IMG/VR virus record: IMGVR_UViG_2909314774_000001
Source of the DNA: a virus
Taxonomy: Duplodnaviria; Heunggongvirae; Uroviricota; Caudoviricetes
Length of the DNA: 64,000 nucleotides
Direction: 5' to 3' (one strand)
The notes under the pieces: model-generated
Told to the model about the DNA's origin: nothing
Database searches by the model: none
What the model saw: the letters and a program-made list of their open reading frames with translations, nothing else
Translations under genes and position numbers: made by a program
Shown: piece by piece, positions 1 through 64,000 of the stretch
Numbering within the stretch: position 1 is the first letter of the stretch
Layout of the letters: each line of letters starts with the position of its first letter

Positions 1-2443
1 TGGCGTTAATAATGCGGAATTTATTTATGTGTACAATGGCAGTGATTACTCGCCAGGCTGGCGTCGTTCTTATAATACTAGAAACAAACCAACAGCTTCT
101 GATGTAGGAGCATTATCGCTTTCTGGAGGAGCGTTAACTGGCGGATTAACTGCTGCTGGCGAGATTATTTCAAAATCGGCGAATGGTCTGCGCATTGCCT
201 ACGGAAACTACGGATTCTTTATCCGAAACGATGGTTCAAGCACATACTTCATGTTGACCGATTCGGGTAACAGCCTGGGAACCTATAATAGTTTAAGGCC
301 GCTTATCATTAACAATGCCAATGGTGCTGTTAGGATCGGTAATGGACTCAATGTTACTGGCGGCATCAATGGTAGTTTGAACGGTAATGCTTCAACAGCT
401 ACGAAGTTGCAAACAGCGAGAAACATCAATGGTGTTAAGTTTGATGGTTCAGGCGATATCAATATTAATACATTGGTATCTCGTGGCCGAGTTACGGCGT
501 TAAGCGGCTCTACTCAAGGCACTGCTGGCATTCAAATGTATGAGGCGTACAACAATAGCTACCCGACCACGTATGGCAACGTATTGCACATGAAAGGTGC
601 GAGTGCTGCTGGTGAGGGCGAGTTGCTTATTGGCTGGAGCGGAACGGATGGTGCTCATGCACCGGTTTATGTTCGTTCACGCCGTGATACTTCGACAGCG
701 AATTGGTCTGGTTGGGCGCAGGTCTATACCACTGCTCATAAACCCACAGCGAAAGATGTTGGGGCTGCACAGACGTTTAGCGCGTCATACAGTACTGGGG
801 CTGGCAACTGGACTACCGCTGAATTTATCGCATGGCTGAAGGAGCGTGGTGCTTTCGCCGTACCGTATTGGATGATGAAAGGCTCTTGGTCATATGCCGA
901 CAATAAAATTATCACTGATACAGGTGTCGGCAATATTTGTCTTGCTGGTGCGGTTATCGAGGTTTTAGGTCACGAAGGCGCAATGACCATCCGAGTTACT
1001 ACGCCTACAACGACAACCGGAGGTGGTATTGCCAGTGCTCAGTTCACCTATATTAATCACGGTAGCGCGTATGCCCCTGCCTGGCGCAGAGATTACAACA
1101 CGACTCTCAAACCAACTGCGGCTGATGTTGGTGCGTTGCCGAGCGGTGGCGGCACACTTTCCGGCGCACTCACATTATCTATGGTTGCGCCGAGTGTTCA
1201 ATTACGAGGGCAAGGTACTGATACCAGGCAGTACATCATGGCTTACAGAACCGATGGTGCTACATCATGGTATGTAGGTAAGGCTAACAACGGCTCTGAT
1301 AGCGCGATGCTCTGGAACTATACGGGGGCAAACGGAGTCGAGTTGGCTGCCGATGGCAATGTGCGCATTAATGCGAAGGGTAAGCAGTTTACGTTCGCAA
1401 ACAACGGCAATTTGGGGCTTGTCGCTTCGTTGGATCAAAGTTCTGTTCCACAGGGCATTTACCATCAAGTTGCTATGAACTCTGGAACCAGAGGTGCTAA
1501 ATCCTATCTTCGTAAGTTCAGGGGTGGGAACGCAGATACCGTCTGGCATGAAACCGTTCAAGACGGAAATTACCGACTTGCTACTGGTGACACTGATTCT
1601 CAGGGTGAAATGTACCTTTCGACTTCGGGTTGGGTTCGTTTCCGTGGTGAAGTTGTTTCAGAATCGGCCAATGGTTTGCGAGCCGCATTCGGTAACTTCG
1701 GTTTCTTTATCCGAAATGATGGAACGAACACTTATTTCCTTTTGACAGCTTCAGGTGACAAGTACGGTTCTTGGAATGGTTTGCGGCCTCTGACTATCAA
1801 CAATGTCAGTGGCGCAGTGTCAATGAGCAACGGACTAACTGTTGCTGGTGGACTTAATGTAACGAGCGGAAACCTGAAAATCTCGACGTCCAGCACATCG
1901 TGGATCGACATGAGAGCAGGCGTAGCCCTTTCGAACTCTTCAGCTGTTTCGACGTCATCCGCTTCGGCGATAGTCCGTCAAGAACACGCCGATCGCCATT
2001 TCATTCTTGGCGGTTTGGGTAACTCGCAGTTCGGGATTTACATGATTAACAAATCTCGAACTGCGAACGGCACTGACGCTGCCGCTTATCTCCAGAACGA
2101 CGGCACTTGGGTTTGCGCAGGCAACGGTAGTTTTAATGACGTTTACATCCGTTCCGACCGCCGTAGTAAGCGCAATATTCGCAAAATTGAGCGGGCGCTC
2201 GACAAGCTGGAGCAGATCGAAGGTGTTCTCTACGAGATTCAGGTCTGTGGCCGTTATGAGCAGTCTGGTGGCCTCATCGCTCAGGATGTCCAGAATGTTC
2301 AGCCTGAACTGGTAACGGTCGACCATAACGATCAGTCAGGAGAGCCTCGTCTGCGTCTTAACTACAACGGCGTTATCGGCATGTTGGTTGAGGCTGTCAA
2401 AGAGCTGCGCGAGGAAGTGCGCGAACTGAAGGCAAAAATGTAA
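1..2443 (+). CDS. Tail fibre protein, 5'-partial at window edge, with C-terminal intramolecular chaperone (peptidase S74-like) domain
   Basis: Frame is open from nt 2, so the gene continues upstream. Internally duplicated modules (SANGLR[IA]A[YF]GN[YF]GFFIRNDG... twice; Y[SA]P[GA]WRR.YNT..KPTA.DVGA three times). C-terminus ...RSDRRSKRNIRKIE...LVEAVKELREEVRELKAKM resembles autocleaving chaperone domains of tail fibres and endosialidases. Confidence 0.8.
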   Translation, partial: GVNNAEFIYVYNGSDYSPGWRRSYNTRNKPTASDVGALSLSGGALTGGLTAAGEIISKSANGLRIAYGNYGFFIRNDGSSTYFMLTDSGNSLGTYNSLRPLIINNANGAVRIGNGLNVTGGINGSLNGNASTATKLQTARNINGVKFDGSGDININTLVSRGRVTALSGSTQGTAGIQMYEAYNNSYPTTYGNVLHMKGASAAGEGELLIGWSGTDGAHAPVYVRSRRDTSTANWSGWAQVYTTAHKPTAKDVGAAQTFSASYSTGAGNWTTAEFIAWLKERGAFAVPYWMMKGSWSYADNKIITDTGVGNICLAGAVIEVLGHEGAMTIRVTTPTTTTGGGIASAQFTYINHGSAYAPAWRRDYNTTLKPTAADVGALPSGGGTLSGALTLSMVAPSVQLRGQGTDTRQYIMAYRTDGATSWYVGKANNGSDSAMLWNYTGANGVELAADGNVRINAKGKQFTFANNGNLGLVASLDQSSVPQGIYHQVAMNSGTRGAKSYLRKFRGGNADTVWHETVQDGNYRLATGDTDSQGEMYLSTSGWVRFRGEVVSESANGLRAAFGNFGFFIRNDGTNTYFLLTASGDKYGSWNGLRPLTINNVSGAVSMSNGLTVAGGLNVTSGNLKISTSSTSWIDMRAGVALSNSSAVSTSSASAIVRQEHADRHFILGGLGNSQFGIYMINKSRTANGTDAAAYLQNDGTWVCAGNGSFNDVYIRSDRRSKRNIRKIERALDKLEQIEGVLYEIQVCGRYEQSGGLIAQDVQNVQPELVTVDHNDQSGEPRLRLNYNGVIGMLVEAVKELREEVRELKAKM

Positions 2444-2509
2444 TCAAGGTGAATGGTGAGGGGCCACCCTCACCAATTCAGGATATTCACATCAAAAAGG
2501 AGATTAGAT

Positions 2510-3292
2510 GTGCCAATTGTCGGTGTTCCCGGTTGGATTGGGTCTTCGGCTGTCAGTGTGACAGGCCAGAGATGGATGAGTGCGGCTCGAACGGCGGTGC
2601 AACTGCCAGCGGCTGGTTCAATGTCTCAAATGGCCGGGCGATCTAAAGAAGTTCAGTACAGCATCGGTGCGAATCATAACTACAACAAAGACACACTGAT
2701 CAACTATTTAAAATCCCAGGGGGCGACGCCAGTCGTTGTTACCATTACAGGGGATCTGGTGTCGTCCAGTAGCGGCGTGCCATGTTTAGATTTCCCGAGT
2801 TCACTTACCAACTCTTATATCAGCCTTGTAATCAACGCAGGTGTGACTGTCTATGGACGCGGTGGCAATGGTGGTAGTAACGCTGCCGGTGCTGCTGGTG
2901 GTAACGCAATTAATAATGGCATCGGTACACGCTTGCGTATTACGAATAATGGTGCAATCGCTGGAGGTGGCGGCGGCGGTGGCGGCGGTAACAGGGGTAA
3001 ACTAATATTTGGTGGTGGCGGTGGTCGCCCATTCGGTGCTGGTGGGTCTTCCTCTCATATGAGTTCCGGTGCAACTGCTGGTACTATTTCCGCTCCTGGT
3101 AAAGGATCTGTTGGTGAGGGGTCTCTTAGTGCATATACAGGCGGTTCGGGTGGTAATGTCGGTGCTGCTGGAGGAAGATGTAATACTCAAGGTAACGGTA
3201 CAGAATATAACGGCGGAGCAGCTGGTAAAGCCGTAACTGGCAACGCGCCTACATGGACTAAAGCTGGGGCAATTTACGGCGCTCATGTGTAA
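2510..3292 (+). CDS. gp38-like tail fibre adhesin with glycine-rich motifs
   Basis: N-terminus VGVPGWIGSSAV..TGQRWMS and repeated poly-Gly tracts (GGGGGGGGGN, GGGGG) resemble T2/S16-type gp38 adhesins. Start moved to in-frame GTG 2510, which has AAGGAG 8 nt upstream; the ORF-track ATG at 2453 overlaps the previous gene. Confidence 0.55.
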   Translation: MPIVGVPGWIGSSAVSVTGQRWMSAARTAVQLPAAGSMSQMAGRSKEVQYSIGANHNYNKDTLINYLKSQGATPVVVTITGDLVSSSSGVPCLDFPSSLTNSYISLVINAGVTVYGRGGNGGSNAAGAAGGNAINNGIGTRLRITNNGAIAGGGGGGGGGNRGKLIFGGGGGRPFGAGGSSSHMSSGATAGTISAPGKGSVGEGSLSAYTGGSGGNVGAAGGRCNTQGNGTEYNGGAAGKAVTGNAPTWTKAGAIYGAHV

Positions 3293-3366
3293 GTACTTAC
3301 CTACCAAGTGTGGGCGTTTTATGATATAAAACCGCCATCCCGATTTGACGATTCATGGAGGAAATA

Positions 3367-3690
3367 ATGTCGAACGAGATGGCAGGCGTAACGCCAGAGC
3401 AGGTAGAGCGCATTGCCGCTATCGTTGCGCGTGAAGTTGTCGGCAAATTAGGTAAGGAGTTGCGTGAGGAAATTGGCCAGGAGGTCAACGACCAGCTCAA
3501 AACCTACTTTGGCGATATGACGCCTTCGCAACACAGCATTCAGCACTCCAACCTGGACAAACTACTTAATCGGCTAGACGCCATCTCCAGCGGGTTCTTT
3601 GGCGGCATTATCTCAAAGATAACGTCGTTCCTGATTACCGCGCTGCTGCTGGGTCTGGCCGCTTATGGCGTGAAGAATGGACTGCAATAA
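3367..3690 (+). CDS. Small protein with C-terminal transmembrane helix, putative holin
   Basis: GGAGGA RBS 4 nt upstream of ATG 3367; single hydrophobic helix ITSFLITALLLGLAAYGV at the C-terminus; sits directly upstream of a lysis-like cluster. Confidence 0.35.
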   Translation: MSNEMAGVTPEQVERIAAIVAREVVGKLGKELREEIGQEVNDQLKTYFGDMTPSQHSIQHSNLDKLLNRLDAISSGFFGGIISKITSFLITALLLGLAAYGVKNGLQ

Positions 3691-4396
3691 CAGGAGATCA
3701 AGGATGAAAACTCCGAGAGGCATTCGTAATAACAACCCTGGCAACCTCGACAAAGGTTCGCCGTGGCAGGGGCTAATCGACAACCCTGCCGAACCGCGCT
3801 TTTGCACGTTTAAAGACCCTGTTTGGGGGATTCGTGCGCTGGCGGTGACTCTAATTACCTACCACGATAAACGTCGCGCAAAAGACGGCACAAGTATCGA
3901 TACCATTCGTGAAGTTATTGAACGTTGGGCACCGCCGAATGAAAACAACACTGACGCCTACATTAATGAGGTGTCTAAAGCCGTTGGTGTAACCGCAGAC
4001 ATGATCATCGATCTGCATGATTACGACATTCTTCGACCTTTGGTTGAGGCAATCATTCGCCATGAGAATGGGCGAGGTCCGCTAAAAACGCTGAACACCT
4101 GGTATGCGGCAGAAGTTATTGAGGAAGGTCTGCGTCGAGCTGGCGTCGTTAAGCCGGTGAAAACCGTGAAGGCTGTTCCTGTAACTAAAGAAACTGCAGG
4201 CGCAACTGTTACAGCAGGTATTGGTCTGGCGCAGCTGGCCGATGTTATGCCGCAGGTTTCCGCTGCTATGGATAAAGCACAAGGTCATATCTCTAGCGGG
4301 GATACAGTACGCATCATCTTCGGTATTGCCACTATTGTTGTGGCAGGATTCATTGCCTGGTCGCAGGTAAGAAAACACCAGAAAGGGATGGTCTAA
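3677..4396 (+). CDS. Putative cell-wall hydrolase / endolysin-like protein with C-terminal membrane anchor
   Basis: Conserved-looking N-terminal motif GIRNNNPGNL...W.G and a C-terminal TM helix (IIFGIATIVVAGFIAW); lies between the holin-like and spanin-like genes. Function is inferred from context only. Confidence 0.3.
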   Translation: MDCNNRRSRMKTPRGIRNNNPGNLDKGSPWQGLIDNPAEPRFCTFKDPVWGIRALAVTLITYHDKRRAKDGTSIDTIREVIERWAPPNENNTDAYINEVSKAVGVTADMIIDLHDYDILRPLVEAIIRHENGRGPLKTLNTWYAAEVIEEGLRRAGVVKPVKTVKAVPVTKETAGATVTAGIGLAQLADVMPQVSAAMDKAQGHISSGDTVRIIFGIATIVVAGFIAWSQVRKHQKGMV

Positions 4397-4397
4397 T

Positions 4398-4649
4398 ATG
4401 CTAGGCAGCCTGATGACAAAGCTAAAAGTTGCTTTGATTACGCTGGCTGCCGTTCTTTTCGTTCTTGTCGGCGCTTACACGATGGGCGGGAATGCGGCGC
4501 GACGAGCAATGGAAGAGAAGGCAAAACAGGAAGACAGAAAACGACTTCAAAACACAGTGAAAGTGGTGAATGAGACGAGCAGTAAAATACGTCAGAAAGA
4601 TGCTTCTGCCGTTCATCGTGAGTTGTATGATAAGTGGGTGCGTCATTAA
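4398..4649 (+). CDS. Putative i-spanin (Rz-like)
   Basis: N-terminal TM helix followed by a charged coiled-coil region; position immediately after the putative lysin. Confidence 0.45.
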   Translation: MLGSLMTKLKVALITLAAVLFVLVGAYTMGGNAARRAMEEKAKQEDRKRLQNTVKVVNETSSKIRQKDASAVHRELYDKWVRH

Positions 4650-4785
4650 ACCACAAACAGCCAGCGTGTTGTTCTGCGATGGGGCTGAGCCTATCTATAT
4701 CAGCAATAATGATGTAATGACTGAAGAAACCGAACGCCAAATCCTTTTTCACAATACGATGGGAGAGAGGGTTTGTGGTTGGTGA
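4570..4785 (+). CDS. Putative o-spanin lipoprotein (Rz1-like), overlapping the i-spanin in another frame
   Basis: Signal peptide with lipobox MISGC; small Cys-containing protein; overlapping arrangement is typical of Rz/Rz1 pairs. Confidence 0.4.
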   Translation: MRRAVKYVRKMLLPFIVSCMISGCVIKPQTASVLFCDGAEPIYISNNDVMTEETERQILFHNTMGERVCGW

Positions 4786-4817
4786 TGTCGAAGTTCCCCT
4801 CAAATGAGGGGAACACA

Positions 4818-5339
4818 TTATTCTTCGAACAATTTTTCGATAGATTTTGTAGGATAGAACAAAGAACGCTCGTTGTTACCAACCAGCTGGATAAAGCCTA
4901 AACTTTTATAAAACGCCTTGGCTTTGTCATTTAACGCCTCAACGAAAAGTCCATGAATGCCTACAGCAAGAGATGCATTGTACACAACGCGCATTGCATG
5001 TGTTACAAGCATTGAGCCAAATCCTTGACCTTGAAGGGACTTGTCCAAAGCCAGCCTACCCAAAGTAACACTTGGAACATTCCGATAAGGAACCTTCTTT
5101 TGTTTGCTTCTTGAAGGTAAGGACTCCTTTTCAAAACAACTACCTGACAAAGTGTAATATCCTAACACTTTTGGCCTTTCTTCTTGAGTGCAAAGCACAT
5201 AAGCACGAAGAATTTTTCCCTCATGCTGCCTTTTTAAGTGGTTGGCTAAAAAGGCGTTTAGTGACTCTTCGCCGCAATCAAAACCGTTTAGATCATAATC
5301 TTTCTCTCCAGAGAAAATCTCTATCGTTGTATTGCTCAC
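4818..5339 (-). CDS. GNAT-family acetyltransferase toxin (TacT/AtaT-like)
   Basis: GNAT acetyl-CoA binding region (QGQGFGSML...); immediately downstream of a small RHH/DUF1778-like gene on the same strand, separated by 8 bp. Confidence 0.8.
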   Translation of the reverse strand: MSNTTIEIFSGEKDYDLNGFDCGEESLNAFLANHLKRQHEGKILRAYVLCTQEERPKVLGYYTLSGSCFEKESLPSRSKQKKVPYRNVPSVTLGRLALDKSLQGQGFGSMLVTHAMRVVYNASLAVGIHGLFVEALNDKAKAFYKSLGFIQLVGNNERSLFYPTKSIEKLFEE

Positions 5340-5346
5340 GAGTAAA

Positions 5347-5616
5347 CTACTCCATGCTTTTCAGACGATCAGCAGCTCGTTTCAGCTTGTCGTTCGGTGC
5401 CGGAGGATTGCTTATAGCGTCCATAACCAGATTCCAGGATTCTTCATTCAGAACTAGTCTACGGTGTTGCTCTATAACTTTCACGGCACGTTCAGATGCA
5501 CTGCTAACCATAAACTGAGTAATGCTCTGGTTAGACATTGCGGCAGCTTCCTCGATGATGCTTTTATCGTCATCGGTTAATCTCAAATCGATGCGCTGCT
5601 TTTTTAGTGCTGACAT
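5347..5616 (-). CDS. RHH/DUF1778-type antitoxin (TacA/AtaR-like)
   Basis: Start set at MSALKKQRIDLRLTDDDK with AGGAGG RBS upstream; partner of the downstream GNAT toxin. Confidence 0.75.
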   Translation of the reverse strand: MSALKKQRIDLRLTDDDKSIIEEAAAMSNQSITQFMVSSASERAVKVIEQHRRLVLNEESWNLVMDAISNPPAPNDKLKRAADRLKSME

Positions 5617-5934
5617 GTATTCCTCCTGATGGCCGTGATGTAGGAAGGCCATCAATCTCCTCTGTTCAAACTGAGTTTTCGACTCAAAAATTACTTTAAA
5701 AGGCTATAGCCCATTACGTGTGCATTATCAAATTGTGTACGGCATATCACCGTACTTGTAATATAGAGGTCATTGTTACTTTTTTCAACAGACAAATACA
5801 AGCTATGATTGCCAATTGTTAATCACAACCTACCATTTAACCTTTACACCGCAGCCGTAGGCATTTAGGCTATATCACATATAAGAAAACAAGTTGTTTC
5901 AGACGATAATTATATACGCAAAGGGAACTCTCCA

Positions 5935-6603
5935 ATGACCAAGATCTTTGTGGTTGGCGGCACAAAGGGCGGGCCTGGCAAATCCACCGTTGCCCAGCAA
6001 ATTGCCGTTTGCCTGAAAGTCAAAAAGAAGAAGAAGGTTTATATTACCGATATAGATATTCAGCGCACGACAACGAGCTGGTGTGAAGACCGTCGACAGA
6101 ACGAAGACCTTGAGCTGATTCCTTTTGCATACGTTCAGGATGACATCATTAAGCACCTAAAATCGCTTCAGGGTAGAGCTGAGTTTGTAGTGGTAGATGC
6201 CGGTGGCTTTGACTCCGAAATTCAGCGACAAGCGATGCTGATGGCTGACGTTATCATTATCCCGCTTCGTCCTAAGCGTCGTGATTTGAAATCTCTGCGT
6301 GACATTGATCCTATTATCGACAATGTTCGTAATGTAAACGATAAAGTGAAGGTCCGCGCGGTCATGAACCAGTGCCCGGCTTTGCCATCACAAGTGTCTC
6401 GCATTCTGGCGGCTAAAGAGATTGTCGAGACGTTTGGCATCGAGTCTGCGCCAGTCAATCTATATAACCGCAACGTCTATGATGATGCGGAAGAGTCTGG
6501 TCGTTCTATCTTTGAAATGACCGGTAGCGAGCGCGACAAAAAGGCGGAAGCCGAGTTTGAAGAATTTGTAGATTATCTGTTGAGTCTGGAGGAAGAAGAA
6601 TAA
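5935..6603 (+). CDS. parA: ParA-like partition ATPase
   Basis: Deviant Walker A GGTKGGPGKST near the N-terminus; followed by a small DNA-binding partner with a TAATG overlap. Confidence 0.85.
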   Translation: MTKIFVVGGTKGGPGKSTVAQQIAVCLKVKKKKKVYITDIDIQRTTTSWCEDRRQNEDLELIPFAYVQDDIIKHLKSLQGRAEFVVVDAGGFDSEIQRQAMLMADVIIIPLRPKRRDLKSLRDIDPIIDNVRNVNDKVKVRAVMNQCPALPSQVSRILAAKEIVETFGIESAPVNLYNRNVYDDAEESGRSIFEMTGSERDKKAEAEFEEFVDYLLSLEEEE

Positions 6604-6962
6604 TGTCCATGAAAATGGGTGACCTAGCAAAGCGCAAAGAGCCTGATGCACCGGCTAAGAACACAACTCCTTTGCGCCAACCAGTCAGACCACAGGGACG
6701 CCCGACTCGTGGCAAAGAGAAAATTAAAAGCCGCACAATGTCACTGGAGGACGAATACTTCGAACTGCTGGAGATGATGAAGTTCATCCCTCGCTTCGAG
6801 AAATTCACCCGCTCTGATGTGATTCGTGCTGCTATTTTCCATCTTGCGGAGAAGACACCGCAGGAAATCGAGGACATCGTGAAACTTAACGAGGCGATCA
6901 CAGCTGCCGATGTCACGATGCGTACCGATGAAATTAAACGCGAGTTGATGAAGAAAGGGTGA
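6603..6962 (+). CDS. Ribbon-helix-helix centromere-binding partition protein (ParG/ParB-like)
   Basis: Basic N-terminus and an RHH-like segment (SLEDEYFELLEMMKF...RSDVIRAAIFHL); translationally coupled to parA. Confidence 0.55.
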   Translation: MSMKMGDLAKRKEPDAPAKNTTPLRQPVRPQGRPTRGKEKIKSRTMSLEDEYFELLEMMKFIPRFEKFTRSDVIRAAIFHLAEKTPQEIEDIVKLNEAITAADVTMRTDEIKRELMKKG

Positions 6963-7013
6963 TTATATTGGGCGTTTGTTACGCCCAATATATGAGTTGA
7001 AGGATAGACACCA

Positions 7014-8720
7014 ATGGAATCGATAGAAGTATTTTTAAAAAATTTTTTGGACTCAGATCATCGGGTTGCTGTCATAAAAGGAAATTGGGGAGTAGGTAAA
7101 ACGCATTATTGGAATAGCTTTTATACTAAACATTCTAAAAAATTAGATTTTAATGCATATTCATATGTTTCTTTGTTTGGAATAAATTCTATTGGAGACA
7201 TTAAAAAAGCTCTTTATCATTGTGCCACACCAATTAATGAAAAGAAATATAAAGAACTGATTTTATCTGAAACGGATCGAACTATGATTCGTTATAGAAA
7301 TGGGTTTTGGGGATGGTTGAAATACAACTCCTTGTCAAAATTTTTAATACATTTTGGAAAGAACGATTTTTTTGGGTTCAAAACTGATAATCTGCTGTCA
7401 TCTCTTGAGTATAAATTTGTTAATAATTATTTGGTTTGCATTGATGATATTGAACGAAAAGGTAGTGCGCTAGAAATTAAAGAGATTATGGGGGTAATTG
7501 ATGAGTTGGCAAGAAGAAAAAATTGCAAGGTTGTTCTAATATTAAATGAAGATAACTTACATGAAGAAACTGCACAACAACAGTTTTTAGAGTATAGAGA
7601 AAAAATAATTGATGTGGAAATAAAATACGATCCCACGCCTGAGAAAAACTTAAGAAAAGTTTTTTATGAGACTGACCCTGATTTTCTTTTGTTAAAAAAC
7701 CTAGTAAATGATTTAAACATCAAAAACATTAGAATATTAAATAAAATAAAATCATCTCTAGTTATATTTAGAGATGTGCTAAAGTTAGCAGAGGATAAGG
7801 TTAGAGAAAGTTTTATTAATAGATTGGTCTTATTTTCAGTGGTTTACTATTTTGGTGTTCCTAGCGTTGATTATGCTTCATTTAAGGAGTCAATCAAAAA
7901 TATACATGCATTCGACTATATGTTAGATGATAAAGATGAAAAGGAAGAAGTTAACTCTGTATATTCATTTGTTAATAGCCTTGATGTTATTTATGAACGA
8001 GCAGAAAGTGCTTTCGATGATGATATAGATTTTTACCTTAAGAACGGTTATGTTTCTTCTGAAAGCAATATTCTAAATATAATAAAAGAAAAAAATGAAC
8101 AATATAGAGATAATAGGGTTTTATGTGAGGTTTATAAAATTTGGGATGTTTTTAGAAACTCTTTTAAAGATAATGAATCAGAGTTTATTTTTCAAATTGA
8201 GCGCGTAATTAACGATAGTCTGTTGCGTATACCAATTGGACAGTTCGTAGGTTTAATAAATGTCCTAATTAAATTGGATAGAGATTGTAATAATATTATA
8301 GAGGCATATGCAGATGCTTTTGTTAATAAAGAAAATGCGTATGCTACATTTAATTCTTTGCGAGTAGAGATCTTCGGAAATGAAGAATTAGGTTTCAGAA
8401 TTGAAAAAAAATTGAAAGATAGAAATCCAGATGACTATAACTTAGATAAAATTATAAAAAAAATAGCTGGTGGAAGATTTAACCATAGTGATGTGAATAT
8501 TCTTAACAGTTTTTCTAAAGATGATTACGTAAACTGGATATTATCCTGTGATCAGGATGCTTTGAATTTAGTAGAAGAGACTATGCTCAAGTTCAAGGGT
8601 ATGCAACACCCGACAGACGAACAGAAGAGCATCACTGATAAAGCAATAGAAGCTTTGGAGGAAGTTGCTTCAAAATCAACACTTAATAAGCTGCGTGTTA
8701 ATAAAATACTCAATCATTAA
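7014..8720 (+). CDS. KAP-family P-loop NTPase (PifA-like)
   Basis: Walker A GNWGVGKT at residues 22-29 and Walker B LVCIDDIERK; the gene is markedly more AT-rich than its neighbours. Confidence 0.65.
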   Translation: MESIEVFLKNFLDSDHRVAVIKGNWGVGKTHYWNSFYTKHSKKLDFNAYSYVSLFGINSIGDIKKALYHCATPINEKKYKELILSETDRTMIRYRNGFWGWLKYNSLSKFLIHFGKNDFFGFKTDNLLSSLEYKFVNNYLVCIDDIERKGSALEIKEIMGVIDELARRKNCKVVLILNEDNLHEETAQQQFLEYREKIIDVEIKYDPTPEKNLRKVFYETDPDFLLLKNLVNDLNIKNIRILNKIKSSLVIFRDVLKLAEDKVRESFINRLVLFSVVYYFGVPSVDYASFKESIKNIHAFDYMLDDKDEKEEVNSVYSFVNSLDVIYERAESAFDDDIDFYLKNGYVSSESNILNIIKEKNEQYRDNRVLCEVYKIWDVFRNSFKDNESEFIFQIERVINDSLLRIPIGQFVGLINVLIKLDRDCNNIIEAYADAFVNKENAYATFNSLRVEIFGNEELGFRIEKKLKDRNPDDYNLDKIIKKIAGGRFNHSDVNILNSFSKDDYVNWILSCDQDALNLVEETMLKFKGMQHPTDEQKSITDKAIEALEEVASKSTLNKLRVNKILNH

Positions 8721-8728
8721 TAGATTAT

Positions 8729-8791
8729 GACCTGCTTCCGTATGTATTTAATAAGTTACTTATTATTTGTATATACAGAAGCAGGTCTTTT
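8729..8791. terminator. Long palindromic element / putative bidirectional terminator
   Basis: Stem GACCTGCTTC...GAAGCAGGTC enclosing an AT-rich loop, then TTTT; a near-twin sits at 56152-56226. Confidence 0.5.
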
Positions 8792-8901
8792 AAAGACACC
8801 CACCAGAACAAGTCCCTTCCGTTTCCACTTCCAAAAACTGCCACCAGTCGCTATCATCCGCTCATTGTGATAAGTAAGTAACTACCTACCAGGTGAGCCA
8901 C

Positions 8902-9642
8902 ATGAGCCAAATCTTTTTCGATACCATCGACAACGACCAGTACGACTTCATGACAGAGTGGAATACCGCTGTTATGGACAAGTGGGTTGCTGAAAACATT
9001 GGTTTGTCGCGCTGCAAAGACGAGGCTGAACTGTTTGAGACGAAGTGGTTTGATTACCGCGATATGCATCCTCTCATGGCCACCTGTCTGTTTACGGAGG
9101 CATACAAACGTCAGTACTCAAATATCATGCTGACGCACGGTCGTGAACACTTTGAAACAGCTCCGTTCACCACCGGGTTAAAACGCTTGCCTTATCAGGA
9201 GTTGTCGACTGCTAATAAAACGTCGCTATGGAAAGCACGCCAGTTTGCGGATCGCTATTGCTGCTCATACGACTACTTTATCTCCACTGTTCTTTCCGCA
9301 GCTGCACGACGTCTGTGGGACAAGCTGCCTCGCCCACAGCATTTGTGGCAGCCAGAACTGATTGAGATATTTGAAGAGAAATTAGCCAGACGCGCAACAA
9401 CCCGTCTGGATGACTCTCTGGTTAGCTTTAAGCATATGGGAGACATGCAGTTCAACCCGATTCAGGAAAGCTATTTTGAGTGGATTCTGGAGCGTTTGCG
9501 CACCATCCCTCGCAGCAAGCGCATACGCGCAATTTTCTCCGCTATCTGGCTAATGGAAATCGTTCCAGAGCGCCTTATTTCCGACCACTTTCCAGAAGAA
9601 CTGGAAGAAGCACGGCGGTTTATTGATCCCCTATCTAATTAA
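8902..9642 (+). CDS. Hypothetical protein
   Basis: ORF with AGGTGA RBS 5 nt before ATG 8902; no recognisable motifs. Confidence 0.5.
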   Translation: MSQIFFDTIDNDQYDFMTEWNTAVMDKWVAENIGLSRCKDEAELFETKWFDYRDMHPLMATCLFTEAYKRQYSNIMLTHGREHFETAPFTTGLKRLPYQELSTANKTSLWKARQFADRYCCSYDYFISTVLSAAARRLWDKLPRPQHLWQPELIEIFEEKLARRATTRLDDSLVSFKHMGDMQFNPIQESYFEWILERLRTIPRSKRIRAIFSAIWLMEIVPERLISDHFPEELEEARRFIDPLSN

Positions 9643-9685
9643 CTAATACTAGAAAACAATTTGTTTAAAAAACAAAGGAAAGCAC

Positions 9686-11026
9686 ATGACCGAACTTTGC
9701 CATACAGGACGCGGGCTGTCCGAAGAGTTTGATGAAGATTTCCAGAACAGACTGACGGCATATTTTTGTCGTGATCACGAGTTTCTTACTCGTGCGGGAG
9801 ATCTGGTTGTGCCTAGCCAGTTTGCCAATGCGGCCAATGCCATATTGGTTAATATGGTTTCGGGCTATTACCGTATGTACAAGAGCGCGCCCTCTTCATC
9901 TGCAATTCTGGATATGCTTAAGCGTGCGAAACGCGATAAGACTATCCGTGAGGAACTATTCGCCGATGTTGTTGCTGCGTTTAAGCGCATTCTTGCAGAA
10001 AAATTGTCCGATACCTCGTACATGGTTGACCAGGTATCAACCTTCGCAAAAAGTGTAGCGTTTGATGATGCTCTGATTAAGGCTGCTGAACTGAAAGAGA
10101 AAGGCGACTTTCAGGGGGCGATGGCAATCATGGCCAAGGTTCAGCAGATTGGATCGAACGAAGCGACCGGAATCTATGACTACTACACCTCCGCAAGTGA
10201 GCGATTGAAAGCGCGTGAATATGAGGCTTCAGAGGAGTATGTACCAAACAGTATTACAACTGGACTCCCTCTTCTCGATAGGTTGCTGTACCAAAAAGGC
10301 TGGGCAAAGCGCGAAATGGTGCTCTTCATGGGGTTCGCTAAATCCGGTAAATCGACCGCAATGGGTGAGTTTTCCATAAACGCAACGCTTGCTGGCTACA
10401 ATGTTCTGTATCTCTCGCTGGAGGTTCACACCACCATTTTATCCGACCGTTTTGATGCAAGATTGTCGGAGACAGAAATGTCCAAGCTGGTGGAACGGCG
10501 CGATGAGGTTCATCGTAAGTTGGCAGAGTTGGGAGCCACGAAGGGGATTGGTAGTTTGTGGGTGGTTGAGCGTCCGTCAGGAAGTATGTCACCGGCAGAT
10601 CTGGACCGTATGCTTAACAGCATGAAAGCCAACGGCATGGTACCTGACATGGTTGTTGTCGACTACGCAGATTTGATGCGTGCCAGTTATGACCTTCGTG
10701 ATGATCGCGCCAACATTCGTAGTATCTACACCGATTTACGTGCTCTTTATGACAAGCATAACGTTGCTGGGATCACGGCATCGCAGACAAACCGTGAAGG
10801 TGGAGCGTCAGAAGTTGCCACAATGATGCACGCTGCCGACAACATCGAAAAAGTACGTATTGCTGACCTGGTAATAACGATCAACAAAACCGAAGAAGAA
10901 GAAGCGAAAGGAGAGGCTCGTCTCTACTTTGCTGGTTCACGTAACCAGCAGGGAGGGATCAGCATTCGCGTTAAACAAAACCTCGAACAAATGCGCTTCA
11001 TTGAGCGAATCTTAGACGTTACCTAA
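9686..11026 (+). CDS. DnaB-family replicative DNA helicase
   Basis: Walker A GFAKSGKST and RecA-like C-terminal domain; conserved AAAGGAAAGCACATG start context. Confidence 0.85.
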   Translation: MTELCHTGRGLSEEFDEDFQNRLTAYFCRDHEFLTRAGDLVVPSQFANAANAILVNMVSGYYRMYKSAPSSSAILDMLKRAKRDKTIREELFADVVAAFKRILAEKLSDTSYMVDQVSTFAKSVAFDDALIKAAELKEKGDFQGAMAIMAKVQQIGSNEATGIYDYYTSASERLKAREYEASEEYVPNSITTGLPLLDRLLYQKGWAKREMVLFMGFAKSGKSTAMGEFSINATLAGYNVLYLSLEVHTTILSDRFDARLSETEMSKLVERRDEVHRKLAELGATKGIGSLWVVERPSGSMSPADLDRMLNSMKANGMVPDMVVVDYADLMRASYDLRDDRANIRSIYTDLRALYDKHNVAGITASQTNREGGASEVATMMHAADNIEKVRIADLVITINKTEEEEAKGEARLYFAGSRNQQGGISIRVKQNLEQMRFIERILDVT

Positions 11027-11107
11027 AAAATAAGCGTGGAGAACACCTCCACGCTTGATTCATTGGTGAAACAACTTTTCTTTTGCCAAACCACAAAAGA
11101 AAAACAC

Positions 11108-12286
11108 ATGAGCCTTTATGTTATATCAACATTTAGGTTGGTCACAATATTGCCTGTTAAAAGTGGAATTATCGTGAGCGAGCTGAAAGAGCTAATTACC
11201 GAATTAGATTTTGAACAATGGTTGGATACTGAAGGTATCGTTTATCGACGTGGAGGCGTGAGTGCTCGCGGTCGTGAAGTGAATATCAAGGAATGTCCGG
11301 TATGCGGCAGCTCCAACTGGAAGGTATATTTCAATCTGACCAGTGGCGTCGGCAAATGCTTTGCTGGTGATCATCCCGAAGAGATTCAGTTCAATAAGCT
11401 GGTCTTCCTCAAGCACTACAGCGGCAAATCACGACGACAGTTCGAGGAATATGTGCAGAACGCCCTTCTTTCCCAGGGGTGGGCACCAAAGAAAGAAGAG
11501 ATAGTGCTTGCAAGCACAGTCGAGTTAGAGGGACCACTTGCACTCCCTCGTCATTACGAACTTCCTATAGATGGCCGTCTTCCAGACTATCTGGTTGAAC
11601 GAAACATATCGCCTGAAATGGCAAAGTATTTTGACCTACGATACTGCGTCGAAGGCAAGCACGCCTATGTAGATCCGTATACAGATCAGGTTAAAGGACA
11701 GATATTCGATATGCGAATACTGATACCGGTTTACGATCTGGATGGGGTAATGAAGACATTTCAGGGACGAGACATTACCGGTACAGCAGAACGCCGCTAC
11801 CTCTTTCCTATGCAGCTTCCAGCTTCAGGTAAGTTTCTCTACAACGGCCATAATGCAGTCGGCAAACAGACTGTAGTTGTCTGTGAGGGGGCGTTCGATG
11901 TTATGGGGGTTAAACGAGCTATTTTTGACGAAGAAACATTACGTGATTACGTGGAACCAATAGGAACGTTCGGGATGCATCTATCTGGTAACACCACTCA
12001 GGATGCAGAAGATCAGTTAGGCGCGTTCCTGACGCTCAAGGCGCGTGGGTTACGTAATGTGATCATGATGTGGGATAGTGAAAAGCAAGCTATACGTAAT
12101 ACGATGGCCGCAGCCAGGCGACTGACCAGTATTGGTCTTAATGTCAAAGTGGCGTGTTTGGGCGAGGAAGGACTCGACCCGGGCGATGCAACGCCAGAGC
12201 AAATCATCAAAGCCTATTATCGGGCAAAACCGTATACCAAGCAGTTGGAGTTACAAAGCAAGGTTTTGGGCATTAAGGCTCTATGA
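11108..12286 (+). CDS. DNA primase (zinc-finger + TOPRIM, DnaG-like)
   Basis: CPVCGSSNWKV...GKCF zinc ribbon and TOPRIM motif VVVCEGAFDVMGV; start moved to ATG 11108, which carries the conserved AAAAACACATG context. Confidence 0.75.
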   Translation: MSLYVISTFRLVTILPVKSGIIVSELKELITELDFEQWLDTEGIVYRRGGVSARGREVNIKECPVCGSSNWKVYFNLTSGVGKCFAGDHPEEIQFNKLVFLKHYSGKSRRQFEEYVQNALLSQGWAPKKEEIVLASTVELEGPLALPRHYELPIDGRLPDYLVERNISPEMAKYFDLRYCVEGKHAYVDPYTDQVKGQIFDMRILIPVYDLDGVMKTFQGRDITGTAERRYLFPMQLPASGKFLYNGHNAVGKQTVVVCEGAFDVMGVKRAIFDEETLRDYVEPIGTFGMHLSGNTTQDAEDQLGAFLTLKARGLRNVIMMWDSEKQAIRNTMAAARRLTSIGLNVKVACLGEEGLDPGDATPEQIIKAYYRAKPYTKQLELQSKVLGIKAL

Positions 12287-12364
12287 TAACAATCACCTTT
12301 AAAATAAGTAGATGATTACTTATCTTTCTGTGAGAATACTTTCATCTGTTAGCTAGGAGTTGGT

Positions 12365-13141
12365 ATGAAAGACGAAATTCAGAAATTAGCCTGCGACATC
12401 ATTGATAAAACTGGTTTAGAAATCAGCGAGAGCAATCGGCTAGACATCATTGAAAAAGCCGTAAAAACAGCAATGGATCATATCGCCACTCGTTTGGTCG
12501 AGATCCCGCTACCAGGGCTACCTTATCTGAAAGTTGAGTTACACGTATGGGGTGAACCTTCTTGTTCACGGCGTTCTGCATTAGTTGTTTTTATTAGCAA
12601 AGAAAACCCGCTCAGTCTTAAAGTGCAGGTTGGTGCATGGATGGATGGAAAAGTGATCTACACAAATACCGTTTTTTGTCTTTCAAACGACGAAACTATT
12701 GAAGCGGCCATTCAAGAAGCAGTTCTAGCAATGCGCAGCAGCGGTTTGATGAAGAATAACTACGAAGAGTACTTGCGTTCGATAAGTGGTGAAAAGACAT
12801 TATCTCTGAAAGCAGATTTCGTTACCCCGAAAAATCTGTTGGAAGTCTTGCTTAATAAAGGGGCTAATGATGCCGTAAATGTAATCAGAGAGAGTGAGTA
12901 TGCGTCTCTTTGCGACATGTGCAAAAGCCAGTTGGATCTGGTGCATATCGTTATTGATGCTGGGAAGGCATGTGATGGCGTAATGGCGGAATTTGCTTGG
13001 AAGGTGGTCAGGATTGCTAACGAATTACCGATGATAGAGCAAGAGGCCAAATCATACGCCACCAATCATGTCACAGAGCTTCTTGTCCCCTATCGCTTAG
13101 AAAGCAATCAGCGCAAGATGGTTAGCTGGGGAAGTTGGTAA
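12365..13141 (+). CDS. Hypothetical protein
   Basis: 258-codon ORF in the replication gene cluster. Confidence 0.5.
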   Translation: MKDEIQKLACDIIDKTGLEISESNRLDIIEKAVKTAMDHIATRLVEIPLPGLPYLKVELHVWGEPSCSRRSALVVFISKENPLSLKVQVGAWMDGKVIYTNTVFCLSNDETIEAAIQEAVLAMRSSGLMKNNYEEYLRSISGEKTLSLKADFVTPKNLLEVLLNKGANDAVNVIRESEYASLCDMCKSQLDLVHIVIDAGKACDGVMAEFAWKVVRIANELPMIEQEAKSYATNHVTELLVPYRLESNQRKMVSWGSW

Positions 13142-13196
13142 TCTCTCCGCGCGTCGTTTTTTACGCAAATAACGATAGGTAAGTACAAGATTATTT

Positions 13197-13679
13197 ATGG
13201 CGGTAGTTGTGAAAGCTGATTTGTCAAAAATCCCTTCTATTTCAGGAAATAACGGTTATTCACTTCGTTGTGAGGAAGTAAAGATAAACGGTGAGTCGGC
13301 ATATTGCAGCTATTCCGTTTGCCAGCACACCATTCTTGCCTTCAAAGAAAACCGTCTTCCTCGAACTTCTTTCCAGTCGTGCGCAACCGCTATCAAAGAA
13401 GGCAAATGCAAGGCGTTAAAAATGATGGTTGAAGAGATTCGTAAAGGAGAATCTCTGTATTTCGAAGATATGACCGCGCTCATTAAGGAGGTTGAAGAAC
13501 GGAATAAACAAGCCAGAACTATAAAACGAAAACGTGACAGTGTAACGATTAATAGCATGGTTAAGAAGAGCACCACATCACAAACAGCGATCACTGACGT
13601 GTATGCGGCGTTGCTTGAAGAAACAACAAAAGAAACACATGAGCAAATCGATCAACATATGGAGGCAAAACAACAATGA
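13197..13679 (+). CDS. Hypothetical protein
   Basis: 160-codon ORF with a Cys cluster; overlaps the ligase start (ATGA). Confidence 0.45.
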   Translation: MAVVVKADLSKIPSISGNNGYSLRCEEVKINGESAYCSYSVCQHTILAFKENRLPRTSFQSCATAIKEGKCKALKMMVEEIRKGESLYFEDMTALIKEVEERNKQARTIKRKRDSVTINSMVKKSTTSQTAITDVYAALLEETTKETHEQIDQHMEAKQQ

Positions 13680-14998
13680 AAAAGTTGATCGCACTTAAGC
13701 ATAAGCTGGACGAAATGAAAGCTATGGGAACCAATGCAAAAAAAGAGGCATTGGCCAACATGGATGACTTCGAGCAAAGCATGGTTTCATTGATGCTCAA
13801 CCCTTTCATCCGTTTTGGGGTAAAGAAATACAAAGTGGCAGAGCCGCTTAGTGAGTCCGTCCCAAGTGACGAAAAAGCCATTGATATACTGAATAAGCTG
13901 GCCTCTCGCGAGCTGACGGGGAACGCAGCAATAGCTGCTGTTGAGTCTATCGTGGCGTCAATGTGCGCCGATGGGCAGGACGTGTTCCGTCGTTTCCTCT
14001 TAAAAGATCCGAAAGCTGGCGTTGGGATTAGCCTATGCAACAAGGTTTTTGAAAATCCCATTCCGAAATTTGAGGTGCAGCTGGCGTCACCGTATAAAGA
14101 AAAAGGCGACAAATACCCCTTCAAGCCAAATCCTAAAGCCAAATGGCCGATGATTGGCAGCCTTAAGCTCGATGGTTTGCGAGTAATTTGTGAGGTTATT
14201 GTTGACGAGGAAGAGGTGAACTTCCTTTCTCGTACTGGTAATCCAATCACGTCTCTCGATCACCTAAAGCCAGCCATGCTCGAATTAGGCAAACTTTCAG
14301 GCCACAAACACATCTTCTTCGATGGTGAAGGAACAGCCGGTTCATTTAACCAGTCCGTATCTGCATTGCGCAAAAAGAACGTGCAGGCAATTGGCGCTAT
14401 TTATCATGTTTTCGACTTCTTCCTACCGGAATGGCGGGCACAGGCTAAATCCAAAGAGTATGCAAAGACAGGTATGAAGCTGAAAGAGCGCCTGGCTATT
14501 CTCGTGGCGTTGTTCAAAAACGATCGCAGTGAAGACTACGCGCAAGACATTCACCTACATCCGTTCTACATCATCCATAGCCACGAAGACTTCATCGAAC
14601 GCTTCATGAAACGCCTGGACGATAACGAAGAAGGGGAGATGGGCAAAGATCCGAACTCTGTTTACGAGTTTAAACGTACCCGCAGCTGGTGGAAGTTAAA
14701 AGACGAAGATTCAGAAGATGGTGAAATTATCGACTTTGAGCCTGGCGACCCGGACTCTGGTTTTGCCAACACGCTTGGAAAAATTGTTATTCGTCTTGAA
14801 AACGGCGTCATCGTTCGTGCGAGTGGCATTAAGCATAAATATCTGGACGAGATCTGGAACAACAAAGAGAAGTACCGTGGTCGTATTGTCGAGGTTCATT
14901 GTCACGAGAAAACACCTGATGGCAGCTTACGCCACCCACGACTGAAATGGCCGCGTTGCTTACGCGATACCGAAGATCGAATCGGAGATAAAGAATGA
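13676..14998 (+). CDS. ATP-dependent DNA ligase
   Basis: Adenylation motif I KLDG (GSLKLDGLRVICEV) and later ligase motifs. Confidence 0.8.
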   Translation: MKKLIALKHKLDEMKAMGTNAKKEALANMDDFEQSMVSLMLNPFIRFGVKKYKVAEPLSESVPSDEKAIDILNKLASRELTGNAAIAAVESIVASMCADGQDVFRRFLLKDPKAGVGISLCNKVFENPIPKFEVQLASPYKEKGDKYPFKPNPKAKWPMIGSLKLDGLRVICEVIVDEEEVNFLSRTGNPITSLDHLKPAMLELGKLSGHKHIFFDGEGTAGSFNQSVSALRKKNVQAIGAIYHVFDFFLPEWRAQAKSKEYAKTGMKLKERLAILVALFKNDRSEDYAQDIHLHPFYIIHSHEDFIERFMKRLDDNEEGEMGKDPNSVYEFKRTRSWWKLKDEDSEDGEIIDFEPGDPDSGFANTLGKIVIRLENGVIVRASGIKHKYLDEIWNNKEKYRGRIVEVHCHEKTPDGSLRHPRLKWPRCLRDTEDRIGDKE

Positions 14999-15210
14999 TC
15001 GTATTAAGTAAAAGGGAGAAAGAAACGCTTCATGAAATCAGTAAGTGGCCGGAGTTCCCTGAGTACTGGAAGCCTAAAACGCGAGCTAAGTTAGAGCGTT
15101 TAGGGTTGGTTGCAAACGTTTCTGAAACGTGGTGCTCGGCCAACTACCAGTTAACTGATAAAGGGAAAGTATTGCTACAGCAATTAGTAGAATCAGGAGT
15201 GTTAAAATGA
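14995..15210 (+). CDS. Hypothetical small protein
   Basis: 71-codon ORF, start overlaps the ligase stop. Confidence 0.4.
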   Translation: MIVLSKREKETLHEISKWPEFPEYWKPKTRAKLERLGLVANVSETWCSANYQLTDKGKVLLQQLVESGVLK

Positions 15211-15359
15211 TTCCATACATCTCATTAGCTTTTATGGGTGGCTTCCTTATCGGCTTCGGCATCTGTCGTGATTTAATTAAGCAGGAACTTAAAACCAAAA
15301 CACTGTGCATCGGAAAGCGTGTGTATCGGGTAGTTCATGAAACAAAGGTTAGAAAATGA
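15207..15359 (+). CDS. Small membrane protein (50 aa), translationally coupled
   Basis: ATGA overlaps at both ends; hydrophobic helix ISLAFMGGFLIGFGIC; below the ORF-track length cut-off. Confidence 0.35.
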   Translation: MIPYISLAFMGGFLIGFGICRDLIKQELKTKTLCIGKRVYRVVHETKVRK

Positions 15360-15646
15360 GCAATTTAACTTCTTGGGACTGGTGGTTGGCCACCTATTTC
15401 TTAGCGGCCGGAGTCGCATTCGCCTTTTACGTAGGTCAGTTAGTCGTAAAACTGCTGCTGATTAAATTTGCCAGTCATAAACGTATCGATGATGGTCTGT
15501 GGCGTCTTGGCACCCTGGTGGAAACTCGCTACGGGCAACTTAAGGAGAACGAAACCATTACTATCCAAGCGAAACGGTTCACTGCCACCATCACAAGAAC
15601 ACCTAGTCGTAGAGTGGCCTTGATCAAAAAAGTCACAACCGAATAA
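15356..15646 (+). CDS. Hypothetical membrane protein
   Basis: N-terminal TM helix (WWLATYFLAAGVAFAFYVG). Confidence 0.4.
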   Translation: MSNLTSWDWWLATYFLAAGVAFAFYVGQLVVKLLLIKFASHKRIDDGLWRLGTLVETRYGQLKENETITIQAKRFTATITRTPSRRVALIKKVTTE

Positions 15647-15881
15647 AAATACAATGATAAGTATTTACTTACTTATCTTTTATGTATAAGATGACTTTGT
15701 TTTCGTTGAGACGCGACTGTTTGAACTTAAATACAAGTGCAAACGAAGAAGTCTATCTGGCAGTAGCCTAATAAGCCAAACACCAGCGAGGTCAGTTTCC
15801 AGCCTCGTTACCGAAATGGGACACACTGAGCGAGTGTGATTGCAGAACGCAGGAGGGAACATTCATGTTCCCTCCGATGAA

Positions 15882-15960
15882 GTAACAGAATGGGCGGTTG
15901 GTATATTTTCAACTCCATATGACTCCCGGATTCTTAGCCACTGACCGCCCATCCTGTTAC
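15882..15960. repeat. Long imperfect hairpin A (candidate structured RNA)
   Basis: 17 bp arms GTAACAGAATGGGCGGT / ACCGCCCATCCTGTTAC around a ~45 nt loop. Confidence 0.5.
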
Positions 15961-16034
15961 GTCATTTTGTTCAATTATGCCGTTTATACTGGGTTAAAAA
16001 GCGGCGACGTAGCCCGGCTGGTATGGTTAGCCAG

Positions 16035-16160
16035 CACACAACGTTGAGGCCATTACATTTTTATCAATTCTAAGGTTCTATTCACAGAGATACCGGCGAG
16101 CGTTGATATGTAACATGTTGGGCAAACATTCAATCGGAGTAGTGGCCTCAACGTTGTGAA
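16035..16160. repeat. Long imperfect hairpin B (candidate structured RNA)
   Basis: Arms CACAACGTTGAGGCCA / TGGCCTCAACGTTGTG around a ~85 nt loop. Confidence 0.5.
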
Positions 16161-16424
16161 GACGGGATTGTTGTGTAGGTTTAACCACTGTTGCCATTGG
16201 TGCCTGTTTTCACAACAAATGATTCCATACATCACATTGTATAAATTACAAAGTAGGTGCTGTCCTCAGAAACATCATCTACTTAAAGATTTTGCCTTCT
16301 ACTATTGAGCGAAGTCGAAAGCGTCTGGCACTAACGAAAAGTGCAAGTAGCGGTGCGTTTCCTGGCAGAAACTAAACCGTCGCGATTGGCACTGTTGAGT
16401 AATAAATACTGGCAGTGCTGAATT

Positions 16425-16499
16425 GATGGTGTAGCTCAGCGGTAGAGCAGTTGGCTGTTAACCAACTGGTCGGTGGTTCGAATCCACCCACCATCGCCA
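16425..16499 (+). tRNA. tRNA-Asn (anticodon GTT)
   Basis: Hand-folded cloverleaf: acceptor GATGGTG/CACCATC, anticodon loop CTGTTAA, T-loop GGTTCGAATCC, 3' CCA encoded. Confidence 0.85.
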
Positions 16500-16504
16500 A
16501 TTTA

Positions 16505-16591
16505 GGGGAGTTAGTCCGTAGGGGCAGCGGGGTAGACTGTAAATCTACTGTCATTGCGACTCGGGTGGTTCGACTCCATCACTCCCCACCA
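16505..16591 (+). tRNA. tRNA-Tyr (anticodon GTA), class II with long variable arm; D-arm non-canonical
   Basis: Acceptor GGGGAGT/ACTCCCC, anticodon arm GTAGA-CTGTAAA-TCTAC, T-loop TTCGACT, CCA encoded; the D-arm would not fold canonically by hand. Confidence 0.6.
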
Positions 16592-16595
16592 AATT

Positions 16596-16671
16596 GCCGG
16601 TTTAGCTCAGTTGGTAGAGCGCCTGCCTTGTAAGCAGGATGTCAGCGGTTCGATCCCGTTAACCGGCACCA
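16596..16671 (+). tRNA. tRNA-Thr (anticodon TGT)
   Basis: Acceptor GCCGGTT/AACCGGC, D-arm GCTCAGTTGGTAGAGC, anticodon loop CTTGTAA, T-loop TTCGATC, CCA encoded. Confidence 0.85.
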
Positions 16672-16762
16672 ACACAACAGGTAAGAGCATTGGGCGAATC
16701 GGCGATACTGACCACAAGCCCGTAAATCGATAGAGTCAGACCAGTGCTCTTACCGTTGTGAG
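16672..16762. repeat. Long imperfect hairpin C (candidate structured RNA)
   Basis: Arms CAACAGGTAAGAGCATTGG / CCAGTGCTCTTACCGTTG, ~47 nt loop; begins right after tRNA-Thr. Confidence 0.5.
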
Positions 16763-16807
16763 GAAGTGCAGCTCTTTGAAGCAACCAGAAGATAAGCATC
16801 TGGCTTC

Positions 16808-16892
16808 ACAACACAACGATAAGATCATTACGGTTAATCGTCGTTCATGTGCACAATGACTGGTCGAAAGGTAGTGATCTTACCGTTGTGAT
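16808..16892. repeat. Long imperfect hairpin D (candidate structured RNA)
   Basis: Arms CAACGATAAGATCA / TGATCTTACCGTTG, ~48 nt loop. Confidence 0.5.
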
Positions 16893-16990
16893 GAATGCAC
16901 AGGCTGATGTGCCGCAACTACAGTAGTGCGCGCTTTGCGGGGCTTGCTACAACCCTGTGTCGGAGTTCAGCACCGACCATCACAATAGCT

Positions 16991-17074
16991 GGAGAGTAGG
17001 GAGCATGGTGCTCAAGCGGTCTTGAAATCCGTCCCATTGTGCAAACGATGATGGTTCGATTCCATTACTCTCCG
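16991..17074 (+). tRNA. tRNA-Ser (anticodon TGA), class II; D-arm and anticodon stem imperfect
   Basis: Acceptor GGAGAGT/ACTCTCC with discriminator G and CCA; anticodon loop CTTGAAA; T-loop TTCGATT; long variable arm. Confidence 0.55.
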
Positions 17075-17075
17075 C

Positions 17076-17157
17076 CAGACACAGCGTTGAGCGGTTTGGC
17101 CTTTTAATCAACCAGATTAAGACTCCGCTAACATAAACCAGACCGCTCAACGCTGTG
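17076..17157. repeat. Long imperfect hairpin E (candidate structured RNA)
   Basis: Arms ACAGCGTTGAGCGGTTTGG / CCAGACCGCTCAACGCTGT, ~38 nt loop; directly after tRNA-Ser. Confidence 0.5.
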
Positions 17158-17234
17158 ATAGACAATTACGGCAGACGTTCTTAACCATAGCTTGCTAACA
17201 TCCTAGCAACACTTTTTTCAGCGCAAAATTCAAA

Positions 17235-17254
17235 GGGGCTTCGGCCCCTTTTTT
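17235..17254. terminator. Intrinsic terminator, probably bidirectional
   Basis: GGGGC-TTCG-GCCCC followed by TTTTTT on the + strand, with a T-rich tract on the - strand as well; separates the tRNA cluster from the convergent gene at 17270-18532. Confidence 0.7.
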
Positions 17255-17269
17255 GTTGAACAGTGCAAT

Positions 17270-18532
17270 TTACTTTGCATAGTCGCCCAATTTTAATATT
17301 TCGCGCTTATATTCATTAACCATGCTACTGGATTCAGTATAAATTCGATTTAAAAGATTATCGTTATCTTTATTTTCATTTATCTTAATTAGTGCTAATT
17401 TATATTCATAGTCATCAAATGCCACAATTAAATGGTGGCCTGGGATTATATCTTCGTCACTCTTAAAGTATATATCTTCAAGTATGTAATCTAGTTGATT
17501 AGATTTTCTTTTCTCGATGTAATCTTCAGCCATAGCTATTACATCATTCCTGTCATTTAACCTGTTTTTTTCGGAAGGCACATCTTCGTAATGTTGCACG
17601 ATTGAACAACCAATAAGGCGTGGGATGTAAACGTCAAAATGAGTAACTCTATCATTCGCGGTTTTAAGTAGTTCCTCAAAGTAGTTTCTTACATGTAAAG
17701 GCAACTTCTCAAAGTAATCATTAATTATAGGAGAACAAGGAGTTTTATAATTCATAAGAACCGACGGTACGAGCTTTGGGTGTCGAAACATCCAGTCCCT
17801 TTTAACGTCCGATGGAACATAATAACTTTTAATGATATTATCAAAATAATTTATCATTCGAGATTTGAATATTTTGTTGAATCTAAGGTTTATGAATGTA
17901 TCCAGATAAGGCATATTTGAATAAGCATCATCAAAAAATATTTCATCATTGAAAAAATCATATTTATTCAATAAACAACACAGTTTTTCCGAATTAATAT
18001 GTTCACAATAATCGATTTTTAATCCAAAGATAGCAATGATCAACTTCATCTGAGGTGGGATTTTAAAAATTAATTGTGACACATACGCTCTTTTTTCCTT
18101 GAGACATTCCCCATCAATATAAAATGAACCATCCACATACTCAAATATATTAATAATATGCTTCACATACTGTATTACCTCATGCTGTCTTACCAATGGG
18201 TAATATAGTCTATGTAACTCATCGCTGTTTAAATTAATTTTGTGTTTATCGATAATTTGTTTTGCAAGAAGACATAACTCATCATGTTGATTTAATAAGG
18301 AATCAAACCATTGTTTAAATGCACTCTTTCGCATTTCGAACAATGATTCAGTTGTTAATTGAAGGGCTGAAAAAGCTGCTTTTGCACTTTTTCTCGCTTC
18401 GTAGGCATTCCATGCTGTTGCTATAAAAGCAAATGCTGTAGCCAATGTTCCAACAGTTTGACCATTTAAAACAACCCAATCCCAAAAAATGACGGTGAGC
18501 AGTAGTATAATAATGAAAATTAAAAAAGGCAT
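17270..18532 (-). CDS. Membrane-anchored protein of unknown function (420 aa), AT-rich island
   Basis: N-terminal hydrophobic helices (FLIFIIILLLTVIFWDWVVL; TLATAFAFIATAW) then a large Asn/Tyr/Lys/Phe-rich soluble domain; base composition far more AT-rich than flanking genes. Confidence 0.6.
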   Translation of the reverse strand: MPFLIFIIILLLTVIFWDWVVLNGQTVGTLATAFAFIATAWNAYEARKSAKAAFSALQLTTESLFEMRKSAFKQWFDSLLNQHDELCLLAKQIIDKHKINLNSDELHRLYYPLVRQHEVIQYVKHIINIFEYVDGSFYIDGECLKEKRAYVSQLIFKIPPQMKLIIAIFGLKIDYCEHINSEKLCCLLNKYDFFNDEIFFDDAYSNMPYLDTFINLRFNKIFKSRMINYFDNIIKSYYVPSDVKRDWMFRHPKLVPSVLMNYKTPCSPIINDYFEKLPLHVRNYFEELLKTANDRVTHFDVYIPRLIGCSIVQHYEDVPSEKNRLNDRNDVIAMAEDYIEKRKSNQLDYILEDIYFKSDEDIIPGHHLIVAFDDYEYKLALIKINENKDNDNLLNRIYTESSSMVNEYKREILKLGDYAK

Positions 18533-18706
18533 GTATGTATTTCACTCTACTAACTATAAAATATTAGGCTAATGTTAACCAAACAATGCCTTAATTAATA
18601 GATTGATCGAGGCTTTAATAGCTTTATAATGCAGATTGCAAAGATAAGTATGCACACACCTATCTTCTTTGTAAGTAAAGTTGCATATCAATTCTATGAG
18701 GTAACA

Positions 18707-18952
18707 ATGACAATCACTATCTACGGACGAGATAACTGCTCATACTGCAAACGTGCGGTCGAGCTGGCGAAGCAACTAAAGGGACATGGCTACGGTGATT
18801 ATGAGTACATCGACATCACTACTGCCGGTATCGACAAGGAAAAACTTAGTGAAATTGTTGGTAAACCGGTAGAGACTATCCCCCAAGTACTGATCGATGG
18901 TCAACCGATTGGCGGATACACAGAACTGGCTGCATACGTCAGCACCCTCTGA
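18707..18952 (+). CDS. Glutaredoxin (NrdH/Grx-like)
   Basis: Thioredoxin-fold N-terminus MTITIYGRDNCSYCKRA with CxxC active site; start moved to ATG 18707, with GAGG upstream. Confidence 0.75.
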   Translation: MTITIYGRDNCSYCKRAVELAKQLKGHGYGDYEYIDITTAGIDKEKLSEIVGKPVETIPQVLIDGQPIGGYTELAAYVSTL

Positions 18953-18958
18953 TTTTAA

Positions 18959-18981
18959 CGGCTCACAGGAGCCGTTTTTTA
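18959..18981 (+). terminator. Intrinsic terminator
   Basis: CGGCTC-ACAG-GAGCCG followed by TTTTTT. Confidence 0.65.
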
Positions 18982-19163
18982 TTCCCACCAAACTCACTCC
19001 TGTTTCCCTTAAAATTCAAAAAACAACGTCTAAATGATTCCATACCTACTATGTATGGAATCATTGCTGAAAATGAGTTACTTTTACTCTTGATCCTATA
19101 AGAATCTATGCCTAATATACTGTTTACTTATACAGTGCATCGGCGTAACTCGGTGATTGTCAT

Positions 19164-20267
19164 ATGAAAAATAGCTTTGACAGAGCACGCGCTGCGGAGA
19201 ACACCTCAAAAGAGGCGATAGAGTATCTCGAAAGAGCATCTCAAATGCAGGCCGTTATGATCTCCCAGGTCAGCAATGACATGAGATTCTCGGACGCATT
19301 CATGTTATTCACTCGCTTATCTCTGCTGATAACCAGACGTCGGCCAGAGATCGCTGTTCATTGTATTTTGATACATGTTTTGCCGCACATTGCCGATGTA
19401 AAAGTAAGTGACATTAATAGGTTCATGGTGAACCAACTGGTCAACCCACTAATACTGGATGGCAAAATTGTTATGGGCCGCCGCGTTTTCTCTCTGATGA
19501 AGCAGTTCCTTAGCTGGTGCGCCTTCCAGGGGATGATAGACGTGTCACCGTTAAACGATATGTCACTTAACAAAGTTGCCGGTGGCGCAAAGCCCACACC
19601 TCGCGAGCGGAAGCTGACCGACGCAGAGGTATGGGTGTTCTGGAATATATGGGACTACTTCAATGTGTGTGCTGGTACAAAATGGGCGGCCAGGCTATGT
19701 CTTGTATCCGCAAGACGACCTGACGAAGTACTGCGGGCTAAAAAAAGTGAGTTCAATCTTAAGCGTGGGGTTTGGAATCAAGGCAAGAGGAACAAATCTG
19801 CCCGTGAGCATTCTCTGCCTTTAAGCTCATTAATGCGCACTTGTATTGAAGAGTTGTTCGAATATGGTAAAGACAGCCAGTGGCTCGTGCCTTCGAATAA
19901 AAAAATCGGGAAAGACCTTCCTATGTCTAAAGTGGCAATAGCCCAGGCATTACGTCGTATTCTGGAACGACCAGAACTGATGGAGCTTGAGCCATTTACA
20001 CCCCGAGATTTGCGCCGTACTGCGCGTAGTTACTTCCCAGCATTAGGCATAAGCCAGGAGGTATCACGTAAAATCATGAACCACAGTCTTGAGGGGATAG
20101 ATCGGGTCTACGACCGGCACGATTATATGGACGAGATGCGAGACGCCTTAGAAAGTTTCTCGACGTACATCGCATCAATCGTAGAGCAACCGGATTTAGA
20201 CGAAATTGACCACAAATTTAAGGGAGATCGTCTATCAACAGAGCTTATTCGTGTAAATTTTTCATAG
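19164..20267 (+). CDS. Tyrosine recombinase (phage-integrase family) lacking an N-terminal arm-binding domain
   Basis: Core-binding and catalytic domains with R...H..R...Y-type segments (LVSARRPDEV..., ...RDLRRTARSYF..., HSLEGIDRVYDRHDY); nothing upstream resembles an arm-binding domain. Confidence 0.7.
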   Translation: MKNSFDRARAAENTSKEAIEYLERASQMQAVMISQVSNDMRFSDAFMLFTRLSLLITRRRPEIAVHCILIHVLPHIADVKVSDINRFMVNQLVNPLILDGKIVMGRRVFSLMKQFLSWCAFQGMIDVSPLNDMSLNKVAGGAKPTPRERKLTDAEVWVFWNIWDYFNVCAGTKWAARLCLVSARRPDEVLRAKKSEFNLKRGVWNQGKRNKSAREHSLPLSSLMRTCIEELFEYGKDSQWLVPSNKKIGKDLPMSKVAIAQALRRILERPELMELEPFTPRDLRRTARSYFPALGISQEVSRKIMNHSLEGIDRVYDRHDYMDEMRDALESFSTYIASIVEQPDLDEIDHKFKGDRLSTELIRVNFS

Positions 20268-20648
20268 AGACTTTATGGCCTCAACAACCTTTTGTGATGC
20301 GCCTTTCTCTTTACCGAATCGCTCGTTATATGCAGCAAGAACCTGTTTTTCGTCCTCGTTAAGAGGAGCAGTGCCTTCTTTGTATAAAAATGCTGCGAGT
20401 TCGGGTTGGCGTTCTTCCAGCACCATCATCATAAGACGACTTGGCTCAATACCCAGTGCCAGCGCCAGCGGACGAACCTTATCGATAGGCAAAGGAATTT
20501 TGCCGCTTTTAATTAAAGAAAGGTTGTTGGCGTTTTTATACCCAATTGTTTTGGCTATCTGGGCCTGGCTCATAGGTGAGGATTCAATCAACCCTGCGAT
20601 AAAAGCAGCGTAGCGACTTTCTATAAATTCAATCTTGTTATCAGACAT
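20262..20648 (-). CDS. XRE-family helix-turn-helix transcriptional regulator
   Basis: HTH segment SQAQIAKTIGYKNANNLSLIKSGK; divergent from the downstream + strand genes; its promoter region carries a GGTAAGTGCTTACC palindrome. Confidence 0.7.
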   Translation of the reverse strand: MSDNKIEFIESRYAAFIAGLIESSPMSQAQIAKTIGYKNANNLSLIKSGKIPLPIDKVRPLALALGIEPSRLMMMVLEERQPELAAFLYKEGTAPLNEDEKQVLAAYNERFGKEKGASQKVVEAIKSL

Positions 20649-20899
20649 GGTTACAACCTTTGCGCGTTCAATTCTCTCTGGTAAGTGCTTACCGATATTA
20701 CATCAAAGGTTAGGGTTGTAAAGCTATTATCATTTTTTTCGATAGGCACTTAAAAGACCGGTTAAAGGCCATTGCACGGAGAAAAATTAGCCCAAAACAG
20801 GTAAGAAAATCAACTTGCATATGATATGAATGTATTCAGTATTGATACAAATTTTAGTAGTATTCCTTACCATAATATAAGTTAGAATGGATTGATTGA

Positions 20900-21112
20900 A
20901 TGAACACCACTATTTCCAGCCTAATCGCTCTTGAGATCGGACACGTACAGAAATTAGCTGATGAGTGTGTAGCTGACATCCTCACCGATCTACCGAATGA
21001 GCAGATTCAGGTTGGTGTGAATGACACAACTGGATTTATATTCGAACTTAACAACAAACGCTTCACGCTTCTCAATACCGGCTCCGGGTCTTTAGCCGTC
21101 AGAATCTGTTAA
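20900..21112 (+). CDS. Hypothetical protein
   Basis: 70-codon ORF downstream of an AT-rich divergent promoter region. Confidence 0.4.
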   Translation: MNTTISSLIALEIGHVQKLADECVADILTDLPNEQIQVGVNDTTGFIFELNNKRFTLLNTGSGSLAVRIC

Positions 21113-21210
21113 CCCCTCTTCTCCCTGCGCGAATGGCTTAGTTCCCTGTTCGCGCAGTGCTACATTAAACACACTAGTAAATAATTTGTTTTCATAACAA
21201 AGGATTAGCC

Positions 21211-23319
21211 ATGTCTAAAAAACGTTCCATCAAAGAGGTTCAGGACTTCCGTGACAGTGTAAAACGAGTAGTCGCTCTCCTTTCAGGTAAAAACATCCCT
21301 GTTGCAGAACGAGGGGACGACGCTTATGTACGCTATAACGATGATGGAGAGCCAATTCTCGTAAACATCCCATCAATCCCGGATAACGCAACACCGGCAT
21401 TGATGAATGCTGTGCGCGGATTTCTCGATCATGAGGTTGCTCACATTTTGTTTACCGATATTCGTGTGTCCAACAAAATGAGAGAAAAAGGACGCGTTCC
21501 TTCCTGGTCGCTATGGAATGCCTTAGAAGACGTGTTCATCGAGCGAAAAATGGGTCAGGTCTTTAACGGAACAAGACGTAATCTGATGGCAACTCAGCGC
21601 CTTATAATCGAAAAAGTCTTTAAACCAAAGGCTTCAGAGGCTATTGCTTATTGTGGCAAAGATCAGCGCGCGCTTTTTCTAAACTTCTTTCTCTGTCCGG
21701 TTGTAAGAGCCTGGGATGGCCAAGCACCGTTCGTAGATTTCATGGATGAATATTGGCCTGTCATTGAGAAACCAATTTCATTATTAAAAGAACATGGTAT
21801 CGATGTGGCCGTGCGTAACATGTCTTGCACCGAGGATTGTGTAAAGGTGGCTGCGACCATAGCTAAGATCCTCAAAGACACTGAAAGTGAAAGCAAAGGT
21901 AAGGAGTCAGCTCCGGGAAAAACTTCCGATCCTTCAGACGCTGACCAGACGGATGCCTCTGGAGAAAACAATGAAGACAACGAAGATCATGAGACACCCT
22001 CATCGTTAGATAATCACAAATCTATTAAATCAGAGTCACATAGTAAGCACAAACATGATAATAACGACAGTGATGATTCAGATAATCCTGAATCATCAGA
22101 AACAATATTCGATGATACAGAAAATGATAAAGCGGTATCAGATTCTGATGCTTCTGATAACGCGGCGTCAGAATCATTAACCGCTGACCACGAAAAAAGA
22201 AAAACGACAGAAGACGGCTCTTCAGACATTCCAACTCCGTCAAAAATGAGTCTGGAAGAGGCTTTAGAGGAGTTGGATAGCATGGAAGATGAAGTCGGAG
22301 GCATGACAGAAGATGCGCTATCCGAAACGATTAAAAGCGAGTTAACAGAAAGCTCGAAAAGCGAATACAGGCCATACAATCGCTCATACGACTTCATCGG
22401 CTCGATTGATCAGGCAGAAGCCCATATCAAACGGCTTATTAAAACATTCTCCGATATTGATTTAGGTGGATATCCAATCAGCCGTTATCGCATCGTTCCT
22501 GAAGGCAACCAACTCTTCGACAAATATATTGAAAAGCACCTTTCGTCAGGTGTTTCGTCGACGCTGGCAAAAGACCTGGAACGTGCAATAGCAAGCAGAA
22601 ACAGAGTTCAGTTTATACCTGGCCAGCGTCGGGGGCGCATTCATGGTTCAAGTATCTACAGATTAACAATGAATGATGATCGCGTGTTTCGTAAAAAAGA
22701 AGAATCTAAAGCCGTTAACGCCTGTGTTCAACAAGTGATTGATTTATCGGGTTCAATGAGTGGCGAAACGATAAAACTAGCTCTTGCAAGTGCATATACC
22801 ATCGCCGATGCACTTGATCGAATAAATGTTCCCAACATTATCACCGGCTTCACTACATTTGGCAGTCATATGGCAGCAGGAGAACTTAAGGCTATCAAAT
22901 ATGAGTTCTCTCGCTTTGAATCTTTAATGCTACCTATCATCAAAAATTGGAATGAAAAAGCAAATTCTCGCGAAGTTCGCTCACGTATGGGGTGCGTAGG
23001 CTACACATTCCCACTTCTTAATAACGTGGATGGTGAAAGCATAGCCAGCCTTGCATCGTTATTTTCCGGTCGCTTGGAGGACAGGAAGATCATGCTTGTT
23101 CTGAGCGATGGCGCGCCGTGGGCTGTTGGGAGAGGTTTTGACGCCCATTTGCGTTCGGTTACGAAGCAAATTGAAACGCAGACTGACATTGATTTGATGG
23201 CAATTGGCATCATGACTGATGCACCGGAGAGATTTTACGCAAATCATGCCCTGGTAACTAGTGTTGATAGTCTTGGTTCATCTGTAGTTACTGAACTATC
23301 TCGTATCATTTTGAAGTAA
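21211..23319 (+). CDS. von Willebrand factor A domain protein (CobT-like) with long acidic Ser/Asp-rich disordered insert
   Basis: MIDAS motif DLSGSMSG in the C-terminal half; central ~110 residue low-complexity acidic segment. Confidence 0.65.
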   Translation: MSKKRSIKEVQDFRDSVKRVVALLSGKNIPVAERGDDAYVRYNDDGEPILVNIPSIPDNATPALMNAVRGFLDHEVAHILFTDIRVSNKMREKGRVPSWSLWNALEDVFIERKMGQVFNGTRRNLMATQRLIIEKVFKPKASEAIAYCGKDQRALFLNFFLCPVVRAWDGQAPFVDFMDEYWPVIEKPISLLKEHGIDVAVRNMSCTEDCVKVAATIAKILKDTESESKGKESAPGKTSDPSDADQTDASGENNEDNEDHETPSSLDNHKSIKSESHSKHKHDNNDSDDSDNPESSETIFDDTENDKAVSDSDASDNAASESLTADHEKRKTTEDGSSDIPTPSKMSLEEALEELDSMEDEVGGMTEDALSETIKSELTESSKSEYRPYNRSYDFIGSIDQAEAHIKRLIKTFSDIDLGGYPISRYRIVPEGNQLFDKYIEKHLSSGVSSTLAKDLERAIASRNRVQFIPGQRRGRIHGSSIYRLTMNDDRVFRKKEESKAVNACVQQVIDLSGSMSGETIKLALASAYTIADALDRINVPNIITGFTTFGSHMAAGELKAIKYEFSRFESLMLPIIKNWNEKANSREVRSRMGCVGYTFPLLNNVDGESIASLASLFSGRLEDRKIMLVLSDGAPWAVGRGFDAHLRSVTKQIETQTDIDLMAIGIMTDAPERFYANHALVTSVDSLGSSVVTELSRIILK

Positions 23320-23414
23320 TTAAAACAGCCTTAATGATAAGTAACTACTTACCATAGTTAATGGTATATTTATATAAGAACTTGAACGCTCATTAGAGAA
23401 CAAAGGAAAAGCGC

Positions 23415-24650
23415 ATGACTACTACTGCACTGCAAAATGATAAAAATCCTTCTGATTACCTTGTTTGCAAGTGGTGCGGCAAATCATTTCACTATTTTAA
23501 GTCCCATGTAGCCAATGGTAATTGCGAGGGCATTCCTGAGTCAGTAAAAGATGCCGATCCTGACACCGTACTGAAAATGTACACAACGCAGTTTCCAGAT
23601 GAACCAACGCTATCGAAAAAGGCACTTGATGCAATTCAAGCTAAACGTGCCGAGCAAAAAAGCGAAATGGCGAAATCTTCTGGCTTGACCAGTAGCCCAG
23701 GCTACACAGGCACAGTTGAGTACAAGACAGATCTGGTCGCAGCTCACGAACTGCTAAACGTAACGGTGGAAGAACTCGGAACAAAACGTGGGACGCCGCT
23801 CATGGTTAGCGTCAACGTCAATACGCCGTATCCAGAGTTCGTTCCAGAAGTGAAGAAGGGCTACGTATATGGCGACTTCGAACTGATCAAAGATATTTTC
23901 ATGATGCTTGAACTTGGCATACCTGGCTATTTGTGGGGTCATGCAGGAACAGGCAAATCGTCATTGCCTACACAGCTATGTGCTTTGCTCAATCGTCCGT
24001 TGATCCGTGCCCAACATACAGCATCAATGGAAGAGGCACATGTTACGGGGCAAATTCTGGCGCGTGATGGCTCTACGTATTTCGAGCCTGGCTTGCTTGC
24101 GCTCGCAATGAAGCATGGCTGGGTTTACCTCGCGGATGAATACGACTTTGCGTTTCCACAAATTCTTGGCGTGTATCAGCCAGTGCTGGAAGGTGAGGCG
24201 TTGGTCATCAAAGAGGCAACTCCAGAATGGCGTCGCATTACTCCGCATGAACGGTTTGCTTTCATTGGCACTGGCAACACAAACGGTTCTGGTGATGAAA
24301 CCGGCTTGTACCAGGGTACAAACATCCAGAACGCCGCGAACTTTTCACGTTTTGGCATCGTTTCGAATGTGAAATACATGAGCAAAGAGGCAGAGATCAA
24401 CATGTTGATAAATGCCGGCATCGTGGATGAATACGCTGAAAAGATGGTTAAGTTTGCCGGTATCGTTCGCGATGGATATGAAGAACACCTTATCAGCCAG
24501 CCAATTGGGCCTCGTGAGCTTTTGTTGTCGGCCAAGATTGGAATGATGCGAGGCGACTTTGTGACAGGTATTGAGCGTTCTTTCATTAACAAACTCCCTT
24601 CAGCTTCTGCGCAAGCGGCTCGTGAAGTTGTTCAAAAAATATTTGGTTAA
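23415..24650 (+). CDS. AAA+ ATPase (CobS/MoxR-like)
   Basis: Walker A GHAGTGKSS and Walker B VYLADEYD; adjacent to the VWA protein, the usual pairing. Confidence 0.7.
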   Translation: MTTTALQNDKNPSDYLVCKWCGKSFHYFKSHVANGNCEGIPESVKDADPDTVLKMYTTQFPDEPTLSKKALDAIQAKRAEQKSEMAKSSGLTSSPGYTGTVEYKTDLVAAHELLNVTVEELGTKRGTPLMVSVNVNTPYPEFVPEVKKGYVYGDFELIKDIFMMLELGIPGYLWGHAGTGKSSLPTQLCALLNRPLIRAQHTASMEEAHVTGQILARDGSTYFEPGLLALAMKHGWVYLADEYDFAFPQILGVYQPVLEGEALVIKEATPEWRRITPHERFAFIGTGNTNGSGDETGLYQGTNIQNAANFSRFGIVSNVKYMSKEAEINMLINAGIVDEYAEKMVKFAGIVRDGYEEHLISQPIGPRELLLSAKIGMMRGDFVTGIERSFINKLPSASAQAAREVVQKIFG

Positions 24651-24652
24651 TC

Positions 24653-24856
24653 GTGCGTAAAGGATGTTTCGGCTCTCTTATCGCTGCTTCTGAAACTGGC
24701 AAGGCTTGTCTGGGGTGTCCAGACAAGCCCGATTGTCACCAATCAGCAAAAGAAGTTGCGATTTCGATGTATGGGAAGTTCGTAGGCTTCCCCAATGACA
24801 AAATCAAAAAAACCAGAAAGGTAAAAACACATGAAGGCACTGATGGTTCGAACTGA
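24653..24856 (+). CDS. Small Cys-rich protein
   Basis: 67-codon ORF with C..C...C pattern; overlaps the start of the polymerase gene. Confidence 0.35.
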   Translation: MRKGCFGSLIAASETGKACLGCPDKPDCHQSAKEVAISMYGKFVGFPNDKIKKTRKVKTHEGTDGSN

Positions 24857-27800
24857 CTTCTCACTTGGGGAGTCGGCTCTAAAAGCAGAAAACGCGGTGA
24901 AGATTGCCAGAGAAGCTGGCTACACCGCTGTAATTTCAGCAGATAGCATGAATATTGCAAGTGTTATTCCACTACAACGTGCCGCTGGTGACGACATGGC
25001 GGTTATTTGTGGTGTGAAACTAAACATTGTTGATGATCCCACATACGAGCACCGGGCTAAACTTGCTAAAGAATCTATGAGATGTATGGAATCATTAGAG
25101 CGGGGACGTAACTACTCGTTTACCGCTCTAATTAAAAATGAGCAAGGATATCGCGACATCTGCGAACTAATGACGGCGGCCAACACACGAGAACAGTTCT
25201 ACTTTGTACCGCGTCTCTCGCTCGAACAGTTGGTTTCTACATATGCCAAAGGCAACATCATCCTGCTTACTTCCGACATCGGTAGCGTGTTCCAACGCAA
25301 CGATTTTGCAAAAATCATAAGCACACTGATTACAGCGGGTGGAAAAGACAACTTCTATAGTGTGGTTTATCCGCACCCTACCCCATTCTACGACCAGATT
25401 AACGTCCGGGCGATGAAAGTCGCCAGCGCATTGAAAATAGAGCCAGTGGCGTTCTATCCCGCTTATTACGAATCGATCGACGATGCAGACATTAAAGACA
25501 TTGCGCACATGGTTACGAACAACATCAAAATCGACCAGCCGCATCGTCTGCGTATCCCCCACCAGCGAGATAACGCCGTCAATGGTCGCCGCCATCTCCT
25601 TGAGGCGCTTAAAGCCTTCTCCGTTCGCATGGATGTGCCGGTAACAGCTGCAATGGCCTCAACAACGCAGGATACCATTATCGATGCCTGCACATGGCGC
25701 TGGCATGAATTGCCGCCAGCACTGCCAAAGATGGCAGACGACGAGCCTGCAACGCTTATGAAACTGGCTGTTGCAGGGCTGCGTAAACGTCTTACCACAA
25801 AAGAGTTTGGCTACACACCACCTGCTTCTGAGAACAGGGTTTATGTTGAGCGGCTAAAGTACGAAATGGACACGCTGACTCGCCTGGGATTTTGTGGTTA
25901 CTTCCTGATGGTACGCGATCTGATGAATCATAGTCGTGAAACTGGCATTCCCGTTGGGCCTGGTCGTGGTTCCTCTGCCGGTTCTCTGGTGGCGTGGTGC
26001 ATAGGCATAACCAACGTCGACCCAATCCGTCACGGTCTTCTGTTTGAGCGTTTCATCAACCCTGAGCGTCTCGACTTGCCGGATGCGGACTTGGACTTCA
26101 GCCAGGCACGTCGCCATGAGGTGATCGAGTATCTGAATGAACGCTACGGCGAAGATTACGTTGCGGGTATTCCGAACTTCACCTACCTGGGCGCAGCCTC
26201 TGCACTACGTGATACCGCTCGTATTTATGGTGTGGAGTCCGCAGATATGGCGGTATCAAAAGAACTGAAGAACGCTGAGGATGATAGCCTTCCATTGGAA
26301 GAACTGCGCGAACAACTGGCAAGTCTCGACAAATACGCAACAAAATATCCTGATGCATTCAATGCAGCCTGCAAGTTACAAAGCCTTATGCGTGGCTTTG
26401 GTAGACATGCGGCAGGGATGATCGTAGCAGGTGTTCCTCTGACAGAACGTACACCGGTTGAGCGCCGTGGTGACGCGCGTTGTATCGCATTTGACAAGCG
26501 TTACTGCGAGGCTATGGGCCTAATTAAGCTGGACGTGCTTGGCCTGGCAACTCTCGATTTGCTCGATAGTGCAAAACGCTACATAAAAGAGAACACAGGT
26601 GAAGATATCAATCTTGATGCCATTTCTCTTGAAGATCGCAAGGTGCTGGATGGTTTTGCTGCTGGGTACACTCAAGGTGTTTTCCAGCTTGAATCAGGCC
26701 CAATGCGCAAGCTGCTTAAAGATTTAGGTGGTGGAATTGAGCCAATGAGCTTTAAAACGGTCGTCGCTACAACTGCGCTCTTCCGGCCGGGGCCAATTCA
26801 ATCAGGCATGTTGGATGACTATGTTTCTGTCGCCAAAGGCTTTATGACGCCGGAATCATTACACCCCGTTCTTGATGAACTTACCGCGGAAACAAATGGC
26901 GTGATTCTCTATCAGGAACAGACGATGAACGCGACTCGATTGCTTGCCGGCTTCACAATGGCTGAAGCTGACGCTGTGCGTTCCGCAATCGGTAAGAAGA
27001 ACATGGAAAAAATGAAGAGCATGGGCGAGAAGTTCATCGTTCAGGCTCAAGCTGGCTGGATAGACGTTGAGCTGGAAGATGGCACTACACAGCGCATTCA
27101 CCGTGCGGAACATTTTAAATGCGAAGACGGAACTCTGAAAACTGTCGAAGAGGCACTTGAGCACGGCGCAAAACTACCTATAAACGCAGTACGCGTTACA
27201 GCGTCACATCCAGGGCTATCAGAGATGAAAGCGAAGGAGATCTGGACCGCATTTGAGAAAAACGGAGCCTATCAGTTCAATAAATCACACTCCGTTGCTT
27301 ATTCTTTAATCAGTTATCAGTCTATGTGGCTAAAGACGCACTACCCTGCTGAGTTCTTCGCAGCTGCGCTCACCATTCTGGGCGAGGATAAGCATCAGGG
27401 GCTGGTGAAGGATGCGCTGACCTATGGCATTCGCGTATTGCCACCAGACGTTAATGTGTCATCTAACCGAATTGAGATCCGCACACTCGAAGACGGCAGT
27501 CAGGCACTGTATGCGCCATTCTCTGCTGTGAAAGGCTGTTCTGAAAATGGTTGTCAGGCAATTATGCGTGCGCGTGAGAAAGTTGGTGGCAAATTCGAGT
27601 CAGTGGCACAATTCGATGAAGCGGTCGAGAAGCGTGCATGTAACAGTCGTGTACGCGAGTCGCTTCATAAAGTAGGGGCTTTTGCGTCAATTGAGCCAGG
27701 CAGTCTTCCAGCAACTGATCCTGAACGACTGCGCGACCAGGCTGAGCTGATGGGCAATCTCATCATTGACGCTGTTAAAGCATCACGTCCGTTCGAAATG

Positions 27801-28349
27801 AATCCTAAGCGTTCTGCCGAAATCAACGTACTCATGACACGTATGGCGGCTGAAATGGGCTTGGGTGAGGAGTTGATACGCCCGACTATTGGTATTAAAC
27901 CCAAAATCATGATCATTCTGGACAATGCGAACGGCAATGACGCTCGTACCGGCTACTTCATGGAGAACGGATACGACGACTTTAAGGCAAAACTACTGAC
28001 AGTTGGAGATCTGCGCATGGGCGATCTTTATGTCACGGGTGTTTGTAAGAAGGTTAAGGACAAAGAGAAAGACTATACCAAAGACGAGATAGGCCAGTTC
28101 ACAGACTTTATGCGGGAAGAAATTAATCTTGTACGACCAACCTACATTTTGACGTGTGGTAGTCGTTCAACCGCACTATTTAACAATAAGAGTAAACCAT
28201 CAGATCTGATTGGTCGTAAGGAGTACTTCCCAGAGCTTGATGCAACCGTCTTCTACGGATTTAACCCGAATATCCTGTACTTCCGACCGGAAGAAGGAGA
28301 GCGACTGGAGGCCATTCTGGCTGATATCGCGGAGACAATAAATAAGTAA
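24831..28349 (+). CDS. DnaE-type DNA polymerase III alpha-like replicative polymerase with extra C-terminal domain
   Basis: PHP N-terminal domain and Pol III alpha core motifs (GFCGYF..., GPGRGSSAGSLVAW..., LLFERFINPER..DAD.DF); C-terminal ~170 residues are not part of the canonical core. Confidence 0.85.
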   Translation: MKALMVRTDFSLGESALKAENAVKIAREAGYTAVISADSMNIASVIPLQRAAGDDMAVICGVKLNIVDDPTYEHRAKLAKESMRCMESLERGRNYSFTALIKNEQGYRDICELMTAANTREQFYFVPRLSLEQLVSTYAKGNIILLTSDIGSVFQRNDFAKIISTLITAGGKDNFYSVVYPHPTPFYDQINVRAMKVASALKIEPVAFYPAYYESIDDADIKDIAHMVTNNIKIDQPHRLRIPHQRDNAVNGRRHLLEALKAFSVRMDVPVTAAMASTTQDTIIDACTWRWHELPPALPKMADDEPATLMKLAVAGLRKRLTTKEFGYTPPASENRVYVERLKYEMDTLTRLGFCGYFLMVRDLMNHSRETGIPVGPGRGSSAGSLVAWCIGITNVDPIRHGLLFERFINPERLDLPDADLDFSQARRHEVIEYLNERYGEDYVAGIPNFTYLGAASALRDTARIYGVESADMAVSKELKNAEDDSLPLEELREQLASLDKYATKYPDAFNAACKLQSLMRGFGRHAAGMIVAGVPLTERTPVERRGDARCIAFDKRYCEAMGLIKLDVLGLATLDLLDSAKRYIKENTGEDINLDAISLEDRKVLDGFAAGYTQGVFQLESGPMRKLLKDLGGGIEPMSFKTVVATTALFRPGPIQSGMLDDYVSVAKGFMTPESLHPVLDELTAETNGVILYQEQTMNATRLLAGFTMAEADAVRSAIGKKNMEKMKSMGEKFIVQAQAGWIDVELEDGTTQRIHRAEHFKCEDGTLKTVEEALEHGAKLPINAVRVTASHPGLSEMKAKEIWTAFEKNGAYQFNKSHSVAYSLISYQSMWLKTHYPAEFFAAALTILGEDKHQGLVKDALTYGIRVLPPDVNVSSNRIEIRTLEDGSQALYAPFSAVKGCSENGCQAIMRAREKVGGKFESVAQFDEAVEKRACNSRVRESLHKVGAFASIEPGSLPATDPERLRDQAELMGNLIIDAVKASRPFEMNPKRSAEINVLMTRMAAEMGLGEELIRPTIGIKPKIMIILDNANGNDARTGYFMENGYDDFKAKLLTVGDLRMGDLYVTGVCKKVKDKEKDYTKDEIGQFTDFMREEINLVRPTYILTCGSRSTALFNNKSKPSDLIGRKEYFPELDATVFYGFNPNILYFRPEEGERLEAILADIAETINK

Positions 28350-28355
28350 TAAAGA

Positions 28356-28380
28356 AAACCCGCCTGTTGGCGGGTTTATA
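28356..28380 (+). terminator. Intrinsic terminator
   Basis: AACCCGCC-TGTT-GGCGGGTT followed by a T-rich tract. Confidence 0.6.
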
Positions 28381-28652
28381 AAGAATTATGGCGCTTGTTG
28401 AGGAAGTCACTCCTCTTACGCACTTTGTTTTGCCATGCCGGCAGTTAGCTTCTGCCTTTGACTATTCATGCGGCAACCCCGCATTTCGCCACAATGGGCA
28501 ATTCACTTTTATGGAATAAACTGGCCGTTGTGTCGATTTAATTAGCATGGCCTTACCATGCTAATTTATTCAACTTGTACAATCCTGCAAATCTATCCAC
28601 TCAGGCTTACACCGTCTTCGTTATTGTAGAAATGAGGATCATCAGCGTTGAA

Positions 28653-28868
28653 TCAGCTTAGAGCAATGACATTTGCTGCTGCTGGGCCTTTAGCCCCATT
28701 CTCGATAGAGAATTCGACCTGCTGGCCTTCTTCCAAAGTGCGGAAATTATTACTCTGAATTGCCGAAAAATGTACAAAAACATCTTTACTGCCATCAGCA
28801 GGAGAAATAAAGCCAAAGCCTTTATCAGAGTTAAACCATTTTACTAAACCAGTCATTTTATTAGACAT
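28653..28868 (-). CDS. Cold-shock protein (CspA family)
   Basis: [23 protein letters not shown]...VFVHFSAIQ... closely matches the E. coli CspA-family sequence; start set at the conserved MS.KMTG. Confidence 0.95.
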
Positions 28869-29197
28869 AGATATTACCTTCTTAATTTTGTGAGCCACAT
28901 AGTGCGGCGAGAATTTGATCTGTATAGATTGGGACTTACTTAGGCACTTAAGGAGGAGACTCACGAAGAAGGGAAATCAGAAGATAACACTGAACTGAGA
29001 CTGCTTTACTAAAACTGCTTACATAAGGTCTGTCTTGCAAACCAACGATGCTATTAACGCATACCCCTTCTTTTCATGCAACCTTTATTTTTCAAAGATA
29101 ACTAATTTTTGTCACCATTGGTTTAGTAAACGTTAACGAACCAGACGATGCCAGACACCTTTACAGAGAACAGATGCCCGCCAATTGGCGGGCATCA

Positions 29198-29761
29198 TTA
29201 TGCGCATTTCGCAATATCTTTGCGGCGTTTAATCAGTTTCTCCGCAATTTGCTCTATTTCGTTGAAATCTTTCGAGACGCTGTTTCGAAGCGCCAGATTC
29301 CATTTACTCAAAGTTCGGGCATTTTGGACAATTTGATCGCCCTCTTTAAGTCGTCCGTTATTCATGAGCCATTCAGCCACATCAGCCCAATCCCAGAGAG
29401 GAGACTGGCCTTTTATGCGTTGTACAGGGCAAGGGAAGTCGCCGCTTCCGCGCTTACCGTCTTTGAGCAACGCCACTGCCTGGCGAGACAGGTCTGTCAG
29501 TTCCGCGATATCGCTTAAGCCCACAAGAGCCGAGTCGACGGATTCAACAATTGCACCGATACCGGCTGATTCAATATTGTCGACCGCAGATGCGATAGCT
29601 GCATCAAGTGATTGTGCTTCGCGGTCAAATTCTACATAGACGGAGTTTCCATATGCGCAAATTAGCGCATCGTCACAGCCGTTTTGGTACAGCGCGTCTT
29701 CCAGTCCTTCCGTCTCATACGATACGCCTGAGAGCGTCAGAGTGAAGTTATAAAGCGCCAT
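29198..29761 (-). CDS. Hypothetical protein with HTH-like C-terminal segment
   Basis: Start set at MALYNF; C-terminal ...SDIAELTDLSRQAVALL... is HTH-like. Confidence 0.4.
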   Translation of the reverse strand: MALYNFTLTLSGVSYETEGLEDALYQNGCDDALICAYGNSVYVEFDREAQSLDAAIASAVDNIESAGIGAIVESVDSALVGLSDIAELTDLSRQAVALLKDGKRGSGDFPCPVQRIKGQSPLWDWADVAEWLMNNGRLKEGDQIVQNARTLSKWNLALRNSVSKDFNEIEQIAEKLIKRRKDIAKCA

Positions 29762-29821
29762 AGTTTTCCTTTGAAGATAGTTGGACAGTTTCTGCAAAAG
29801 GCGGCTAATGCCGCCTTGAAA

Positions 29822-30046
29822 TCATTTACAACGATCAACCATTCGTTTGATCTGTTTGGCATGGTTTTCGGGATTACCCGGAGTCGACCATACGCTCATT
29901 TGGTGAGTTTTGTGTTCACCTTCTGGATTACCGCATCGCAGTCTGCAAAAACAATGTGCAGCACCACCAGCTGCTACCCAGATCCAGCCTTTACTTAATG
30001 CATAGTCAATGGCTGCTTGAATATGCTTATTCGGATGTTGCTTCAT
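29822..30046 (-). CDS. Hypothetical small protein
   Basis: 74-codon ORF immediately upstream, on the same strand, of 29198-29761. Confidence 0.35.
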   Translation of the reverse strand: MKQHPNKHIQAAIDYALSKGWIWVAAGGAAHCFCRLRCGNPEGEHKTHQMSVWSTPGNPENHAKQIKRMVDRCK

Positions 30047-30300
30047 TCGCCTCCGATAATAGTATTCTATTCACAGTGTTGACATCTGTCAACGGCGACT
30101 GAATTTCATCCGTTCATGCCACACCCCCATCCATCTCATGTATGTGACCTAAAGATGGTCAGCACAGCTTACCAAAATAAGACAACTAATTATCTTCGGT
30201 GATCTCAATATTTTCCCCTGAACAAAGTTGACATGACGCCATAAACCCGTTCTCTGTTTGATATAATTGATACAGATTTTATAAGTAGGAACCTATTAGA

Positions 30301-30732
30301 GTGAACACTGATATTTTTTCTAAAATCATGGCCGATCTGGAGTTCGACCGCGACAACCTTGAGGAAGTATGGCGTAAACAGCCACGGCTTTTAATGGAGT
30401 ATGGGTCAAAACTAGCGCAGGCAGATCGAGATGTCGCAGAGGCAAAACTTAACCTTGAAGCTGTTGAAGCAAAGCTATACGACACAGAGCGTAAGAACTT
30501 GAGTATGAACGGCATTAAGTTCAACGAGTCTGTACTGGACGCTAAGGTTAAAACAAACCCACAGTATCTGTCTAAACGGCAGAAGTTGGATGAAGCACGG
30601 CACATCGCAGACATATACAAACATGCTGTCGCCGCCTTTTCGCATCGCCGAGACATGATCGTTCAGGCGTCAAAGATGGCCATCGTTGAATTAGAGCGAT
30701 TAGGCTCTGAACGCTTTATTACTCCCCGTTGA
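30301..30732 (+). CDS. Hypothetical protein
   Basis: 143-codon ORF (GTG start) upstream of the SSB-like gene. Confidence 0.4.
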   Translation: MNTDIFSKIMADLEFDRDNLEEVWRKQPRLLMEYGSKLAQADRDVAEAKLNLEAVEAKLYDTERKNLSMNGIKFNESVLDAKVKTNPQYLSKRQKLDEARHIADIYKHAVAAFSHRRDMIVQASKMAIVELERLGSERFITPR

Positions 30733-30849
30733 TTTTTGATAGATAATAAGTAAGTACTGATCTATCATTTAACAGCTCGAAAGAGCCACGAATGAACGAA
30801 AGCCCAACGCGCATAGCGCCATCGGCCAAATCACAACAAGGAGAAACAC

Positions 30850-31878
30850 ATGTCTAAGACATTACTTGATTTGCTTAACAAAACTCGTGAAGACATTGCC
30901 GCCAAACGTGGCAACAACGTTGATCTGACTCGCTTAAAAGACGGCGTCAACTATATCCGCATCTTCCCGAATAAAGACGACCCAAACGGTAAGTTCTTCC
31001 AGACTTTCGGTATGCACTACGTTAAGTATCAGAACGAGGAAGGTAAAGAAGCAACCAACGCTTATATTTGTGAGCAACATACTCACGGTCGCGCTTGTCA
31101 GCTATGCGAAATGGTTATGGAAGGTCGCGCTCGTCACAAGGGTAACAAAGCAATGGAAGAACGCATCGGTCAAATGCGTGCCACTCCTCGCTACCTGGTC
31201 AACGGCATTCTTTCTGCTCGTGAGGATTTCGCAGATGCTGAGAAATGCCAGTTAATCGAGCTGCCGTCTACTGTATTCGATGATATCTGCAAAGCAATCA
31301 CCGAAGACATCGCTGATGATATCGGCAATCCACTGAGCAAAGAGGAAGGCTACGCATTCCTGATTAAACGTACTGGCTCTGGTCGCGATACCAAATATGA
31401 CGTCTCGCCTAAGCGTAAAGTCTACAAAGGCGATATCGAAGATAAATTCTGGAACACCCAGCATGATCTGATCGCATACGCAAATCAGGCTGATGAAACT
31501 CGTCTTCTGTCGACAGTTCGCACTATGGGTCGTCTGATTGGCATCGCTGCACCAACTGCCGCAGCATCTGCACCAGCAATTTCCTCAACCGCGAAAACAT
31601 CGGCTGCGGCACTACCTGGATTTGGCTCTGTCACTGGTCATACGGAGGGTGCGACTGCTGTAGCAACCGCTCACACCCCAGCTTCTGAACCAACCAGTCT
31701 GGTTGATGAAGAAATCCTCCGTGCCGTTGAAACTGAATTTAAACCAGAAGCAAGTTCCGCTGCCGTTGCCGTATCAGTCAAAGAGTCTGAAGCAGTCGCA
31801 GCGACATCTGTAGCAGCCGCATCTGCGACGGAAGACGAAGGTCTGGATGACCTACTGAGAGAGCTGGACTCTCTGTAA
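30850..31878 (+). CDS. Putative single-stranded DNA-binding protein
   Basis: Cys/His cluster (C..H...C..C), Ala/Ser/Thr-rich linker and acidic C-terminal tail DEGLDDLLRELDSL typical of SSBs; sits with FEN and RecA. Confidence 0.5.
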   Translation: MSKTLLDLLNKTREDIAAKRGNNVDLTRLKDGVNYIRIFPNKDDPNGKFFQTFGMHYVKYQNEEGKEATNAYICEQHTHGRACQLCEMVMEGRARHKGNKAMEERIGQMRATPRYLVNGILSAREDFADAEKCQLIELPSTVFDDICKAITEDIADDIGNPLSKEEGYAFLIKRTGSGRDTKYDVSPKRKVYKGDIEDKFWNTQHDLIAYANQADETRLLSTVRTMGRLIGIAAPTAAASAPAISSTAKTSAAALPGFGSVTGHTEGATAVATAHTPASEPTSLVDEEILRAVETEFKPEASSAAVAVSVKESEAVAATSVAAASATEDEGLDDLLRELDSL

Positions 31879-31893
31879 TCCCATTACGTGACC

Positions 31894-31923
31894 AGTAAGG
31901 CGTCTACGGACGCCTTACTTTTT
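31894..31923 (+). terminator. Intrinsic terminator
   Basis: AGTAAGGCGTC-TACG-GACGCCTTACT followed by TTTTT; lies inside the ORF-track extension of the next gene. Confidence 0.6.
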
Positions 31924-31938
31924 GGAAGGAATGTACCG

Positions 31939-32883
31939 GTGAATTATCTCTTCGTAGATGGCAATAGCCTGGGTTATTACCACCAACAATCTGACAAATT
32001 GCACAACGGCGAAATGGAAGTACAGGCTGCTTTCGGCTTTGTTAAGAACGTCCGTCGTTATGCCTCCATCCTCCATGCCCGACCTATGATTCTTTGGGAT
32101 GGATTTAGTGACAAGCGTCGCGACTTTTACCCGGACTACAAAGCAAATCGCGACGACGATCCTGATATGAAAAAGATGAAGGAAGGCTTTGCTATCCAGA
32201 AGCCATACATCCTCAAAATGATGACCGCGCTTGGAGTTACCCAACTCATTGCAAAAGATGCAGAAGCGGATGATCTGGCCGGGCTGCTGGTATCCCGCAT
32301 GGCACCGCAGCCAACCGTTGAACACATCTATCTGTTAACAGGCGATAGCGACTGGCTTCAGTTAGTTCGTGAAAACGTAAGCTGGGTAAGCCTGCGTGAA
32401 GACGCCAAAAACAAGCAGGTTAATTTTGAGCAATTTGCGGAGCTGACAGGATTCGCCACGCCTCGCGCATTTTTGGAAGCAAAAGCATTACAAGGCGATA
32501 ACTCGGACAACATTAGCGGTGTTGGTGGCATTGGTGCTGGCGGTGCGAAAGAGCTGCTGCATGAATGGGGAAGTGTCGCAACGATGGTACGCGGCATCAA
32601 CGACGGCTCAATCGTGGTTAATAAAGGGCGTCATAAGACCGCCTTCAACAAACTAGCGAAGAATGCCTTCAACGAGAAAACAGGCTGTCGAATGCTCGAA
32701 GCGTTCAAGAGAAACATCACGCTAATGAACCTGATTGAGACGAAGTTTCCGCCTACCGAAATCGAAACAATCAAAGGCAATCGTGACGTGAAAGCATTCG
32801 AGCAACTGTGCTACGAGCTGAATTTCCGTTCGTTCCTTGAAGACCTTGAAGTGTTTGTTCTTCCATTCGAAAGGTATTGCTAA
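31939..32883 (+). CDS. 5'-3' exonuclease / flap endonuclease (FEN)
   Basis: N-terminal nuclease motifs (LFVDGNSLGYY, ILWDGFSDKRRDFYP, LLTGDSDWLQL) and helix-3-turn-helix (GDNSDNISGVGGIG); start moved to GTG 31939 to exclude the terminator hairpin. Confidence 0.8.
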   Translation: MNYLFVDGNSLGYYHQQSDKLHNGEMEVQAAFGFVKNVRRYASILHARPMILWDGFSDKRRDFYPDYKANRDDDPDMKKMKEGFAIQKPYILKMMTALGVTQLIAKDAEADDLAGLLVSRMAPQPTVEHIYLLTGDSDWLQLVRENVSWVSLREDAKNKQVNFEQFAELTGFATPRAFLEAKALQGDNSDNISGVGGIGAGGAKELLHEWGSVATMVRGINDGSIVVNKGRHKTAFNKLAKNAFNEKTGCRMLEAFKRNITLMNLIETKFPPTEIETIKGNRDVKAFEQLCYELNFRSFLEDLEVFVLPFERYC

Positions 32884-33149
32884 TGCTTAAATCGATTATC
32901 AATGGCGCTACAACCACCCCTGCCCAACTGGCAAAAGAGATTGTCTTTTATCACGGTGAGTACGCTGTCATCGCACTGCCGTCAATTCTAGGCGCTGCCG
33001 GAATGAAAGCGACAGATCGCGAGTTTGGATTAGTCAGCGAGCAGGTCGTAAAAATCCTCGCTCGTGTATCCAGACTCCTTAACCACGATGCGATTGTATT
33101 CGATGAATCCGCCGCTTTAAAACGAATCAACGAAACAAAAGGAGCCTGA
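32877..33149 (+). CDS. Hypothetical protein
   Basis: 90-codon ORF between the FEN and RecA genes. Confidence 0.4.
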   Translation: MLMLKSIINGATTTPAQLAKEIVFYHGEYAVIALPSILGAAGMKATDREFGLVSEQVVKILARVSRLLNHDAIVFDESAALKRINETKGA

Positions 33150-33151
33150 TC

Positions 33152-34225
33152 ATGGCAAAAGGAAAATCCGCACTGGCACTTGCTCTGAAAAAGAAAATCG
33201 GTAGCAACGACGAAATTCAGAAAGTAACTCATTGGATTGATACAGGCTTTCCACCGTTAAACAAAGCTATTTCTGGTCGTTACGATGGCGGCTTCCCATG
33301 TGGTCGTATCGTCGAAGTATTCGGTCCTCCAAGTGCAGGGAAAACGTTCCTTGCAACAGCAGCGATGATCTCCGCTCAAAAACAAGATGGTCTGGCGGTA
33401 TTCCTCGATCATGAAAACAGTTTTGACGTTGGCCTGGCTGTAGCCAATGGCCTGAACGCAGATGAGGATGACGGTCAGTGGGTATACAAGCAGCCAGATA
33501 CCTTCGAAGACTCTGTAGAGTTGATCGGCACAATACTTAAATTGGTTCGTGATGAAGAGCTTATCCCCGAATCAGCACCTATCTGTATCGTGGCTGACTC
33601 TCTTGCGTCTATGGTTCCGAACTCCAAAGCCGAGAAGTTCGAAAAGATGGCTGAAGGCACTGCCAAAGACAAAGATCAGCTAAACATGAACGACAATACG
33701 GCACTGGCTCGTGCGACGAGTGCGAACTTCCCTACTCTGGCTTTGTGGGCACGCAAATACAACGCCTGCATCATCTTCTTGAATCAGGTTCGCACAAAAA
33801 TCGGTGTAATGTTTGGCGACCCTACTACGTCGCCAGGTGGAGATTCACCGAAGTTCTACGCTTCTGTACGTATCCGTCTTGGTGCATCGGTGATGAAGGA
33901 TGGTAAAGAGAAGATCGGCCAGGACGTAGGCGCAGAATGCATCAAAAACAAAGTTGCACCACCGTATGGCAAATGCACCTGGAAATTCTACTTCGATCCT
34001 ACTCGTGGCCTCGACGTTATCGAATCGCTCGTCGAGTACATGCTGGAAGAAGGATACCTGCCAAAGAACGCCAGCGGGCGAGTTGAAATTGGTGACAAGA
34101 AATACACCAAATCGCAGATCGTTGAGATGTATCGGGAGAAGCCACTGGCTGAAATCATTGCGGCTTTGCAGGCAATCGACGACCGAAGAGCAAAAGACAA
34201 CCCCACCGAGTCAGTAGAAGAGTAA
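33152..34225 (+). CDS. RecA-family recombinase
   Basis: Walker A GPPSAGKT and RecA-like core. Confidence 0.8.
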   Translation: MAKGKSALALALKKKIGSNDEIQKVTHWIDTGFPPLNKAISGRYDGGFPCGRIVEVFGPPSAGKTFLATAAMISAQKQDGLAVFLDHENSFDVGLAVANGLNADEDDGQWVYKQPDTFEDSVELIGTILKLVRDEELIPESAPICIVADSLASMVPNSKAEKFEKMAEGTAKDKDQLNMNDNTALARATSANFPTLALWARKYNACIIFLNQVRTKIGVMFGDPTTSPGGDSPKFYASVRIRLGASVMKDGKEKIGQDVGAECIKNKVAPPYGKCTWKFYFDPTRGLDVIESLVEYMLEEGYLPKNASGRVEIGDKKYTKSQIVEMYREKPLAEIIAALQAIDDRRAKDNPTESVEE

Positions 34226-34227
34226 AC

Positions 34228-34256
34228 ACAAGGCGTCCACAGGACGCCTTGTTTAT
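34228..34256 (+). terminator. Intrinsic terminator
   Basis: AAGGCGTCC-ACAG-GGACGCCTT followed by a T-rich tract. Confidence 0.6.
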
Positions 34257-34317
34257 CTCTTGAAAATATATAAGTACTTACTTATTATTTTCGCATAACA
34301 ACCACATAGGAAAACAC

Positions 34318-34518
34318 ATGATCAAAATCTATCTATTGGCAGTAGCCACAGGCCTTTCAGTGGCTCTCATCTACGGTTTACTGGTTCCGTCGCTGATTTC
34401 TACCAAGAGTGATTTAGCCGTCATGTTTGGAGTTATCGTTGGTTTTGGTGCTCCTGTAATCGGTCTTATTGCTGGTCGTAAGTTTATCAACTCATTAATC
34501 AAAGCAAAGGGGAAATAA
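34318..34518 (+). CDS. Small two-helix membrane protein
   Basis: 66-codon ORF, almost entirely hydrophobic; 3 nt upstream of the SPFH gene. Confidence 0.5.
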   Translation: MIKIYLLAVATGLSVALIYGLLVPSLISTKSDLAVMFGVIVGFGAPVIGLIAGRKFINSLIKAKGK

Positions 34519-34521
34519 GTA

Positions 34522-35352
34522 ATGAAGAAAGGTTTACTTGCAGTTGCTCTGGCGGCTATTTGCACAATGGGTCTTACTGGCTGCGATCGCGTGGAGCCTG
34601 GATACGTTGGCATCAAAGTAAACAAATTAGGTGAAGACAAAGGGATTGGTGAAGTGGTTGGCGTTGGTCGCCAATGGACAGGTCTTAACACCGAACTTTA
34701 CGTATTCCCGACCTTCAAACAAATGAAGACCTACGACGAGCCGTTCACATTCCAGATGAGTGACGGTACTGCTATTGGTCACAAAATTGGCGTTGCGTAT
34801 CTGGTTAATCGTGACAAGGTAACGACGGTGTTCCAGACCTATCGCAAAGGCGTAGACGATATCACCGAATCAGATCTGCGTCAGAAAATTGCCGACTCTC
34901 TAAACCGTTTGGCCAGCCGTATGACCACTGACTCATTTATCGACGGTGGTAAGGCACAATTGCTGGACAACGCACTGAAAGATATTCAGAAAGAGATGTC
35001 TCCGGTTGGTATTGAGGTACTGAGCCTGTCATGGGTTGGAAAGCCTGATTACCCAAAAACTGTCATTGAATCTATTAACGCCAAAGTAACGGCTAACCAG
35101 CGTACTCTGCAACGTCAGCAGGAAGTTGAACAACGTAAAGCTGAGGCGAATATGCTACGTGAACAGGCTAATGGTGAAGCTGATGCTATCCGTGCTCGTG
35201 CGCAAGCAGAAGCAGACGCCATTCGTCTACGCGGTGAAGCTCTGCGTCAAAACCCGAACGTTATGGAACTGGAAGCCATCAATAAATGGAATGGCCAGTT
35301 ACCGCAGTACATGACTCAAGGGGCTAACACTCCTTTCATTACAGTGAAATAA
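34522..35352 (+). CDS. SPFH/Band-7 domain lipoprotein
   Basis: Lipoprotein signal peptide with lipobox LTGC; SPFH-like core and Ala/Glu/Arg/Gln-rich C-terminal coiled coil. Confidence 0.6.
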   Translation: MKKGLLAVALAAICTMGLTGCDRVEPGYVGIKVNKLGEDKGIGEVVGVGRQWTGLNTELYVFPTFKQMKTYDEPFTFQMSDGTAIGHKIGVAYLVNRDKVTTVFQTYRKGVDDITESDLRQKIADSLNRLASRMTTDSFIDGGKAQLLDNALKDIQKEMSPVGIEVLSLSWVGKPDYPKTVIESINAKVTANQRTLQRQQEVEQRKAEANMLREQANGEADAIRARAQAEADAIRLRGEALRQNPNVMELEAINKWNGQLPQYMTQGANTPFITVK

Positions 35353-35368
35353 CTCCCCTAAAAAGTTC

Positions 35369-35394
35369 AGGCGTCCAGTTGGACGCCTTTTTTA
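35369..35394 (+). terminator. Intrinsic terminator
   Basis: AGGCGTCC-AGTT-GGACGCCT followed by TTTTTT. Confidence 0.7.
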
Positions 35395-35443
35395 TCGCAA
35401 TTATCTTATTAAGAAAACAATTTGTTTAAAAGGATAAGAAAAC

Positions 35444-35869
35444 ATGACAACTATTAAGAAACTCTACGATGCCGCAAACGTGGCTCTGGATGTTATTGAT
35501 GATGAAGTAGCAAAAGGCTTTCCTGAACCTGATTGGGCGCATCAGCTACGAAACGCTATCGCAGAAATGACCCCACCAGATCCAACCCCCGACGAGACAG
35601 ACTGGCAGCGATTCATCCGTATGTACGCTCAGGAAATAGGTCCAACGCCAACGGCAGAGCAGGCAATGCTGCTGAAATACTTCAAAGAGGCGGGAGAGGA
35701 TTTACCAATTGATGACTCAGCATATTGGTTCCACTGCGCATGGCGTAAGTATGACGTGATATTCACACAAGGCATGGGAAGCAAAGATATGGTTGTGTGG
35801 CATCTACTCCATATAGACACAGCCGTTGACAGAGTTATTGAACAGTTTTTCCCTAAACAAGAAGATTGA
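35444..35869 (+). CDS. Hypothetical protein
   Basis: 141-codon ORF preceded by the GAAAACAATTTGTTTAA palindrome. Confidence 0.5.
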   Translation: MTTIKKLYDAANVALDVIDDEVAKGFPEPDWAHQLRNAIAEMTPPDPTPDETDWQRFIRMYAQEIGPTPTAEQAMLLKYFKEAGEDLPIDDSAYWFHCAWRKYDVIFTQGMGSKDMVVWHLLHIDTAVDRVIEQFFPKQED

Positions 35870-35924
35870 TCGCCTATTCATAACTAACAAAATAAGTAAA
35901 CACTAACCACAAAAGGAAAAACAC

Positions 35925-36200
35925 ATGAGAGTTTTAGTTCGAATCGTTACCAGCACTGTCTATGACGTGTTTCCGCTTTTTATGGTCAAAGCCGATGGCC
36001 TTAACGACGAAGAAACTGACGCGCTGATCCAGCGTATTCTCGTTGAATATACAGGTCATGACGCTGATTCAGTGATGGTTGATGATGATGGTGTTTGTTG
36101 GCATAACGGCAACTGTTGGTACGTAGAAGAGACTCAACAAATCAGTGATGAAGATGCCGAACATCTTGAGCGTATTTTAAGCATCAGCACTTTTGAGTGA
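35925..36200 (+). CDS. Hypothetical protein
   Basis: 91-codon ORF with conserved AAAGGAAAAACACATG start context. Confidence 0.45.
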   Translation: MRVLVRIVTSTVYDVFPLFMVKADGLNDEETDALIQRILVEYTGHDADSVMVDDDGVCWHNGNCWYVEETQQISDEDAEHLERILSISTFE

Positions 36201-36415
36201 GTTTACAGTAAAATTTATATAAGTTAGTATCTACCTATCATGAAGATTTTTATTGAATACTTGTTACTCATCGTTTCAATAGCTTTTGTCATCGACTGCA
36301 TTTTCACTGGTGTCATTCGTAAAGTCTTTTCCCCGGTGCACGACGTAGTCATAAACGCTTTGGCTATCGTGCTCGTATTTAATTCAGCATTTGATGTAAT
36401 CAAAGAGGTGGCAGC

Positions 36416-36751
36416 ATGAAGGCCATCCCATTCGCGCTGTTGTTCCTTTCTTCGATCGTTGTGGCCGACACCACTGTTTATCAGTGTGAAATGTCTGTAG
36501 CCGACGTTAAGAATGGCGCTCTTACCGACGTCATAAAAGCACCATATGGAGCGATGGTCGTAGACAGCGGCGACCAGTTCTATGTTGTGCGTGACGATCG
36601 AGTGTTGTCATCCCCATATCTCACAAATCGTAATGGCAAATTAACCGGCGTCGGAGAAGACCACTTCGTATACAACAAATACAAGGGCTTCTATGGCGTT
36701 CACGCTTCTCAGCAAAGCTACCTTTTCGATGACTGCAAGGAGGTTGGATAA
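36416..36751 (+). CDS. Hypothetical secreted protein
   Basis: N-terminal signal peptide MKAIPFALLFLSSIVVA. Confidence 0.45.
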   Translation: MKAIPFALLFLSSIVVADTTVYQCEMSVADVKNGALTDVIKAPYGAMVVDSGDQFYVVRDDRVLSSPYLTNRNGKLTGVGEDHFVYNKYKGFYGVHASQQSYLFDDCKEVG

Positions 36752-36963
36752 TGGCATTAACACTGGCAGGTCTGGAAATCGAGAAAACAAGCGGCTACTG
36801 GCGTGCTAAGGGTTTCAAGCAGCCTGGCATTCTTGAGCGTCTGGAACGTGAAGATGGGTATATCGTCCACCAGCGGCGTGAATGGCGTATGTACGATCCA
36901 GAAACAGGAAAACTGACTACAAAAGCCGGAACACTTTGGGGTCTGTTGAAGAAAATTCACTGA
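36751..36963 (+). CDS. Hypothetical protein
   Basis: 70-codon ORF, start overlaps the previous stop. Confidence 0.35.
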   Translation: MALTLAGLEIEKTSGYWRAKGFKQPGILERLEREDGYIVHQRREWRMYDPETGKLTTKAGTLWGLLKKIH

Positions 36964-36972
36964 TAACACCAA

Positions 36973-37450
36973 CCACTGCGGTGAGTAGTCTGCTCACCGC
37001 ATTCGTATCCAGCTCATTATCCACTGTAGTCAGTAACAAAACCTTCCTACATATCTGCTAACCACTGTAGCGAGTAGACAGCCTTTCATTCGCATCAAAC
37101 AACCACTATGGTGAGTATTGGAGTGAGATGTCCAGCGGGTATCCACTATGGTGAGTAAGCCTTTGCTGTTTTCAGTGGATATCCACTCGCCACAGTGGAT
37201 ACGCTCAAAGATGAGGGCGACAACAACCACTATAGACAGTAAATTTTCCAAGATACCCAGTGACCACTAACCTCGCAGCCCTTGTTTCATCAGTGTTAGT
37301 GATCACTAACATTTAATTCAGTATTTGCATTCTACTGCCTACAGTGGTTATCAACAGATAACGATACTCACTATAGTGGATAGCGAATTACAGATATAAG
37401 TAAGGCTCACTACAGTGGATAGTGAGCCTTACTACTAACTACAGTGGTTG
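36973..37450. repeat. Iteron array downstream of repA (incA-like)
   Basis: At least six direct copies of the 15-mer CCACTRYRGNSAGTA (36973, 37021, 37062, 37103, 37144, 37227) plus inverted copies (37173-37201, 37339, 37375, 37406, 37439) and a perfect 16 bp palindrome GTTAGTGATCACTAAC at 37303. Confidence 0.8.
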
Positions 37451-37452
37451 GG

Positions 37453-38508
37453 CTATTTGCGAGTCTTTGCCTTGCGCAACTCTTCGAGAAGCGCCAGTTC
37501 TTCTTTACTCAACATGACCATTTTGCCTTCTTTTTCGTCAGGCACAACGTCGATAATGTCATCTTGATTCTCATCTGGGAGGCTATATTCCGTCTCATCA
37601 TTATCGATTTTTGTTGATATTTGTGCCTGGCGTAACTTTGGCCGCCTATAGTGGATGACGAAGTAGACCGAGTTTCCGCGCTTAACTTCCGTGTAATCGA
37701 GATATCCTATCTCTCGCAGCTGTTCCATAGCCTTTCTTACCGTCGCATTCTGAGTAATAGTGCGACTTGTCAGATTAAGTCTGGCGCGTAAACGGGCTAG
37801 TGATATTGGTGCCGGATCAGGCGGCAAACTTTCAATAAAAGTATAAAGCGCCTGAGCGGATTCTTTTCTTGAGAGTTCGTTTATAGCCCGGAGTTGCAGA
37901 AGAACCTTTTTGTCGAACTGGTAGAGTTCGAAAATCTTGGGATCTGCTTTCAGTTCGACCGTATCGTGCTTGACACTATATTTTGCCGTTTGCACAAGAT
38001 GCGTTACGTAAAACTCATCAGAGCCTTTGCTACGGAACGAGATGGTATTTGTGGCAATACGGCTTAGCGAACTGTCCAGGCGTTTGCGTAACTTCGCTGA
38101 TGACCTGGCGGTCGGAATGCCACACAGCCTTACAAACTCAACGAACGGCAATGTGACAGTATCGCCAACGACCTTGTGTTTGGCAAACGCGTGGATTATT
38201 CCCACCCACGTTTTAAAGTCGTTATCCATATCAAGCCGAAGGCCAGAGATCCTTATGTCTTCGTACCCTTCGGCTTTTGCCAGAGACAGCTGTTTGAGTT
38301 CAGCAGAGGCATCCATAGAGACCATTTGCCCCTTTCTTCCTCTGGATGTCGATTTCAGCGTCGGAACGAAGAGGCCCAGACGCATCAAAGCAACAGGCTG
38401 AACAGTGTTATTAGTGTTAGGAACCAACGTAACAACTTCGCCTGTCTTTTTATCTGTTTCTGAAAATGCTTCAACGATCGCTATGTTTTTATTGCCGTTT
38501 TCGCTCAT
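37453..38508 (-). CDS. repA: RepA-type plasmid replication initiator (P1 RepA-like)
   Basis: N-terminal ...[16 protein letters not shown]... and ...[25 protein letters not shown]... match my recollection of P1 RepA; flanked by iterons on both sides. Confidence 0.8.
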
Positions 38509-38551
38509 TCCAAATGTCTCTTGTTATTCGACGGCTTTGGTGGCCTTTGCT

Positions 38552-38671
38552 GATTACAGTGGATAGTAGCACTCATCACAGCGGTTATCCTACCGTCTAT
38601 AGTGGTTTTTCTCCTCTCTATAGTGGTTGCTTTGCTCCCTATAGTGGATTATTCGCTCTCTATAGTGGATA
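38552..38671. repeat. Iteron array upstream of repA (origin-proximal)
   Basis: Five direct copies of CTCTATAGTGG[AT]T-like repeats at ~21 bp spacing (38552, 38597, 38617, 38638, 38659). Confidence 0.8.
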
Positions 38672-38699
38672 TCGATCATGTCTGAAGGCAGATGGCACA

Positions 38700-38838
38700 A
38701 CGGTTTGAGGTTGGCGGGGATCTTATTGGGTCTTTATGGGTCTCTTTGGTTCTCTTTGTGATCTGAATTACTGGATCGGGCCTGTGGATAAAAATCAGAG
38801 GATTTCAAGAACAGGTAACTCTACTCTTCTGTGGATAT
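38700..38838. promoter_or_regulatory. Origin core: AT-rich GATC-containing repeats plus DnaA boxes
   Basis: GGATCTTATT / GGGTCTTTAT / GGGTCTCTTT / GTGATCT repeats (GATC at 38719, 38759, 38774); perfect DnaA box TGTGGATAA (reverse of TTATCCACA) at 38784-38792; near-consensus TGTGGATAT at 38830-38838. Confidence 0.7.
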
Positions 38839-38950
38839 TTAAGGACATAAGAATCATGACTAAGAGTAGAGTTGAGATATATCTATGTATATCAGTATGT
38901 TAATGAAGAATTAAGTCATTAAGTTATCCATAAAAGACAATGTGCTCTAC

Positions 38951-39053
38951 TCTCTACAGTGGATATATACAGCTCTCCAGAGTGGTTGTTTTACTCTTCA
39001 TAGCGGTTATTCAGCTCTCTACAGAGGTTTCTTTGCTCTCCATAGTGGATGGC
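38951..39053. repeat. Second upstream iteron array
   Basis: Five direct copies of CTCTMYAGWGGWT-like repeats at ~21 bp spacing (38951, 38973, 38995, 39015, 39037). Confidence 0.7.
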
Positions 39054-39091
39054 AACACCCTTTCAGACCAGTAACCGCAACGGCTAGAGGC

Positions 39092-39165
39092 GATCGGGGA
39101 TCTCTTTGGATCTTCTATTTGATCTTACTTGGGATCTCTTATTTGGATCTATCCAGTGGATAACT
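39092..39165. promoter_or_regulatory. GATC cluster with 13-mer-like AT-rich repeats and a DnaA-box-like site
   Basis: GATC at ~39092, 39100, 39111, 39121, 39133, 39146; repeats GATCTCTTTGG / GATCTTCTATTT / GATCTTACTTGG / GATCTCTTATTTG resemble oriC 13-mers (GATCTnTTnTTTT); AGTGGATAA at 39156. Confidence 0.6.
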
Positions 39166-39250
39166 GGGATAAGTAAAACAGGCAAATGCAGATTAAGGTA
39201 TGCCTAATGAGTTATCGTAGCATCGGCCAATAACTACTGAAAAAACGATT

Positions 39251-39895
39251 ATGGATCTAAAACGCACGCGCTGGGTTCGTCGTCTTGAGGACGGCTCCTA
39301 CACTATCGAATCAAATTCCAACCTGAATAAGCAGAAGTTACTTTGTGATATCTGCGGTATAGCGGCGAAGTGCCCGATCTACGAAACCAGAATTAAACTT
39401 GATAAGGCTGGTGTGAACTTTCATTTGAATAGTTGTATCAGGTACGTTCCATTGCTCGCATTTCGTAAACCGATCATCGGATTGGATGCGCCCTACTTCA
39501 ACACACTCCGTTCAGGAGTAACGTGGCGAGATCGTTTATCACCAGACAAACTGATTTGCCTTGTATCCGCAGATACAGGAAAAATCATTCGTTTTGGGAA
39601 AGTAGACAAGGTTTACTCAGGCCCAGTTGACGAGATGTTGCGGAAACACAGCCGGTTTAATCACCTCTGCATGGGTGGTGAGAAAATCGAGAAGGTTGAA
39701 GAAGTGATCCGCAAATCCTACGGACACTTCCTGACCAAAGATAGCCTGCTCACTGCAATCTACATCAGACATGTAAAACGTGAGTTCGACCTTGAATACC
39801 ATAGCGAAGAAGAACTGAACCTTGTCGATCCACGTCCTAAAGCTGGCGTCATAAGCATAAATGCAGCGCGTAAAAAGCCCACTGACGCGCTGTAA
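39251..39895 (+). CDS. Hypothetical protein
   Basis: 214-codon ORF next to the origin. Confidence 0.5.
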   Translation: MDLKRTRWVRRLEDGSYTIESNSNLNKQKLLCDICGIAAKCPIYETRIKLDKAGVNFHLNSCIRYVPLLAFRKPIIGLDAPYFNTLRSGVTWRDRLSPDKLICLVSADTGKIIRFGKVDKVYSGPVDEMLRKHSRFNHLCMGGEKIEKVEEVIRKSYGHFLTKDSLLTAIYIRHVKREFDLEYHSEEELNLVDPRPKAGVISINAARKKPTDAL

Positions 39896-40150
39896 CCCTC
39901 CAGATCGTATATTGGCGTAGATAGAATCTACGCCCCCTCAAAATAGCTCTCATAGCGTTCTACAGTGATCCTGTCTTATTTTTAGTCATACAGACAAGCA
40001 AAGTTGCGCCACGATAAATAGGTATATACTTACTTATAAATTTTTGTATATTAAGGCGCTCGTTTCATTCCTAACATACCGTTATGCATAGTTGTTTACC
40101 TCCTCATTGCTCTTAGAATTTGTATCAAAATAACCACAAAGGAAAAACAC

Positions 40151-41236
40151 ATGACTTTGCCATACGGCGTCATTTCTGACTGCCACTACCATAAATGGGA
40201 TGCGTTCTCCACGACGAACGCTGAGGGGCTTAACTCCAGACTTGAAATACAGTTGGAAGCAACGAAAGAAGCAGCCATCGCCATGAAGAAGGCCGGTTGT
40301 AAGTACATGTTGGTTGCCGGTGATACATTTCACGTCCGAGGAACTGTGTCCCCTTCTGTTTTGCATTACGTAACTGAAACGTACAAGTGGATTATCAACG
40401 AGCTTGATCTGACAGTAGTAATGCTGGCCGGTAATCACGATCTTGAAACCAACGATTCAGTATATAGCGCCAACGCAGCAGCATCGCTGAGTTCTATCGG
40501 CGTGGTAATCGTATGTGGCAAGCGCCCACACTCAATAAAAATTGGTGATGTGACTGTCCACCTGATTAGCTGGCGTAACAATCATGCGGAGCTTATCAGC
40601 GATCTGAAAGCATTACGTAAGAGCGTAGAAGGTGATAATCATGACGTTGTTATCCATACATCCATTAACAAAGCCATTCCAACAATGCCTGACGTCGGTA
40701 TCGATGCGCAGGAGTTAAAGGATATCGGCTTTCGTCTCGTGCTTAGTGGGCATTACCACAACCACAAAGAGGTCATTCCTGGAGTTATCAGTGTCGGTGC
40801 ACTGACTCATCAAAATTGGGGAGATGTTGGATCTCTGGCTGGCTACATGATCGTAAACCCGGACGGCAGTTTCAGTCACTACGAAACCAGTGCGCCTAAA
40901 TTCATTAACCTGGAAGATGATGTTGCTGATGACCAAATTCGCGGCAACTACGTGCGTTTCCGCGCCGTAATTGAGAACGATGAAGAAGGCATTAAGTACC
41001 AGAACATCCTCAAAACAATGGGTGCAAAAGGTGTCGTGTGCAACTTCATCCGTAAGTCATCAATGATGGAAGGTACAGCCAGCACAACTGAAACCAGCAA
41101 AATCGATAGCCTGGGAGAGTCGGTATCTGCTTATTGCAAGATTGTCCACGATACTGACGGCGGATTTGATCTGAGCAAATTGGATATTTTGTGTCAGGAA
41201 ATCCTCACCGAAGCGGAGAGTTCGGAGGCTGTGTGA
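40151..41236 (+). CDS. SbcD/Mre11-like nuclease
   Basis: Calcineurin-like phosphoesterase motifs (DCHYH, GDTFH, GNHD). Confidence 0.8.
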   Translation: MTLPYGVISDCHYHKWDAFSTTNAEGLNSRLEIQLEATKEAAIAMKKAGCKYMLVAGDTFHVRGTVSPSVLHYVTETYKWIINELDLTVVMLAGNHDLETNDSVYSANAAASLSSIGVVIVCGKRPHSIKIGDVTVHLISWRNNHAELISDLKALRKSVEGDNHDVVIHTSINKAIPTMPDVGIDAQELKDIGFRLVLSGHYHNHKEVIPGVISVGALTHQNWGDVGSLAGYMIVNPDGSFSHYETSAPKFINLEDDVADDQIRGNYVRFRAVIENDEEGIKYQNILKTMGAKGVVCNFIRKSSMMEGTASTTETSKIDSLGESVSAYCKIVHDTDGGFDLSKLDILCQEILTEAESSEAV

Positions 41237-41277
41237 AGCAAAGTCGTTATGGGAGCTTTCGAGACTTTGCCATCACG

Positions 41278-41469
41278 ATGAAAAGACTTGAACGAGGCCA
41301 GACGGTGATGTTTCACAAGCCCTACCCGCCACAAGGAAATCCCGTAGCGTTTTATCTTGGAAGGTTAACAAGAAAAGGCGTATTGAGGCGCAGATCCTTC
41401 CCGGCGCATACGGAGTTCAGATTGAAAGAAGGCCAAAAGCTAACACACGGTATCAGAGGTGTTATATGA
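41278..41469 (+). CDS. Hypothetical small basic protein
   Basis: 63-codon ORF filling the SbcD-SbcC gap; its stop overlaps the SbcC start. Confidence 0.3.
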   Translation: MKRLERGQTVMFHKPYPPQGNPVAFYLGRLTRKGVLRRRSFPAHTEFRLKEGQKLTHGIRGVI

Positions 41470-43382
41470 AGTTTTTAAAGCTCCAGGTTGAGAATTTTAT
41501 GGCTATCGCCAGCGCGGAGGTCGAGTTAGATCAGCGTGGTTTAGTGCTTATTCAGGGTGTTAATAGTGATGATAGTTCCGCATCAAGTAATGGCTCTGGA
41601 AAGTCAACTCTAATGAATAGCCTGATGTGGTGTCTTTATGGCGAAACAGCTCATGGTGTGAAGGGTGACGATGTGTTGTCTACCGACCATGAAAAGAACT
41701 GTCGTGTTGCAGTAACCATCGAGGATGAAGGCAAGAGATACGCAATCATTCGTCACCGTAAACACAAAGAGTTCAAAAATCGTCTTATCGTTCGTGGTGA
41801 AGATGGCGATATGACGAAAGGCAAAGATGCGCTGACGCAGGAGTTCGTCGAGCGTCTGATCGGTGCATCTAAAGAGGTTTTCATGGCTTCCATCTATGCG
41901 AGCCAAGAAGCTATGCCAGATTTACCTGGAATGTCCGACAAAAACCTCAAAACCATCGTAGAAGAAGCCGCTGGCGTTGACAGACTGACACGCGCCTACG
42001 CTATTGCTCGTGAGCGAGCTAATGCAGCTGCCGCACGTATGGATGTGGTTAAAACCAAATTGGAGTCGACAATCTCGACCATTGAGGCAACACAGTCAGA
42101 AATTGAGTCAGCGAAAGCCTCCTCTGAATCATGGGAGCAAGAGCGTTCTAAACGTTATGACGATGCCCTGGCTGGGCTGGCCAGTGCCGAAGTTGAGTTA
42201 ACGGAAGTTGAACTTGAGATCCGCACTCTTCCCGAACAGATACGTGATACCGAGAAGGCAATCGAAAGTGAGCGCAAAAAGTTAGCCTCAAAAGAAGAAC
42301 ATGACGCCAAGTTGCTCAAAGTTCGTGGTGCGATAACTGATATTCGGGCAAGCATCAAAGCTACAGAAAATAGTCAGGCTGATGCAATGAGCCGCGCGCG
42401 TAATTTTAAGACCAAAGCAGAAGAGGTTGGTACTAAAGTGGGATCACCATGCCCTACTTGTGGCAAAGCCTACTGCGAAGAAGATCTATCAACGGTGAAG
42501 GAGAATTTCATTGAACAAGCACGTCAGGAAATTGGTCAGGCGAAGACACTTGCAGAGGCAATGGCTAAACACAAAACGAATCTTGAGAAAGCGTTAAGCA
42601 TTGAGTCTGCCCTTGTTAAAACGACACCTGATGTAACGGCTATCATTGCCCGGATTGAAGAGCTTACGAAACAACTCTCATCTTTGCGTCATCGTGAGAA
42701 GGAGGTTGTTGCTATTGAGTCTCTTGTGACTCGTGCTCGTACTGAGGTCGATCGTATATCAAAAGAGATTAATCCGTTTATTGCTCTTATCGCCAGACAC
42801 GAAGATAACCTGGTATCCAGTAAGTCTACCTTCAAGTCCTTAAAAGATGAGTTGAAGGCTATTCAGGAACAAACGTTGCTATTGGAAAAAGCTCGTCAGG
42901 TCTACTCTCCTGCCGGGGTGCGTTCTCATATTTTGACGTCTGTTACGCCTTTCCTGAATACACGCACTGCCGAGTATCTCAATACGTTGTCTGACGGGAA
43001 TATTACTGCTGAGTGGTCGACGATGGATGTCACTAAAAAAGGTGAGTATCGCGACAAATTCAACATTAGTGTGCAGAAGAAAGGTTCAAGTAAGTCGTTC
43101 CAGACCCTCTCTGGTGGTGAGAAGCGGAAGGTTCGCATTGCGTGTTCTTTGGCATTGCAGGATCTGGTTAGTAACCGGGCGAGTAAAAACATCGATTTGT
43201 TTATCGGCGACGAAATTGACGATGCACTCGATACAGCCGGTCTTGAACGCCTCATGGGTATTCTGGAGTCCAAAGCTCGCGAGCGAGGTACTGTGCTGAT
43301 TATCTCCCATAAAGAGATGAAGTCATGGTTCCGGGAAACTATTACGCTGGAAGTTAAAGAGGGGCGCAGCTATGTCGTTTAA
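41466..43382 (+). CDS. SbcC/Rad50-like ATPase
   Basis: N-terminal Walker A (NGSGKST), central coiled coil with CPTCG zinc hook, C-terminal signature LSGGEKRK and Walker B LFIGDEID. Confidence 0.85.
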   Translation: MKFLKLQVENFMAIASAEVELDQRGLVLIQGVNSDDSSASSNGSGKSTLMNSLMWCLYGETAHGVKGDDVLSTDHEKNCRVAVTIEDEGKRYAIIRHRKHKEFKNRLIVRGEDGDMTKGKDALTQEFVERLIGASKEVFMASIYASQEAMPDLPGMSDKNLKTIVEEAAGVDRLTRAYAIARERANAAAARMDVVKTKLESTISTIEATQSEIESAKASSESWEQERSKRYDDALAGLASAEVELTEVELEIRTLPEQIRDTEKAIESERKKLASKEEHDAKLLKVRGAITDIRASIKATENSQADAMSRARNFKTKAEEVGTKVGSPCPTCGKAYCEEDLSTVKENFIEQARQEIGQAKTLAEAMAKHKTNLEKALSIESALVKTTPDVTAIIARIEELTKQLSSLRHREKEVVAIESLVTRARTEVDRISKEINPFIALIARHEDNLVSSKSTFKSLKDELKAIQEQTLLLEKARQVYSPAGVRSHILTSVTPFLNTRTAEYLNTLSDGNITAEWSTMDVTKKGEYRDKFNISVQKKGSSKSFQTLSGGEKRKVRIACSLALQDLVSNRASKNIDLFIGDEIDDALDTAGLERLMGILESKARERGTVLIISHKEMKSWFRETITLEVKEGRSYVV

Positions 43383-44115
43383 ATTAAGCCGCTCGCAGTT
43401 TTTGCAGGTATTTGCAGTGATGCAGTCGATAAAACTGATCAATGGGCATACTTCCAATGGTGCGGCTCCACGTATTCTGTGGGGCAGCAACAATATTGAC
43501 GGAGTACAATTCGCCGCGTTGCTTGGTCTAATATCCGAGACGCCATTGATGCAAAGTTTGAAATCACTACCACCTGGATGTATTGCGCCGATCCTGATTA
43601 ATCCTTTTGTTGAGGGGGGATATCTTCCCAACGTCGGGCCTGGGTTTATTGCATCCCATGAAACTGAAGATCTTAACATTAATAGCGAAGGGTTCTTTGG
43701 GGGAATGGGTGCGCATCACTGTATGGCTTTCACGAACCTTATTCGACTTGCCAATAAGCGGGTGGATAGTTTGGCATCGCCAGGTGATGCTTTTACTGGT
43801 TTCCTTATCCAAAGGAGGGATAAAAAGTACAGTGCGGACAAACTACAGTTTGTTGGTAAGTATGGAGAAATGGTAGAAATCGAACTTCAGCTCCCTCATG
43901 TTTTAGCAAACGATAGTGCAGACAGTCGGAGGCTATTGGGCATCATGCGTCATTTCATAGCAAGTGGTGTTAAACATGCCGCAGATAAACGTGTCACGCA
44001 GGAAAATGAGTATTCAGACTTTGCAAACTATCCCCAACCAACGTTGCAAACGGCAATAGTAGCCAATTCGTTGGAGGCGAGATTATTGGAAAACCCTATA
44101 TGGGGAACATGGTAA
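43372..44115 (+). CDS. Hypothetical protein
   Basis: 247-codon ORF between the SbcC and resolvase genes. Confidence 0.5.
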   Translation: MSFKLSRSQFLQVFAVMQSIKLINGHTSNGAAPRILWGSNNIDGVQFAALLGLISETPLMQSLKSLPPGCIAPILINPFVEGGYLPNVGPGFIASHETEDLNINSEGFFGGMGAHHCMAFTNLIRLANKRVDSLASPGDAFTGFLIQRRDKKYSADKLQFVGKYGEMVEIELQLPHVLANDSADSRRLLGIMRHFIASGVKHAADKRVTQENEYSDFANYPQPTLQTAIVANSLEARLLENPIWGTW

Positions 44116-44124
44116 GGAGACTAT

Positions 44125-44694
44125 ATGAGTAAAAAAATCAGCGTAGTTGGTGTTGATCCCTCAATGAGCAACTTTGGGCTTGCTGTGGGCACTTTAGACC
44201 TTGAGACGGACGAACTTGAGATTCACGGCCTTACTCTTGTTGAGACTAAAGCGGGGAGTAACAAAAAGACCGTTCGTGTGAACAGTGACGATCTGCGCCG
44301 CGCCAGTGAAATATGGCGTGTTGCGAAGCCAATCATTGATAAGGCAAATATGGTTTTTTGTGAGCTACCGGTTGGGAGCCAAAACTCTCGTTCGCAGACG
44401 TCTTACGGTATTTGTATCGGTGTACTTGCGTGTGTGGATAAGCCATTGATCCAGGTTACTCCAAACGAAATCAAGCATTTTGTCGGCAATAAACTTACTA
44501 CATCGAAAGAAGAGATTATCCAGTGGGCTACGAAAAAACACCCTAAAGCACCGTGGCTGCGTCGTAAGCAATCTGGACAGGATGTTCTCGTGAACAAAAA
44601 CGAACATTTGGCTGATGCGGTGGCTGCCATCCATACCGGTATGCAAACAGATCAGTTCCGCCAGGTGCGCGATGTTCTTAAGTCTCTCATTTGA
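44125..44694 (+). CDS. RuvC-like Holliday junction resolvase
   Basis: N-terminal VGVDPSMSNFGLAV resembles the RuvC catalytic start; placement with recombination genes. Confidence 0.5.
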   Translation: MSKKISVVGVDPSMSNFGLAVGTLDLETDELEIHGLTLVETKAGSNKKTVRVNSDDLRRASEIWRVAKPIIDKANMVFCELPVGSQNSRSQTSYGICIGVLACVDKPLIQVTPNEIKHFVGNKLTTSKEEIIQWATKKHPKAPWLRRKQSGQDVLVNKNEHLADAVAAIHTGMQTDQFRQVRDVLKSLI

Positions 44695-44767
44695 TTTCAT
44701 TGATAGGTAAGTGCTTATCTATTAACATGGGCCACTATATTTAGTGGCCCTCTTTATTTGGTGATAC

Positions 44768-47083
44768 ATGATAAGCATCGTAAAACGTAACGGCCAAACA
44801 GAGCCGTTATCCGAAGAAAAATACAACCGCGTCGTAATGTATGGCGTAGAAGGCATTCGTGGTGTAAGCGCATCCGCTGTAGCAATGGGAGCTGCGGCCA
44901 GCATTTTTGATGGGATTACCACCAGCCAGTTGCATGAGGCTTTGGTTAAATCTGCCGCTGATTTGATCTCACCAGAAGCACCAAATTACTCACAGGTGGC
45001 TGCCCGCCTGAACATTTTTAAAATCCGCAAAGATGCCTTCGGTCGTTACGACTATCCGAACTTCTACCAACACATTGTCAAGAACGTTAACAAGGGCGTT
45101 TATGACAAGGATTTGCTGACACATTATTCGTTTGAAGAGATCGAAGAACTCGGCAATTACATTAAGCCGAAACGTGACGATCTTTTTGGCTATGCAGCTA
45201 CGGTGCAGTTGCAAAGCAAATACCTCGTTCAAAACCGTGTTACTGGTGAGATTCATGAGGGGCCGCAACATATCTATATGCTGGTAGGCATGTGTCTGTT
45301 CCAGAATTGGGAAGACGACTGCGCTGGCAAAACACGTATGGAGATGGTCAAAGGTTTCTATGACGTTACAAGTACGTTCAAACTGTCTCTGCCCACACCA
45401 ATCATGGCCGGCGTCCGTACTCCAACCCGTCAGTTCTCCAGTTGTGTGCTGATTGAGTCTGGCGATAGTCTGAAAGGGATTAGTGCAGCTTCAGCCGCAA
45501 TTATCGACTACGTTTCACGTCGTGCTGGAATTGGTATTGGTTTTGGCCGTATCCGTGCGCTGGGCAGCGAGATCCGCAATGGTGAAGCCACCCATACCGG
45601 AGTTATTCCATTCCTGAAGCATTTCCAGACTGCTGTTAAATCTTGCTCGCAAGGTGGTGTCCGTGGTGGCGCAGCAACAGCGTTTTACCCGATCTGGCAT
45701 CTTGAAGTTGAAAGTCTGCTGGTGGTGAAAAATAACCGTGGTATCGATGAAAACCGCGTTCGCCATCTTGATTACGGCGTCATGAGTAACCGTCTGATGT
45801 ACCGTCGACTCGTCAGAAGCGAGAACATCACTCTGTTCAGCCCGCATGATGTGCCTGATATGTACGAAGCCTTCTTCACAGATCAGGATCTGTTTGAAAA
45901 GCTGTACCATAAATACGAAGCCGATGATTCAATTCGCAAGAAGTCAGTACCTGCCATTGAGCTGTTCTCATCTCTGATGCAGGAACGAGCGTCCACGGGC
46001 CGAATTTATATTGCGAACGTCGATCATATTAACGAGCATGGCGCTTTCATTCCTGCTCTTGCACCTGTTCGCCAGTCAAACCTGTGCATGGAGATCACTC
46101 TACCCACCCGTCCACTGGCATTTACCGACGACCCGAACGGTGAGATCGCGCTATGCACTTTATCCGCTTTTAACCTCGGAGCCATCCGTTCACTGGAGTC
46201 TCTTAAAGAGGTGGCGTTCTATGCCGTTGCTGCACTGGATTCGTTACTGGATTATCAAGACTATCCGATGGAGGCAGCCGAAGTGCCTGCCAAAGCTCGT
46301 CGTAGCTTGGGAATTGGTGTAACCAACTTTGCTTATTACCTGGCAAAGAATGGCGTTCGTTATTCTGATACCGCTGGCAATAAACTGGTGCATGAAACGT
46401 TCGAAGCTATCCAGTATTACCTTCTTGATGCCAGCTGCCGACTTGCTGAAGCAAAAGGTGAGTGTGACTGGTTTGAGCAGACCAAGTACGCAATTGGTCA
46501 GTTGCCGATCGACCATTACCGTTCTTCATTAGACGAAAGTGGCGAAACCAACTTTGAGTTAAAGATGCCGTGGGAAGAACTGCGTGAACGTATTGCAAAA
46601 TACGGCCTTCGCAACTCCACACTGACGGCACAAATGCCATGCGAGACTTCCAGCCAGATCACTAATTCCACCAACGGCATCGAACCGCCTCGTGGCCCGG
46701 TGTCGGTGAAATCTTCTAAGGACGGCATCGTTAAGATGGTCGTGCCTGAGTTTGAAAAACTGAAGGAACAGTATGAATACCTGTGGGATATGCCGGACAA
46801 CCGCGGCTATCTGACAAAGGTGGCGATCATCCAGAAGTTCTTTGACCAGGCTATTTCAGCCAATACCAACTATGACCCTTCTCGCTTTGAAGGCGATAAA
46901 GTCCCAATGATGACGCTACTGTCAGATTTGCTTCTCGCCTACAAGATGGGAGTTAAAACGCTTTACTACCACAACACCAGAGATGGGGCAGGAAAGCGTG
47001 ATGACGACGAACCGCAGAATCCACTGACGCAAGCTGTAGCCGTCGAGCCAGAAGATGAGTGCGACGGGGCCTGCAAAATCTGA
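44768..47083 (+). CDS. nrdA: Ribonucleotide reductase class Ia large subunit
   Basis: N-terminal ATP-cone, catalytic SNLCMEI motif, C-terminal Cys pair (CDGAC). Confidence 0.9.
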   Translation: MISIVKRNGQTEPLSEEKYNRVVMYGVEGIRGVSASAVAMGAAASIFDGITTSQLHEALVKSAADLISPEAPNYSQVAARLNIFKIRKDAFGRYDYPNFYQHIVKNVNKGVYDKDLLTHYSFEEIEELGNYIKPKRDDLFGYAATVQLQSKYLVQNRVTGEIHEGPQHIYMLVGMCLFQNWEDDCAGKTRMEMVKGFYDVTSTFKLSLPTPIMAGVRTPTRQFSSCVLIESGDSLKGISAASAAIIDYVSRRAGIGIGFGRIRALGSEIRNGEATHTGVIPFLKHFQTAVKSCSQGGVRGGAATAFYPIWHLEVESLLVVKNNRGIDENRVRHLDYGVMSNRLMYRRLVRSENITLFSPHDVPDMYEAFFTDQDLFEKLYHKYEADDSIRKKSVPAIELFSSLMQERASTGRIYIANVDHINEHGAFIPALAPVRQSNLCMEITLPTRPLAFTDDPNGEIALCTLSAFNLGAIRSLESLKEVAFYAVAALDSLLDYQDYPMEAAEVPAKARRSLGIGVTNFAYYLAKNGVRYSDTAGNKLVHETFEAIQYYLLDASCRLAEAKGECDWFEQTKYAIGQLPIDHYRSSLDESGETNFELKMPWEELRERIAKYGLRNSTLTAQMPCETSSQITNSTNGIEPPRGPVSVKSSKDGIVKMVVPEFEKLKEQYEYLWDMPDNRGYLTKVAIIQKFFDQAISANTNYDPSRFEGDKVPMMTLLSDLLLAYKMGVKTLYYHNTRDGAGKRDDDEPQNPLTQAVAVEPEDECDGACKI

Positions 47084-47188
47084 CATATGGTGGGGTATAA
47101 CCCCACCTTCTCTTTGATTTGTAAGCCTTGTTTAAACAAATAAGATAACAACTTGTTTAAACACATCAAAAAGCAAAAGGAAAAACAC

Positions 47189-48331
47189 ATGTCATATTCA
47201 ACGTTCCGTTTGGGTGCTAATGATGCAACCAAAGAGCCTATGTTCCTCGGACAATCTGTCAACGTGGCACGTTACGATCAGCAAAAATACCGTGATTTTG
47301 AAAAGTTGATTGAACGTCAATTGTCTTTCTTCTGGCGGCCGGAAGAAGTTGATATTTCGAGCGATCGTATCGACTTCAACACGAAGCTGCGGGACCACGA
47401 ACGTCACATTTTTCTGAGCAATCTCCGTTATCAAACGTTACTCGATTCAGTTCAGGGACGTAGCCCAAATGCAACGCTGCTGCCGCTTATCTCTATTCCT
47501 GAACTGGAAACGTGGGTTGAAACATGGTCTTTCTCTGAGACTATCCATAGCCGCAGCTACACCCACATTATTCGTGGCATGGTGGACGATCCGAGCATTG
47601 TTTTTGACGGTATTGTTACGGATGAAGAAATCATCAACCGAGCGATCAGTATCTCTGCTGAATATGACAGGCTTTATGGGATGACCTGCGAGCGCCAGTC
47701 GTTAGGTGAGAAGGAGTTTGAACGTCTGTACGTAAATGAATATGGCTGGGAGCCATACCCTTTGCACCGTCAGCTTTTCCGCACGTTGGTGTCCATTAAT
47801 GCGCTTGAGGCGATCCGTTTCTATGTAAGTTTTGCATGTACGTTTGCCTTTGGCGAACGGAAGTTGCTTGAGGGTAACACCAAAATTATGCGCTTTATTG
47901 CCCGTGATGAAGCTCTGCATTGCGAAGGAACTGAACGCATGATCCGCTTCATGCGTACCGGTCGCGAAGGTTTATTGTGGAAAGAGATTGCTGCTGATGA
48001 AGAAAACGTCATTTACGACACCATGAAATCAGTAGCCGAACAAGAAATGAACTGGGCAGACTATCTCTTCAAAGACGGTTCGATGATTGGTTTAAACGCG
48101 GACATTCTCAAAACCTATGTAAAATACCGCACCAATCTGGCTATGAATCGTCTTGGCCTGAAGGCTTTATTTCCAGAAGTTACCACTGATCCGCTGGTCT
48201 GGATGAACAAGTGGTTGTTAACCGACACACTGCAAATTGCACCACAAGAGGCAGAGCAAAGTACATATCTGGTAGGTCAGATCGATTCTACCGTGGATAA
48301 GGCTTCTCTAAGCCAGTTTGCTGACCTGTAA
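47189..48331 (+). CDS. nrdB: Ribonucleotide reductase class Ia small subunit
   Basis: Di-iron ligand motifs (E..H in FGERKLLEG...DEALHCEG); start moved to ATG 47189 with the conserved AAAAGGAAAAACACATG context. Confidence 0.9.
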
Positions 48332-48408
48332 ACCGATACAAAGCATTATGTGGCCTGGCAACGCTGGGCCACAATGGATCACAAGAATTAAGAAGGAACA
48401 AAACTAGC

Positions 48409-49278
48409 ATGAACTTTACCAAACTGACTGACCACCTGAAACTTGCCACCGATCGACTCATTGGATTTAAGCCAGAACCATATGAGTTGCATGAAGGTCA
48501 TGGTGTAGCTACTGAAAGTATTTACAAGATGGTCGATCAGTTTCATGAACTATTCCAGCATCCGAGACGCGTTATGCCGACACCAGAGCTGCTTCGTCTC
48601 CGTGCAAGCCTGATTCATGAAGAAGCTGTAGTGGAAGGTATTCCAGCCGCAATGAATGGGGATATTGAGCAACTGCTGGATGCAATGGCCGACTTTTTAT
48701 ACGTTGGTGTTGGTACGATGGTCGCCATCAAAGGTGGTATTTCTACCGGCATGACCTATTACACGCAGGAACAGAGCATTGATCGCTTTATGCAGACAAT
48801 TTTTGTGCCCGGTAACACTGTTTTCGATGATATGGCAATGCCATTTCAGGAAGCTCGTGAGGCGTCATGTATGCTCGAAGAGCTGGCAGATAAACTTGAG
48901 AACAAGACTGTTAAGGATTCTGAGCTGATTCAGGAACTGCGCCGTGTCATGAACAAAATCTATGTGGCGTGCATGATGACCTATCGACTGGCTGATTTCC
49001 TCGGTATCAATGTAGTCGAGCTGGTTGGCGAAATTCATCGGTCTAACATGACAAAATTATGGCCTGCTGATGTTGAGGAACGTCGCCAGGCTGTGGCCAA
49101 CTGCAAATACGACTCTTCAGATCTGGGATTCCGCCATGCTGATGGCACCGATAAGATGATCGGTTTTCGAATTTCCGATGGAAAGATTCTGAAGTCTCCA
49201 ACCTATAGTGATGTCGATTTATCCTCCTTTGTTGAGCAAGCTAAAGCCTCAGCAATGTACGGAATGATCAAAAAATAA
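48409..49278 (+). CDS. Hypothetical protein, possibly an all-alpha nucleotide pyrophosphohydrolase (MazG/dUTPase-like)
   Basis: Sits between nrdB and thyA; the functional guess rests on context and a loosely MazG-like E..E...D pattern. Confidence 0.3.
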   Translation: MNFTKLTDHLKLATDRLIGFKPEPYELHEGHGVATESIYKMVDQFHELFQHPRRVMPTPELLRLRASLIHEEAVVEGIPAAMNGDIEQLLDAMADFLYVGVGTMVAIKGGISTGMTYYTQEQSIDRFMQTIFVPGNTVFDDMAMPFQEAREASCMLEELADKLENKTVKDSELIQELRRVMNKIYVACMMTYRLADFLGINVVELVGEIHRSNMTKLWPADVEERRQAVANCKYDSSDLGFRHADGTDKMIGFRISDGKILKSPTYSDVDLSSFVEQAKASAMYGMIKK

Positions 49279-49449
49279 TTGTAGGTAGTTATCTATCTGT
49301 GTATATTGCGTTGGCGCGTTAAATTTCTGAAACAACTATTCGTTTTTGGTGGCCTATGGCCACCATTTTTTTATCTATCTGGTCTTGTTCTCTCAATAAA
49401 TGTAAACTCACGCAATGAATAAGTGGTTACTTATCTTTGTGAGGTTTTT

Positions 49450-50553
49450 GTGTCACTCCTTTTGAATCGTGAGCATACGAACGGTCAGGTAACAAACGCA
49501 TCGTATGCAAAAGTTATTGAGACGGTGCTTAAAAGCGGCGTGCAGGCTGATGATCGCACAGGCACTGGTACTTTAAGCACCTGCTACGTTCCCTCTTACT
49601 ACATGCTTACTGGTGGGACTGTGCCGCTTATTTCTGGAAAGGCGGTAAATCTTAAGCCACTGCTTGTCGAACTTGAGTGGTATCTGAAAGGCACGGGCAA
49701 CATCCAATTTCTCAAGGATAACGGCGTTAAGATTTGGGATGCATGGGCCGATGAGAATGGCGATTTGGGGCCGGTTTACGGTAAGCAGTGGCGTCGATGG
49801 GAAGATACCCGCATCGTGAGCCATAGTGAATATCTGAGCAAGATCGCTACTTTCCGTGAACGCGGGTACAAAGTCGAGGGATACCTGGGTATCAGTGAAG
49901 ATCGCGTAGTGCTGTCCCGTGAAATCGATCAGCTACAGCGTATTGTCGATACACTGCGCACGAACCCTACCGATCGTCGCATCATGCTTAACGCATGGAA
50001 CGTAGGCGAGCTTGAGGATATGAAACTGCCACCTTGCCACTTTGTCTTCTCTTTGTGGAGTCGTGAGCTGGATTTTGAAACCCGTTTAACGATGGCAACT
50101 GACATTGGTCTTCAACACAGTCGCCTCGGTTACGAGTCTATCTACACCAAGATGCTATACGATCTGGAGATGGACGGCAGTGTTACTGAAGCTGAACTGG
50201 ATGAACTTGGAATCCCCAAACGCATCCTCAACTCCTGCCTCGTACAGCGTAGCGTAGACACTTTTGTTGGTATGCCATTCAATATTGCTGGCTATGGCAT
50301 TCTCACTCATTTTCTCGCGAAGATTACGGGTCACATGGCCGGTGCATTTGTGCATTTTGGCTTTGACGTGCATTTGTACAACAACCACATGGAAGGTGTG
50401 TGTGAGCTAATGAAACGACAGGCTCCAGAGCATTCAGATCCGGTCGTTATTTTCCCTCATGAATGGTCAGAGTTGGATGATTTCAAATGGGACGAGGTTT
50501 TAATTCTTGGCTATGACCCTCTATCGTGGATCAAGGTTCCAGTGGCGGTGTGA
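49450..50553 (+). CDS. thyA: Thymidylate synthase (ThyA family) with two internal insertions
   Basis: Motifs DRTGTGT, IWDAWADENGDLGPVYGKQWRRW, DRRIMLNAWNVGELEDMKLPPCH, VGMPFNIAGY, FDVHLYNNH, GYDP...KVPVAV; start set at GTG 49450 with GAGG upstream. Confidence 0.85.
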   Translation: MSLLLNREHTNGQVTNASYAKVIETVLKSGVQADDRTGTGTLSTCYVPSYYMLTGGTVPLISGKAVNLKPLLVELEWYLKGTGNIQFLKDNGVKIWDAWADENGDLGPVYGKQWRRWEDTRIVSHSEYLSKIATFRERGYKVEGYLGISEDRVVLSREIDQLQRIVDTLRTNPTDRRIMLNAWNVGELEDMKLPPCHFVFSLWSRELDFETRLTMATDIGLQHSRLGYESIYTKMLYDLEMDGSVTEAELDELGIPKRILNSCLVQRSVDTFVGMPFNIAGYGILTHFLAKITGHMAGAFVHFGFDVHLYNNHMEGVCELMKRQAPEHSDPVVIFPHEWSELDDFKWDEVLILGYDPLSWIKVPVAV

Positions 50554-50554
50554 T

Positions 50555-50968
50555 ATGGCAAGAGGTATGTATGTCTTATGCGAAATTGAAGGTGTGCTGG
50601 CAAATGCCAGCCATCGTAAATCAGTATCTGACGCGGATGCAGGCCAGCTCATTGCCGGTGATGAACTCATTTTCCCCACCAGCCGTATGTTGCGTGGTTT
50701 TGCTCGCTCAGGGGCTGAAGTGGTGCTTATCAGTAGCCGCTCTGAAACTCTTGAAGCGCCCACTAAACGATGGCTGAAAGATTTTGGCGTTGATTACGAC
50801 TGGCTTCATCTCGTACCGAATAGCACCAGTTATGAGAAGCATATTAAGCGCACATTAGCGGAGCATAAAGGCGATCTGCTTATCGCTGCGCTGGTGCACG
50901 ATCCTCGACTCCGTGCCGCTTTAGCTGACTCTCATCATAGACCGGTCATCTATGAGGTGAGCAAATGA
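50555..50968 (+). CDS. Hypothetical protein
   Basis: 137-codon ORF between thyA and the DHFR gene. Confidence 0.4.
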   Translation: MARGMYVLCEIEGVLANASHRKSVSDADAGQLIAGDELIFPTSRMLRGFARSGAEVVLISSRSETLEAPTKRWLKDFGVDYDWLHLVPNSTSYEKHIKRTLAEHKGDLLIAALVHDPRLRAALADSHHRPVIYEVSK

Positions 50969-51441
50969 AGATGATAGCTGCTGTTGGCCGTAACTATGAG
51001 ATCGGCATAGCGAACGAACTGCCCTGGCGTTGTTCTACCGATCTGAAGCTATTTAAGAGACTCACCAAAAACGCCACTGTCGTTATGGGGCGTAAAACGA
51101 TGGAAAGTCTCAAACGCCCTCTTCCAGAGCGTCATAACCTCGTTTTGACGCGCTCTCATGGCTTTGTACCAAATGGATTCTACCCTGCTGGTGTGGATGA
51201 TGTGTTGCGATTACCAGAGCCTGTGTGGGTGATTGGCGGGGAACAAATTTACTCGCTATTCATGCCGCATGTTGAAGAGATTTGGCTCTCCCACATCGGC
51301 GTTGATGTACCAAACGCCGATGCATTCTTCCCGGCAAGCATGATGCGTAACTTAGGCTTTGTGCCTGTTGAAACAGCTTATACCCAACGAGCCAGCGAGG
51401 AAGAGCCTGGCTTTTCGCAGATCGTATACAGAAGGTCGTAA
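50965..51441 (+). CDS. folA: Dihydrofolate reductase
   Basis: MIAAVGRNYEIGIANELPW...VVMGRKT...VIGGEQIY matches DHFR. Confidence 0.85.
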   Translation: MKMIAAVGRNYEIGIANELPWRCSTDLKLFKRLTKNATVVMGRKTMESLKRPLPERHNLVLTRSHGFVPNGFYPAGVDDVLRLPEPVWVIGGEQIYSLFMPHVEEIWLSHIGVDVPNADAFFPASMMRNLGFVPVETAYTQRASEEEPGFSQIVYRRS

Positions 51442-52085
51442 TGGATTACCGGATTGGGATCACTGGTGCTCAGGGCAGTGGGAAAACAACCCTGGCTAAA
51501 TATATCGACAAACATTACGGAATCCCTTACGTGGATGCTGGTGTCGGAAGTTTGATGAGCCGCCTCGGTGTTCTAGTAGGTGAGTCTATGCCTCTATATG
51601 AGCGGCTTCAGATTCAAATGGAAATAGCAAAGCATATAGAGCTACTTACACGTGGTGTTGAAGGCTTTATTATCGATCGCACACCTGCTGATGTTATGGC
51701 CTACACGTTGGATTTGGTCGGCCATACAAATGAAGATCGGTGTATTGAGTTAGCCCTCGATATCGAAAAGTTTTGCCACAAAACTGCTATTTCAAACTTT
51801 AACGCCATTGCTGGCTTACGCCCGGGAGTCGCTCTCTCAGAGCGAGATTACTTGCGATCACAACGAGCATCATTAGACCGTCTGTATGTCGCTCGTATTG
51901 ATGCGTTGATGTGCGGGGAACTGACAAAAATTCACCTGCATCCGCAAAGGGGAGATCTGCAAACCTTCGTCGTTTCCAACCGATATCGCACGGTTGAAGC
52001 AAGAGCCAGATCAGTGATGAGAATGCTAGATAACGCTGTAGAAAAGATAGAAAACCGGTTCTGTGGCCGAGTAACCGTTCATTAG
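51441..52085 (+). CDS. P-loop nucleotide kinase-like protein
   Basis: Walker A GITGAQGSGKTTLAKY; sits in the nucleotide-metabolism cluster. Confidence 0.5.
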   Translation: MDYRIGITGAQGSGKTTLAKYIDKHYGIPYVDAGVGSLMSRLGVLVGESMPLYERLQIQMEIAKHIELLTRGVEGFIIDRTPADVMAYTLDLVGHTNEDRCIELALDIEKFCHKTAISNFNAIAGLRPGVALSERDYLRSQRASLDRLYVARIDALMCGELTKIHLHPQRGDLQTFVVSNRYRTVEARARSVMRMLDNAVEKIENRFCGRVTVH

Positions 52086-52146
52086 AAATTGTTCGCCTCT
52101 TCAACATTGCGACAATAAAACTCTCAAAATGGGTTAAGGATAAAAA

Positions 52147-52566
52147 ATGTTTAGTGAAATGTTGCTTGAAGATGAACTGGATCGGAAAACAACAGAGGCT
52201 TTGATTCGTGTAGCGGACGAACATTCCCGGTCGCTTATGAGCGATCGAGAGGCTCGTCTGGCTATTCGTGCCATATTCGAAACTGCGCAGGGGCTTGTTG
52301 GCGCACAAGTAGGTGAAGCCATTAACATCGCCATGTCTCAGTTCAGTGAAGACAGTAAAAAGCCTCTGTTTCCTATGCATTTGATGCTGGCTGGTGGCAC
52401 GGTGCTTTATATCTCTGTTTGTCTGGATAGCAACCAAATCAATATTCTCAACACTGCGTCAGGTAAGTGGAAAGATCCGATTGTCTGTGAAACCAGTGAA
52501 GAAACTTTGAAAAAAGCGGCTCAATTTGTACGTAGCGCACTACTTAAGGGCGCTAAGAAGTTGTAA
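52147..52566 (+). CDS. Hypothetical protein
   Basis: 139-codon ORF. Confidence 0.45.
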   Translation: MFSEMLLEDELDRKTTEALIRVADEHSRSLMSDREARLAIRAIFETAQGLVGAQVGEAINIAMSQFSEDSKKPLFPMHLMLAGGTVLYISVCLDSNQINILNTASGKWKDPIVCETSEETLKKAAQFVRSALLKGAKKL

Positions 52567-52575
52567 GGAGTTCTG

Positions 52576-53130
52576 ATGACAACGATTGTTGCAGGCATCG
52601 ATATCGAGTCTACGGGACTGGATTTCCTTGCTGGTCATAAAATTATTGAAATCGCAATTACCCGCTATGAACTGGAGACACAGACAATGGTTGATAGTTT
52701 TGTAATGCGGTTCAACCCGCGTCGCAGTATCGATCCGAAAGCGCAAGCGGTACACGGCATCAGTCTTGAAGATTTAGCCGCCGAGCCGTTACTAGCCGAT
52801 CACGCTTCATCTGTCGCTTCGTATCTCTCTTCTTCCGATATTTGGATAGCCCACAACGGCGAAGCGTTCGATATTCCGTTTATTAGGCATGAGCTGAAAA
52901 GTTACGGTTTTTCGCTTCCAGACATCCCATTGATTGACACTCTATTTTCCCTGTGGGCCACAGAAGACGGTAAACGTCCTCGCCTTGAAGAATTGGCCTT
53001 CTCTCTTGGCTTTATATACGATCATGCCAAAGCACATAGTGCCTTATATGACACAAACTTAATGATGCAATGCTTCTTTAAGGCACGTAATAAATACGGA
53101 TTTTTTAAATTACCCTCTGAAATTGTGTAA
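52576..53130 (+). CDS. DnaQ-like 3'-5' exonuclease (DEDDh)
   Basis: Exo I GIDIESTG, Exo II HNGEAFDIPF, Exo III HSALYDTNL. Confidence 0.8.
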   Translation: MTTIVAGIDIESTGLDFLAGHKIIEIAITRYELETQTMVDSFVMRFNPRRSIDPKAQAVHGISLEDLAAEPLLADHASSVASYLSSSDIWIAHNGEAFDIPFIRHELKSYGFSLPDIPLIDTLFSLWATEDGKRPRLEELAFSLGFIYDHAKAHSALYDTNLMMQCFFKARNKYGFFKLPSEIV

Positions 53131-53145
53131 AACAAAAGCCTGCTT

Positions 53146-53185
53146 TAAAGAGAGTTTGAAGCAGGCTTTCTTTTAAAGAACAGTC
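53146..53185 (+). terminator. Intrinsic terminator
   Basis: AAGCCTGCTT...AAGCAGGCTT followed by TCTTTT. Confidence 0.55.
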
Positions 53186-53907
53186 GCCTTTCAATCATTT
53201 CCTGCCTGTATTTAATACTTTTCCGCCTGATAGGTTTAGTCAAAATGTAGCCATCGAAACGCAAATGCAACTAAACAGAAGGAGACTTACATGAGTTCGG
53301 TTGAAAATGTAATGACAAATGATGATCTGGATGAGCTGACAGCCATGTTGCAATCACTTGATGAACCAGTAAAAAAAGCCGCACAGGTTGAAAATACTGA
53401 TGATATTGACGATCTGCTGCTCGGCCTCGATGCTGGCGTAGCCATGAGTTCTGATGATGTTGCCGAAGAACTGTTCAATGAAGAAAAAGCAGGTGATTTC
53501 AGCTCTGCTTTAAATGAGTTGGAGTTAGCGCATGAGCCTATAAACGTAATTAACGCTGAAAGTGTTGAATCTGCCGAAAACGAGCCAGAACAATTGGGAT
53601 TGATTGAGGTTGAAGAGTGTGTTGAGGTTAATGATGAATTAAAAGTTCAACAGTCAAATGATAGCAATACAAATAAAAAAGCTCGTGCTGCAAGAGGTCC
53701 TCGTTTTACTTTAAGTGATAAAGATGATTCGTTTTTCAATAAAGCGGGCTTAGAAAAAGATATTTTCTTAGACGCTTACGATAACGCGCCTGTCAAAGCA
53801 AAGGATAAGATATTAAACCTTCTTAATTGGTTTAGCGGAGGTCCAGATATTAGTGTTTACACGGTAATTTCCATGAGTGAAGTGGTCAACAAAAACTGGC
53901 CACCGAG

Positions 53908-55055
<1,148 letters not shown>

Positions 55056-55536
55056 TATGGCACCTGTGTTGTTCTGAGGTGAGCATATCACCTCTGTTCA
55101 GGTGGCCAAATTCAGTAAACCACTTCAGAGACACCTTCTCACAGAAAAGAAGGCTACAAGTAATAGTATTAAGATTGCTTTAATGAGCAATCCAGAAAAA
55201 CCGTATCCGCTTAACACTGCGTCAACTCAGGCTGGGCAAATGATGGCTGTATTTCCAGCGACAGGAATTGCCGTTAGAGGCGGTGGAAATCTAACATTGA
55301 ACGAAGAATCACCGATCGTTAAGAAGTTTGTCGCGGAGTACACTATTGGATGACGTTCCCCTACTGAAAATAAAGCCCATAGAGAGCTTTATAGTGCTGG
55401 GTAAGCCAATCACATACCCAGCACCACAAAAACGCGCCAGAGAGCTTCTCGTTTGCATTTCTGGCGCGTTTTATTTGATTGCCAGACATAAAATCAAATG
55501 CAAAAATAGGTATTTACTTACCTATCGAGAAAGAAG

Positions 55537-56130
55537 ATGATTGCAGCCGAAAAAATCAAACAGCGAAAGCGCGACAACTCTCTTCGTGACCTCTGGAGAA
55601 CACCTGACTGGCTGTTTTCTGCCATTCAACGTTATCTTGGAGTGACATTTGATGTTGACGTTGCCTGCAACAAGGACAATGCAAAGCTGCCTAATTTCAT
55701 AGGCGTTGAGCGTGATGCTTTGAAATCTGAATGGGGACAGCCAGGTACAATTGCCTTCCTCAATCCACCCTACTCCAAAATCTCCCCCTGGATTGATGCG
55801 GCTATACGTGAGCAGGCTCGCGGAGTTACAACAGTGATGCTAATTCCTCAATCCCTAGATACAAAGTGGTATGAGCGTGCAACAGAGTGTGCGAATGAGA
55901 CGATTATTCTGTCTGGTGGCCGCGTAGCGTTTGTCGAGCCTGACGTCAATCTGGGTCAGGTAGAAGTAAACATCAACCCAGGTGGCAGTATGCTCGTTGT
56001 TTTTCGAGGATTCTGTCAGGACGCTGGGCACTCTATAAGCAAGATCCCTTTGGACGTCATGAAAAGTCTGGGAGGGTATGATCCTGCGAATGTGATCAGG
56101 AAAAAAAGACCATCAAAGAAGGCTGCTTAG
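55537..56130 (+). CDS. DNA N6-adenine methyltransferase (phage Dam-like)
   Basis: Catalytic motif NPPYS with the upstream W.TPDWLF segment typical of small phage adenine methyltransferases. Confidence 0.7.
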   Translation: MIAAEKIKQRKRDNSLRDLWRTPDWLFSAIQRYLGVTFDVDVACNKDNAKLPNFIGVERDALKSEWGQPGTIAFLNPPYSKISPWIDAAIREQARGVTTVMLIPQSLDTKWYERATECANETIILSGGRVAFVEPDVNLGQVEVNINPGGSMLVVFRGFCQDAGHSISKIPLDVMKSLGGYDPANVIRKKRPSKKAA

Positions 56131-56151
56131 TTTGTTCTGGCGTCTGTAATT

Positions 56152-56226
56152 AGCCTGCTTCTGTATATATAAATAACTACATATTAATTATTAATATACG
56201 GAAGCAGGCTGTTTTGTATCAGAGAC
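56152..56226. terminator. Long palindromic element / putative terminator (twin of 8729-8791)
   Basis: Stem AGCCTGCTTC...GAAGCAGGCT around an AT-rich loop containing TGTATATATA, followed by GTTTTG. Confidence 0.5.
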
Positions 56227-56291
56227 TCCAGACCTGAACATCACTACAGAATCCACTAGAACCCCTTCCCAGACGCTTTAAAATCGATTTT

Positions 56292-56546
56292 ATGAATCAC
56301 TTTAAGGAAACTAACATGTCATACCCGACTAATGTCGTTGCGCTCGTAGAGAGCGATTTTCTGGCCCAGGCCCGTGAAATGATGAAAGATCGCGAGCAGG
56401 CTTTCAACTTGTACGAATGGGCAATTAAGTGCTTGCATCTTGGGGAGCATCGCGAACTTGTTGAACAGCTTTTAGGTGAGTTGATTAACGAGGTGTTTGC
56501 CTTGAATGTTCAACTACATGGTCGAGAAAATAATCAATCGAAATGA
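56292..56546 (+). CDS. Hypothetical protein
   Basis: 84-codon ORF. Confidence 0.4.
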   Translation: MNHFKETNMSYPTNVVALVESDFLAQAREMMKDREQAFNLYEWAIKCLHLGEHRELVEQLLGELINEVFALNVQLHGRENNQSK

Positions 56547-57130
56547 TAGATAAGTACAAACTATTCATAAAGTGAATTGTAAGTGCTAAGATCTGATAGT
56601 TTCCAGTCGTAGACTGGAGACTCGACCTGATGGGTGGGGGTAAGCGTCACTGGCGTCAGGTTTAAAAAAGCTCACTACCAGCGTAGAACCGGTGCCGTTT
56701 AGGTGTCGGGGAAGGGGGAACCAAAGTGAGCGGAGACAAGGGTCACTTTATGATTGTCGAGTCTGGGGTGTTTCGAGAGGTTGAATCCAGTACTCCCCTT
56801 CATAAAGTGTGGGAAGATCTCGGTTCTGGGGTGCTGTCATCCATAACTTCCCAAGTCTAAGCTGGCAGTAGACTTAGGCCATAACTTTTCAGGTTATGAA
56901 ACGACCAGGTTGGTGAGGGATTTTTATACTCACCTCCCTGGGAGAGTATTACCTGAAAAGACAACCTCTCACTTCGTTCGAGGTGAACTTCACTCACTTC
57001 GTTCGTTCAGTTCAGGTTTATAAAAACCTGTTCTGGGAAGTAATTTGTTTATTTTAATAATTATTAACACGCACGCGTGTGCGCACGCGCGAGGAAAAAA
57101 ATCGGCGCGGCGCTTGATTCAGGAGTTTAT

Positions 57131-57724
57131 ATGACGACGAAGACACCAGCCCGATCGCAAGAAAAAACTCGCAAAAAAGCCAAAAACAAAAATTCTCCCC
57201 GCACCAATTCCACAACGCCTGTCGTAGAGTTCAATCCCCAGCTTAAAACCGTGAAAATCTTCAGTGATGGCTCTTGCCTTAAAAATCCGGGTGGCCCGGG
57301 CGGTTACGGTATAGTTCTCCAGTATCGTGGTGAGGAACGCGAGTTCTCAGATGGTTTTCATAGCACCACCAATAACCGCATGGAGATGATGGGGGCACTT
57401 ATCGGGCTGGAGCGTTTGAAATATCCATGCAACGTTATTTTGCACTCTGATAGCCAGTATCTGAAAAACGGCATGACACAGTGGATGAAATGGTGGAAAC
57501 GCAATGGATGGGTGACTTCTGACAAAAAACCGGTAAAGAATGTTGATCTGTGGAAGCGTCTGGATGAGGCTGCAAGTCGACATAATGTTCGCTGGAAGTG
57601 GGTTAAAGGTCACGCCGGGCATCGTGAAAATGAAATATGTGATCGACTCGCGAAGATCGCAGCTTTTTCCGCAGCAGATATGCCTCACAAGAAAGATATT
57701 GGTTTTGTTTACAACAAGCAGTAA
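57131..57724 (+). CDS. rnhA: Ribonuclease HI with basic N-terminal extension
   Basis: RNase H motifs (FSDGSC...[25 protein letters not shown]); start moved to ATG 57131 (AGGAG 6 nt upstream) to leave the GC-alternating tract upstream. Confidence 0.85.
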
Positions 57725-57869
57725 GTAAGTGTTTACCTATCATTTTAAATCATGTATCTTATCAGCGTCAGGATGACAATGTGTCGGTAAGACACAGTTC
57801 CAGGATGGAACGAGAAAGGCGGCTGGCAATCGCCAGCCGCAACTCTTTCTGACACTGGATGGAGTCCAC

Positions 57870-58364
57870 ATGGCACGTCAAACCTATTTCACTTCTGCAA
57901 CTAAACGTCCTCGTTCACTACGTCAAATTTTGGCCGAATTATTTAGCGGTCGTGTTCTGTCACGTCTTGATGAACTAGAGACTGCCGTTCGGTTGCTGAA
58001 TGAACGTTTAGATAAGCAAGCGTCAGTTGTTGCGAACGTGGGGGCGATTGTTACCTCTGGTTCTTCACGCGAAGCGAAAAGTACACGGCCTTTAGTGAAG
58101 GAGAAAAACAACAAGGACAGTTCGAATGGAAAATTTTCAAAGAAAGAGGCTGAAACCAATGGCCTACGTTCTCATTATAGTTTCACTGGCGACGATAGCC
58201 GTTCCAGCCGGCCAGAGCCTTTTGATGCCGGGTTCATCCATCACCACACCTCCGTCGACGACAATTACCACCACTCCAGTAGAGCGTCCTGTCACTCTGG
58301 ATGGGATGACGGTGGATGCGATACCTCAAGTTCATCCAGTTACTCAGGATCATGCTGTGACTAA
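57870..58364 (+). CDS. Hypothetical protein; 3' half uncertain
   Basis: First ~90 codons look protein-like; the Ser/Cys/Asp-rich tail overlaps the better-looking ORF at 58159-58377. Confidence 0.3.
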   Translation: MARQTYFTSATKRPRSLRQILAELFSGRVLSRLDELETAVRLLNERLDKQASVVANVGAIVTSGSSREAKSTRPLVKEKNNKDSSNGKFSKKEAETNGLRSHYSFTGDDSRSSRPEPFDAGFIHHHTSVDDNYHHSSRASCHSGWDDGGCDTSSSSSYSGSCCD

Positions 58365-58377
58365 GGCGGTTGTATGA
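58159..58377 (+). CDS. Hypothetical small membrane/secreted protein
   Basis: Hydrophobic N-terminus MAYVLIIVSLATIAVPAG followed by a Thr/Pro-rich region. Confidence 0.35.
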   Translation: MAYVLIIVSLATIAVPAGQSLLMPGSSITTPPSTTITTTPVERPVTLDGMTVDAIPQVHPVTQDHAVTKAVV

Positions 58378-58571
58378 ACTGGTTTTCAAATCACTTTGGA
58401 AAAACTTGGCTGGCGATTCTGGCTTTCATAGCTCTCATGGCCGCCGGTTGGGTATCGAACATTGTAAAACTCGTTTGCTCTGGTGATCTCCAGTTTCAGG
58501 CTGGTATGACCTTGGCTCGTGTTGTTGGGATTTTTGTTTTTCCAGTCGGTTCGGTACTTGGTTATTTCTGA
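58374..58571 (+). CDS. Hypothetical small membrane protein
   Basis: 65-codon ORF with two hydrophobic helices. Confidence 0.4.
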   Translation: MNWFSNHFGKTWLAILAFIALMAAGWVSNIVKLVCSGDLQFQAGMTLARVVGIFVFPVGSVLGYF

Positions 58572-58664
58572 CGGTTGTTAGTGCATATGCATTGACCGTC
58601 TTTTCGTAAGCAATTCATGTAACTAGAAAACAACTTGTTTTAACAAATAACAAAAGGAAAGCAC

Positions 58665-59090
58665 ATGTTAGGTTTATTCAAAAAGAAAACTCGTAAAGCT
58701 GTTATCGAGGTCAAAAAAATGGAGAACCGAGATGCGGTTGAAGCCACCGTGTGGGGCGCGTACATGATCTCCTATGCCGATGGCACATGCGACGCAAAGG
58801 AAATTTCCATTCTTGAGAAAACAATTGCAGCTCTGCCTGCGTTTTCTCCGTTTGCTGGTGAGATTGCCCAAATGAGCGCCAATATCCGTGCTCAATACGA
58901 AGCCTCACCGCGCCGCGCTAATGCCCAGGCTTTACGTGAGCTGGCTGATGTGGCCGGGACTAATGATGCAGTAGATGTACTGTGTCTGTGCCTTGATATT
59001 GCCGACCAAGACGGTATTGGCGAACAAGAAGAGCTGGCCCTGAAAAAGATCGCACAGGCGCTTCAGTTGTCACTGGATGCTTATCTCTAA
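58665..59090 (+). CDS. TerB-like domain protein
   Basis: ...YMISYADGTCDAKEISILEK...DVLCLCLDIADQDGIGEQEELALKKIAQAL... resembles TerB-fold proteins. Confidence 0.5.
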   Translation: MLGLFKKKTRKAVIEVKKMENRDAVEATVWGAYMISYADGTCDAKEISILEKTIAALPAFSPFAGEIAQMSANIRAQYEASPRRANAQALRELADVAGTNDAVDVLCLCLDIADQDGIGEQEELALKKIAQALQLSLDAYL

Positions 59091-59248
59091 TGCTTGAGAG
59101 ATTCCGGCTTGTGACCGTCATTGCTCTTCTGGTGATGGCGGTGTTGGTGGATTTTACGGGAAAGATGATGTCTGTCATTTCTGATGGCGTCCTCATTGGT
59201 CTGGCGATCTACTTCGCTTATCCGCTAGTCCGTAAAGCAACGTGTTAA
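59090..59248 (+). CDS. Small hydrophobic protein (52 aa), translationally coupled to the TerB-like gene
   Basis: TAATG overlap with the previous stop; two hydrophobic segments; followed by a hairpin (GACAAGGGCC...GGCCCTTGTG); below the ORF-track length cut-off. Confidence 0.4.
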   Translation: MLERFRLVTVIALLVMAVLVDFTGKMMSVISDGVLIGLAIYFAYPLVRKATC

Positions 59249-59387
59249 TGACAAGGGCCAAATGGCCCTTGTGTTTCGTTGACCGAAATAGAGAGTTTGC
59301 ACCTTTACGTTTAGCTTGCTCCCCTTTTATGCCACATCACAATAAAGCCAATAAGAAAACAACTTGTTTAAGCATTAGGAAAAACAC

Positions 59388-59957
59388 ATGTGCAAGAAAT
59401 GCAAAGCGATAGCTGATGAACAAAACGCCTTATTCGAAGAAATGGATGCTAATGAACTGGTCAAAATGTTAGCCATTCTTCGAGGAATAGAAGACGTTTC
59501 CATATTTGAGAGAGTGGTTACAGCACTTAATTTTGAGTCCACCTTTGAAGAGCCAACTCAGGTTGTAGCTTTAGCACATCATTTCGGTGTTCATTATCTT
59601 GCTGAAAAAGAGCGCGCTGATAAGTTGCAGGCGACTTTGGATATGGTGAGCGAGACTCAACGAACTGATGACACTAACAAGAGTGAGGCGATTATTGCCA
59701 GCAAAGATCGTGAAATTGCTGGGCTTAAATCCTCTCTAACGATGTTGATGTCTGCGTTCAATCTTATGTCTTCTCAGGCGGGTTATAAAATGCCATCACT
59801 AAACAGCGATGATCCGATGGCCGTTCGTCAGCTTTTGGGAGCAATGGCCGACCAACTCGACGACACAAAGAGTCGGCTTGAAGACATGATGCGTGAGTTA
59901 AGCCATCGACATAACCTCGCAACACAGCCACACAAAGCCTTTCAAAGCTCTAATTGA
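59388..59957 (+). CDS. Hypothetical protein (coiled-coil)
   Basis: 189-codon ORF with the conserved upstream palindrome and AAAAACACATG context. Confidence 0.5.
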   Translation: MCKKCKAIADEQNALFEEMDANELVKMLAILRGIEDVSIFERVVTALNFESTFEEPTQVVALAHHFGVHYLAEKERADKLQATLDMVSETQRTDDTNKSEAIIASKDREIAGLKSSLTMLMSAFNLMSSQAGYKMPSLNSDDPMAVRQLLGAMADQLDDTKSRLEDMMRELSHRHNLATQPHKAFQSSN

Positions 59958-60012
59958 TCTGATATGGCCGCATGATCGGCCATATTGTGTTGATAAAAAA
60001 CAAGGATGAAAA

Positions 60013-60294
60013 ATGGCATACGGTACAGGGATTTACAACAATAAAGGAATTAACGTTACTGGCTTCCTTACTCCTATTTTTTTTCTTGATCGATTTACTG
60101 CGTCATCAGGCTCTAAGACGTACTCCAATCCGCCACCGGGTAAATCGCTACATGCCGTGTGGTCATTGATGCCTCTTAACAACGACAACTACATTAATTT
60201 ACCTGTTCCAACAGTTACTATTAATGGAAATACGGTTAGTTGGTCAAATTTATATACGGGGCTTGGTTCTTACATATACACATACTGGGGATAA
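60013..60294 (+). CDS. Hypothetical protein
   Basis: 93-codon ORF. Confidence 0.4.
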   Translation: MAYGTGIYNNKGINVTGFLTPIFFLDRFTASSGSKTYSNPPPGKSLHAVWSLMPLNNDNYINLPVPTVTINGNTVSWSNLYTGLGSYIYTYWG

Positions 60295-60296
60295 TT

Positions 60297-60911
60297 ATGT
60301 TCGGGATGTCAATTACTCAATCAGATGGAAGTTTGTGGATGAGTCCAGAATTTACTCCGCAAAATCTGATTAATAAAGGGACAATGTCTACATCTAAAGG
60401 TTCTGTTTTTCAAACATCAATCCCATCAAACAAATCATGCTTTTTCTTCATAAAAAGCAGTAATAAGGCGAACATGATGTTTATTCATGAGCATAGTAAC
60501 GGATACAATGCTCTCAGATTGCATCAGGTAAATGGTAGCCCCGGAACAATAACAGTTTATGCTTTTTCTGATATGGTGTTACCACATTCTGGCTATGGCA
60601 TTGCCATGTATAACAGCGCAGGCGCAATGGTGTATCACGGTGAGATGATGCCCCTTGATGCGAAACTTATCACTATTTCTGACCCTCAATTTACAATAGA
60701 TATGGGGTATCCATGTGCGGTAATGCCTGCTATGGTTGGGGTATATAACTATAGACGAACCGATTACGACAGACCTGTCTATGTAACAATGACAGGTGCA
60801 ACTGGAAACCAAGTATATAACGGTCAATGGTATTCCGGTAATGTCACATGGGATATTAAGAAGATTTATACAAACAAAATTCTGGTGATAAATACCTCCA
60901 AGTATGATTAG
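60297..60911 (+). CDS. Hypothetical protein
   Basis: Start set at ATG 60297, directly after the previous stop. Confidence 0.4.
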   Translation: MFGMSITQSDGSLWMSPEFTPQNLINKGTMSTSKGSVFQTSIPSNKSCFFFIKSSNKANMMFIHEHSNGYNALRLHQVNGSPGTITVYAFSDMVLPHSGYGIAMYNSAGAMVYHGEMMPLDAKLITISDPQFTIDMGYPCAVMPAMVGVYNYRRTDYDRPVYVTMTGATGNQVYNGQWYSGNVTWDIKKIYTNKILVINTSKYD

Positions 60912-61014
60912 CCAATGCCTTTATTTGAAGGATTGCCTGTTTATTTCTATTTAGTACCTTTTCATTTTTGAAATAATTGCACCATTAAACAAATCACTTC
61001 TTAATGGTGCAATT

Positions 61015-62700
61015 ATGAATACAGCCCTTTCCATCATCGACGATGCCAACTCAAACACTGCTATCGACTATCGGCAGGAAATGAACGTCATCCACGAAAT
61101 TGTGGCCGAGTGCGAGAAAGAGATCGCCTTCATGTATCAGGTACACGACTTCGTTTATGGCGACGAACGCCACAACATGATTAATCGCCTGCTGAGACTA
61201 AACCATCGACCAGATGAAGATCGCTCGCGTTTAAATCGAGGTTGGTTGGATAAAGTCGATCTGGAATGGGTGAAACAGAATATTTGGGCCGAGTACTGGA
61301 GGAAGGTCACGGACATGACTAACGTTTTGCTGATCATGCCAGCTTCCCGTCGAGATGAGTGGCGCGAGCAGTTTATAGAGGGCAAACAGGAAGTCATCAA
61401 AACTGACAGAACCGGCTACCAGATGAAGGTTAAAGAGTTCGTTGGTGTACCGGAGTTCAAAGCAGAAACGGTCATACCCACGATGCTTAATTTGCTGAAT
61501 GACAGGCACAAATATCTCTCTGAGCGCGTGTATGGCTTGTTTAAGGCGCTGAGTCCTGCGCACAAGACAAATAAGACAAACGGTTTCAGCGAACGTCTGA
61601 TAATCGCTGACTGCATTTCTGATTTCTGGCGGGACAGCGTTAGTGTGAACTATCGCAAAGAGGACTATATCGACGATCTGCGTGTCTTGCTTCATTTCTT
61701 CGCGCACAAAGAATTTATTACCATCAACCGCACTGCTGAGGTGCTATCAGCTGCGTATCGGGCAAACGACTGCCAGACCGGTGACTGGATGAACGTCGAT
61801 GGAAATCTAATGCGCGTGAAGATGTTCAAGAACGGCAACGTTCACTTTGAAATACATCCTGACGTGGCCTGGAAGTTGAATGAGGTGCTGGCTTACAGTA
61901 TGCCTGCTGCAATCCCCGCGCCATGTCGCACCGCGCCAAAAACACGGGCACCAAAGCAGTTCGGGTTAATCCAGAAGACGATCTCCGTGCCGGTTCGCAC
62001 TGCGCTTCGTGACGGGCGATTAAGCAAAGACAAAGGCGTATGGTACTTCTCTGATTCAGCTCTCCAGAAGTCGCAGGTGGAAGAGCTTGAGCGCACACTG
62101 AGCTTCATTGGCGGCGTGCAGGAGAAAAAGCACTGGCAGTTCCCGTATGAGATCGGCCATACGCTAAATACGATTGTGGCTACCGGATTAATACCGGATA
62201 CAAAATCACACCAGTTCTACCCTACCCCACGCTTGATTGCTGAGTACGTTGCCAGAGCCACTGAATTGAAGTCTGGTGAGAAGCTGCTGGAGCCTCAAGC
62301 CGGACGTGGGGATCTTCTGGCCTATATCAACGCCGATCTGGAAGATGTTACCTGCATAGAAATCGCACCTCTCTTCGCTGATATCCTGCGCGGAAAAGGG
62401 TATACGAACACGATTTGCTGCGACTTCATAAAGTGGTCTGAGGACAACGTAGGTTATCAGTTCGACAAAATCGTTATGAACCCGCCGTACTCGCTTGGTC
62501 GTCATAGAGAGCACACGCTGGCTGCGCTGGGGCATCTGAAAGTCGGCGGGCGTCTTGTAGCAGTATTGCCGGGCACTGCGCCAATACTGGACTGGATGAC
62601 GATGGATAATTACGTTTATGCCAGAGGGAAGTCGTTTACCAACGAGTTTGAAGACACAGGGATCACAGTCAGCGTATACGTTTTCAAACGCGTTAAATGA
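61015..62700 (+). CDS. Two-domain protein with C-terminal SAM-dependent N6-adenine methyltransferase domain
   Basis: Motif I LLEPQAGRGDL and motif IV NPPYS in the last ~160 residues; ~400 residue N-terminal domain of unknown function. Confidence 0.65.
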   Translation: MNTALSIIDDANSNTAIDYRQEMNVIHEIVAECEKEIAFMYQVHDFVYGDERHNMINRLLRLNHRPDEDRSRLNRGWLDKVDLEWVKQNIWAEYWRKVTDMTNVLLIMPASRRDEWREQFIEGKQEVIKTDRTGYQMKVKEFVGVPEFKAETVIPTMLNLLNDRHKYLSERVYGLFKALSPAHKTNKTNGFSERLIIADCISDFWRDSVSVNYRKEDYIDDLRVLLHFFAHKEFITINRTAEVLSAAYRANDCQTGDWMNVDGNLMRVKMFKNGNVHFEIHPDVAWKLNEVLAYSMPAAIPAPCRTAPKTRAPKQFGLIQKTISVPVRTALRDGRLSKDKGVWYFSDSALQKSQVEELERTLSFIGGVQEKKHWQFPYEIGHTLNTIVATGLIPDTKSHQFYPTPRLIAEYVARATELKSGEKLLEPQAGRGDLLAYINADLEDVTCIEIAPLFADILRGKGYTNTICCDFIKWSEDNVGYQFDKIVMNPPYSLGRHREHTLAALGHLKVGGRLVAVLPGTAPILDWMTMDNYVYARGKSFTNEFEDTGITVSVYVFKRVK

Positions 62701-62761
62701 TAGGTAAATACTTACCTAATTTGTGTAAGAATGTAGTTACTAAACGATAAGAGAAAAACAC

Positions 62762-63466
62762 ATGAACAACCTCCAGTTAGAGCATTTTAACGTCACAGGC
62801 CATTCTGATTTTCCTTTCAAGTTTACATTGAAAGGTTATGCAGAGGATGCGGTAGGCCAGATCATTATTGATAAAGGCATCGTTAAGTTTGAGGGGGATT
62901 TTGATGAATCCGCGAAAACATTCATAGACTTCGTTGCCAAACGTTGGAGCGAGCAATGGAAAAACCTGGAAAAGCGCGCCAATGAGTTTGATCGGTTCAT
63001 GGATGCAATGGATACAGCAAAAGAGGCTCTTGATGCCGGGACTCCGTTAGATCTGGAGTCACTTTTCAACGGCGAAGTGGCCTCTGCGATGTTCGCCACC
63101 ATGTTCGCGGGTGAGTTCGTCCGCAGCGGTGCCAAAAACTACCTTGAGCTGGATTACAACGTCCCTGCAATTGGCGATTTCGTCGTTACCATCCAACGCA
63201 AAGAAGGTAAGACGCCAGGTGAACGCGTCGCAGAACTTGAGGCTGTTGTGGATCAGCGTAACGGAGAGTGTGACCGTTTGATCAACGAGCTTCATGCACT
63301 TCGGGAAGAAAGAATATGCGCGGGTAGCAATACACGTAATGCAGCGGATATCTACTTCCAGTTAGTTGAGGAATGCCAGATTCCACCAGGCGGCTCTCTT
63401 GTCGATTACGTCAGACATTTAATGACGGAAGTTAACTCCAGCCATAAAGATGGTGAGGTGCGCTGA
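62762..63466 (+). CDS. Hypothetical protein
   Basis: 234-codon ORF with the conserved AAAAACACATG start context. Confidence 0.5.
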   Translation: MNNLQLEHFNVTGHSDFPFKFTLKGYAEDAVGQIIIDKGIVKFEGDFDESAKTFIDFVAKRWSEQWKNLEKRANEFDRFMDAMDTAKEALDAGTPLDLESLFNGEVASAMFATMFAGEFVRSGAKNYLELDYNVPAIGDFVVTIQRKEGKTPGERVAELEAVVDQRNGECDRLINELHALREERICAGSNTRNAADIYFQLVEECQIPPGGSLVDYVRHLMTEVNSSHKDGEVR

Positions 63467-63846
63467 TGTTTGGCATTGACGCACAGCGTATAGCCGCTTT
63501 TGCAAAAAGCCCTCTTGATAATCCCTTGTCTCGTAGTGAGCAAATGGAGCTGGCAAGGCTTTTTCTTCACATTCAAAAACAGGCAGACGTTTTCAATAAC
63601 ATGCCTGATCAACCTATTCTGGATGGTCACATCCAGATGGTCATTAACAGTCATGAGAAAGGCTGGGCTGCAATCGTCCCCTGCACAATTACATACAAGT
63701 TGGCGAAAGAGGTTCAAGAGTTTCGAAAAGTCAGCGTCGAATCAGAGTCTACCAAAGCCGCAATAAACACTCTTATTCGCATGGGGTTCACATGGGACGG
63801 TGGAGCTTACTGGCAAGCACCTCACCCCATTTTATCCGGCAATTAG
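63466..63846 (+). CDS. Hypothetical protein
   Basis: 126-codon ORF, start overlaps the previous stop. Confidence 0.45.
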   Translation: MFGIDAQRIAAFAKSPLDNPLSRSEQMELARLFLHIQKQADVFNNMPDQPILDGHIQMVINSHEKGWAAIVPCTITYKLAKEVQEFRKVSVESESTKAAINTLIRMGFTWDGGAYWQAPHPILSGN

Positions 63847-63984
63847 ACGCTACAAATCCTTCGGCATGAATAAATAAAGGCCATAAGTTGTGGCCTTAAA
63901 TAAATTGTTTTCTACCTTTTCTTATTTGTGAAAATAAACCAGCACTTGGTAGTGCTTATGTAACAGCAAAGAAGAGAAAAACAC

Positions 63985-64000
63985 ATGAGTAACAAAATCG
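63985..64000 (+). CDS. Hypothetical protein, 3'-truncated by window edge
   Basis: ATG 63985 carries the conserved GAGAAAAACACATG context; only 5 codons fall inside the window. Confidence 0.3.

Follow-up and report, generated by a model that had tools for sequence, protein, structure and literature searches.

The distal tail fiber and gp38-type adhesin of an SSU5-like phage-plasmid resemble a T-even fiber tip and share a receptor-binding segment with T-even phages

Does a tail fiber that ends in an intramolecular chaperone domain, and yet is followed by a separate Gly-rich adhesin gene, combine two receptor-binding strategies of different phage groups? This was the original prediction for positions 1 to 3,292 of a 64,000-nucleotide stretch of viral (Caudoviricetes) DNA, hereafter the window, in which all features given with coordinates below lie on the plus strand. 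The fiber, its chaperone domain, and the Gly-rich gene all lie where they had been predicted, with corrections that include the start of the adhesin gene at GTG 2510. However, no combination of strategies was found: a chaperone followed by gp38 is the normal tip of the T2/S16/RB49 type. The locus very probably encodes the receptor-recognizing distal end of the side tail fiber of an SSU5-like phage-plasmid, built like the tip of a T2/S16-type long tail fiber. T-even phages canonically combine a self-cleaving fiber chaperone with a gp38 cap, so that the finding is real but ordinary and already known, and the gene pair leaves the current understanding of such fibers unchanged. The sole mildly new point is the near-identity of the receptor-binding segment of the adhesin to T-even phage DNA.

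The carrier is an SSU5-like (pHCM2-type) temperate phage-plasmid of Escherichia coli. Region 1-3400 is 93% identical to an IncFIB plasmid of ∼112 kb, with a gene order common to this region and SSU5. In total, 426 plasmids match, most of them non-mobilizable and, among the matches listed, typically 105 to 125 kb in length. The window further encodes ParA, a DnaB-like helicase, a primase-like protein, the DNA polymerase III alpha subunit, and CobT. A lysis cassette (3355..4785) follows the adhesin gene and consists of a holin-like gene (3355-3690), an endolysin gene (3677-4396), and genes for Rz/Rz1-like spanins (4398-4649 and 4570-4785), with matches to phrog_5093, phrog_873, phrog_1026, and phrog_1275 in the same order as in SSU5_026-030. 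Salmonella phage SSU5 differs in having three extra genes before the holin, encoding an outer membrane protein, a membrane associated protein, and Cor. A consensus scan for terminators yielded a weak hairpin after gp38 (3300..3314) that carries no evidence of function; the two sites found, against 0.8 expected by chance, are near the chance level. A promoter scan of 2300-3500 found none.

The fiber gene is truncated by the left edge of the window. Its reading frame (frame 2) continues from base 2 without interruption to the stop codon at 2441-2443, so that the window holds the 3' part of the gene (2..2443), 813 codons plus the stop, with the 5' part beyond the edge. A full-length homolog encoded by plasmid pYLMB30c comprises 1,809 amino acids (aa), of which residues 993-1809 correspond to the fragment at 92.5% identity, and the whole fiber is roughly 1,800 aa long. 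Segments of the fragment are 76 to 81% identical to SSU5_021, and its best PHROG match is the tail fiber family phrog_22609. With the 5' half of the gene beyond the edge, only the 3' part can be read for intactness, and the module might be a decayed remnant, carried by a defective plasmid prophage, that no longer makes a working fiber. In addition, a 227-aa minus-strand gene is called inside the fiber region in two related contigs, one of which has no called fiber gene, and the gene table of PLSDB, which is known to be incomplete, lacks the pYLMB30c fiber. Such decay is nevertheless unlikely: within the window, neither the 813 fiber codons nor the 260 gp38 codons are interrupted, the catalytic motif and the glycine-rich motifs are intact, as are the downstream lysis genes, and the pYLMB30c fiber open reading frame (ORF) is itself uninterrupted.

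The fiber was predicted to carry internal duplicated modules, and self-comparison of the protein bears this out. The query segment was masked in the subject for this comparison, as plain self-BLAST returned only the diagonal. A Gp34_trimer-like shaft module is present in two copies, copy A at 158..370 (residues 53-123) and copy B at 1646..1858 (residues 549-619), that are 65% identical (E = 8e-30); copy B also matches the T4 gp34 structures 5nxh and 4uxe (E = 1e-22) and the phage Mu S structure 5yvq. A second duplication relates residues 2-84 to residues 343-425 (41% identity, E = 1e-17). Furthermore, residues 54-425 of the fragment are a diverged copy of a super-module that lies upstream, outside the window (40% identity over 375 aa, E = 3e-66). 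Pfam recognizes three Gp34_trimer stretches in the fragment above the curated cutoff. At the DNA level, searches of 1-3400 for direct, inverted, and tandem repeats found none beyond runs of glycine codons; thus, the module copies are too diverged to show as DNA repeats, which indicates that the duplications are old.

Two domains are common to the fiber and the tail fiber protein S of Mu. A globular module (623..1138, residues 208-379), which lies within the super-module of ∼370 aa duplicated upstream of the window, matches residues 151-330 of the Mu tail fiber S/S' structure 8ju3 (E = 8e-55). The distal shaft and tip of the mature fiber (1640..2152, residues 547-717), the putative docking platform for gp38, match residues 268-445 of Mu S in 5yvq (E = 7e-56). 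The homology ends at about Mu residue 430 to 445, so that the last ∼60 residues of the 504-aa Mu S have no counterpart in the fiber; instead, the chaperone follows directly where the homology ends. An AlphaFold monomer model of the shaft (residues 601-717) is of low confidence, as expected for a trimeric fiber modeled as a monomer, and was left out of the reading of the docking surface. A Mu/P2-type fiber that needs a separate, U-like Tfa protein was also considered and rejected, as the downstream gp38, holin-like protein, endolysin, and spanins match no Tfa family.

The extreme C terminus of the fiber is an intramolecular chaperone of the Peptidase_S74 family (PF13884), spanning 2153..2440 (residues 718-813, 96 aa). 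The profile search that had been proposed placed both this domain and the gp38 domains above the curated cutoffs, with Peptidase_S74 matching residues 718-772 of 813 at 44.4 bits (cutoff, 22). The same region matches the chaperone part of S16 gp37 in 6f45_A (E = 9e-13). In the AlphaFold model, it has pLDDT values of 88 to 96, with the terminal helix at residues 188-212 of the modeled fragment, and Foldseek matched it to the intramolecular chaperone domain of MyRF (7dc3; target-normalized TM score of 0.60, root mean square deviation [RMSD] of 3.4 Å) and also to the endosialidase chaperone (3gw6). As judged from the model, the fiber C terminus thus has the chaperone fold, in which a mixed alpha/beta domain leads into a long C-terminal helix of the kind that forms the trimeric coiled coil.

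The predicted autocleavage site is Arg717^Ser718 (2150..2155), in NDVYIR^SDRRSK. The predicted catalytic pair, Ser718 and Lys723 (S718-D-R-R-S-K723), has a +5 spacing, with conservation of at least 90% for each of the two residues across 24 homologs. The DVYIR of the fiber matches the strand that precedes the cleavage site of T-even gp37, for which the motifs DVYIR^SDGRLKI and DLNVS^SDRRIKK are described (PMC7917993); the cleavage motif DVYIR^SD.R.K is the same in the window fiber. The spacing also equals that of the catalytic pair of T5 pb1, Ser1264/Lys1269 (PMC4690869). The chaperone is predicted to be released once the fiber trimerizes.

The downstream gene, a gp38 adhesin gene of the T2/S16 type (2510..3292, 260 aa), lies directly downstream of the fiber gene, whose stop codon is at 2441-2443; it starts with GTG and is preceded, 7 nucleotides before its start codon, by a Shine-Dalgarno sequence, AAGGAG (2497..2502), read from the sequence. 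An upstream ATG (2453) was rejected as the start, given that the homology to T-even gp38 begins exactly at GTG 2510; a start equivalent to GTG 2510 is annotated in related plasmids in RefSeq. The prediction of a separate gp38-type Gly-rich adhesin was confirmed. The protein matches the Pfam families GP38 (PF05268; 236.3 bits, E = 5e-70) and Gp38_N (PF21721; 54.5 bits, E = 1e-14), both with a cutoff of 25, as well as phrog_2056 (E = 3e-92), and aligns over its full length with S16 gp38 (6F45_D, E = 4e-47); it also matches 9v85 (E = 5e-37). Its AlphaFold model (pLDDT of 91.8) superimposes on 6F45_D with TM scores of 0.81/0.85 and an RMSD of 2.8 Å and on 9v85 with a target-normalized TM score of 0.88, which points to the three-domain fold of S16 gp38: a helical attachment domain, a beta-helix, and a polyglycine sandwich. 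The glycine runs are invariant across 43 homologs, and the intervening segments are variable. Thus, the downstream ORF does show gp38 similarity and the fiber C terminus does show the chaperone fold, the two features on which the prediction had been made to depend.

The exact gp38 sequence occurs in hundreds of public contigs, always in the context of SSU5-like phage-plasmids, where it is annotated as "receptor-recognizing protein." This RefSeq name is not traceable to an NCBIfam model, as NCBIfam gave no match for gp38, nor for the fiber, the holin-like protein, or the endolysin. In the literature, SSU5 and gp38 were found together in one reference list only, and none of the papers searched was found to discuss gp38 in SSU5-like elements. 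Several database records label homologs "distal long tail fiber assembly catalyst," wording inherited from T4 gene 38, as though the protein were an assembly chaperone of the T4 type that is absent from the virion. However, the gp38 of the window has the complete architecture and fold of the S16/PP01 gp38 adhesins, the sequence of T4 gp38 is very different (PMC6851490), and the fiber already has a folding chaperone of its own, all of which makes an assembly role exceedingly improbable.

The order of the two genes is that of S16 gp37-gp38 (6F45) and of T2, T6, RB49, and PP01, in which an S74-ended fiber is followed by gp38. In the vast majority of T-even-like phages, gp37 has a self-cleaving chaperone domain, after the removal of which a gp38 monomer attaches (PMC9569957); in S16, gp37 loses its last 113 residues by autocleavage, exposing the docking surface for gp38 (PMC7917993). 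For example, in the 1302-residue gp37 of the Tequatrovirus Bas45 (Escherichia phage PaulHMueller), Peptidase_S74 spans residues 1204-1261, and gp38 comes next; likewise, the pseudotevenvirus EC-F2 shows the same architecture by sequence similarity to its fiber and downstream protein. The likeness to S16 extends to the gp38 domains (attachment helices, beta-helix, and polyglycine sandwich) and the invariant Gly-rich motifs. Conversely, the carrier is a temperate phage-plasmid of ∼110 kb rather than a virulent phage of the Straboviridae of 165 to 180 kb, the part of the fiber shaft that precedes the cleavage site is similar to Mu S and T4 gp34 rather than to S16 gp37, and gp38 has a serine in place of its third docking tryptophan.

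Two independent strategies, in which the processed fiber tip would bind a receptor itself and gp38 would add a separate specificity, find some support in phages outside the T-even group. T5 pb1 and the K1F endosialidase share with the fiber the Peptidase_S74 domain, the Ser/Lys(+5) pair, and the release of the chaperone after trimer folding, but their chaperone immediately follows a receptor-binding or enzymatic domain (PMC4690869), which forms the matured tip, with no gp38 cap. Moreover, the stretch of the window fiber that precedes the chaperone shares homology with part of Mu S, which binds its receptor without gp38. Against this, the S74-then-gp38 layout serves one strategy in T-even phages (PMC7917993, PMC9569957), and the last ∼60 residues of Mu S are replaced by the chaperone. 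SSU5 021/022 have the same genome type and gene order, with an S74-containing fiber followed by a protein with Gp38_N, and the fiber tip and chaperone (residues 620-813, a stretch of 194 residues of which 620-717 belong to the tip) are 81% identical; nevertheless, the adhesin heads are completely different, as SSU5_022 has only 178 aa and an unrelated head (phrog_1121) in place of the polyglycine sandwich. A tip conserved to this extent beneath unrelated heads suggests a docking platform rather than a receptor-binding site, and independent receptor binding by the fiber is accordingly quite improbable.

The favored reading, a T2/S16-type tip, implies the following sequence of events. The fiber protein would trimerize with the aid of its C-terminal 96-residue intramolecular chaperone (Peptidase_S74); once the triple-stranded tip is folded, Ser718, activated by Lys723, would cut the Arg717-Ser718 bond, and the chaperone would leave. 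One gp38 monomer could then use its N-terminal three-helix attachment domain to dock on the trimeric end thus exposed, and its polyglycine sandwich would present the hypervariable loops that bind the host receptor, predicted to be OmpA. The domain identities, folds, catalytic motif, and gene order, as well as the mosaic origin of the receptor-binding segment described below, are direct results; the cleavage, the docking, and the receptor are inferred.

The attachment domain (2510..2635, residues 1-42; Gp38_N) is the variant of the sampled SSU5-like plasmids, and its DNA is only 50 to 70% identical to that of T-even phages. In S16 gp38, three conserved tryptophans at the helix tips insert into pockets of gp37 (PMC6851490). 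Trp9 and Trp22 are invariant in the 43 homologs, and the third conserved aromatic position is Ser37 in the window. The other SSU5-like plasmids that were examined have Ser or Asn at this position, RB49-type phages and EC-F2 have Tyr, and most T-even phages, like SSU5_022, have Trp. As the stretch preceding the cleavage site is akin to Mu S and not to the S16 gp37 tip, the docking surface would differ from that in 6F45. Both departures from S16 count against the favored reading. The docking of an SSU5-like gp38 with two of the three canonical tryptophans on a Mu-S-like tip might represent a variant of the trimer-to-monomer joint.

OmpA is the predicted receptor of gp38, because the protein shares identical loop sequences with T-even phages that depend on OmpA. 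The C-terminal half of the protein is ∼97% identical to the gp38 proteins of Bas45 and JSE, with identical loops between the glycine runs. Bas45 depends on OmpA, as do RB49-like phages (PMC9569957). However, gp38 of the RB49 type can also use some O antigens, and in one study, OmpA failed to complement spontaneous resistant mutants (PMC9569957), so that OmpA may not be the whole story. If the prediction holds, the pair of fiber and gp38 would indicate which cells can be infected, namely, E. coli displaying OmpA. Such knowledge is useful because phage-plasmids of the SSU5-like family can carry resistance genes; one study reports 60 phage-plasmids with 184 resistance genes (PMC9600943).

The remark that fiber tips are often mosaic was correct, and the receptor-binding segment of gp38 is itself of mosaic origin. 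This polyglycine-sandwich segment (2867..3232, gp38 residues 120-241) is 97.5% identical in nucleotide sequence to Bas45, including perfectly matching runs of 161 and 98 nucleotides, and shares an exact run of 235 nucleotides with phage 310Ecol104PP, whereas the identity of the flanking gp38 DNA to T-even phages is 50 to 75%. Bas45 gp38 is 85% identical overall to the gp38 of the window, with ∼97% protein identity across the segment but only 50 to 75% DNA identity in the N-terminal attachment and beta-helix parts; the fibers are only 30% identical over the distal part. The GC content at third codon positions (GC3) of the segment is 0.27, similar to T-even phages, compared to 0.51 for 2510-2866. 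Together, the nucleotide identity and the T-even-like GC3 point to a recent cross-family exchange of the receptor-binding segment. As to its direction, the GC3 suggests that the phage-plasmid took the segment from a virulent T-even phage, and such an acquisition, through recombination inside the conserved glycine-rich motifs, appears somewhat favored.

In that case, a single pool of exchangeable OmpA-binding segments would be common to the temperate SSU5-like phage-plasmids resident in E. coli and the lytic Straboviridae, and resident phage-plasmids could donate or receive host-range determinants during T-even superinfection. The shared segment would be a clean natural case of adhesin swapping across phage families and lifestyles, with bearing on host-range engineering and on possible changes in the specificity of therapeutic T-even phages. 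Among plasmids of E. coli and Shigella, 19 carry the segment at an identity of at least 96%.

An open frame (frame 2, plus strand) extends from base 2 up to a stop codon at 2441-2443; its 813 codons form the 3' portion of a tail-fiber gene starting beyond the left window edge; residue numbers refer to this fragment. The homologous fiber of pYLMB30c comprises 1,809 amino acids, and the fragment aligns to its residues 993-1809 with 92.5% identity. Pfam detected three Gp34_trimer stretches, a gp37_trimer region and a Peptidase_S74 domain (718-772), all over the curated cutoffs. Matches to solved structures make the fragment a patchwork: residues 208-379 match the Mu tail fiber S/S' (8ju3; E 8e-55), 547-727 match Mu S (5yvq; E 7e-56), 545-630 match T4 gp34 (E 1e-22), and 690-812 match the C-terminal region of S16 gp37 within the gp37-gp38 structure 6F45 (E 9e-12). 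The internal duplications proposed from the sequence were borne out by protein matches within the fragment and upstream of the window. Residues 53-123 and 549-619 share 65% identity, residues 2-84 and 343-425 share 41%, and residues 54-425 repeat, at 40% identity, a super-module that lies upstream, beyond the window edge. Because a repeat search of the DNA found no DNA-level repeats left between the copies, the duplications are old. A globular mid-fiber module (623-1138, plus strand), homologous to Mu S residues 151-330, has one further copy upstream, outside the window. In two contigs with an identical gp38, a 227-amino-acid minus-strand gene is called within the expected fiber region (L012, 1746-2429; L015, 1440-2123) and possibly represents an insertion disrupting or remodeling the fiber; no fiber gene is called in L012, and L015 encodes a shorter fiber of 1,224 amino acids.

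At the beginning of the S74 match, the surrounding sequence is NDVYIR-SDRRSKRNI. S16 gp37 is cut at DLNVS^SDRRIKK, which has been aligned with DVYIR^SDGRLKI of other T-even phages (PMC7917993); the window fiber has this gp37 cleavage motif as well. In T5 pb1, Lys1269 activates the scissile Ser1264, which lies 5 residues upstream (PMC4690869); the predicted counterparts of this pair are Ser718 and Lys723, both conserved to 90% or more among 24 aligned homologs. An AlphaFold model of residues 601-813 (pLDDT 88-96 across the chaperone part) matched the MyRF intramolecular chaperone domain (7dc3) and the endosialidase chaperone (3gw6) in Foldseek, so that the chaperone fold expected at the fiber C-terminus is present in the predicted structure.

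The fiber stop is separated by a 66-nt spacer from the gp38 adhesin gene, which comprises 260 codons from a GTG at 2510 to 3292, with AAGGAG at 2497-2502 and 7 nt between this motif and the start. A longer open reading frame from ATG 2453 was rejected as the gene because homology to T-even gp38 begins at the GTG and RefSeq annotation of related plasmids gives the same 783-nt gene. The gp38-like nature of this glycine-rich product is clear: it scored 236 bits against Pfam GP38 and 54.5 bits against Gp38_N, and aligned end to end both with S16 gp38 (6F45_D; E 4e-47) and with the receptor-binding domain of PP01 gp38 (9v85; E 5e-37). A model built on an alignment of 43 homologs (pLDDT 91.8) superposed on 6F45_D with TM scores of 0.81/0.85 and an rmsd of 2.8 Å. 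In the alignment, the glycine-rich motifs are invariant and the intervening segments are variable.

The original prediction held that a self-cleaving chaperone followed by gp38 combines strategies of different phage groups. The observation was confirmed and its interpretation is partly supported; the claim of combined strategies fails, as the pairing is the standard T2-type design. In the vast majority of T-even-like phages, gp37 carries a self-cleaving chaperone, after which a gp38 monomer attaches (PMC9569957). Direct inspection of the Tequatrovirus Bas45 placed Peptidase_S74 at residues 1204-1261 of the 1,302-residue gp37, followed by the gp38 gene; the Pseudotevenvirus EC-F2 has a similar fiber followed by a gp38-like protein, and in Salmonella phage SSU5 a fiber with S74 precedes a protein that starts with Gp38_N. 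The fiber-tip mechanism is the known T2/S16-type cleave-then-cap, and the pair is already known at the family and annotation level, since gp38 is annotated everywhere as "receptor-recognizing protein."

The carrier is a temperate SSU5-related phage-plasmid rather than a T-even myovirus; of the 758 matching phage records, nearly all among the matches listed are Straboviridae of 160 to 180 kb. Over its full length, the region shares 93% identity with a non-mobilizable E. coli IncFIB plasmid of ∼112 kb. The 426 plasmid records that it matches are overwhelmingly non-mobilizable and, among the matches listed, mostly 105 to 125 kb; it also matches SSU5 and Escherichia phage CMS-2020a. The gene order is that of SSU5: tail protein, fiber, adhesin, holin-like gene, endolysin and spanins, then partition and replication genes. 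The exact 260-amino-acid gp38 occurs in 235 blocks of a public assembly collection, with the same context in all four contigs shown, and the gene is present in 34 of 5,426 complete E. coli genomes, plasmid-borne in 33 copies of the 34.

Other differences from the textbook case make the system a variant in detail, not a new kind. The fiber segment preceding the cleavage site shares homology with Mu S instead of the S16 gp37 tip. Of the three docking tryptophans of S16, the third is replaced by serine or asparagine in the gp38 proteins examined from SSU5-like plasmids. The same fiber segment is 81% conserved with SSU5 despite unrelated adhesin heads, consistent with a conserved docking platform that accepts exchangeable adhesins. 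Because the SSU5 adhesin SSU5_022 (7701-8237 of the SSU5 locus) and the window gp38 have only Gp38_N in common, the SSU5 head being an unrelated 138 amino acids (phrog_1121), the family swaps whole heads on a conserved fiber tip. Between adhesin and holin, SSU5 carries three genes (8281-9388), whose annotations name an outer membrane protein, a membrane associated protein and a Cor superinfection exclusion protein, whereas the window has just a 62-nt spacer (3293-3354).

The DNA identity of gp38 to T-even phages is uneven along the gene. It is 50 to 75% over 2510-2866 and ∼67% in the final 60 nt, but over 2867-3232 it reaches 97.5% to Bas45, with exact runs of 161 nt and 98 nt, 92% to JSE and 89 to 90% to RB49; phage 310Ecol104PP shares a 235-nt exact run. 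The Bas45 value falls within the range (95.9 to 100%) of 19 E. coli and Shigella plasmids with the same segment. GC3 is 0.27 in the segment versus 0.51 in the 5' part of gp38, and T-even gp38 genes have ∼0.26 to 0.36 in both parts. Other SSU5-like plasmids (Citrobacter, Enterobacter, some E. coli) combine the same backbone with different segments of GC3 ∼0.35 to 0.45. The left junction falls on the first glycine-rich motif and the right one on the conserved GGAAGKAVTGNAP stretch close to the C-terminus; a passage in PMC3157838 summarizing Tetart and colleagues maps exchanges among T-even phages to these same places. The pattern is most simply read as a segment recently imported by recombination from a T-even phage into gp38 of the phage-plasmid, the direction being suggested by codon composition only. 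That phage families would exchange a receptor-binding segment in this way is modestly interesting. Unlike other SSU5-like copies, gp38 of the E. coli plasmid pYLPI6a (1201-1986 of its locus) has low GC3 (0.25 to 0.41) over its whole length; a larger share of that gene may be T-even-derived.

The window gp38, Bas45 and JSE have identical loops between their glycine motifs. Bas45 needs OmpA, as complementation confirms (PMC8594841), and ompA deletion, likewise complemented, blocks RB49-like phages, for which some O antigens are also usable (PMC9569957). Given these identical loops and the OmpA dependence of Bas45 and RB49-like phages, we lean toward OmpA as the predicted receptor, with fair but limited confidence.

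Elsewhere in the window, a toxin-antitoxin pair on the minus strand (4818-5655; GNAT acetyltransferase toxin, 4818-5339; TacA-like antitoxin, 5347-5655) lies where SSU5 has other genes. A 568-amino-acid KAP-family P-loop NTPase (7014-8720, plus strand; Pfam E 8e-6; phrog_4740) sits in an island of 28 to 30% GC directly after parA/parB-like genes. Related plasmids have either a DUF2971 protein there or, on the opposite strand, a protein weakly matching a Pfam GIY-YIG domain (LEM-3_GIY-YIG); the position looks like a variable accessory or defense slot. Four clustered tRNA genes (Asn-GTT, Tyr-GTA, Thr-TGT and Ser-TGA) occupy 16425-17077 on the plus strand. Finally, a CobT-like VWA protein (21211-23319) and a full DNA polymerase III alpha subunit (24831-28349), both typical of SSU5-like elements, are encoded on the plus strand within 21211-28349.

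Follow-up and report, generated by a model that had tools for sequence, protein, structure and literature searches.

The window, a stretch of 64,000 nucleotides, carries a dispersed family of short palindromes that is real, intergenic and positionally conserved, that is conserved in sequence and not in pairing, and that is linked to the promoter of an XRE-family gene. The palindromes are, on balance, probably double-stranded DNA sites for a sequence-specific, dimeric protein of the phage-plasmid, most likely the XRE immunity repressor encoded at 20262–20648 on the minus strand. The window is 98% identical to the E. coli phage-plasmid Cyrano/pLF82 (SSU5 family), and it holds 18–19 copies, with about 27 in the entire genome of 108 kb.

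The consensus of the family is RATARGTAAGT.ACTTACYTATY. The most strongly conserved bases in the PWM are T3 A4, G6 T7 A8 and their mirror positions, a pattern that is a two-half-site layout over 22 bp; about half of the sites have a G at position 5. The half-site GATAGGTAAGTA has 20 matches with up to two mismatches (3.3 ± 2.0 expected). The full 22-mer, with up to six mismatches, has 15 sites versus 0.125 expected from 200 second-order Markov simulations, in which the maximum was a single match. Using a symmetric PWM and a threshold of at least 12 bits, 19 sites were found where 0.15 are expected. Seventeen of these are intergenic or overlap a stop codon only, even though coding sequence makes up about 90% of the window (binomial P about 1e-15). 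An earlier note on this DNA had proposed both the family and its intergenic placement, and both stand up to these comparisons. All 14 copies that it listed are present, at or a few bases from where they had been placed, but those at 18643, 36218, 40017 and 56545 were overlooked. The spacer of 2–5 nt that it described between the arms does not exist: the 12-mers overlap at a central TA, producing a 22-bp palindrome with no spacer, and spacers are apparent only because the palindrome has an internal 4-bp periodicity (TARG-TAAG).

SSU5, Klebsiella relatives and Y. pestis pFra have palindromes at the orthologous gene junctions. Across Cyrano, SSU5, pFra and 77 fragments of SSU5-like elements in IMG/VR, these sites have been retained although their flanks have diverged, with a mean pairwise identity of 0.85 within the site versus 0.63–0.67 in the flanks. 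A selfish or structural repeat of the REP or MITE type, spread in the genome without a regulatory role, could also produce many similar short palindromes in intergenic DNA, and replication slippage could create the 4-bp sub-repeats. This explanation is extremely unlikely, given that the sites are better conserved than their surroundings, that orthologous copies are retained in relatives at 72–98% identity, and that a modified form persists even where the identity of the capsid protein has dropped to about 58%. In addition, the family is restricted to SSU5-like elements, and 43 unrelated IMG/VR loci have the seeding match alone.

The leftmost copy, CATGTGTAAGTACTTACCTACC (3284–3305), overlaps the stop codon of a Gp38-like adhesin gene, 49 nt before the holin gene, and its inner 12-mer (3289–3300) is an exact SlmA-type GTRAGYRCTYAC. 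It is followed by GATAAGTAAGTAACTACCTACC (8869–8890), which is downstream of a 60-bp hairpin element (8729–8787) and 2 nt before the listed GTG start at 8893 (an ATG is also present at about 8900) of the gene preceding the helicase gene. The next copy, AATAAGTAGATGATTACTTATC (12303–12324), is 3' of the primase gene and is succeeded by an extended -10-like TGTGAGAAT; CYRAN_34, the Cyrano gene downstream of its counterpart, is expressed in the lysogen. At 13174–13195 there is a left-arm-only copy, GATAGGTAAGTACAAGATTATT, with the next start codon 1 nt on, and at 15656–15677, upstream of a tRNA cluster, GATAAGTATTTACTTACTTATC is followed by a conserved TGTATAAGAT. Upstream of the glutaredoxin gene, GATAAGTATGCACACACCTATC (18643–18664) lies 6–27 nt past the point at which a sigma70-like promoter (18603–18630) is predicted to start transcription. 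A weak palindrome, GATAAGTAACTACTTACCATAG (23336–23357), separates the cobT-like and cobS-like genes, and AATAAGTAAGTACTGATCTATC (30745–30766) separates the uvsY-like and gp32-like SSB genes.

Further along, AATATATAAGTACTTACTTATT (34265–34286) occupies the spacer of a sigma70-like promoter, TTGAAA-17-TATTAT (34260–34288), just 3' of a terminator (34228–34252), and the orthologous unit in Cyrano is strongly induced in macrophages. Abutting the next ATG, TATAAGTTAGTATCTACCTATC (36218–36239) overlaps two sigma70-like matches, while AATAGGTATATACTTACTTATA (40017–40038) lies between the ASCH-domain and sbcD-like genes. The top-scoring palindrome, GATAGGTAAGTGCTTATCTATT (44702–44723), is 7 nt past the ruvC-like stop codon, and a separate, true terminator (44729–44750) stands 5 nt past it, ahead of the RNR alpha gene. 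The copy before thyX (49414–49435) is a variant, ATAAGTGGTTACTTAT (49419–49434), with a register shortened by 4 bp (ATAAGT-N4-ACTTAT). The remaining copies are AATAGGTATTTACTTACCTATC (55505–55526), with the adenine methyltransferase ATG 10 nt on; the left-arm-only GATAGATAAGTACAAACTATTC (56545–56566), which overlaps a stop codon; AGTAAGTAAGTGTTTACCTATC (57720–57741), which overlaps the RNase H-like stop codon; and GATAGGTAAATACTTACCTAAT (62699–62720), which overlaps the DUF4942 stop codon and is followed by a conserved TGTGTAAGAAT.

Do the palindromes act as DNA or as RNA? Many are just past stop codons inside co-directional operons, and transcript levels shift at palindrome junctions. In addition, the SSU5-like family encodes a post-transcriptional repressor of the FljA family (Cyrano CYRAN_114) and its Acinetobacter members encode an Hfq-like protein. 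Thus, the sites could be AU-rich terminators, RNase III/E processing sites, 3'-end stabilising hairpins between cistrons, or targets of FljA-like or Hfq-like RNA-binding proteins. This is very unlikely. The RNA folds weakly, with a mean energy of only -2.7 kcal/mol and, in 8 of 18 copies, an energy no stronger than -1 kcal/mol. On the coding strand G:T and A:C mispairs are equally common (135 versus 133), so that the transcribed strand has no G:U excess. Covariation between the arms was not found when true arms were compared with arms re-paired among sites (130 versus 136.3 ± 4.3; 183 versus 188; 198 versus 196.5). The one-arm copies at 13174 and 56545 are conserved, and the palindrome of the XRE promoter sits where transcription of an opposite-strand gene begins. 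True terminators with compensatory changes adjoin several copies as separate hairpins. Finally, the T-rich tract said in the earlier note to follow the repeats forms the right-hand side of AT-rich flanks that are symmetric: on average there are 3.2 T among the 8 downstream nt versus 3.1 A among the 8 upstream nt, and at least 5 T among the 8 downstream nt are present in only 4 of 18 sites. The palindromes resemble intrinsic terminators and T7-type RNase III sites in being inverted repeats past stop codons in long co-directional operons, but what defines such elements (stable RNA pairing, covariation, tolerance of G:U and a U-tract downstream) was looked for and not found. Neither the terminator nor the RNase processing hairpin that had been suggested is therefore supported. 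As there is no pairing signal, one-arm copies exist and the flanks are symmetric, it is the sequence that is conserved and not pairing, and this indicates a dimeric protein that binds double-stranded DNA. The palindromes behave, then, like sites for a plasmid-encoded DNA-binding protein and not like RNA hairpins.

The most likely candidate for this protein is the 128-residue XRE-family helix-turn-helix (HTH) repressor, which is identical to Cyrano CYRAN_45 and whose gene is convergent with that of a tyrosine integrase (19164–20267, plus strand). Its predicted promoter (20695–20722, minus strand; -35 TTTACA, 16-nt spacer, -10 TAATAT) is conserved in relatives. Here, a core-only copy (20676–20697) places GGTAAGTGCTTACC (20680–20693) across the predicted start of transcription; the 12 bp at its centre are an exact GTRAGYRCTYAC. 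The copy that had been reported in this promoter is correctly located but is not a full palindrome: only the inner 14 bp are present, the strongly conserved outer T3 A4 are missing, and it scores below 10 bits with the PWM. The core at about +1 is kept in XRE homologues of 66%, 65% and 56% identity and likewise at the XRE promoter of Y. pestis pFra. The XRE gene belongs to the core genes of about 1000 SSU5-like plasmids, with homologues in 994 plasmids and a genus distribution that mirrors that of the SSU5-type capsid gene (952 plasmids). In the LF82 lysogen it is expressed at 96 normalised counts.

There are three diverged lineages, each with its own palindrome variant. They carry palindrome copies or variants upstream of their own XRE genes, and the recognition helices of the XRE proteins differ among them. 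A comparison of PWMs across lineages gave a less clean picture: the XRE-promoter site of pDD520 scored better with the matrices of other lineages, with all empirical P values about 0.1. Of the three functions proposed in the earlier note, the operator of an XRE regulon is the best supported, by the promoter core, the core gene and the lineage variants, although circumstantially. Phage SSU5, whose host record is annotated lytic-type, lacks the module formed by the integrase and XRE genes. This deletion is shared by 0 of 821 related plasmids, while the flanking DNA is up to 99% identical, and it fits the loss of a lysogeny repressor, which would account for the palindromes that SSU5 still has intact. 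Divergent from the XRE gene is a small ORF of 70 residues (20900–21112, plus strand; CYRAN_46 homologue), in which no recognisable domain was found. It may encode a Cro-like partner of the switch.

As the outer T3 A4 are missing at the XRE promoter, the full sites could have a different reader. It is possible, though not probable, that another plasmid-encoded DNA-binding protein reads the sites and controls XRE through the promoter copy. Candidates are the product of the Cro-like ORF, one of two ParB-like proteins (as a KorB-type global regulator) and an unrecognised regulator of the lytic cycle. Consistent with this, a site is present in the uvsW/parB-like divergent region of Cyrano and the Acinetobacter relative alike, and the expression steps at palindromes described below are seen only under partial induction. 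Further, the lineage-specific variants prove that a plasmid-encoded binder exists but not which protein it is. On the other side, the ParB-like genes are at background in the LF82 lysogen (5 and 9.5 normalised counts), being part of a silent late operon, no other conserved HTH regulator could be identified beside a site in every lineage, and the Cro-like ORF lacks a recognisable domain.

An unexpected finding was that GTAAGTACTTAC, at the core of the palindrome, is an exact fit to GTRAGYRCTYAC, the pattern published for SlmA, the host nucleoid-occlusion factor that inhibits cell division in E. coli. In this pattern, a G to A change at position 3 does not alter the Kd of about 60 nM, and position 6 tolerates any pyrimidine; the SlmA-binding site (SBS) comprises the 12-bp GTRAGYRCTYAC within the 20-bp GTnAGTnAGY.RCTnACTnAC and is occupied by SlmA as a dimer of dimers (PMC3020112, PMC4423959, PMC3573117). 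The E. coli chromosome has 24–52 SBS per 4.6 Mb, reported to be outside promoter regions (PMC3020112, PMC4423959, PMC3573117). A promoter with an SBS inside is repressed, and SBS on multicopy plasmids block cell division. The 20-bp consensus GTAAGTGAGCGCTCACTTAC and ATAAGTAAGTACTTACTTAT agree at 14 of 20 positions, and four of the six differences are at positions with documented tolerance. Window sites score 10–13 of the 16 specified SBS positions, compared with 13 and 14 for the validated SBS12 and SBS17 and 4.6 for random 20-mers, and GTRAGYRCTYAC with up to one mismatch has 8 matches versus 1.5 expected.

In enterobacterial hosts, the palindromes might then be mainly SBS that influence FtsZ-ring formation or that borrow SlmA as a silencer, and the SBS-like sites that the element brings outnumber, per cell, those of the chromosome. 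The two kinds of site are alike in being tandem 4-bp units (GTnA) in dozens of dispersed copies on a replicon. They differ in density and place, with about 27 palindromes per 108 kb, at gene junctions, and in the outermost base and position 5, where SlmA prefers A. Exact 12-mer SBS are found in only 2 of the 19 window sites. Moreover, the bases at positions where SlmA is permissive are strongly fixed in each lineage and differ between two lineages in one host species. A. baumannii lacks an SlmA orthologue, yet its SSU5-like plasmids retain 26–33 palindromes built in the same way, so that the plasmid itself must encode a reader; the element encodes no SlmA homologue. SlmA is therefore an unlikely principal reader, although it may cross-bind the sites in E. 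coli, and the XRE repressor remains the preferred one.

Of 21 sigma70-like matches on the gene strand, seven overlap palindromes. Their registers vary, which fits a repressor rather than an activator. Strong -10 hexamers show no excess on the gene side of the sites relative to the mirrored side, and therefore most sites are not classical promoter operators. In macrophages, expression steps at palindrome junctions are larger than at others (median 1.89 versus 0.89 log2, P = 0.017), and the transcription units with the strongest induction begin right after palindromes. The steps run both up and down, and the clearest drop, from CYRAN_30 to CYRAN_31, is confounded by an adjoining long-stem terminator. 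Several sites are immediately upstream of intrinsic terminators, an order that the repressor model does not explain. As many copies are located where no promoter can fit, the term operator has to be widened to include roadblock-type sites.

From these patterns we infer both the identity of the binding protein and a mechanism of silencing. In the plasmid-prophage state, the repressor would bind the 14-bp core where transcription of its own gene begins, resulting in autoregulation. It would also occupy the full 22-bp sites, perhaps as a dimer of dimers, across the lysis, replication, recombination and nucleotide-metabolism genes and, outside the window, among the structural genes. Where a site covers a promoter (e.g. 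18643, 34265, 36218, 44702 and 55505), RNA polymerase would be excluded; where there is no room for a promoter (e.g. 8869 and 13174), the bound site would function as a roadblock or insulator at the gene junction. In this way, roughly 85 kb of co-directional lytic genes could be kept silent beside constantly expressed plasmid-maintenance and moron genes.

Dispersed operators are known from other replicons. In the IncP plasmid RK2, KorB and KorA act at OB and OA, about a dozen identical dispersed palindromes, some at promoters and some far from them; KorB is a ParB-family protein, and its sites are 13 bp long. The palindromes resemble this system in having a predicted plasmid-encoded regulator and sites spread over the replicon, partly off promoters, but the ParB-like genes here are silent in the lysogen and the candidate binder is an XRE HTH protein. 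The phage-plasmid P1 is likewise a plasmid prophage with one repressor (a candidate here), C1, and many scattered operators instead of a single immunity region. The C1 operators are asymmetric, 17 bp long and each linked to a promoter, with Bof, Coi and c4/ant as extra layers of immunity, whereas many sites here have no room for a promoter, and C1 is unrelated to the XRE protein. The stoperators of mycobacteriophages L5 and Bxb1 are reportedly sites for the gp71/gp69 repressors. Two to three dozen copies are present in short intergenic spaces of the early and late operons of these temperate phages, with further copies at the repressor's own control region, and they are proposed to block elongating polymerase and so silence the prophage. 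Stoperators are asymmetric, orientation-dependent 13-bp sites, in contrast to the 22-bp palindromes with 4-bp sub-repeats described here, for which binding is predicted and whose candidate repressor, an unrelated XRE protein, is that of a plasmid prophage of Enterobacteria. The two systems have in common two to three dozen intergenic sites of the repressor type together with a copy at the repressor's own gene.

The palindromes dispersed between the genes of the window are a real, conserved family of putative protein-binding DNA sites. The unit is a perfect 22-bp palindrome with zero spacer, GATAGGTAAGT.ACTTACCTATC, and has the consensus RATARGTAAGT.ACTTACYTATY, in which the strongest positions are T3 and A4, G6, T7 and A8, and their mirror images. 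An earlier note had placed a spacer of 2–5 nt between the arms; its two 12-mers overlap by the central TA, so that no spacer remains. Each arm is made up of two tandem 4-bp units (TARG-TAAG), which explains the apparent variable spacers and the copy at 49414, whose register is 4 bp shorter. In the window, the half-site GATAGGTAAGTA has 20 matches with at most two mismatches, against 3.3 ± 2.0 expected. The full 22-mer is found 15 times with up to six mismatches (0.125 expected; maximum of one in 200 simulations), and a symmetrised position weight matrix (PWM) identifies 19 sites at 12 bits or more, where 0.15 are expected. The enrichment over background therefore holds by all three counts. All 14 copies listed in the earlier note are real and four had been overlooked, at 18643, 36218, 40017 and 56545. 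The intergenic placement is likewise borne out: although about 90% of the window is coding, 17 of the 19 copies lie between genes or overlap a gene by no more than its stop codon (P about 1e-15). Thus, near-identical sites recur across early and late gene blocks far above chance and are confined to the gaps between genes, as dispersed operators would be.

Over 12 kb, the window shares 98% identity with Escherichia phage Cyrano (OV696614), the plasmid prophage pLF82 of E. coli LF82, and about 80% with Salmonella phage SSU5. By the Cyrano annotation, the window runs from the end of the tail-fibre genes through lysis, toxin-antitoxin and parA, replication genes and a tRNA cluster to the integrase/XRE module, cobT/cobS-like genes, Pol III alpha, T4-like recombination, repA and nucleotide metabolism, with almost all genes on the plus strand. 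SSU5-like elements are frequent in clinical Enterobacterales and Acinetobacter, with about 950–1000 PLSDB records, and these include Y. pestis pFra/pMT1, plasmids sized like Salmonella pHCM2 and carriers of resistance genes. The accessory content of the window is unlike that of Cyrano: it comprises a T4 Gp38-like tail-fibre adhesin (2453–3292, plus strand), a KAP-family P-loop NTPase downstream of parA (7014–8720, plus strand), a 420-aa ORF without a Pfam match (17270–18532, minus strand) and an IS3-family transposase (53908–54726, minus strand). At 28628–29046 (minus strand), the cspA thermoregulator 5'UTR (Rfam RF01766) is matched over its full length with 183 bits, and a cold-shock-domain gene comes after it. 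Since hicAB occupies about the same place in Cyrano, the segment has the look of a cold-shock moron. Outside the window, CYRAN_114 (12780–13301 of the Cyrano record), annotated as a 'transcriptional regulator', is a full-length match to Pfam Flag1_repress (FljA; E = 1e-80). As FljA is a post-transcriptional repressor of the flagellin fliC, CYRAN_114 may let the phage-plasmid silence host flagellin. The SSU5-like plasmids of Acinetobacter encode a sigma-70-family protein between a cobS/moxR-like gene and dnaE (15101–15766 in plasmid L132, 19397–20080 in L129), and an Hfq-like protein that adjoins dnaB is annotated in L129 only (35896–36435). Neither protein was detectable in enterobacterial members.

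The palindromes are conserved well outside the window: Cyrano and SSU5, scanned in full, have about 27 sites each, at orthologous junctions. In the structural operon, they mark the terminase/portal junction, the downstream side of the capsid and tail genes and the upstream side of the tail-tube and holin genes. A block of small genes of roughly 20 kb, at 85–105 kb, has almost none. Scanned with an exact pattern, IMG/VR yielded 120 loci, 77 of them SSU5-like with 219 sites in 672 kb; the 43 others are unrelated and each has only the match that seeded it. Palindromes are also present in Y. pestis pFra. In orthologous alignments, the palindrome is kept as the flanks drift, with a mean pairwise identity of 0.85 inside the palindrome and 0.63–0.67 in flanking blocks, a comparison subject to ascertainment bias as the sites were picked by PWM score. 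A selfish repeat of the REP or MITE type is very unlikely, since positions are orthologous across relatives of 72–98% identity and the sites are better conserved than what surrounds them.

The earlier note had proposed that the repeats could act in RNA, as terminators or RNase processing hairpins. An intrinsic terminator calls for a stable, G+C-rich hairpin. Instead, the copies fold with a mean of −2.7 kcal/mol, eight of 18 at −1 kcal/mol or weaker, and the consensus itself reaches just −9.5 kcal/mol. Such a terminator should also have a U-tract immediately downstream of the hairpin and confined to the transcribed strand. Here, the flanks are symmetric, with a mean of 3.2 T in eight positions downstream and 3.1 A in eight upstream, and only four of 18 copies have five T or more. 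The T-richness reported earlier is therefore present as one side of a symmetric AT-rich flank and is not specific to the downstream side. A structured RNA should show compensatory changes, and G:U in preference to A:C, as an RNA stem tolerates the former and not the latter. Mispairs in 143 distinct 22-mers oriented by gene direction are G:T in 135 cases and A:C in 133. When arms were re-paired at random among sites, Watson-Crick pairs numbered 136.3 ± 4.3 in the window, 188.0 ± 5.5 in Cyrano and 196.5 ± 5.2 in SSU5, against 130, 183 and 198 for the true arms, so that pairing in the true arms showed no excess in any of the three. In addition, the copies at 13174 and 56545 consist of a left arm only and are conserved in relatives. 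Genuine terminators, with compensatory changes between lineages, adjoin several copies as separate G+C-rich hairpins, for example at 44729–44750. Together, the four tests (folding, mispairs, arm re-pairing and one-arm copies) and the separate terminators argue that the half-site sequence is what is conserved, and the terminator and processing-hairpin readings are not supported. Selection for half-site sequence is as would be expected from a dimeric protein that binds double-stranded DNA. The same structure tests argue against an RNA hairpin as the target of an FljA-like (Flag1_repress) or Hfq-like protein.

The terminator at 44729–44750 and its orthologues, which follow a ruvC-like gene, change in the stem by compensatory substitutions across lineages and keep a −10-like loop (TATATT, TACATT or TATATA); a terminator and a promoter may overlap here, upstream of the RNR genes. 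A distinct, long-stem hairpin of roughly 60 bp occurs twice in the window, at 8729–8787 and 56152–56210, with arms GACCTGCTTCCGTATGTA / TATATACAGAAGCAGGTC and a T-run after each copy. Both copies contain weak palindrome-family-like sequence in their AT-rich loop, and the hairpin recurs at the orthologous positions in Cyrano. A strong and possibly bidirectional terminator is its probable role, which would explain the drop in expression after the parA operon.

The candidate reader of the sites is the XRE-family helix-turn-helix protein (HTH_19, phrog_8) encoded at 20262–20648 on the minus strand. The predicted promoter of its gene consists of TTTACA, a 16-nt spacer and TAATAT, and a 14-bp core of the palindrome, GGTAAGTGCTTACC, lies directly after it, over the predicted transcription start. 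A copy at its own promoter, as autoregulation would require, is therefore present as the core and not as the full 22 bp. This core is kept at the promoters of homologues of 66%, 65% (Y. pestis pFra) and 56% identity (Klebsiella pJN2-26), the last having the exact consensus GGTAAGTACTTACC. In PLSDB, 994 plasmids have an XRE homologue and 952 the SSU5-type capsid gene, and the two sets share one genus profile, which makes XRE a core gene of the SSU5-like family. XRE is listed as the putative master repressor of Cyrano (Misson et al.), and in lysogen RNA-seq data from that study it has 96 normalised counts, with lytic genes at a background of 5–12.

Phage SSU5 has intact sites and no int-XRE module, which could be read as evidence against XRE as the binder. 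The junction is at about 42600–42760, and all 821 of 821 related plasmids have extra DNA there, with flanks up to 99% identical. A deletion unique to SSU5 and bounded by near-identical flanks is recent, so its intact sites are no argument against XRE. By this sequence comparison, the group's type phage, SSU5, seems to have arisen by a recent deletion that removed its repressor.

Other binding proteins were considered. A ParB/KorB-type binder was set aside for the lysogenic state, as the lysogen keeps both ParB-like genes silent (5.0 and 9.5 normalised counts). CYRAN_98 was rejected as a CI-like cleavable repressor because it is a 129-aa UmuD-like peptidase without an HTH extension. Core sites of a tyrosine recombinase were rejected by reasoning, in that 27 symmetric sites would scramble the genome. 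Among host transcription factor motifs, Fur, LexA, TyrR, TrpR, CpxR, HipB and Arc did not fit; SlmA alone did.

More distant relatives carry their own versions of the palindrome. In an Acinetobacter baumannii relative (capsid about 58% and XRE about 40–48% identical), there are 26–33 copies of RATCAGTCAGT.ACTGACTGATY, a sequence of the same design in which positions 4 and 8 depart from the enterobacterial consensus. Upstream of the XRE gene of this relative there are three copies or variants, and the gap between its uvsW and parB-like genes holds one site, as in Cyrano. A second Acinetobacter lineage, represented by pDD520 (XRE 38% identical), has ATWAGTAAGC.GCTTACTWAT in 11 copies in 40 kb, where 0.32 are expected, and weaker variants upstream of XRE. 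A divergent Klebsiella lineage (XRE 48% identical) has a version that is 4 bp shorter, ATAAGT-N4-ACTTAT, with two tandem copies of this type in the XRE promoter region. The XRE recognition helices differ among these three lineages. This is suggestive, and no more, of co-variation between palindrome variant and XRE, because the cross-lineage matrix of PWM against XRE lineage is not cleanly diagonal. The XRE-operator reading, also raised in the earlier note, is thus the best supported and remains putative: the matrix and the reduction of the XRE-promoter copy to a 14-bp core count against it.

The position of the palindromes relative to promoter-like matches fits a repressor. Several copies lie 0–10 nt from the next start codon, and some precede extended −10-like sequences; by eye, TGTAAGAAT or TGTATAAGAT follows several. 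A mirrored-flank test found no directional excess of strong −10 hexamers (gene side versus mirror: 3 vs 2, 2 vs 3, 3 vs 4 and 5 vs 5). Over positions 1–60000, scanned as three 20-kb segments, sigma70-like promoter matches are depleted relative to shuffles that preserve dinucleotides (27 vs 37.6, 28 vs 30.4 and 16 vs 27.1). Seven of 21 plus-strand matches overlap palindromes, in registers that vary from the spacer (34265) to the −10 (36218 and 55505) and +6 (18643), and such variation fits a repressor, not an activator. An activator or sigma promoter element, such as the T4 MotA box or the P1 late type, was therefore rejected as a general explanation. A phage sigma factor was rejected as the reader, being present in both Acinetobacter lineages and detectable in no enterobacterial genome.

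In the LB transcriptome, gene junctions behave alike whether or not they hold a palindrome. In macrophages, a setting that the authors of the transcriptome regard as genotoxic, expression steps are larger at palindrome junctions (median 1.89 vs 0.89 log2; one-sided Mann-Whitney P = 0.017). Here, the most induced units start directly after the Cyrano palindromes at 57445, 59398, 9017 and 3526, the first two of which correspond to window sites 34265 and 36218. Steps at palindromes go both up and down. The sharpest drop, from CYRAN_30 to CYRAN_31, was discarded as evidence for a roadblock, as it is confounded by the long-stem terminator 80 nt upstream of the palindrome. The palindromes sit at transcription-unit boundaries, and the transcriptome data are compatible with more than one mechanism.

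The host protein whose target the palindromes most resemble is SlmA, the nucleoid-occlusion division inhibitor of E. coli. A SlmA-binding site (SBS) requires G, T, A and G at positions 1, 2, 4 and 5, any purine at 3 and any pyrimidine at 6, and changing position 3 from G to A leaves the Kd at about 60 nM (PMC3020112). The 12-bp core GTAAGT.ACTTAC satisfies this experimentally defined site, GTRAGYRCTYAC. Exact 12-mers occur in two of the 19 window sites (3289 and the XRE-promoter copy); with up to one mismatch there are eight matches in the window against 1.5 expected, and seven of these are palindrome copies. The 20-bp SBS consensus GTAAGTGAGC.GCTCACTTAC (quoted in PMC4423959) agrees with ATAAGTAAGT.ACTTACTTAT at 14 of 20 positions and has the same tandem GTnA units. 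Against the extended architecture GTnAGTnAGY.RCTnACTnAC, window sites match 10–13 of the 16 specified positions (mean 11.3), compared with 13 for SBS12 and 14 for SBS17, both validated, and 4.6 for random 20-mers. SlmA occupies its site as a dimer of dimers (PMC4423959). An SBS inside a promoter represses it, and multicopy plasmids that carry SBS block division in a SlmA-dependent manner. The published SlmA ChIP-seq comes from strains without this plasmid.

E. coli hosts encode SlmA, whereas A. baumannii has no SlmA orthologue (PMC7481262, PMC13060281) and its plasmids nevertheless keep the palindromes. SlmA therefore cannot read the whole family, and a plasmid-encoded reader must exist. Moreover, each lineage has strictly fixed bases at the positions where SlmA is permissive, and two lineages in one host species differ there. 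A search of the elements with a SlmA sequence as the query found no homologue. An unlikely combination is that of two readers, the sites being operators of a plasmid repressor and also SBS mimics in enterobacterial hosts, by which nucleoid occlusion would be hijacked on induction. At about 5.5 plasmid copies and about 27 sites per copy, a lysogen would contain roughly 150 sites, compared with 24–52 chromosomal SBS; the plasmid sites would be mostly masked by repressor, or would couple division to plasmid segregation. Once the repressor left on induction, replicating phage DNA would expose thousands of SBS-like sites. These would activate SlmA cell-wide, blocking Z-ring assembly and holding the cell undivided until lysis. 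If so, nucleoid occlusion would be taken over by DNA sequence alone, without a dedicated inhibitor protein; the close SBS match could mean that a mobile element is tied to the control of host division.

On balance, we lean towards the palindromes being genome-wide operator and roadblock sites of the XRE immunity repressor. The rivals follow in the order of another plasmid-encoded binding protein, host SlmA, an RNA function and a selfish repeat. If the sites are XRE operators, the whole repressor regulon could be read from sequence, immunity groups could be predicted from the palindrome variant, and genome-wide silencing would be a directly testable model. A literature search found no paper on this motif or on SSU5 operators, and none on lysogeny-lysis switching of SSU5-like phage-plasmids; as far as the searchable literature shows, the family is undescribed. 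Its closest analogues are the C1 operators of P1 and the stoperators of mycobacteriophages. A stoperator in the strict, L5-type sense is an asymmetric site in one orientation, whereas the window sites are palindromic.

Follow-up and report, generated by a model that had tools for sequence, protein, structure and literature searches.

Here we report a palindromic DNA motif that recurs at gene starts along an SSU5-like phage-plasmid and probably serves as the operator of a repressor encoded by the element itself, with a dispersed regulon like those of P1 C1 and RK2 KorA/KorB. The window, as we call the whole 64,000-nucleotide stretch that was analysed, is 96-98% identical to Escherichia phage Cyrano/pLF82. 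The palindrome lies on or beside the putative promoters of ~20 transcription units in E. coli, Salmonella and Klebsiella phage-plasmids, and in the phage collection searched the palindrome-promoter module was found only in SSU5-like elements. A literature search found no paper describing the motif.

Results

The motif is a palindrome of 13-19 bp, AGAAAAC-AAnTT-GTTTTCT, with the full symmetric form AGAAAACAAnTTGTTTTCT and the invariant core AAACAAnTTGTTT. At zero or one mismatch the window holds eight copies of the 13-bp core against ~0.4 expected; five are perfect and three carry one mismatch, compared with 0.03 and 0.37 in Markov-1 simulations, and at two or three mismatches there is no excess over chance. 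Searching for GAAAACAAnTTGTTTAA with up to two mismatches gave eight matches against 0.12 expected, a number reached in 0/100 shuffles, starting at 5885, 9652, 21177, 35413, 47144, 58626, 59355 and 63896. The recurrence noted in the sequence-only reading is borne out by simulation and shuffling, and AT-rich composition alone is rejected as its explanation, both for the palindrome and for the start-codon context AAGGAAAAACACATG described below. All six copies named in that reading were recovered, within 1-3 nt, but the class exceeds the six genes proposed: the window has eight copies and whole genomes have 17-20 (Cyrano 18, SSU5 20, Klebsiella pJN2-26 17), including two directly ahead of the terminase/structural operon. 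The copies missed are those at 21177, ahead of a 702-aa gene at 21211, and at 63896, in reverse orientation ahead of a gene at 63985.

All eight window copies are intergenic and each lies 5' of a plus-strand gene; since ~81% of the window is coding by a crude gene call, the probability of exclusively intergenic placement by chance is 0.19^8, or ~2e-6. The distance from palindrome centre to ATG is 23-42 nt for seven copies and 81 nt for the copy at 63896. As RNA the palindrome barely folds (-0.7 to -2.3 kcal/mol, z-scores near 0), and across copies its centre base is unbiased (G15, A15, T14, C11).

The copy 5' of parA (ATG 5935), GAAAACAAGTTGTTTCA at 5885..5901 (+), has a perfect core, lies 11 nt downstream of the promoter-like pair TTTACA(5843)-17-TAGGCT(5866), which Cyrano, SSU5 and Klebsiella pJN2-26 share without a change, and is followed by GATAAT at 5905-5910. 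The perfect copy 5' of the DnaB-like helicase gene (ATG 9686), GAAAACAATTTGTTTAA at 9652..9668 (+), forms a conserved island between diverged flanks in a four-genome alignment, with centre base T/T/A/C. Ahead of the 702-aa CobT-like gene (ATG 21211), 21177..21193 carries the core as AAATAATTTGTTT, with one mismatch; its orthologues at 42729 in SSU5 and 91040 in Klebsiella have no mismatch, and a TGnTACATT -10-like element stands at 21161-21166. Another perfect copy, at 35413..35429 (+), follows immediately upon a terminator-like hairpin and precedes a DUF7238 gene (ATG 35444). At nrdB (ATG 47189), the copy GATAACAACTTGTTTAA at 47144..47160 (+; one core mismatch) would lie over the transcription start predicted from GCCTT(47125)-N11-TAAGAT(47141). 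The second nrdB copy that had been placed at 47128 exists as an everted arrangement, TTGTTTAAACAA at 47130..47141, within the spacer of this putative promoter; retained in Cyrano and SSU5, it has decayed in the Klebsiella relative.

Toward the end of the window, a copy with perfect core (58626..58642, +) precedes a TerB/TciA-like gene (ATG 58665), and a perfect copy at 59355..59371 (+), 5' of a 189-aa gene (ATG 59388), belongs to a canonical 'type B' module, CCCTT(59322)-N11-CACAAT(59338)-N9-AAGAAAACAACTTGTTTAA. The reversed copy at 63896..63912 (-), upstream of the gene with ATG 63985, represents 'type A', in which a hairpin is followed by TTAAATAAATTGTTTTC-ta-CCTTT-N10-TGtGAAAAT(63930-63935). 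A possible degenerate copy with two mismatches, AAACAACTTTTCT at 11069..11081 (+), 26 nt before the primase ATG, is by itself at chance level. Other gene starts carry a second, unrelated intergenic palindrome with core TAAGTACTTA; nrdA has this one and nrdB has the first, so the proposed 'gene class' does not correspond simply to one function.

Relative to the palindrome centre, the -10-like hexamers of the relatives start most often at -25 (14 sites) or at +26 (8 sites), which places the centre near +14 or near -38, respectively, of a sigma-70-type extended -10 promoter, TGnGATAAT; for every member these promoter assignments are consensus matches, from which we infer genuine promoters. TGn is present at 18/22 typed hexamers, and at some promoters both positions are occupied, 51 bp apart (Cyrano 93114/93165, SSU5 88319/88370). 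These promoters share a conserved GCCTT box at about -28..-24 and have no good -35. For the window copies, the nearest -10-like hexamer stands at differing distances (-27, -25, -24, -19, -15, -11 and +26), which is tolerable for a steric repressor, though not for a core promoter element or an activator; the hexamer is poor at 9652, 35413 and 58626.

Many copies occupy orthologous positions in the relatives as a conserved island with diverged flanks and a free centre base, and at the orthologous sites 5' of nrdB and the helicase gene the palindrome is better conserved than its flanks. The same palindrome stands at parA and the helicase gene even where the ParA partner is only 48-64% identical. 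A Moellerella relative that keeps ParA and its partner lacks the palindrome at the helicase, primase and cobT genes; within 24 kb the motif is represented only by an inverted AAGAAAAC/GTTTTCTT half-site pair 5' of parA.

In RNA-seq of a Cyrano lysogen, genes immediately behind palindromes stand at 5-13 against a median background of 9.8 (PMC9928086, S1 table), the above-background exceptions being parA, CYRAN_29 and CYRAN_30 (50/89/55), the helicase gene (21) and CYRAN_111 (25) (PMC9928086). The parA operon is the main palindrome-linked unit expressed, and Cyrano's two ParB_N proteins are at background level (PMC9928086). The joint silence of this set of units in the lysogen agrees with the co-regulated class suggested earlier, and co-regulation would be one explanation of it; the silence is equally compatible with promoters that depend on a lytic-phase activator.

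The start-codon context is a separate feature. The sequence-only reading had joined it to the palindrome as one architecture, which does not hold, as only ~5/8 palindromes precede the context and only ~5/14 context-bearing starts carry a palindrome. In the window AAGGAAAAACACATG has 10 matches at up to two mismatches against 0.24 expected. 'More than a dozen' such starts had been claimed, a count that holds only at the looser threshold of up to three mismatches, where there are 14 (three exact, another three one mismatch away, and four each at two and at three mismatches), and 'almost invariant' describes only the 3' part: AAACACATG occurs exactly 11 times on the plus strand and 0 on the minus strand against 0.64 expected, and 9-11 times per genome, on the coding strand only, in 4/4 genomes. 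The context consists of a Shine-Dalgarno core, AAGGA, and a 7-nt A-rich spacer ending in CAC, which reads near-verbatim AAAACAC at 11 starts.

All matches are on the plus strand. The four genes singled out earlier do carry it, namely primase (AAAGAAAAACACATG, 11096..11110, one mismatch), the DnaE-type polymerase (AGGTAAAAACACATG, 24819..24833, two), and, without mismatch, the SbcD-like gene (40139..40153) and nrdB (47177..47191); the third exact match is at a 91-aa gene (35913..35927). The form AAAGGAAAGCACATG is shared by the helicase gene (9674..9688), where it is conserved in relatives, and the TerB-like gene (58653..58667), and AGAGAAAAACACATG by an Ead/Ea22-like gene (62750..62764) and the gene extending past the window end (63973..63987). 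The remaining matches are at a CobS/MoxR-like gene (AAGGAAAAGCGCATG, 23403..23417), a gp32-like SSB gene (AAGGAGAAACACATG, 30838..30852), a 66-aa gene (ATAGGAAAACACATG, 34306..34320), the 189-aa gene (TAGGAAAAACACATG, 59376..59390) and a 76-aa gene with the weakest match (AAGGAAACTAACATG, 56304..56318). All 14 starts come after noncoding gaps, and the context is a family-wide translation-start consensus of genes in that position, used where the upstream sequence bears no coding constraint.

Discussion

The palindrome had been judged better suited to a dimeric DNA-binding protein than to an RNA hairpin. Its poor folding as RNA agrees with this, and its occurrence on both sides of -10 elements and in both orientations fits a DNA-binding dimer and not an RNA signal. 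We propose that a dimeric phage-plasmid protein would bind the palindrome and keep the host's sigma-70 RNA polymerase from ~20 promoters that would otherwise be constitutive; most of those typed are of the putative extended -10 kind. The operator would cover the start site and early transcribed region (centre ~+14) or abut the -35 region (~-38), and paired copies five helical turns apart might allow cooperative binding. The regulon would include the parA operon, the helicase, CobT-like, nrdB and TerB-like genes, the terminase/structural operon and a cluster of small genes, and would be kept silent in the plasmid (lysogenic) state.

Three other readings deserve weighing against repression. Palindromes could be positive elements at which a phage-encoded RNA polymerase, sigma factor or activator turns genes on in the lytic phase; the MotA box of T4, the Lpa box of P1 and T7-type promoters would be comparable. 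Downstream silence in lysogens is what activator-dependent genes would show, the -38 position of 'type A' copies recalls a class II activator site, the promoters have the GCCTT box and no good -35, and one distant Acinetobacter relative has a gene of its own for a sigma-70 family factor. However, the commonest position (~+14, 14/22 typed sites) falls downstream of the -10, a location not used by activators, and both the two orientations and the variable spacing speak against a positive element. Most typed promoters have a TGn extended -10, a class that normally needs no activator, and a tblastn search with the Acinetobacter sigma and non-exhaustive Pfam scans, covering the window, Cyrano, SSU5 and Klebsiella, detected no homologue of a sigma factor or RNA polymerase; we consider a positive element unlikely. 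That the copies resemble one another by descent, as promoter-plus-hairpin cassettes copied about the genome with the palindrome as a passive part and serving as recombination joints between gene modules in the manner of T4-type PeSL, is suggested by the likeness of entire 60-70 nt modules between sites, by their position flanking small variable genes (Cyrano 93-98 kb versus SSU5 87-95 kb) and by orthologous copies that front different genes (DUF7238 in the window, DUF2591 in SSU5). Yet at orthologous sites the conservation of the palindrome clearly exceeds that of the remaining module, the parA, helicase, cobT and nrdB copies lack the rest of the cassette, and invariant arms around a free centre base are the mark of a symmetric binding site under selection. 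As the whole account descent seems improbable to us, although duplicated promoter cassettes, rather than selection on every base, could explain part of the likeness.

Least probable, and in our view very doubtful, is that the ParA partner binds the palindromes as centromere-like partition sites that matter little or not at all for transcription. One copy overlaps the parA promoter region, where the centromere/operator of type Ib partition systems is situated; the lysogen expression of the parA operon and the half-site pair 5' of parA in Moellerella also favour partition. Type Ib centromeres are, however, normally repeat arrays at the par locus, whereas parA has a single copy here; the other copies keep a fixed spacing to -10 elements, which partition alone would not call for, and the partner's DNA-binding fold is only putative.

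If the palindrome is a repressor's operator, the binder may be the presumed centromere-binding partner of the small (222-aa) ParA, a 119-aa protein whose gene (6603..6962, +) comes directly after parA; this top candidate is tied with another, as yet unrecognised, phage-plasmid protein, each a plausible choice that falls short of an even chance. The 119-aa protein has 90-99% identity to its counterparts in Cyrano, SSU5 and Klebsiella and was found in 796 PLSDB plasmids; no DNA-binding fold was detected in it. In the lysogen, expression of the Cyrano orthologue is 9x above background (PMC9928086). A 128-aa HTH putative repressor (HTH_19, phrog_8; 20262..20648, -), identical to CYRAN_45, is an unlikely binder, as is, to the same degree, a host factor. 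The HTH gene has the second, unrelated palindrome upstream (GGTAAGTGCTTACC, 20680-20693, conserved in Klebsiella) and is absent from SSU5, which retains 20 copies of the first; the sites are thus not tied to the HTH lysogeny module.

For the start-codon context, we think it rather unlikely that a translational regulator or endoribonuclease of early mRNAs, in the manner of T4 RegA/RegB, recognises AAGGAAAAACACAUG as its target, which would then be more than a good ribosome-binding site. In favour are the conservation of AAAACAC beyond the needs of Shine-Dalgarno pairing, the restriction of AAACACATG to the coding strand in 4/4 genomes, the T4-like replication and recombination genes that carry the context, and a full-length FljA homologue in Cyrano (Pfam Flag1_repress, E=1e-80). 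FljA represses fliC translation by binding the fliC 5' leader, but its link to the context is a guess; no RegA/RegB homologue was found in the proteins scanned, and the context appears exactly where upstream coding constraint is absent, as expected of an optimised initiation region. A strong phage ribosome-binding site such as the T7 gene 10 leader, AAGGAGATATACATATG, likewise joins a Shine-Dalgarno core to an A/T-rich, G-poor spacer of 7-8 nt; unlike there, the spacer here is repeated nearly verbatim at 11 starts.

Among known systems, the PeSL of T4-type phages are repeated modules of strong promoter and hairpin that flank small variable genes; they have no symmetric operator, whereas here the palindrome is the best-conserved part and also occurs without the cassette. 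In pSM19035, omega, the small partner of a ParA-type ATPase, is both centromere-binding protein and repressor of several promoters. Omega binds arrays of 7-bp heptads at three promoters of a Gram-positive plasmid, against single palindromes at ~20 here, and its ribbon-helix-helix fold could not be shown for the 119-aa protein. RK2 KorB/KorA offers a 13-bp 6+1+6 palindrome, TTTAGCSGCTAAA, at many promoters, and as here one class lies just upstream of the -35; its partition protein doubles as global repressor. The RK2 operator differs in sequence, and KorB is a ParB-family HTH protein, in contrast to the small type Ib ParA and 119-aa partner here, with both Cyrano ParB_N proteins at lysogen background. 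P1 C1, a plasmid prophage repressor, acts at more than a dozen dispersed ~17-bp operators over promoters of lytic and accessory units. The P1 operator is asymmetric, unrelated in sequence and has a known binder, whereas here it is symmetric with candidate binders only, and P1 late operons are controlled indirectly via Lpa, whereas here two copies directly precede the terminase operon. Like P1, the element described here is a phage-plasmid in which dispersed copies of one motif overlap the putative promoters of many separate units.

Genome context

The window is part of an SSU5-like phage-plasmid. It is 96–98% identical to Escherichia phage Cyrano (pLF82 of E. coli LF82), CMS-2020a and PhiR41_1, ~80% identical to Salmonella phage SSU5 and ~78% identical to Klebsiella phage-plasmids, and it extends from genes for the tail fibre and lysis, through parA, to those for replication, recombination and nucleotide metabolism; the terminase/structural operon and a small-gene cluster fall outside it. 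SSU5-like phage-plasmids are common in clinical Enterobacteriaceae, and the helicase gene is found in 929 plasmids of PLSDB.

The window carries four tRNA genes (Asn, Tyr, Thr and Ser; 16425–17077); at this place three are present in Cyrano and one in SSU5. The parA operon is followed directly by a 568-aa KAP-family P-loop NTPase (7014–8720, + strand) within a stretch of low GC (38%); Cyrano carries an unrelated gene of 267 aa there, and the place is likely a slot for accessory or defence cargo. An IS3-family insertion (~53878–55127; transposase ORFs at 53908–54726 and 54753–55091, − strand) is 99.8% identical to the IS911-type element of Salmonella phage SEN22, has no annotated equivalent at the corresponding place in Cyrano, and adjoins a 206-aa ORF (53291–53911) that looks truncated. 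On the − strand at 28628–29046, the Rfam cspA thermoregulator is matched over its full length (183 bits, E=1.5e-48), and the match leads into a 71-aa cold-shock-type gene (28653–28868).

A dispersed intergenic palindrome

The symmetric sequence GAAAACAAnTTGTTTAA has eight matches in the window at up to two mismatches, against 0.12 expected. Its 13-bp core, AAACAAnTTGTTT, is present in five perfect and three one-mismatch copies (0.03 and 0.37 in simulations), and matches looser than one mismatch are at chance level. All eight copies (5885, 9652, 21177, 35413, 47144, 58626, 59355 and 63896) are intergenic and upstream of a + strand gene. The sequence-only reading had listed six genes with this palindrome and had named AT-rich composition alone as a rival explanation; base composition does not explain an enrichment so far above chance, and the listed copies are present, together with two that were missed (21177 and 63896). 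The second copy reported at nrdB is real sequence in an everted form, TTGTTTAAACAA.

The relatives carry the core in similar numbers, with 18 copies in Cyrano, 20 in SSU5 and 17 in Klebsiella pJN2-26 at up to one mismatch, where 0.1–0.3 are expected per 20–50 kb piece. Copies occupy orthologous places, including those at parA, the helicase, the cobT-like gene, nrdB and the TerB-like gene; two precede the small terminase gene, and seven to nine precede individual genes of the small-gene cluster. Upstream of nrdB and the helicase, alignments of four genomes show the palindrome as an island of conservation between diverged flanks, and its centre base varies freely (G15, A15, T14 and C11 over 55 sites). 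Its presence at many promoters, well over expectation and confined to noncoding DNA, is what a repressor operator of a dispersed regulon should show. A search of a phage collection found the promoter/operator module restricted to SSU5-like elements; an exact-pattern scan of viral contigs for the palindrome was swamped by single chance matches.

Geometry relative to predicted promoters

Anchoring all sites of three complete genomes on the palindrome centre showed that the starts of −10-like hexamers cluster at two positions, −25 in 14 sites and +26 in 8. Of the 22 promoters that could be typed, 18 have the TGn that marks the extended −10 class, which functions without a −35 element and without an activator, every promoter assignment being a consensus match only. 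Type B promoters follow cTTtt.cgCCTttt-N-TGcGATAAT-aAcaCCAac-AAGAAAACAAnTTGTTTAa, with the palindrome centre at about +14 from the predicted start and the ribosome-binding site and ATG directly after it. Type A modules consist of a terminator-like hairpin followed by CCttaAACAAnTTGTTTTCT-gCCTTTT-N-TGtGAaAAT, with the centre at about −38, and often have a second, sometimes degenerate, copy at +14, as in the pairs 51 bp apart in Cyrano (93114/93165) and SSU5 (88319/88370). Of the two palindrome arms the longer one, AGAAAAC, always faces the promoter. Within the window the copy at 59355 is Type B and that at 63896 is Type A; for the other copies the nearest −10-like hexamer is 11–27 nt upstream of the palindrome centre.

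Upstream of the −10 hexamer, at a distance of exactly 11 nt and hence at about −28 to −24, stands a conserved GCCTT (or CCCTT, CCGTT) box (47125–47129, 59322–59326, 34246 and 30726 in the window; 21131, 23767, 25207, 25906 and 26390 in the Cyrano piece L002). This box is too near the −10 hexamer for a normal −35 element, and some copies coincide with the 3′ end of a terminator stem.

A separate initiation context

The sequence-only reading, whose interpretation is partly supported overall, had joined the palindrome to an almost invariant start sequence in a single architecture. On this point it is not supported: only about five starts have both, so the two are separate features. The start sequence itself is real. 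AAGGAAAAACACATG has ten matches in the window at up to two mismatches (0.24 expected), and 14 gene starts match at up to three mismatches, the looser threshold at which alone the reported figure of more than a dozen holds; its 3′ part, AAACACATG, has 11 exact copies on the + strand and none on the − strand (0.64 expected), and base composition does not account for it. At all 14 starts, which carry an (A)AGGAAAAACACATG-like sequence and come after noncoding gaps, AAGGA lies 7 nt before the ATG and is followed by an A-rich spacer, as in a Shine-Dalgarno element, the longer consensus being aaCCACAaAAGGAAAAACACATG; where a start overlaps the preceding gene, its sequence is a different one. The context is kept at orthologous genes, and each genome has 9–11 copies of AAACACATG, exclusively on the coding strand. 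We read this context, with its conserved CAC, as the family's probable preferred translation-initiation region, a translational regulator acting through it being a minority alternative.

The promoter-side palindrome arm AAGAAAACAAC resembles the initiation context AAGGAAAAACAC (59355–59390 and other starts), and in some relatives a lone half-site is fused with the ribosome-binding site, for example at SSU5 85602 and Klebsiella 21773. The likeness may be a coincidence in A-rich sequence.

Expression in the Cyrano lysogen

A study of LF82 provides lysogen RNA-seq values for all Cyrano genes, with a median background of 9.8 (PMC9928086, S1 table). Genes behind palindromes are mostly off: terS (7.1), the cobT-like gene (7.8), CYRAN_58 (5.7), nrdB (12.9), the TciA-like gene (7.0), CYRAN_87 (7.1), CYRAN_93 (6.3), CYRAN_101 (7.5), CYRAN_105 (12.8), CYRAN_106 (12.2), CYRAN_108 (5.7) and CYRAN_110 (6.7) (PMC9928086). 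The exceptions are the parA operon, which alone is clearly on (50, 89 and 55), and the mildly raised helicase (21) and CYRAN_111 (25) (PMC9928086). In Pfam and PHROG scans, the genes behind palindromes and those expressed in the lysogen were mostly of "unknown function".

By far the highest expression in the Cyrano lysogen, ~7000 against a background of 10, belongs to CYRAN_43 (18269–18823 of the Cyrano piece L001, − strand), which has no Pfam match; at its place the window has a different 420-aa ORF (17270–18532, − strand), also with no Pfam match. CYRAN_114, outside the window (L002 28781–29302, − strand), is a full-length homologue of the phase-1 flagellin repressor FljA (Pfam Flag1_repress, E=1e-80); it is kept in SSU5 and Klebsiella and is expressed in the lysogen under several conditions, and its target may be host flagellin or phage mRNAs.

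Nature of the palindrome

The kind of element is familiar, although our literature search found no paper describing the motif. As RNA the palindrome folds weakly (−0.7 to −2.3 kcal/mol) and no better than shuffled sequence (z-scores −0.5 to +0.6), Rfam has no family matching at its sites, and Type A copies, being upstream of their own promoter, would be outside the transcript. The palindrome therefore acts as DNA, and an RNA hairpin or intrinsic terminator, which the sequence-only reading had already doubted, is ruled out by the weak folding and the lack of an Rfam match. Nor is it a core sigma-70 element, since in the window it occurs in two orientations, on both sides of the −10 and at variable spacing, and the palindrome itself has no consistent hexamer partner with which to form a canonical −35/−10 pair. 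The NrdR box, a 16-bp acaCwAtATaTwGtgt sequence found as tandem pairs upstream of nrd genes, differs in sequence, and most palindrome copies are at non-nrd genes. No phage sigma factor or RNA polymerase was found by tblastn with an Acinetobacter sigma factor or by five per-protein Pfam scans covering 46 proteins. That sigma-70 family factor, encoded between a MoxR-like ATPase and dnaE in Acinetobacter baumannii p5759_1 (L213 17690–18355), has no homologue in the enterobacterial members, and the relatives that encode it are distant (helicase 37% identical).

The silence of palindrome-linked genes in the lysogen is indirect evidence, compatible with an activator as well as with a repressor. Predicted promoters of the strong extended −10 class that nevertheless stay off in lysogens, together with the symmetric site covering their start region, point to the palindrome as a predicted repressor operator of a dispersed phage-plasmid regulon.

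Candidate binding proteins

Two proteins encoded in the window were considered as binders. The 128-aa HTH protein (20262–20648, − strand) is identical to CYRAN_45, whose lysogen level is 96 (PMC9928086, S1 table). Upstream of its gene lies a different palindrome, GGTAAGTGCTTACC, found at the same place in Klebsiella between diverged flanks; SSU5 lacks both this gene and the neighbouring integrase, yet has 20 copies of the first palindrome. We have downgraded this candidate on account of the other palindrome at its own control region and the retention of sites in SSU5 without the gene.

The second candidate is a 119-aa protein (6603–6962) encoded directly after a small (222-aa) ParA. In small-ParA systems the operator bound by the partner protein sits at the parA promoter, where a palindrome copy lies here: the copy at 5885–5901 falls between a TTTACA-17-TAGGCT pair, just upstream of it and identical in three genera, and the parA ATG, an overlap with the promoter as in type Ib systems. 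The iterated-repeat array of type Ib systems is absent from the par locus: parA is preceded by a single palindrome copy, and a search there found no further family of repeats. The partner is 90–99% identical among E. coli, Salmonella and Klebsiella elements, is found in 796 PLSDB plasmids, and its orthologue in the Cyrano lysogen is expressed 9-fold over background (PMC9928086, S1 table). Its invariant segments (N-terminal MGDLAK, a basic tail and KSRTMS-EDE...FTRSDVIRAAI) resemble by eye a ribbon-helix-helix motif. Two AlphaFold runs (pLDDT 64–65) gave helices at 48–61 and 70–82 after the basic tail and no strand; Foldseek, PDB and Pfam profile searches returned no match, and hhalign against approximate ribbon-helix-helix sequences was not significant. 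A KorB/OB-type arrangement is not indicated, both Cyrano ParB_N proteins being at background in the lysogen (5–9.5; PMC9928086).

Lineages with a partner only 48–64% identical keep the palindrome at parA, in the symmetric form AAGAAAACAnCTTGTTTTC, and at the helicase. Covariation of operator and binder was uninformative: close relatives are too alike, the 48–64% lineages keep the same site, and the Acinetobacter relative is too distant. Moellerella wisconsensis pW18-2-b has ParA and a 45%-identical partner and lacks the palindrome at the helicase, primase and cobT, so the regulon is not universal; the sole trace of the motif in 24 kb of this element is AAGAAAAC, 31 nt and GTTTTCTT upstream of parA, a pair that weakly ties the half-site to the par locus.

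It is conceivable, if rather doubtful, that the ParA partner is both a centromere-binding partition protein and a global silencer of the lytic programme, its palindrome having spread from the parA promoter to ~20 promoters, with the GTAAGTACTTAC family forming a distinct level of control linked to the HTH repressor. Such a spread would take in the replication, nucleotide-metabolism, early small-gene and terminase operons. If this is true, the plasmid maintenance and lysis-lysogeny decision of SSU5-like phage-plasmids would be read out via one protein. The binder could possibly be a host factor or an unrecognised small protein instead.

A second palindrome family

Another intergenic palindrome, with core TAAGTACTTA and longer form GATAgGTAAGTaCTTACcTATC, has eight matches in the window at up to one mismatch (10-nt cores at 3290, 15658, 20682, 23342, 30751, 34271, 44708 and 62705) against 1.4 expected, and 13 copies in Cyrano, 18 in SSU5 and 21 in Klebsiella, several of them between structural genes. 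One window copy lies upstream of the HTH repressor gene and is kept at that place in Klebsiella. The copies at 30751 and 34271 lie just after a GATAAT or GAAAAT −10, the slot of the first palindrome, and terminator-like hairpins follow those at 44708 and at SSU5 5476, 15594 and 21942; nrdA has the second palindrome and nrdB the first. This family could be the operator of the HTH repressor or an RNA-level (nut-like) site.

Significance and known systems

A conserved operator at ~20 promoters predicts transcription units, supplies bait for the regulator and offers a means to probe whether lytic control is coupled to plasmid partition. Compact expression parts under tight repression could also be built from the promoter/operator module and the very uniform initiation region. 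Our literature search found no paper on lytic-gene silencing or switching in SSU5-like phage-plasmids and, to our knowledge, KorB/omega-like logic has not been described for a phage.

The systems that come closest, in phage-plasmid P1, RK2, pSM19035 and T4-type phages, include no sequence relative. The closest in logic are the dispersed C1 operators of P1, together with the RK2 KorA/KorB regulon, in which many promoters likewise share a 6+1+6 palindrome, the OB operator. The hairpin-plus-promoter units repeated around the small genes resemble the PeSL cassettes known from T4-type phages. Omega of pSM19035 would be the nearest counterpart should the ParA partner prove to be the binder.
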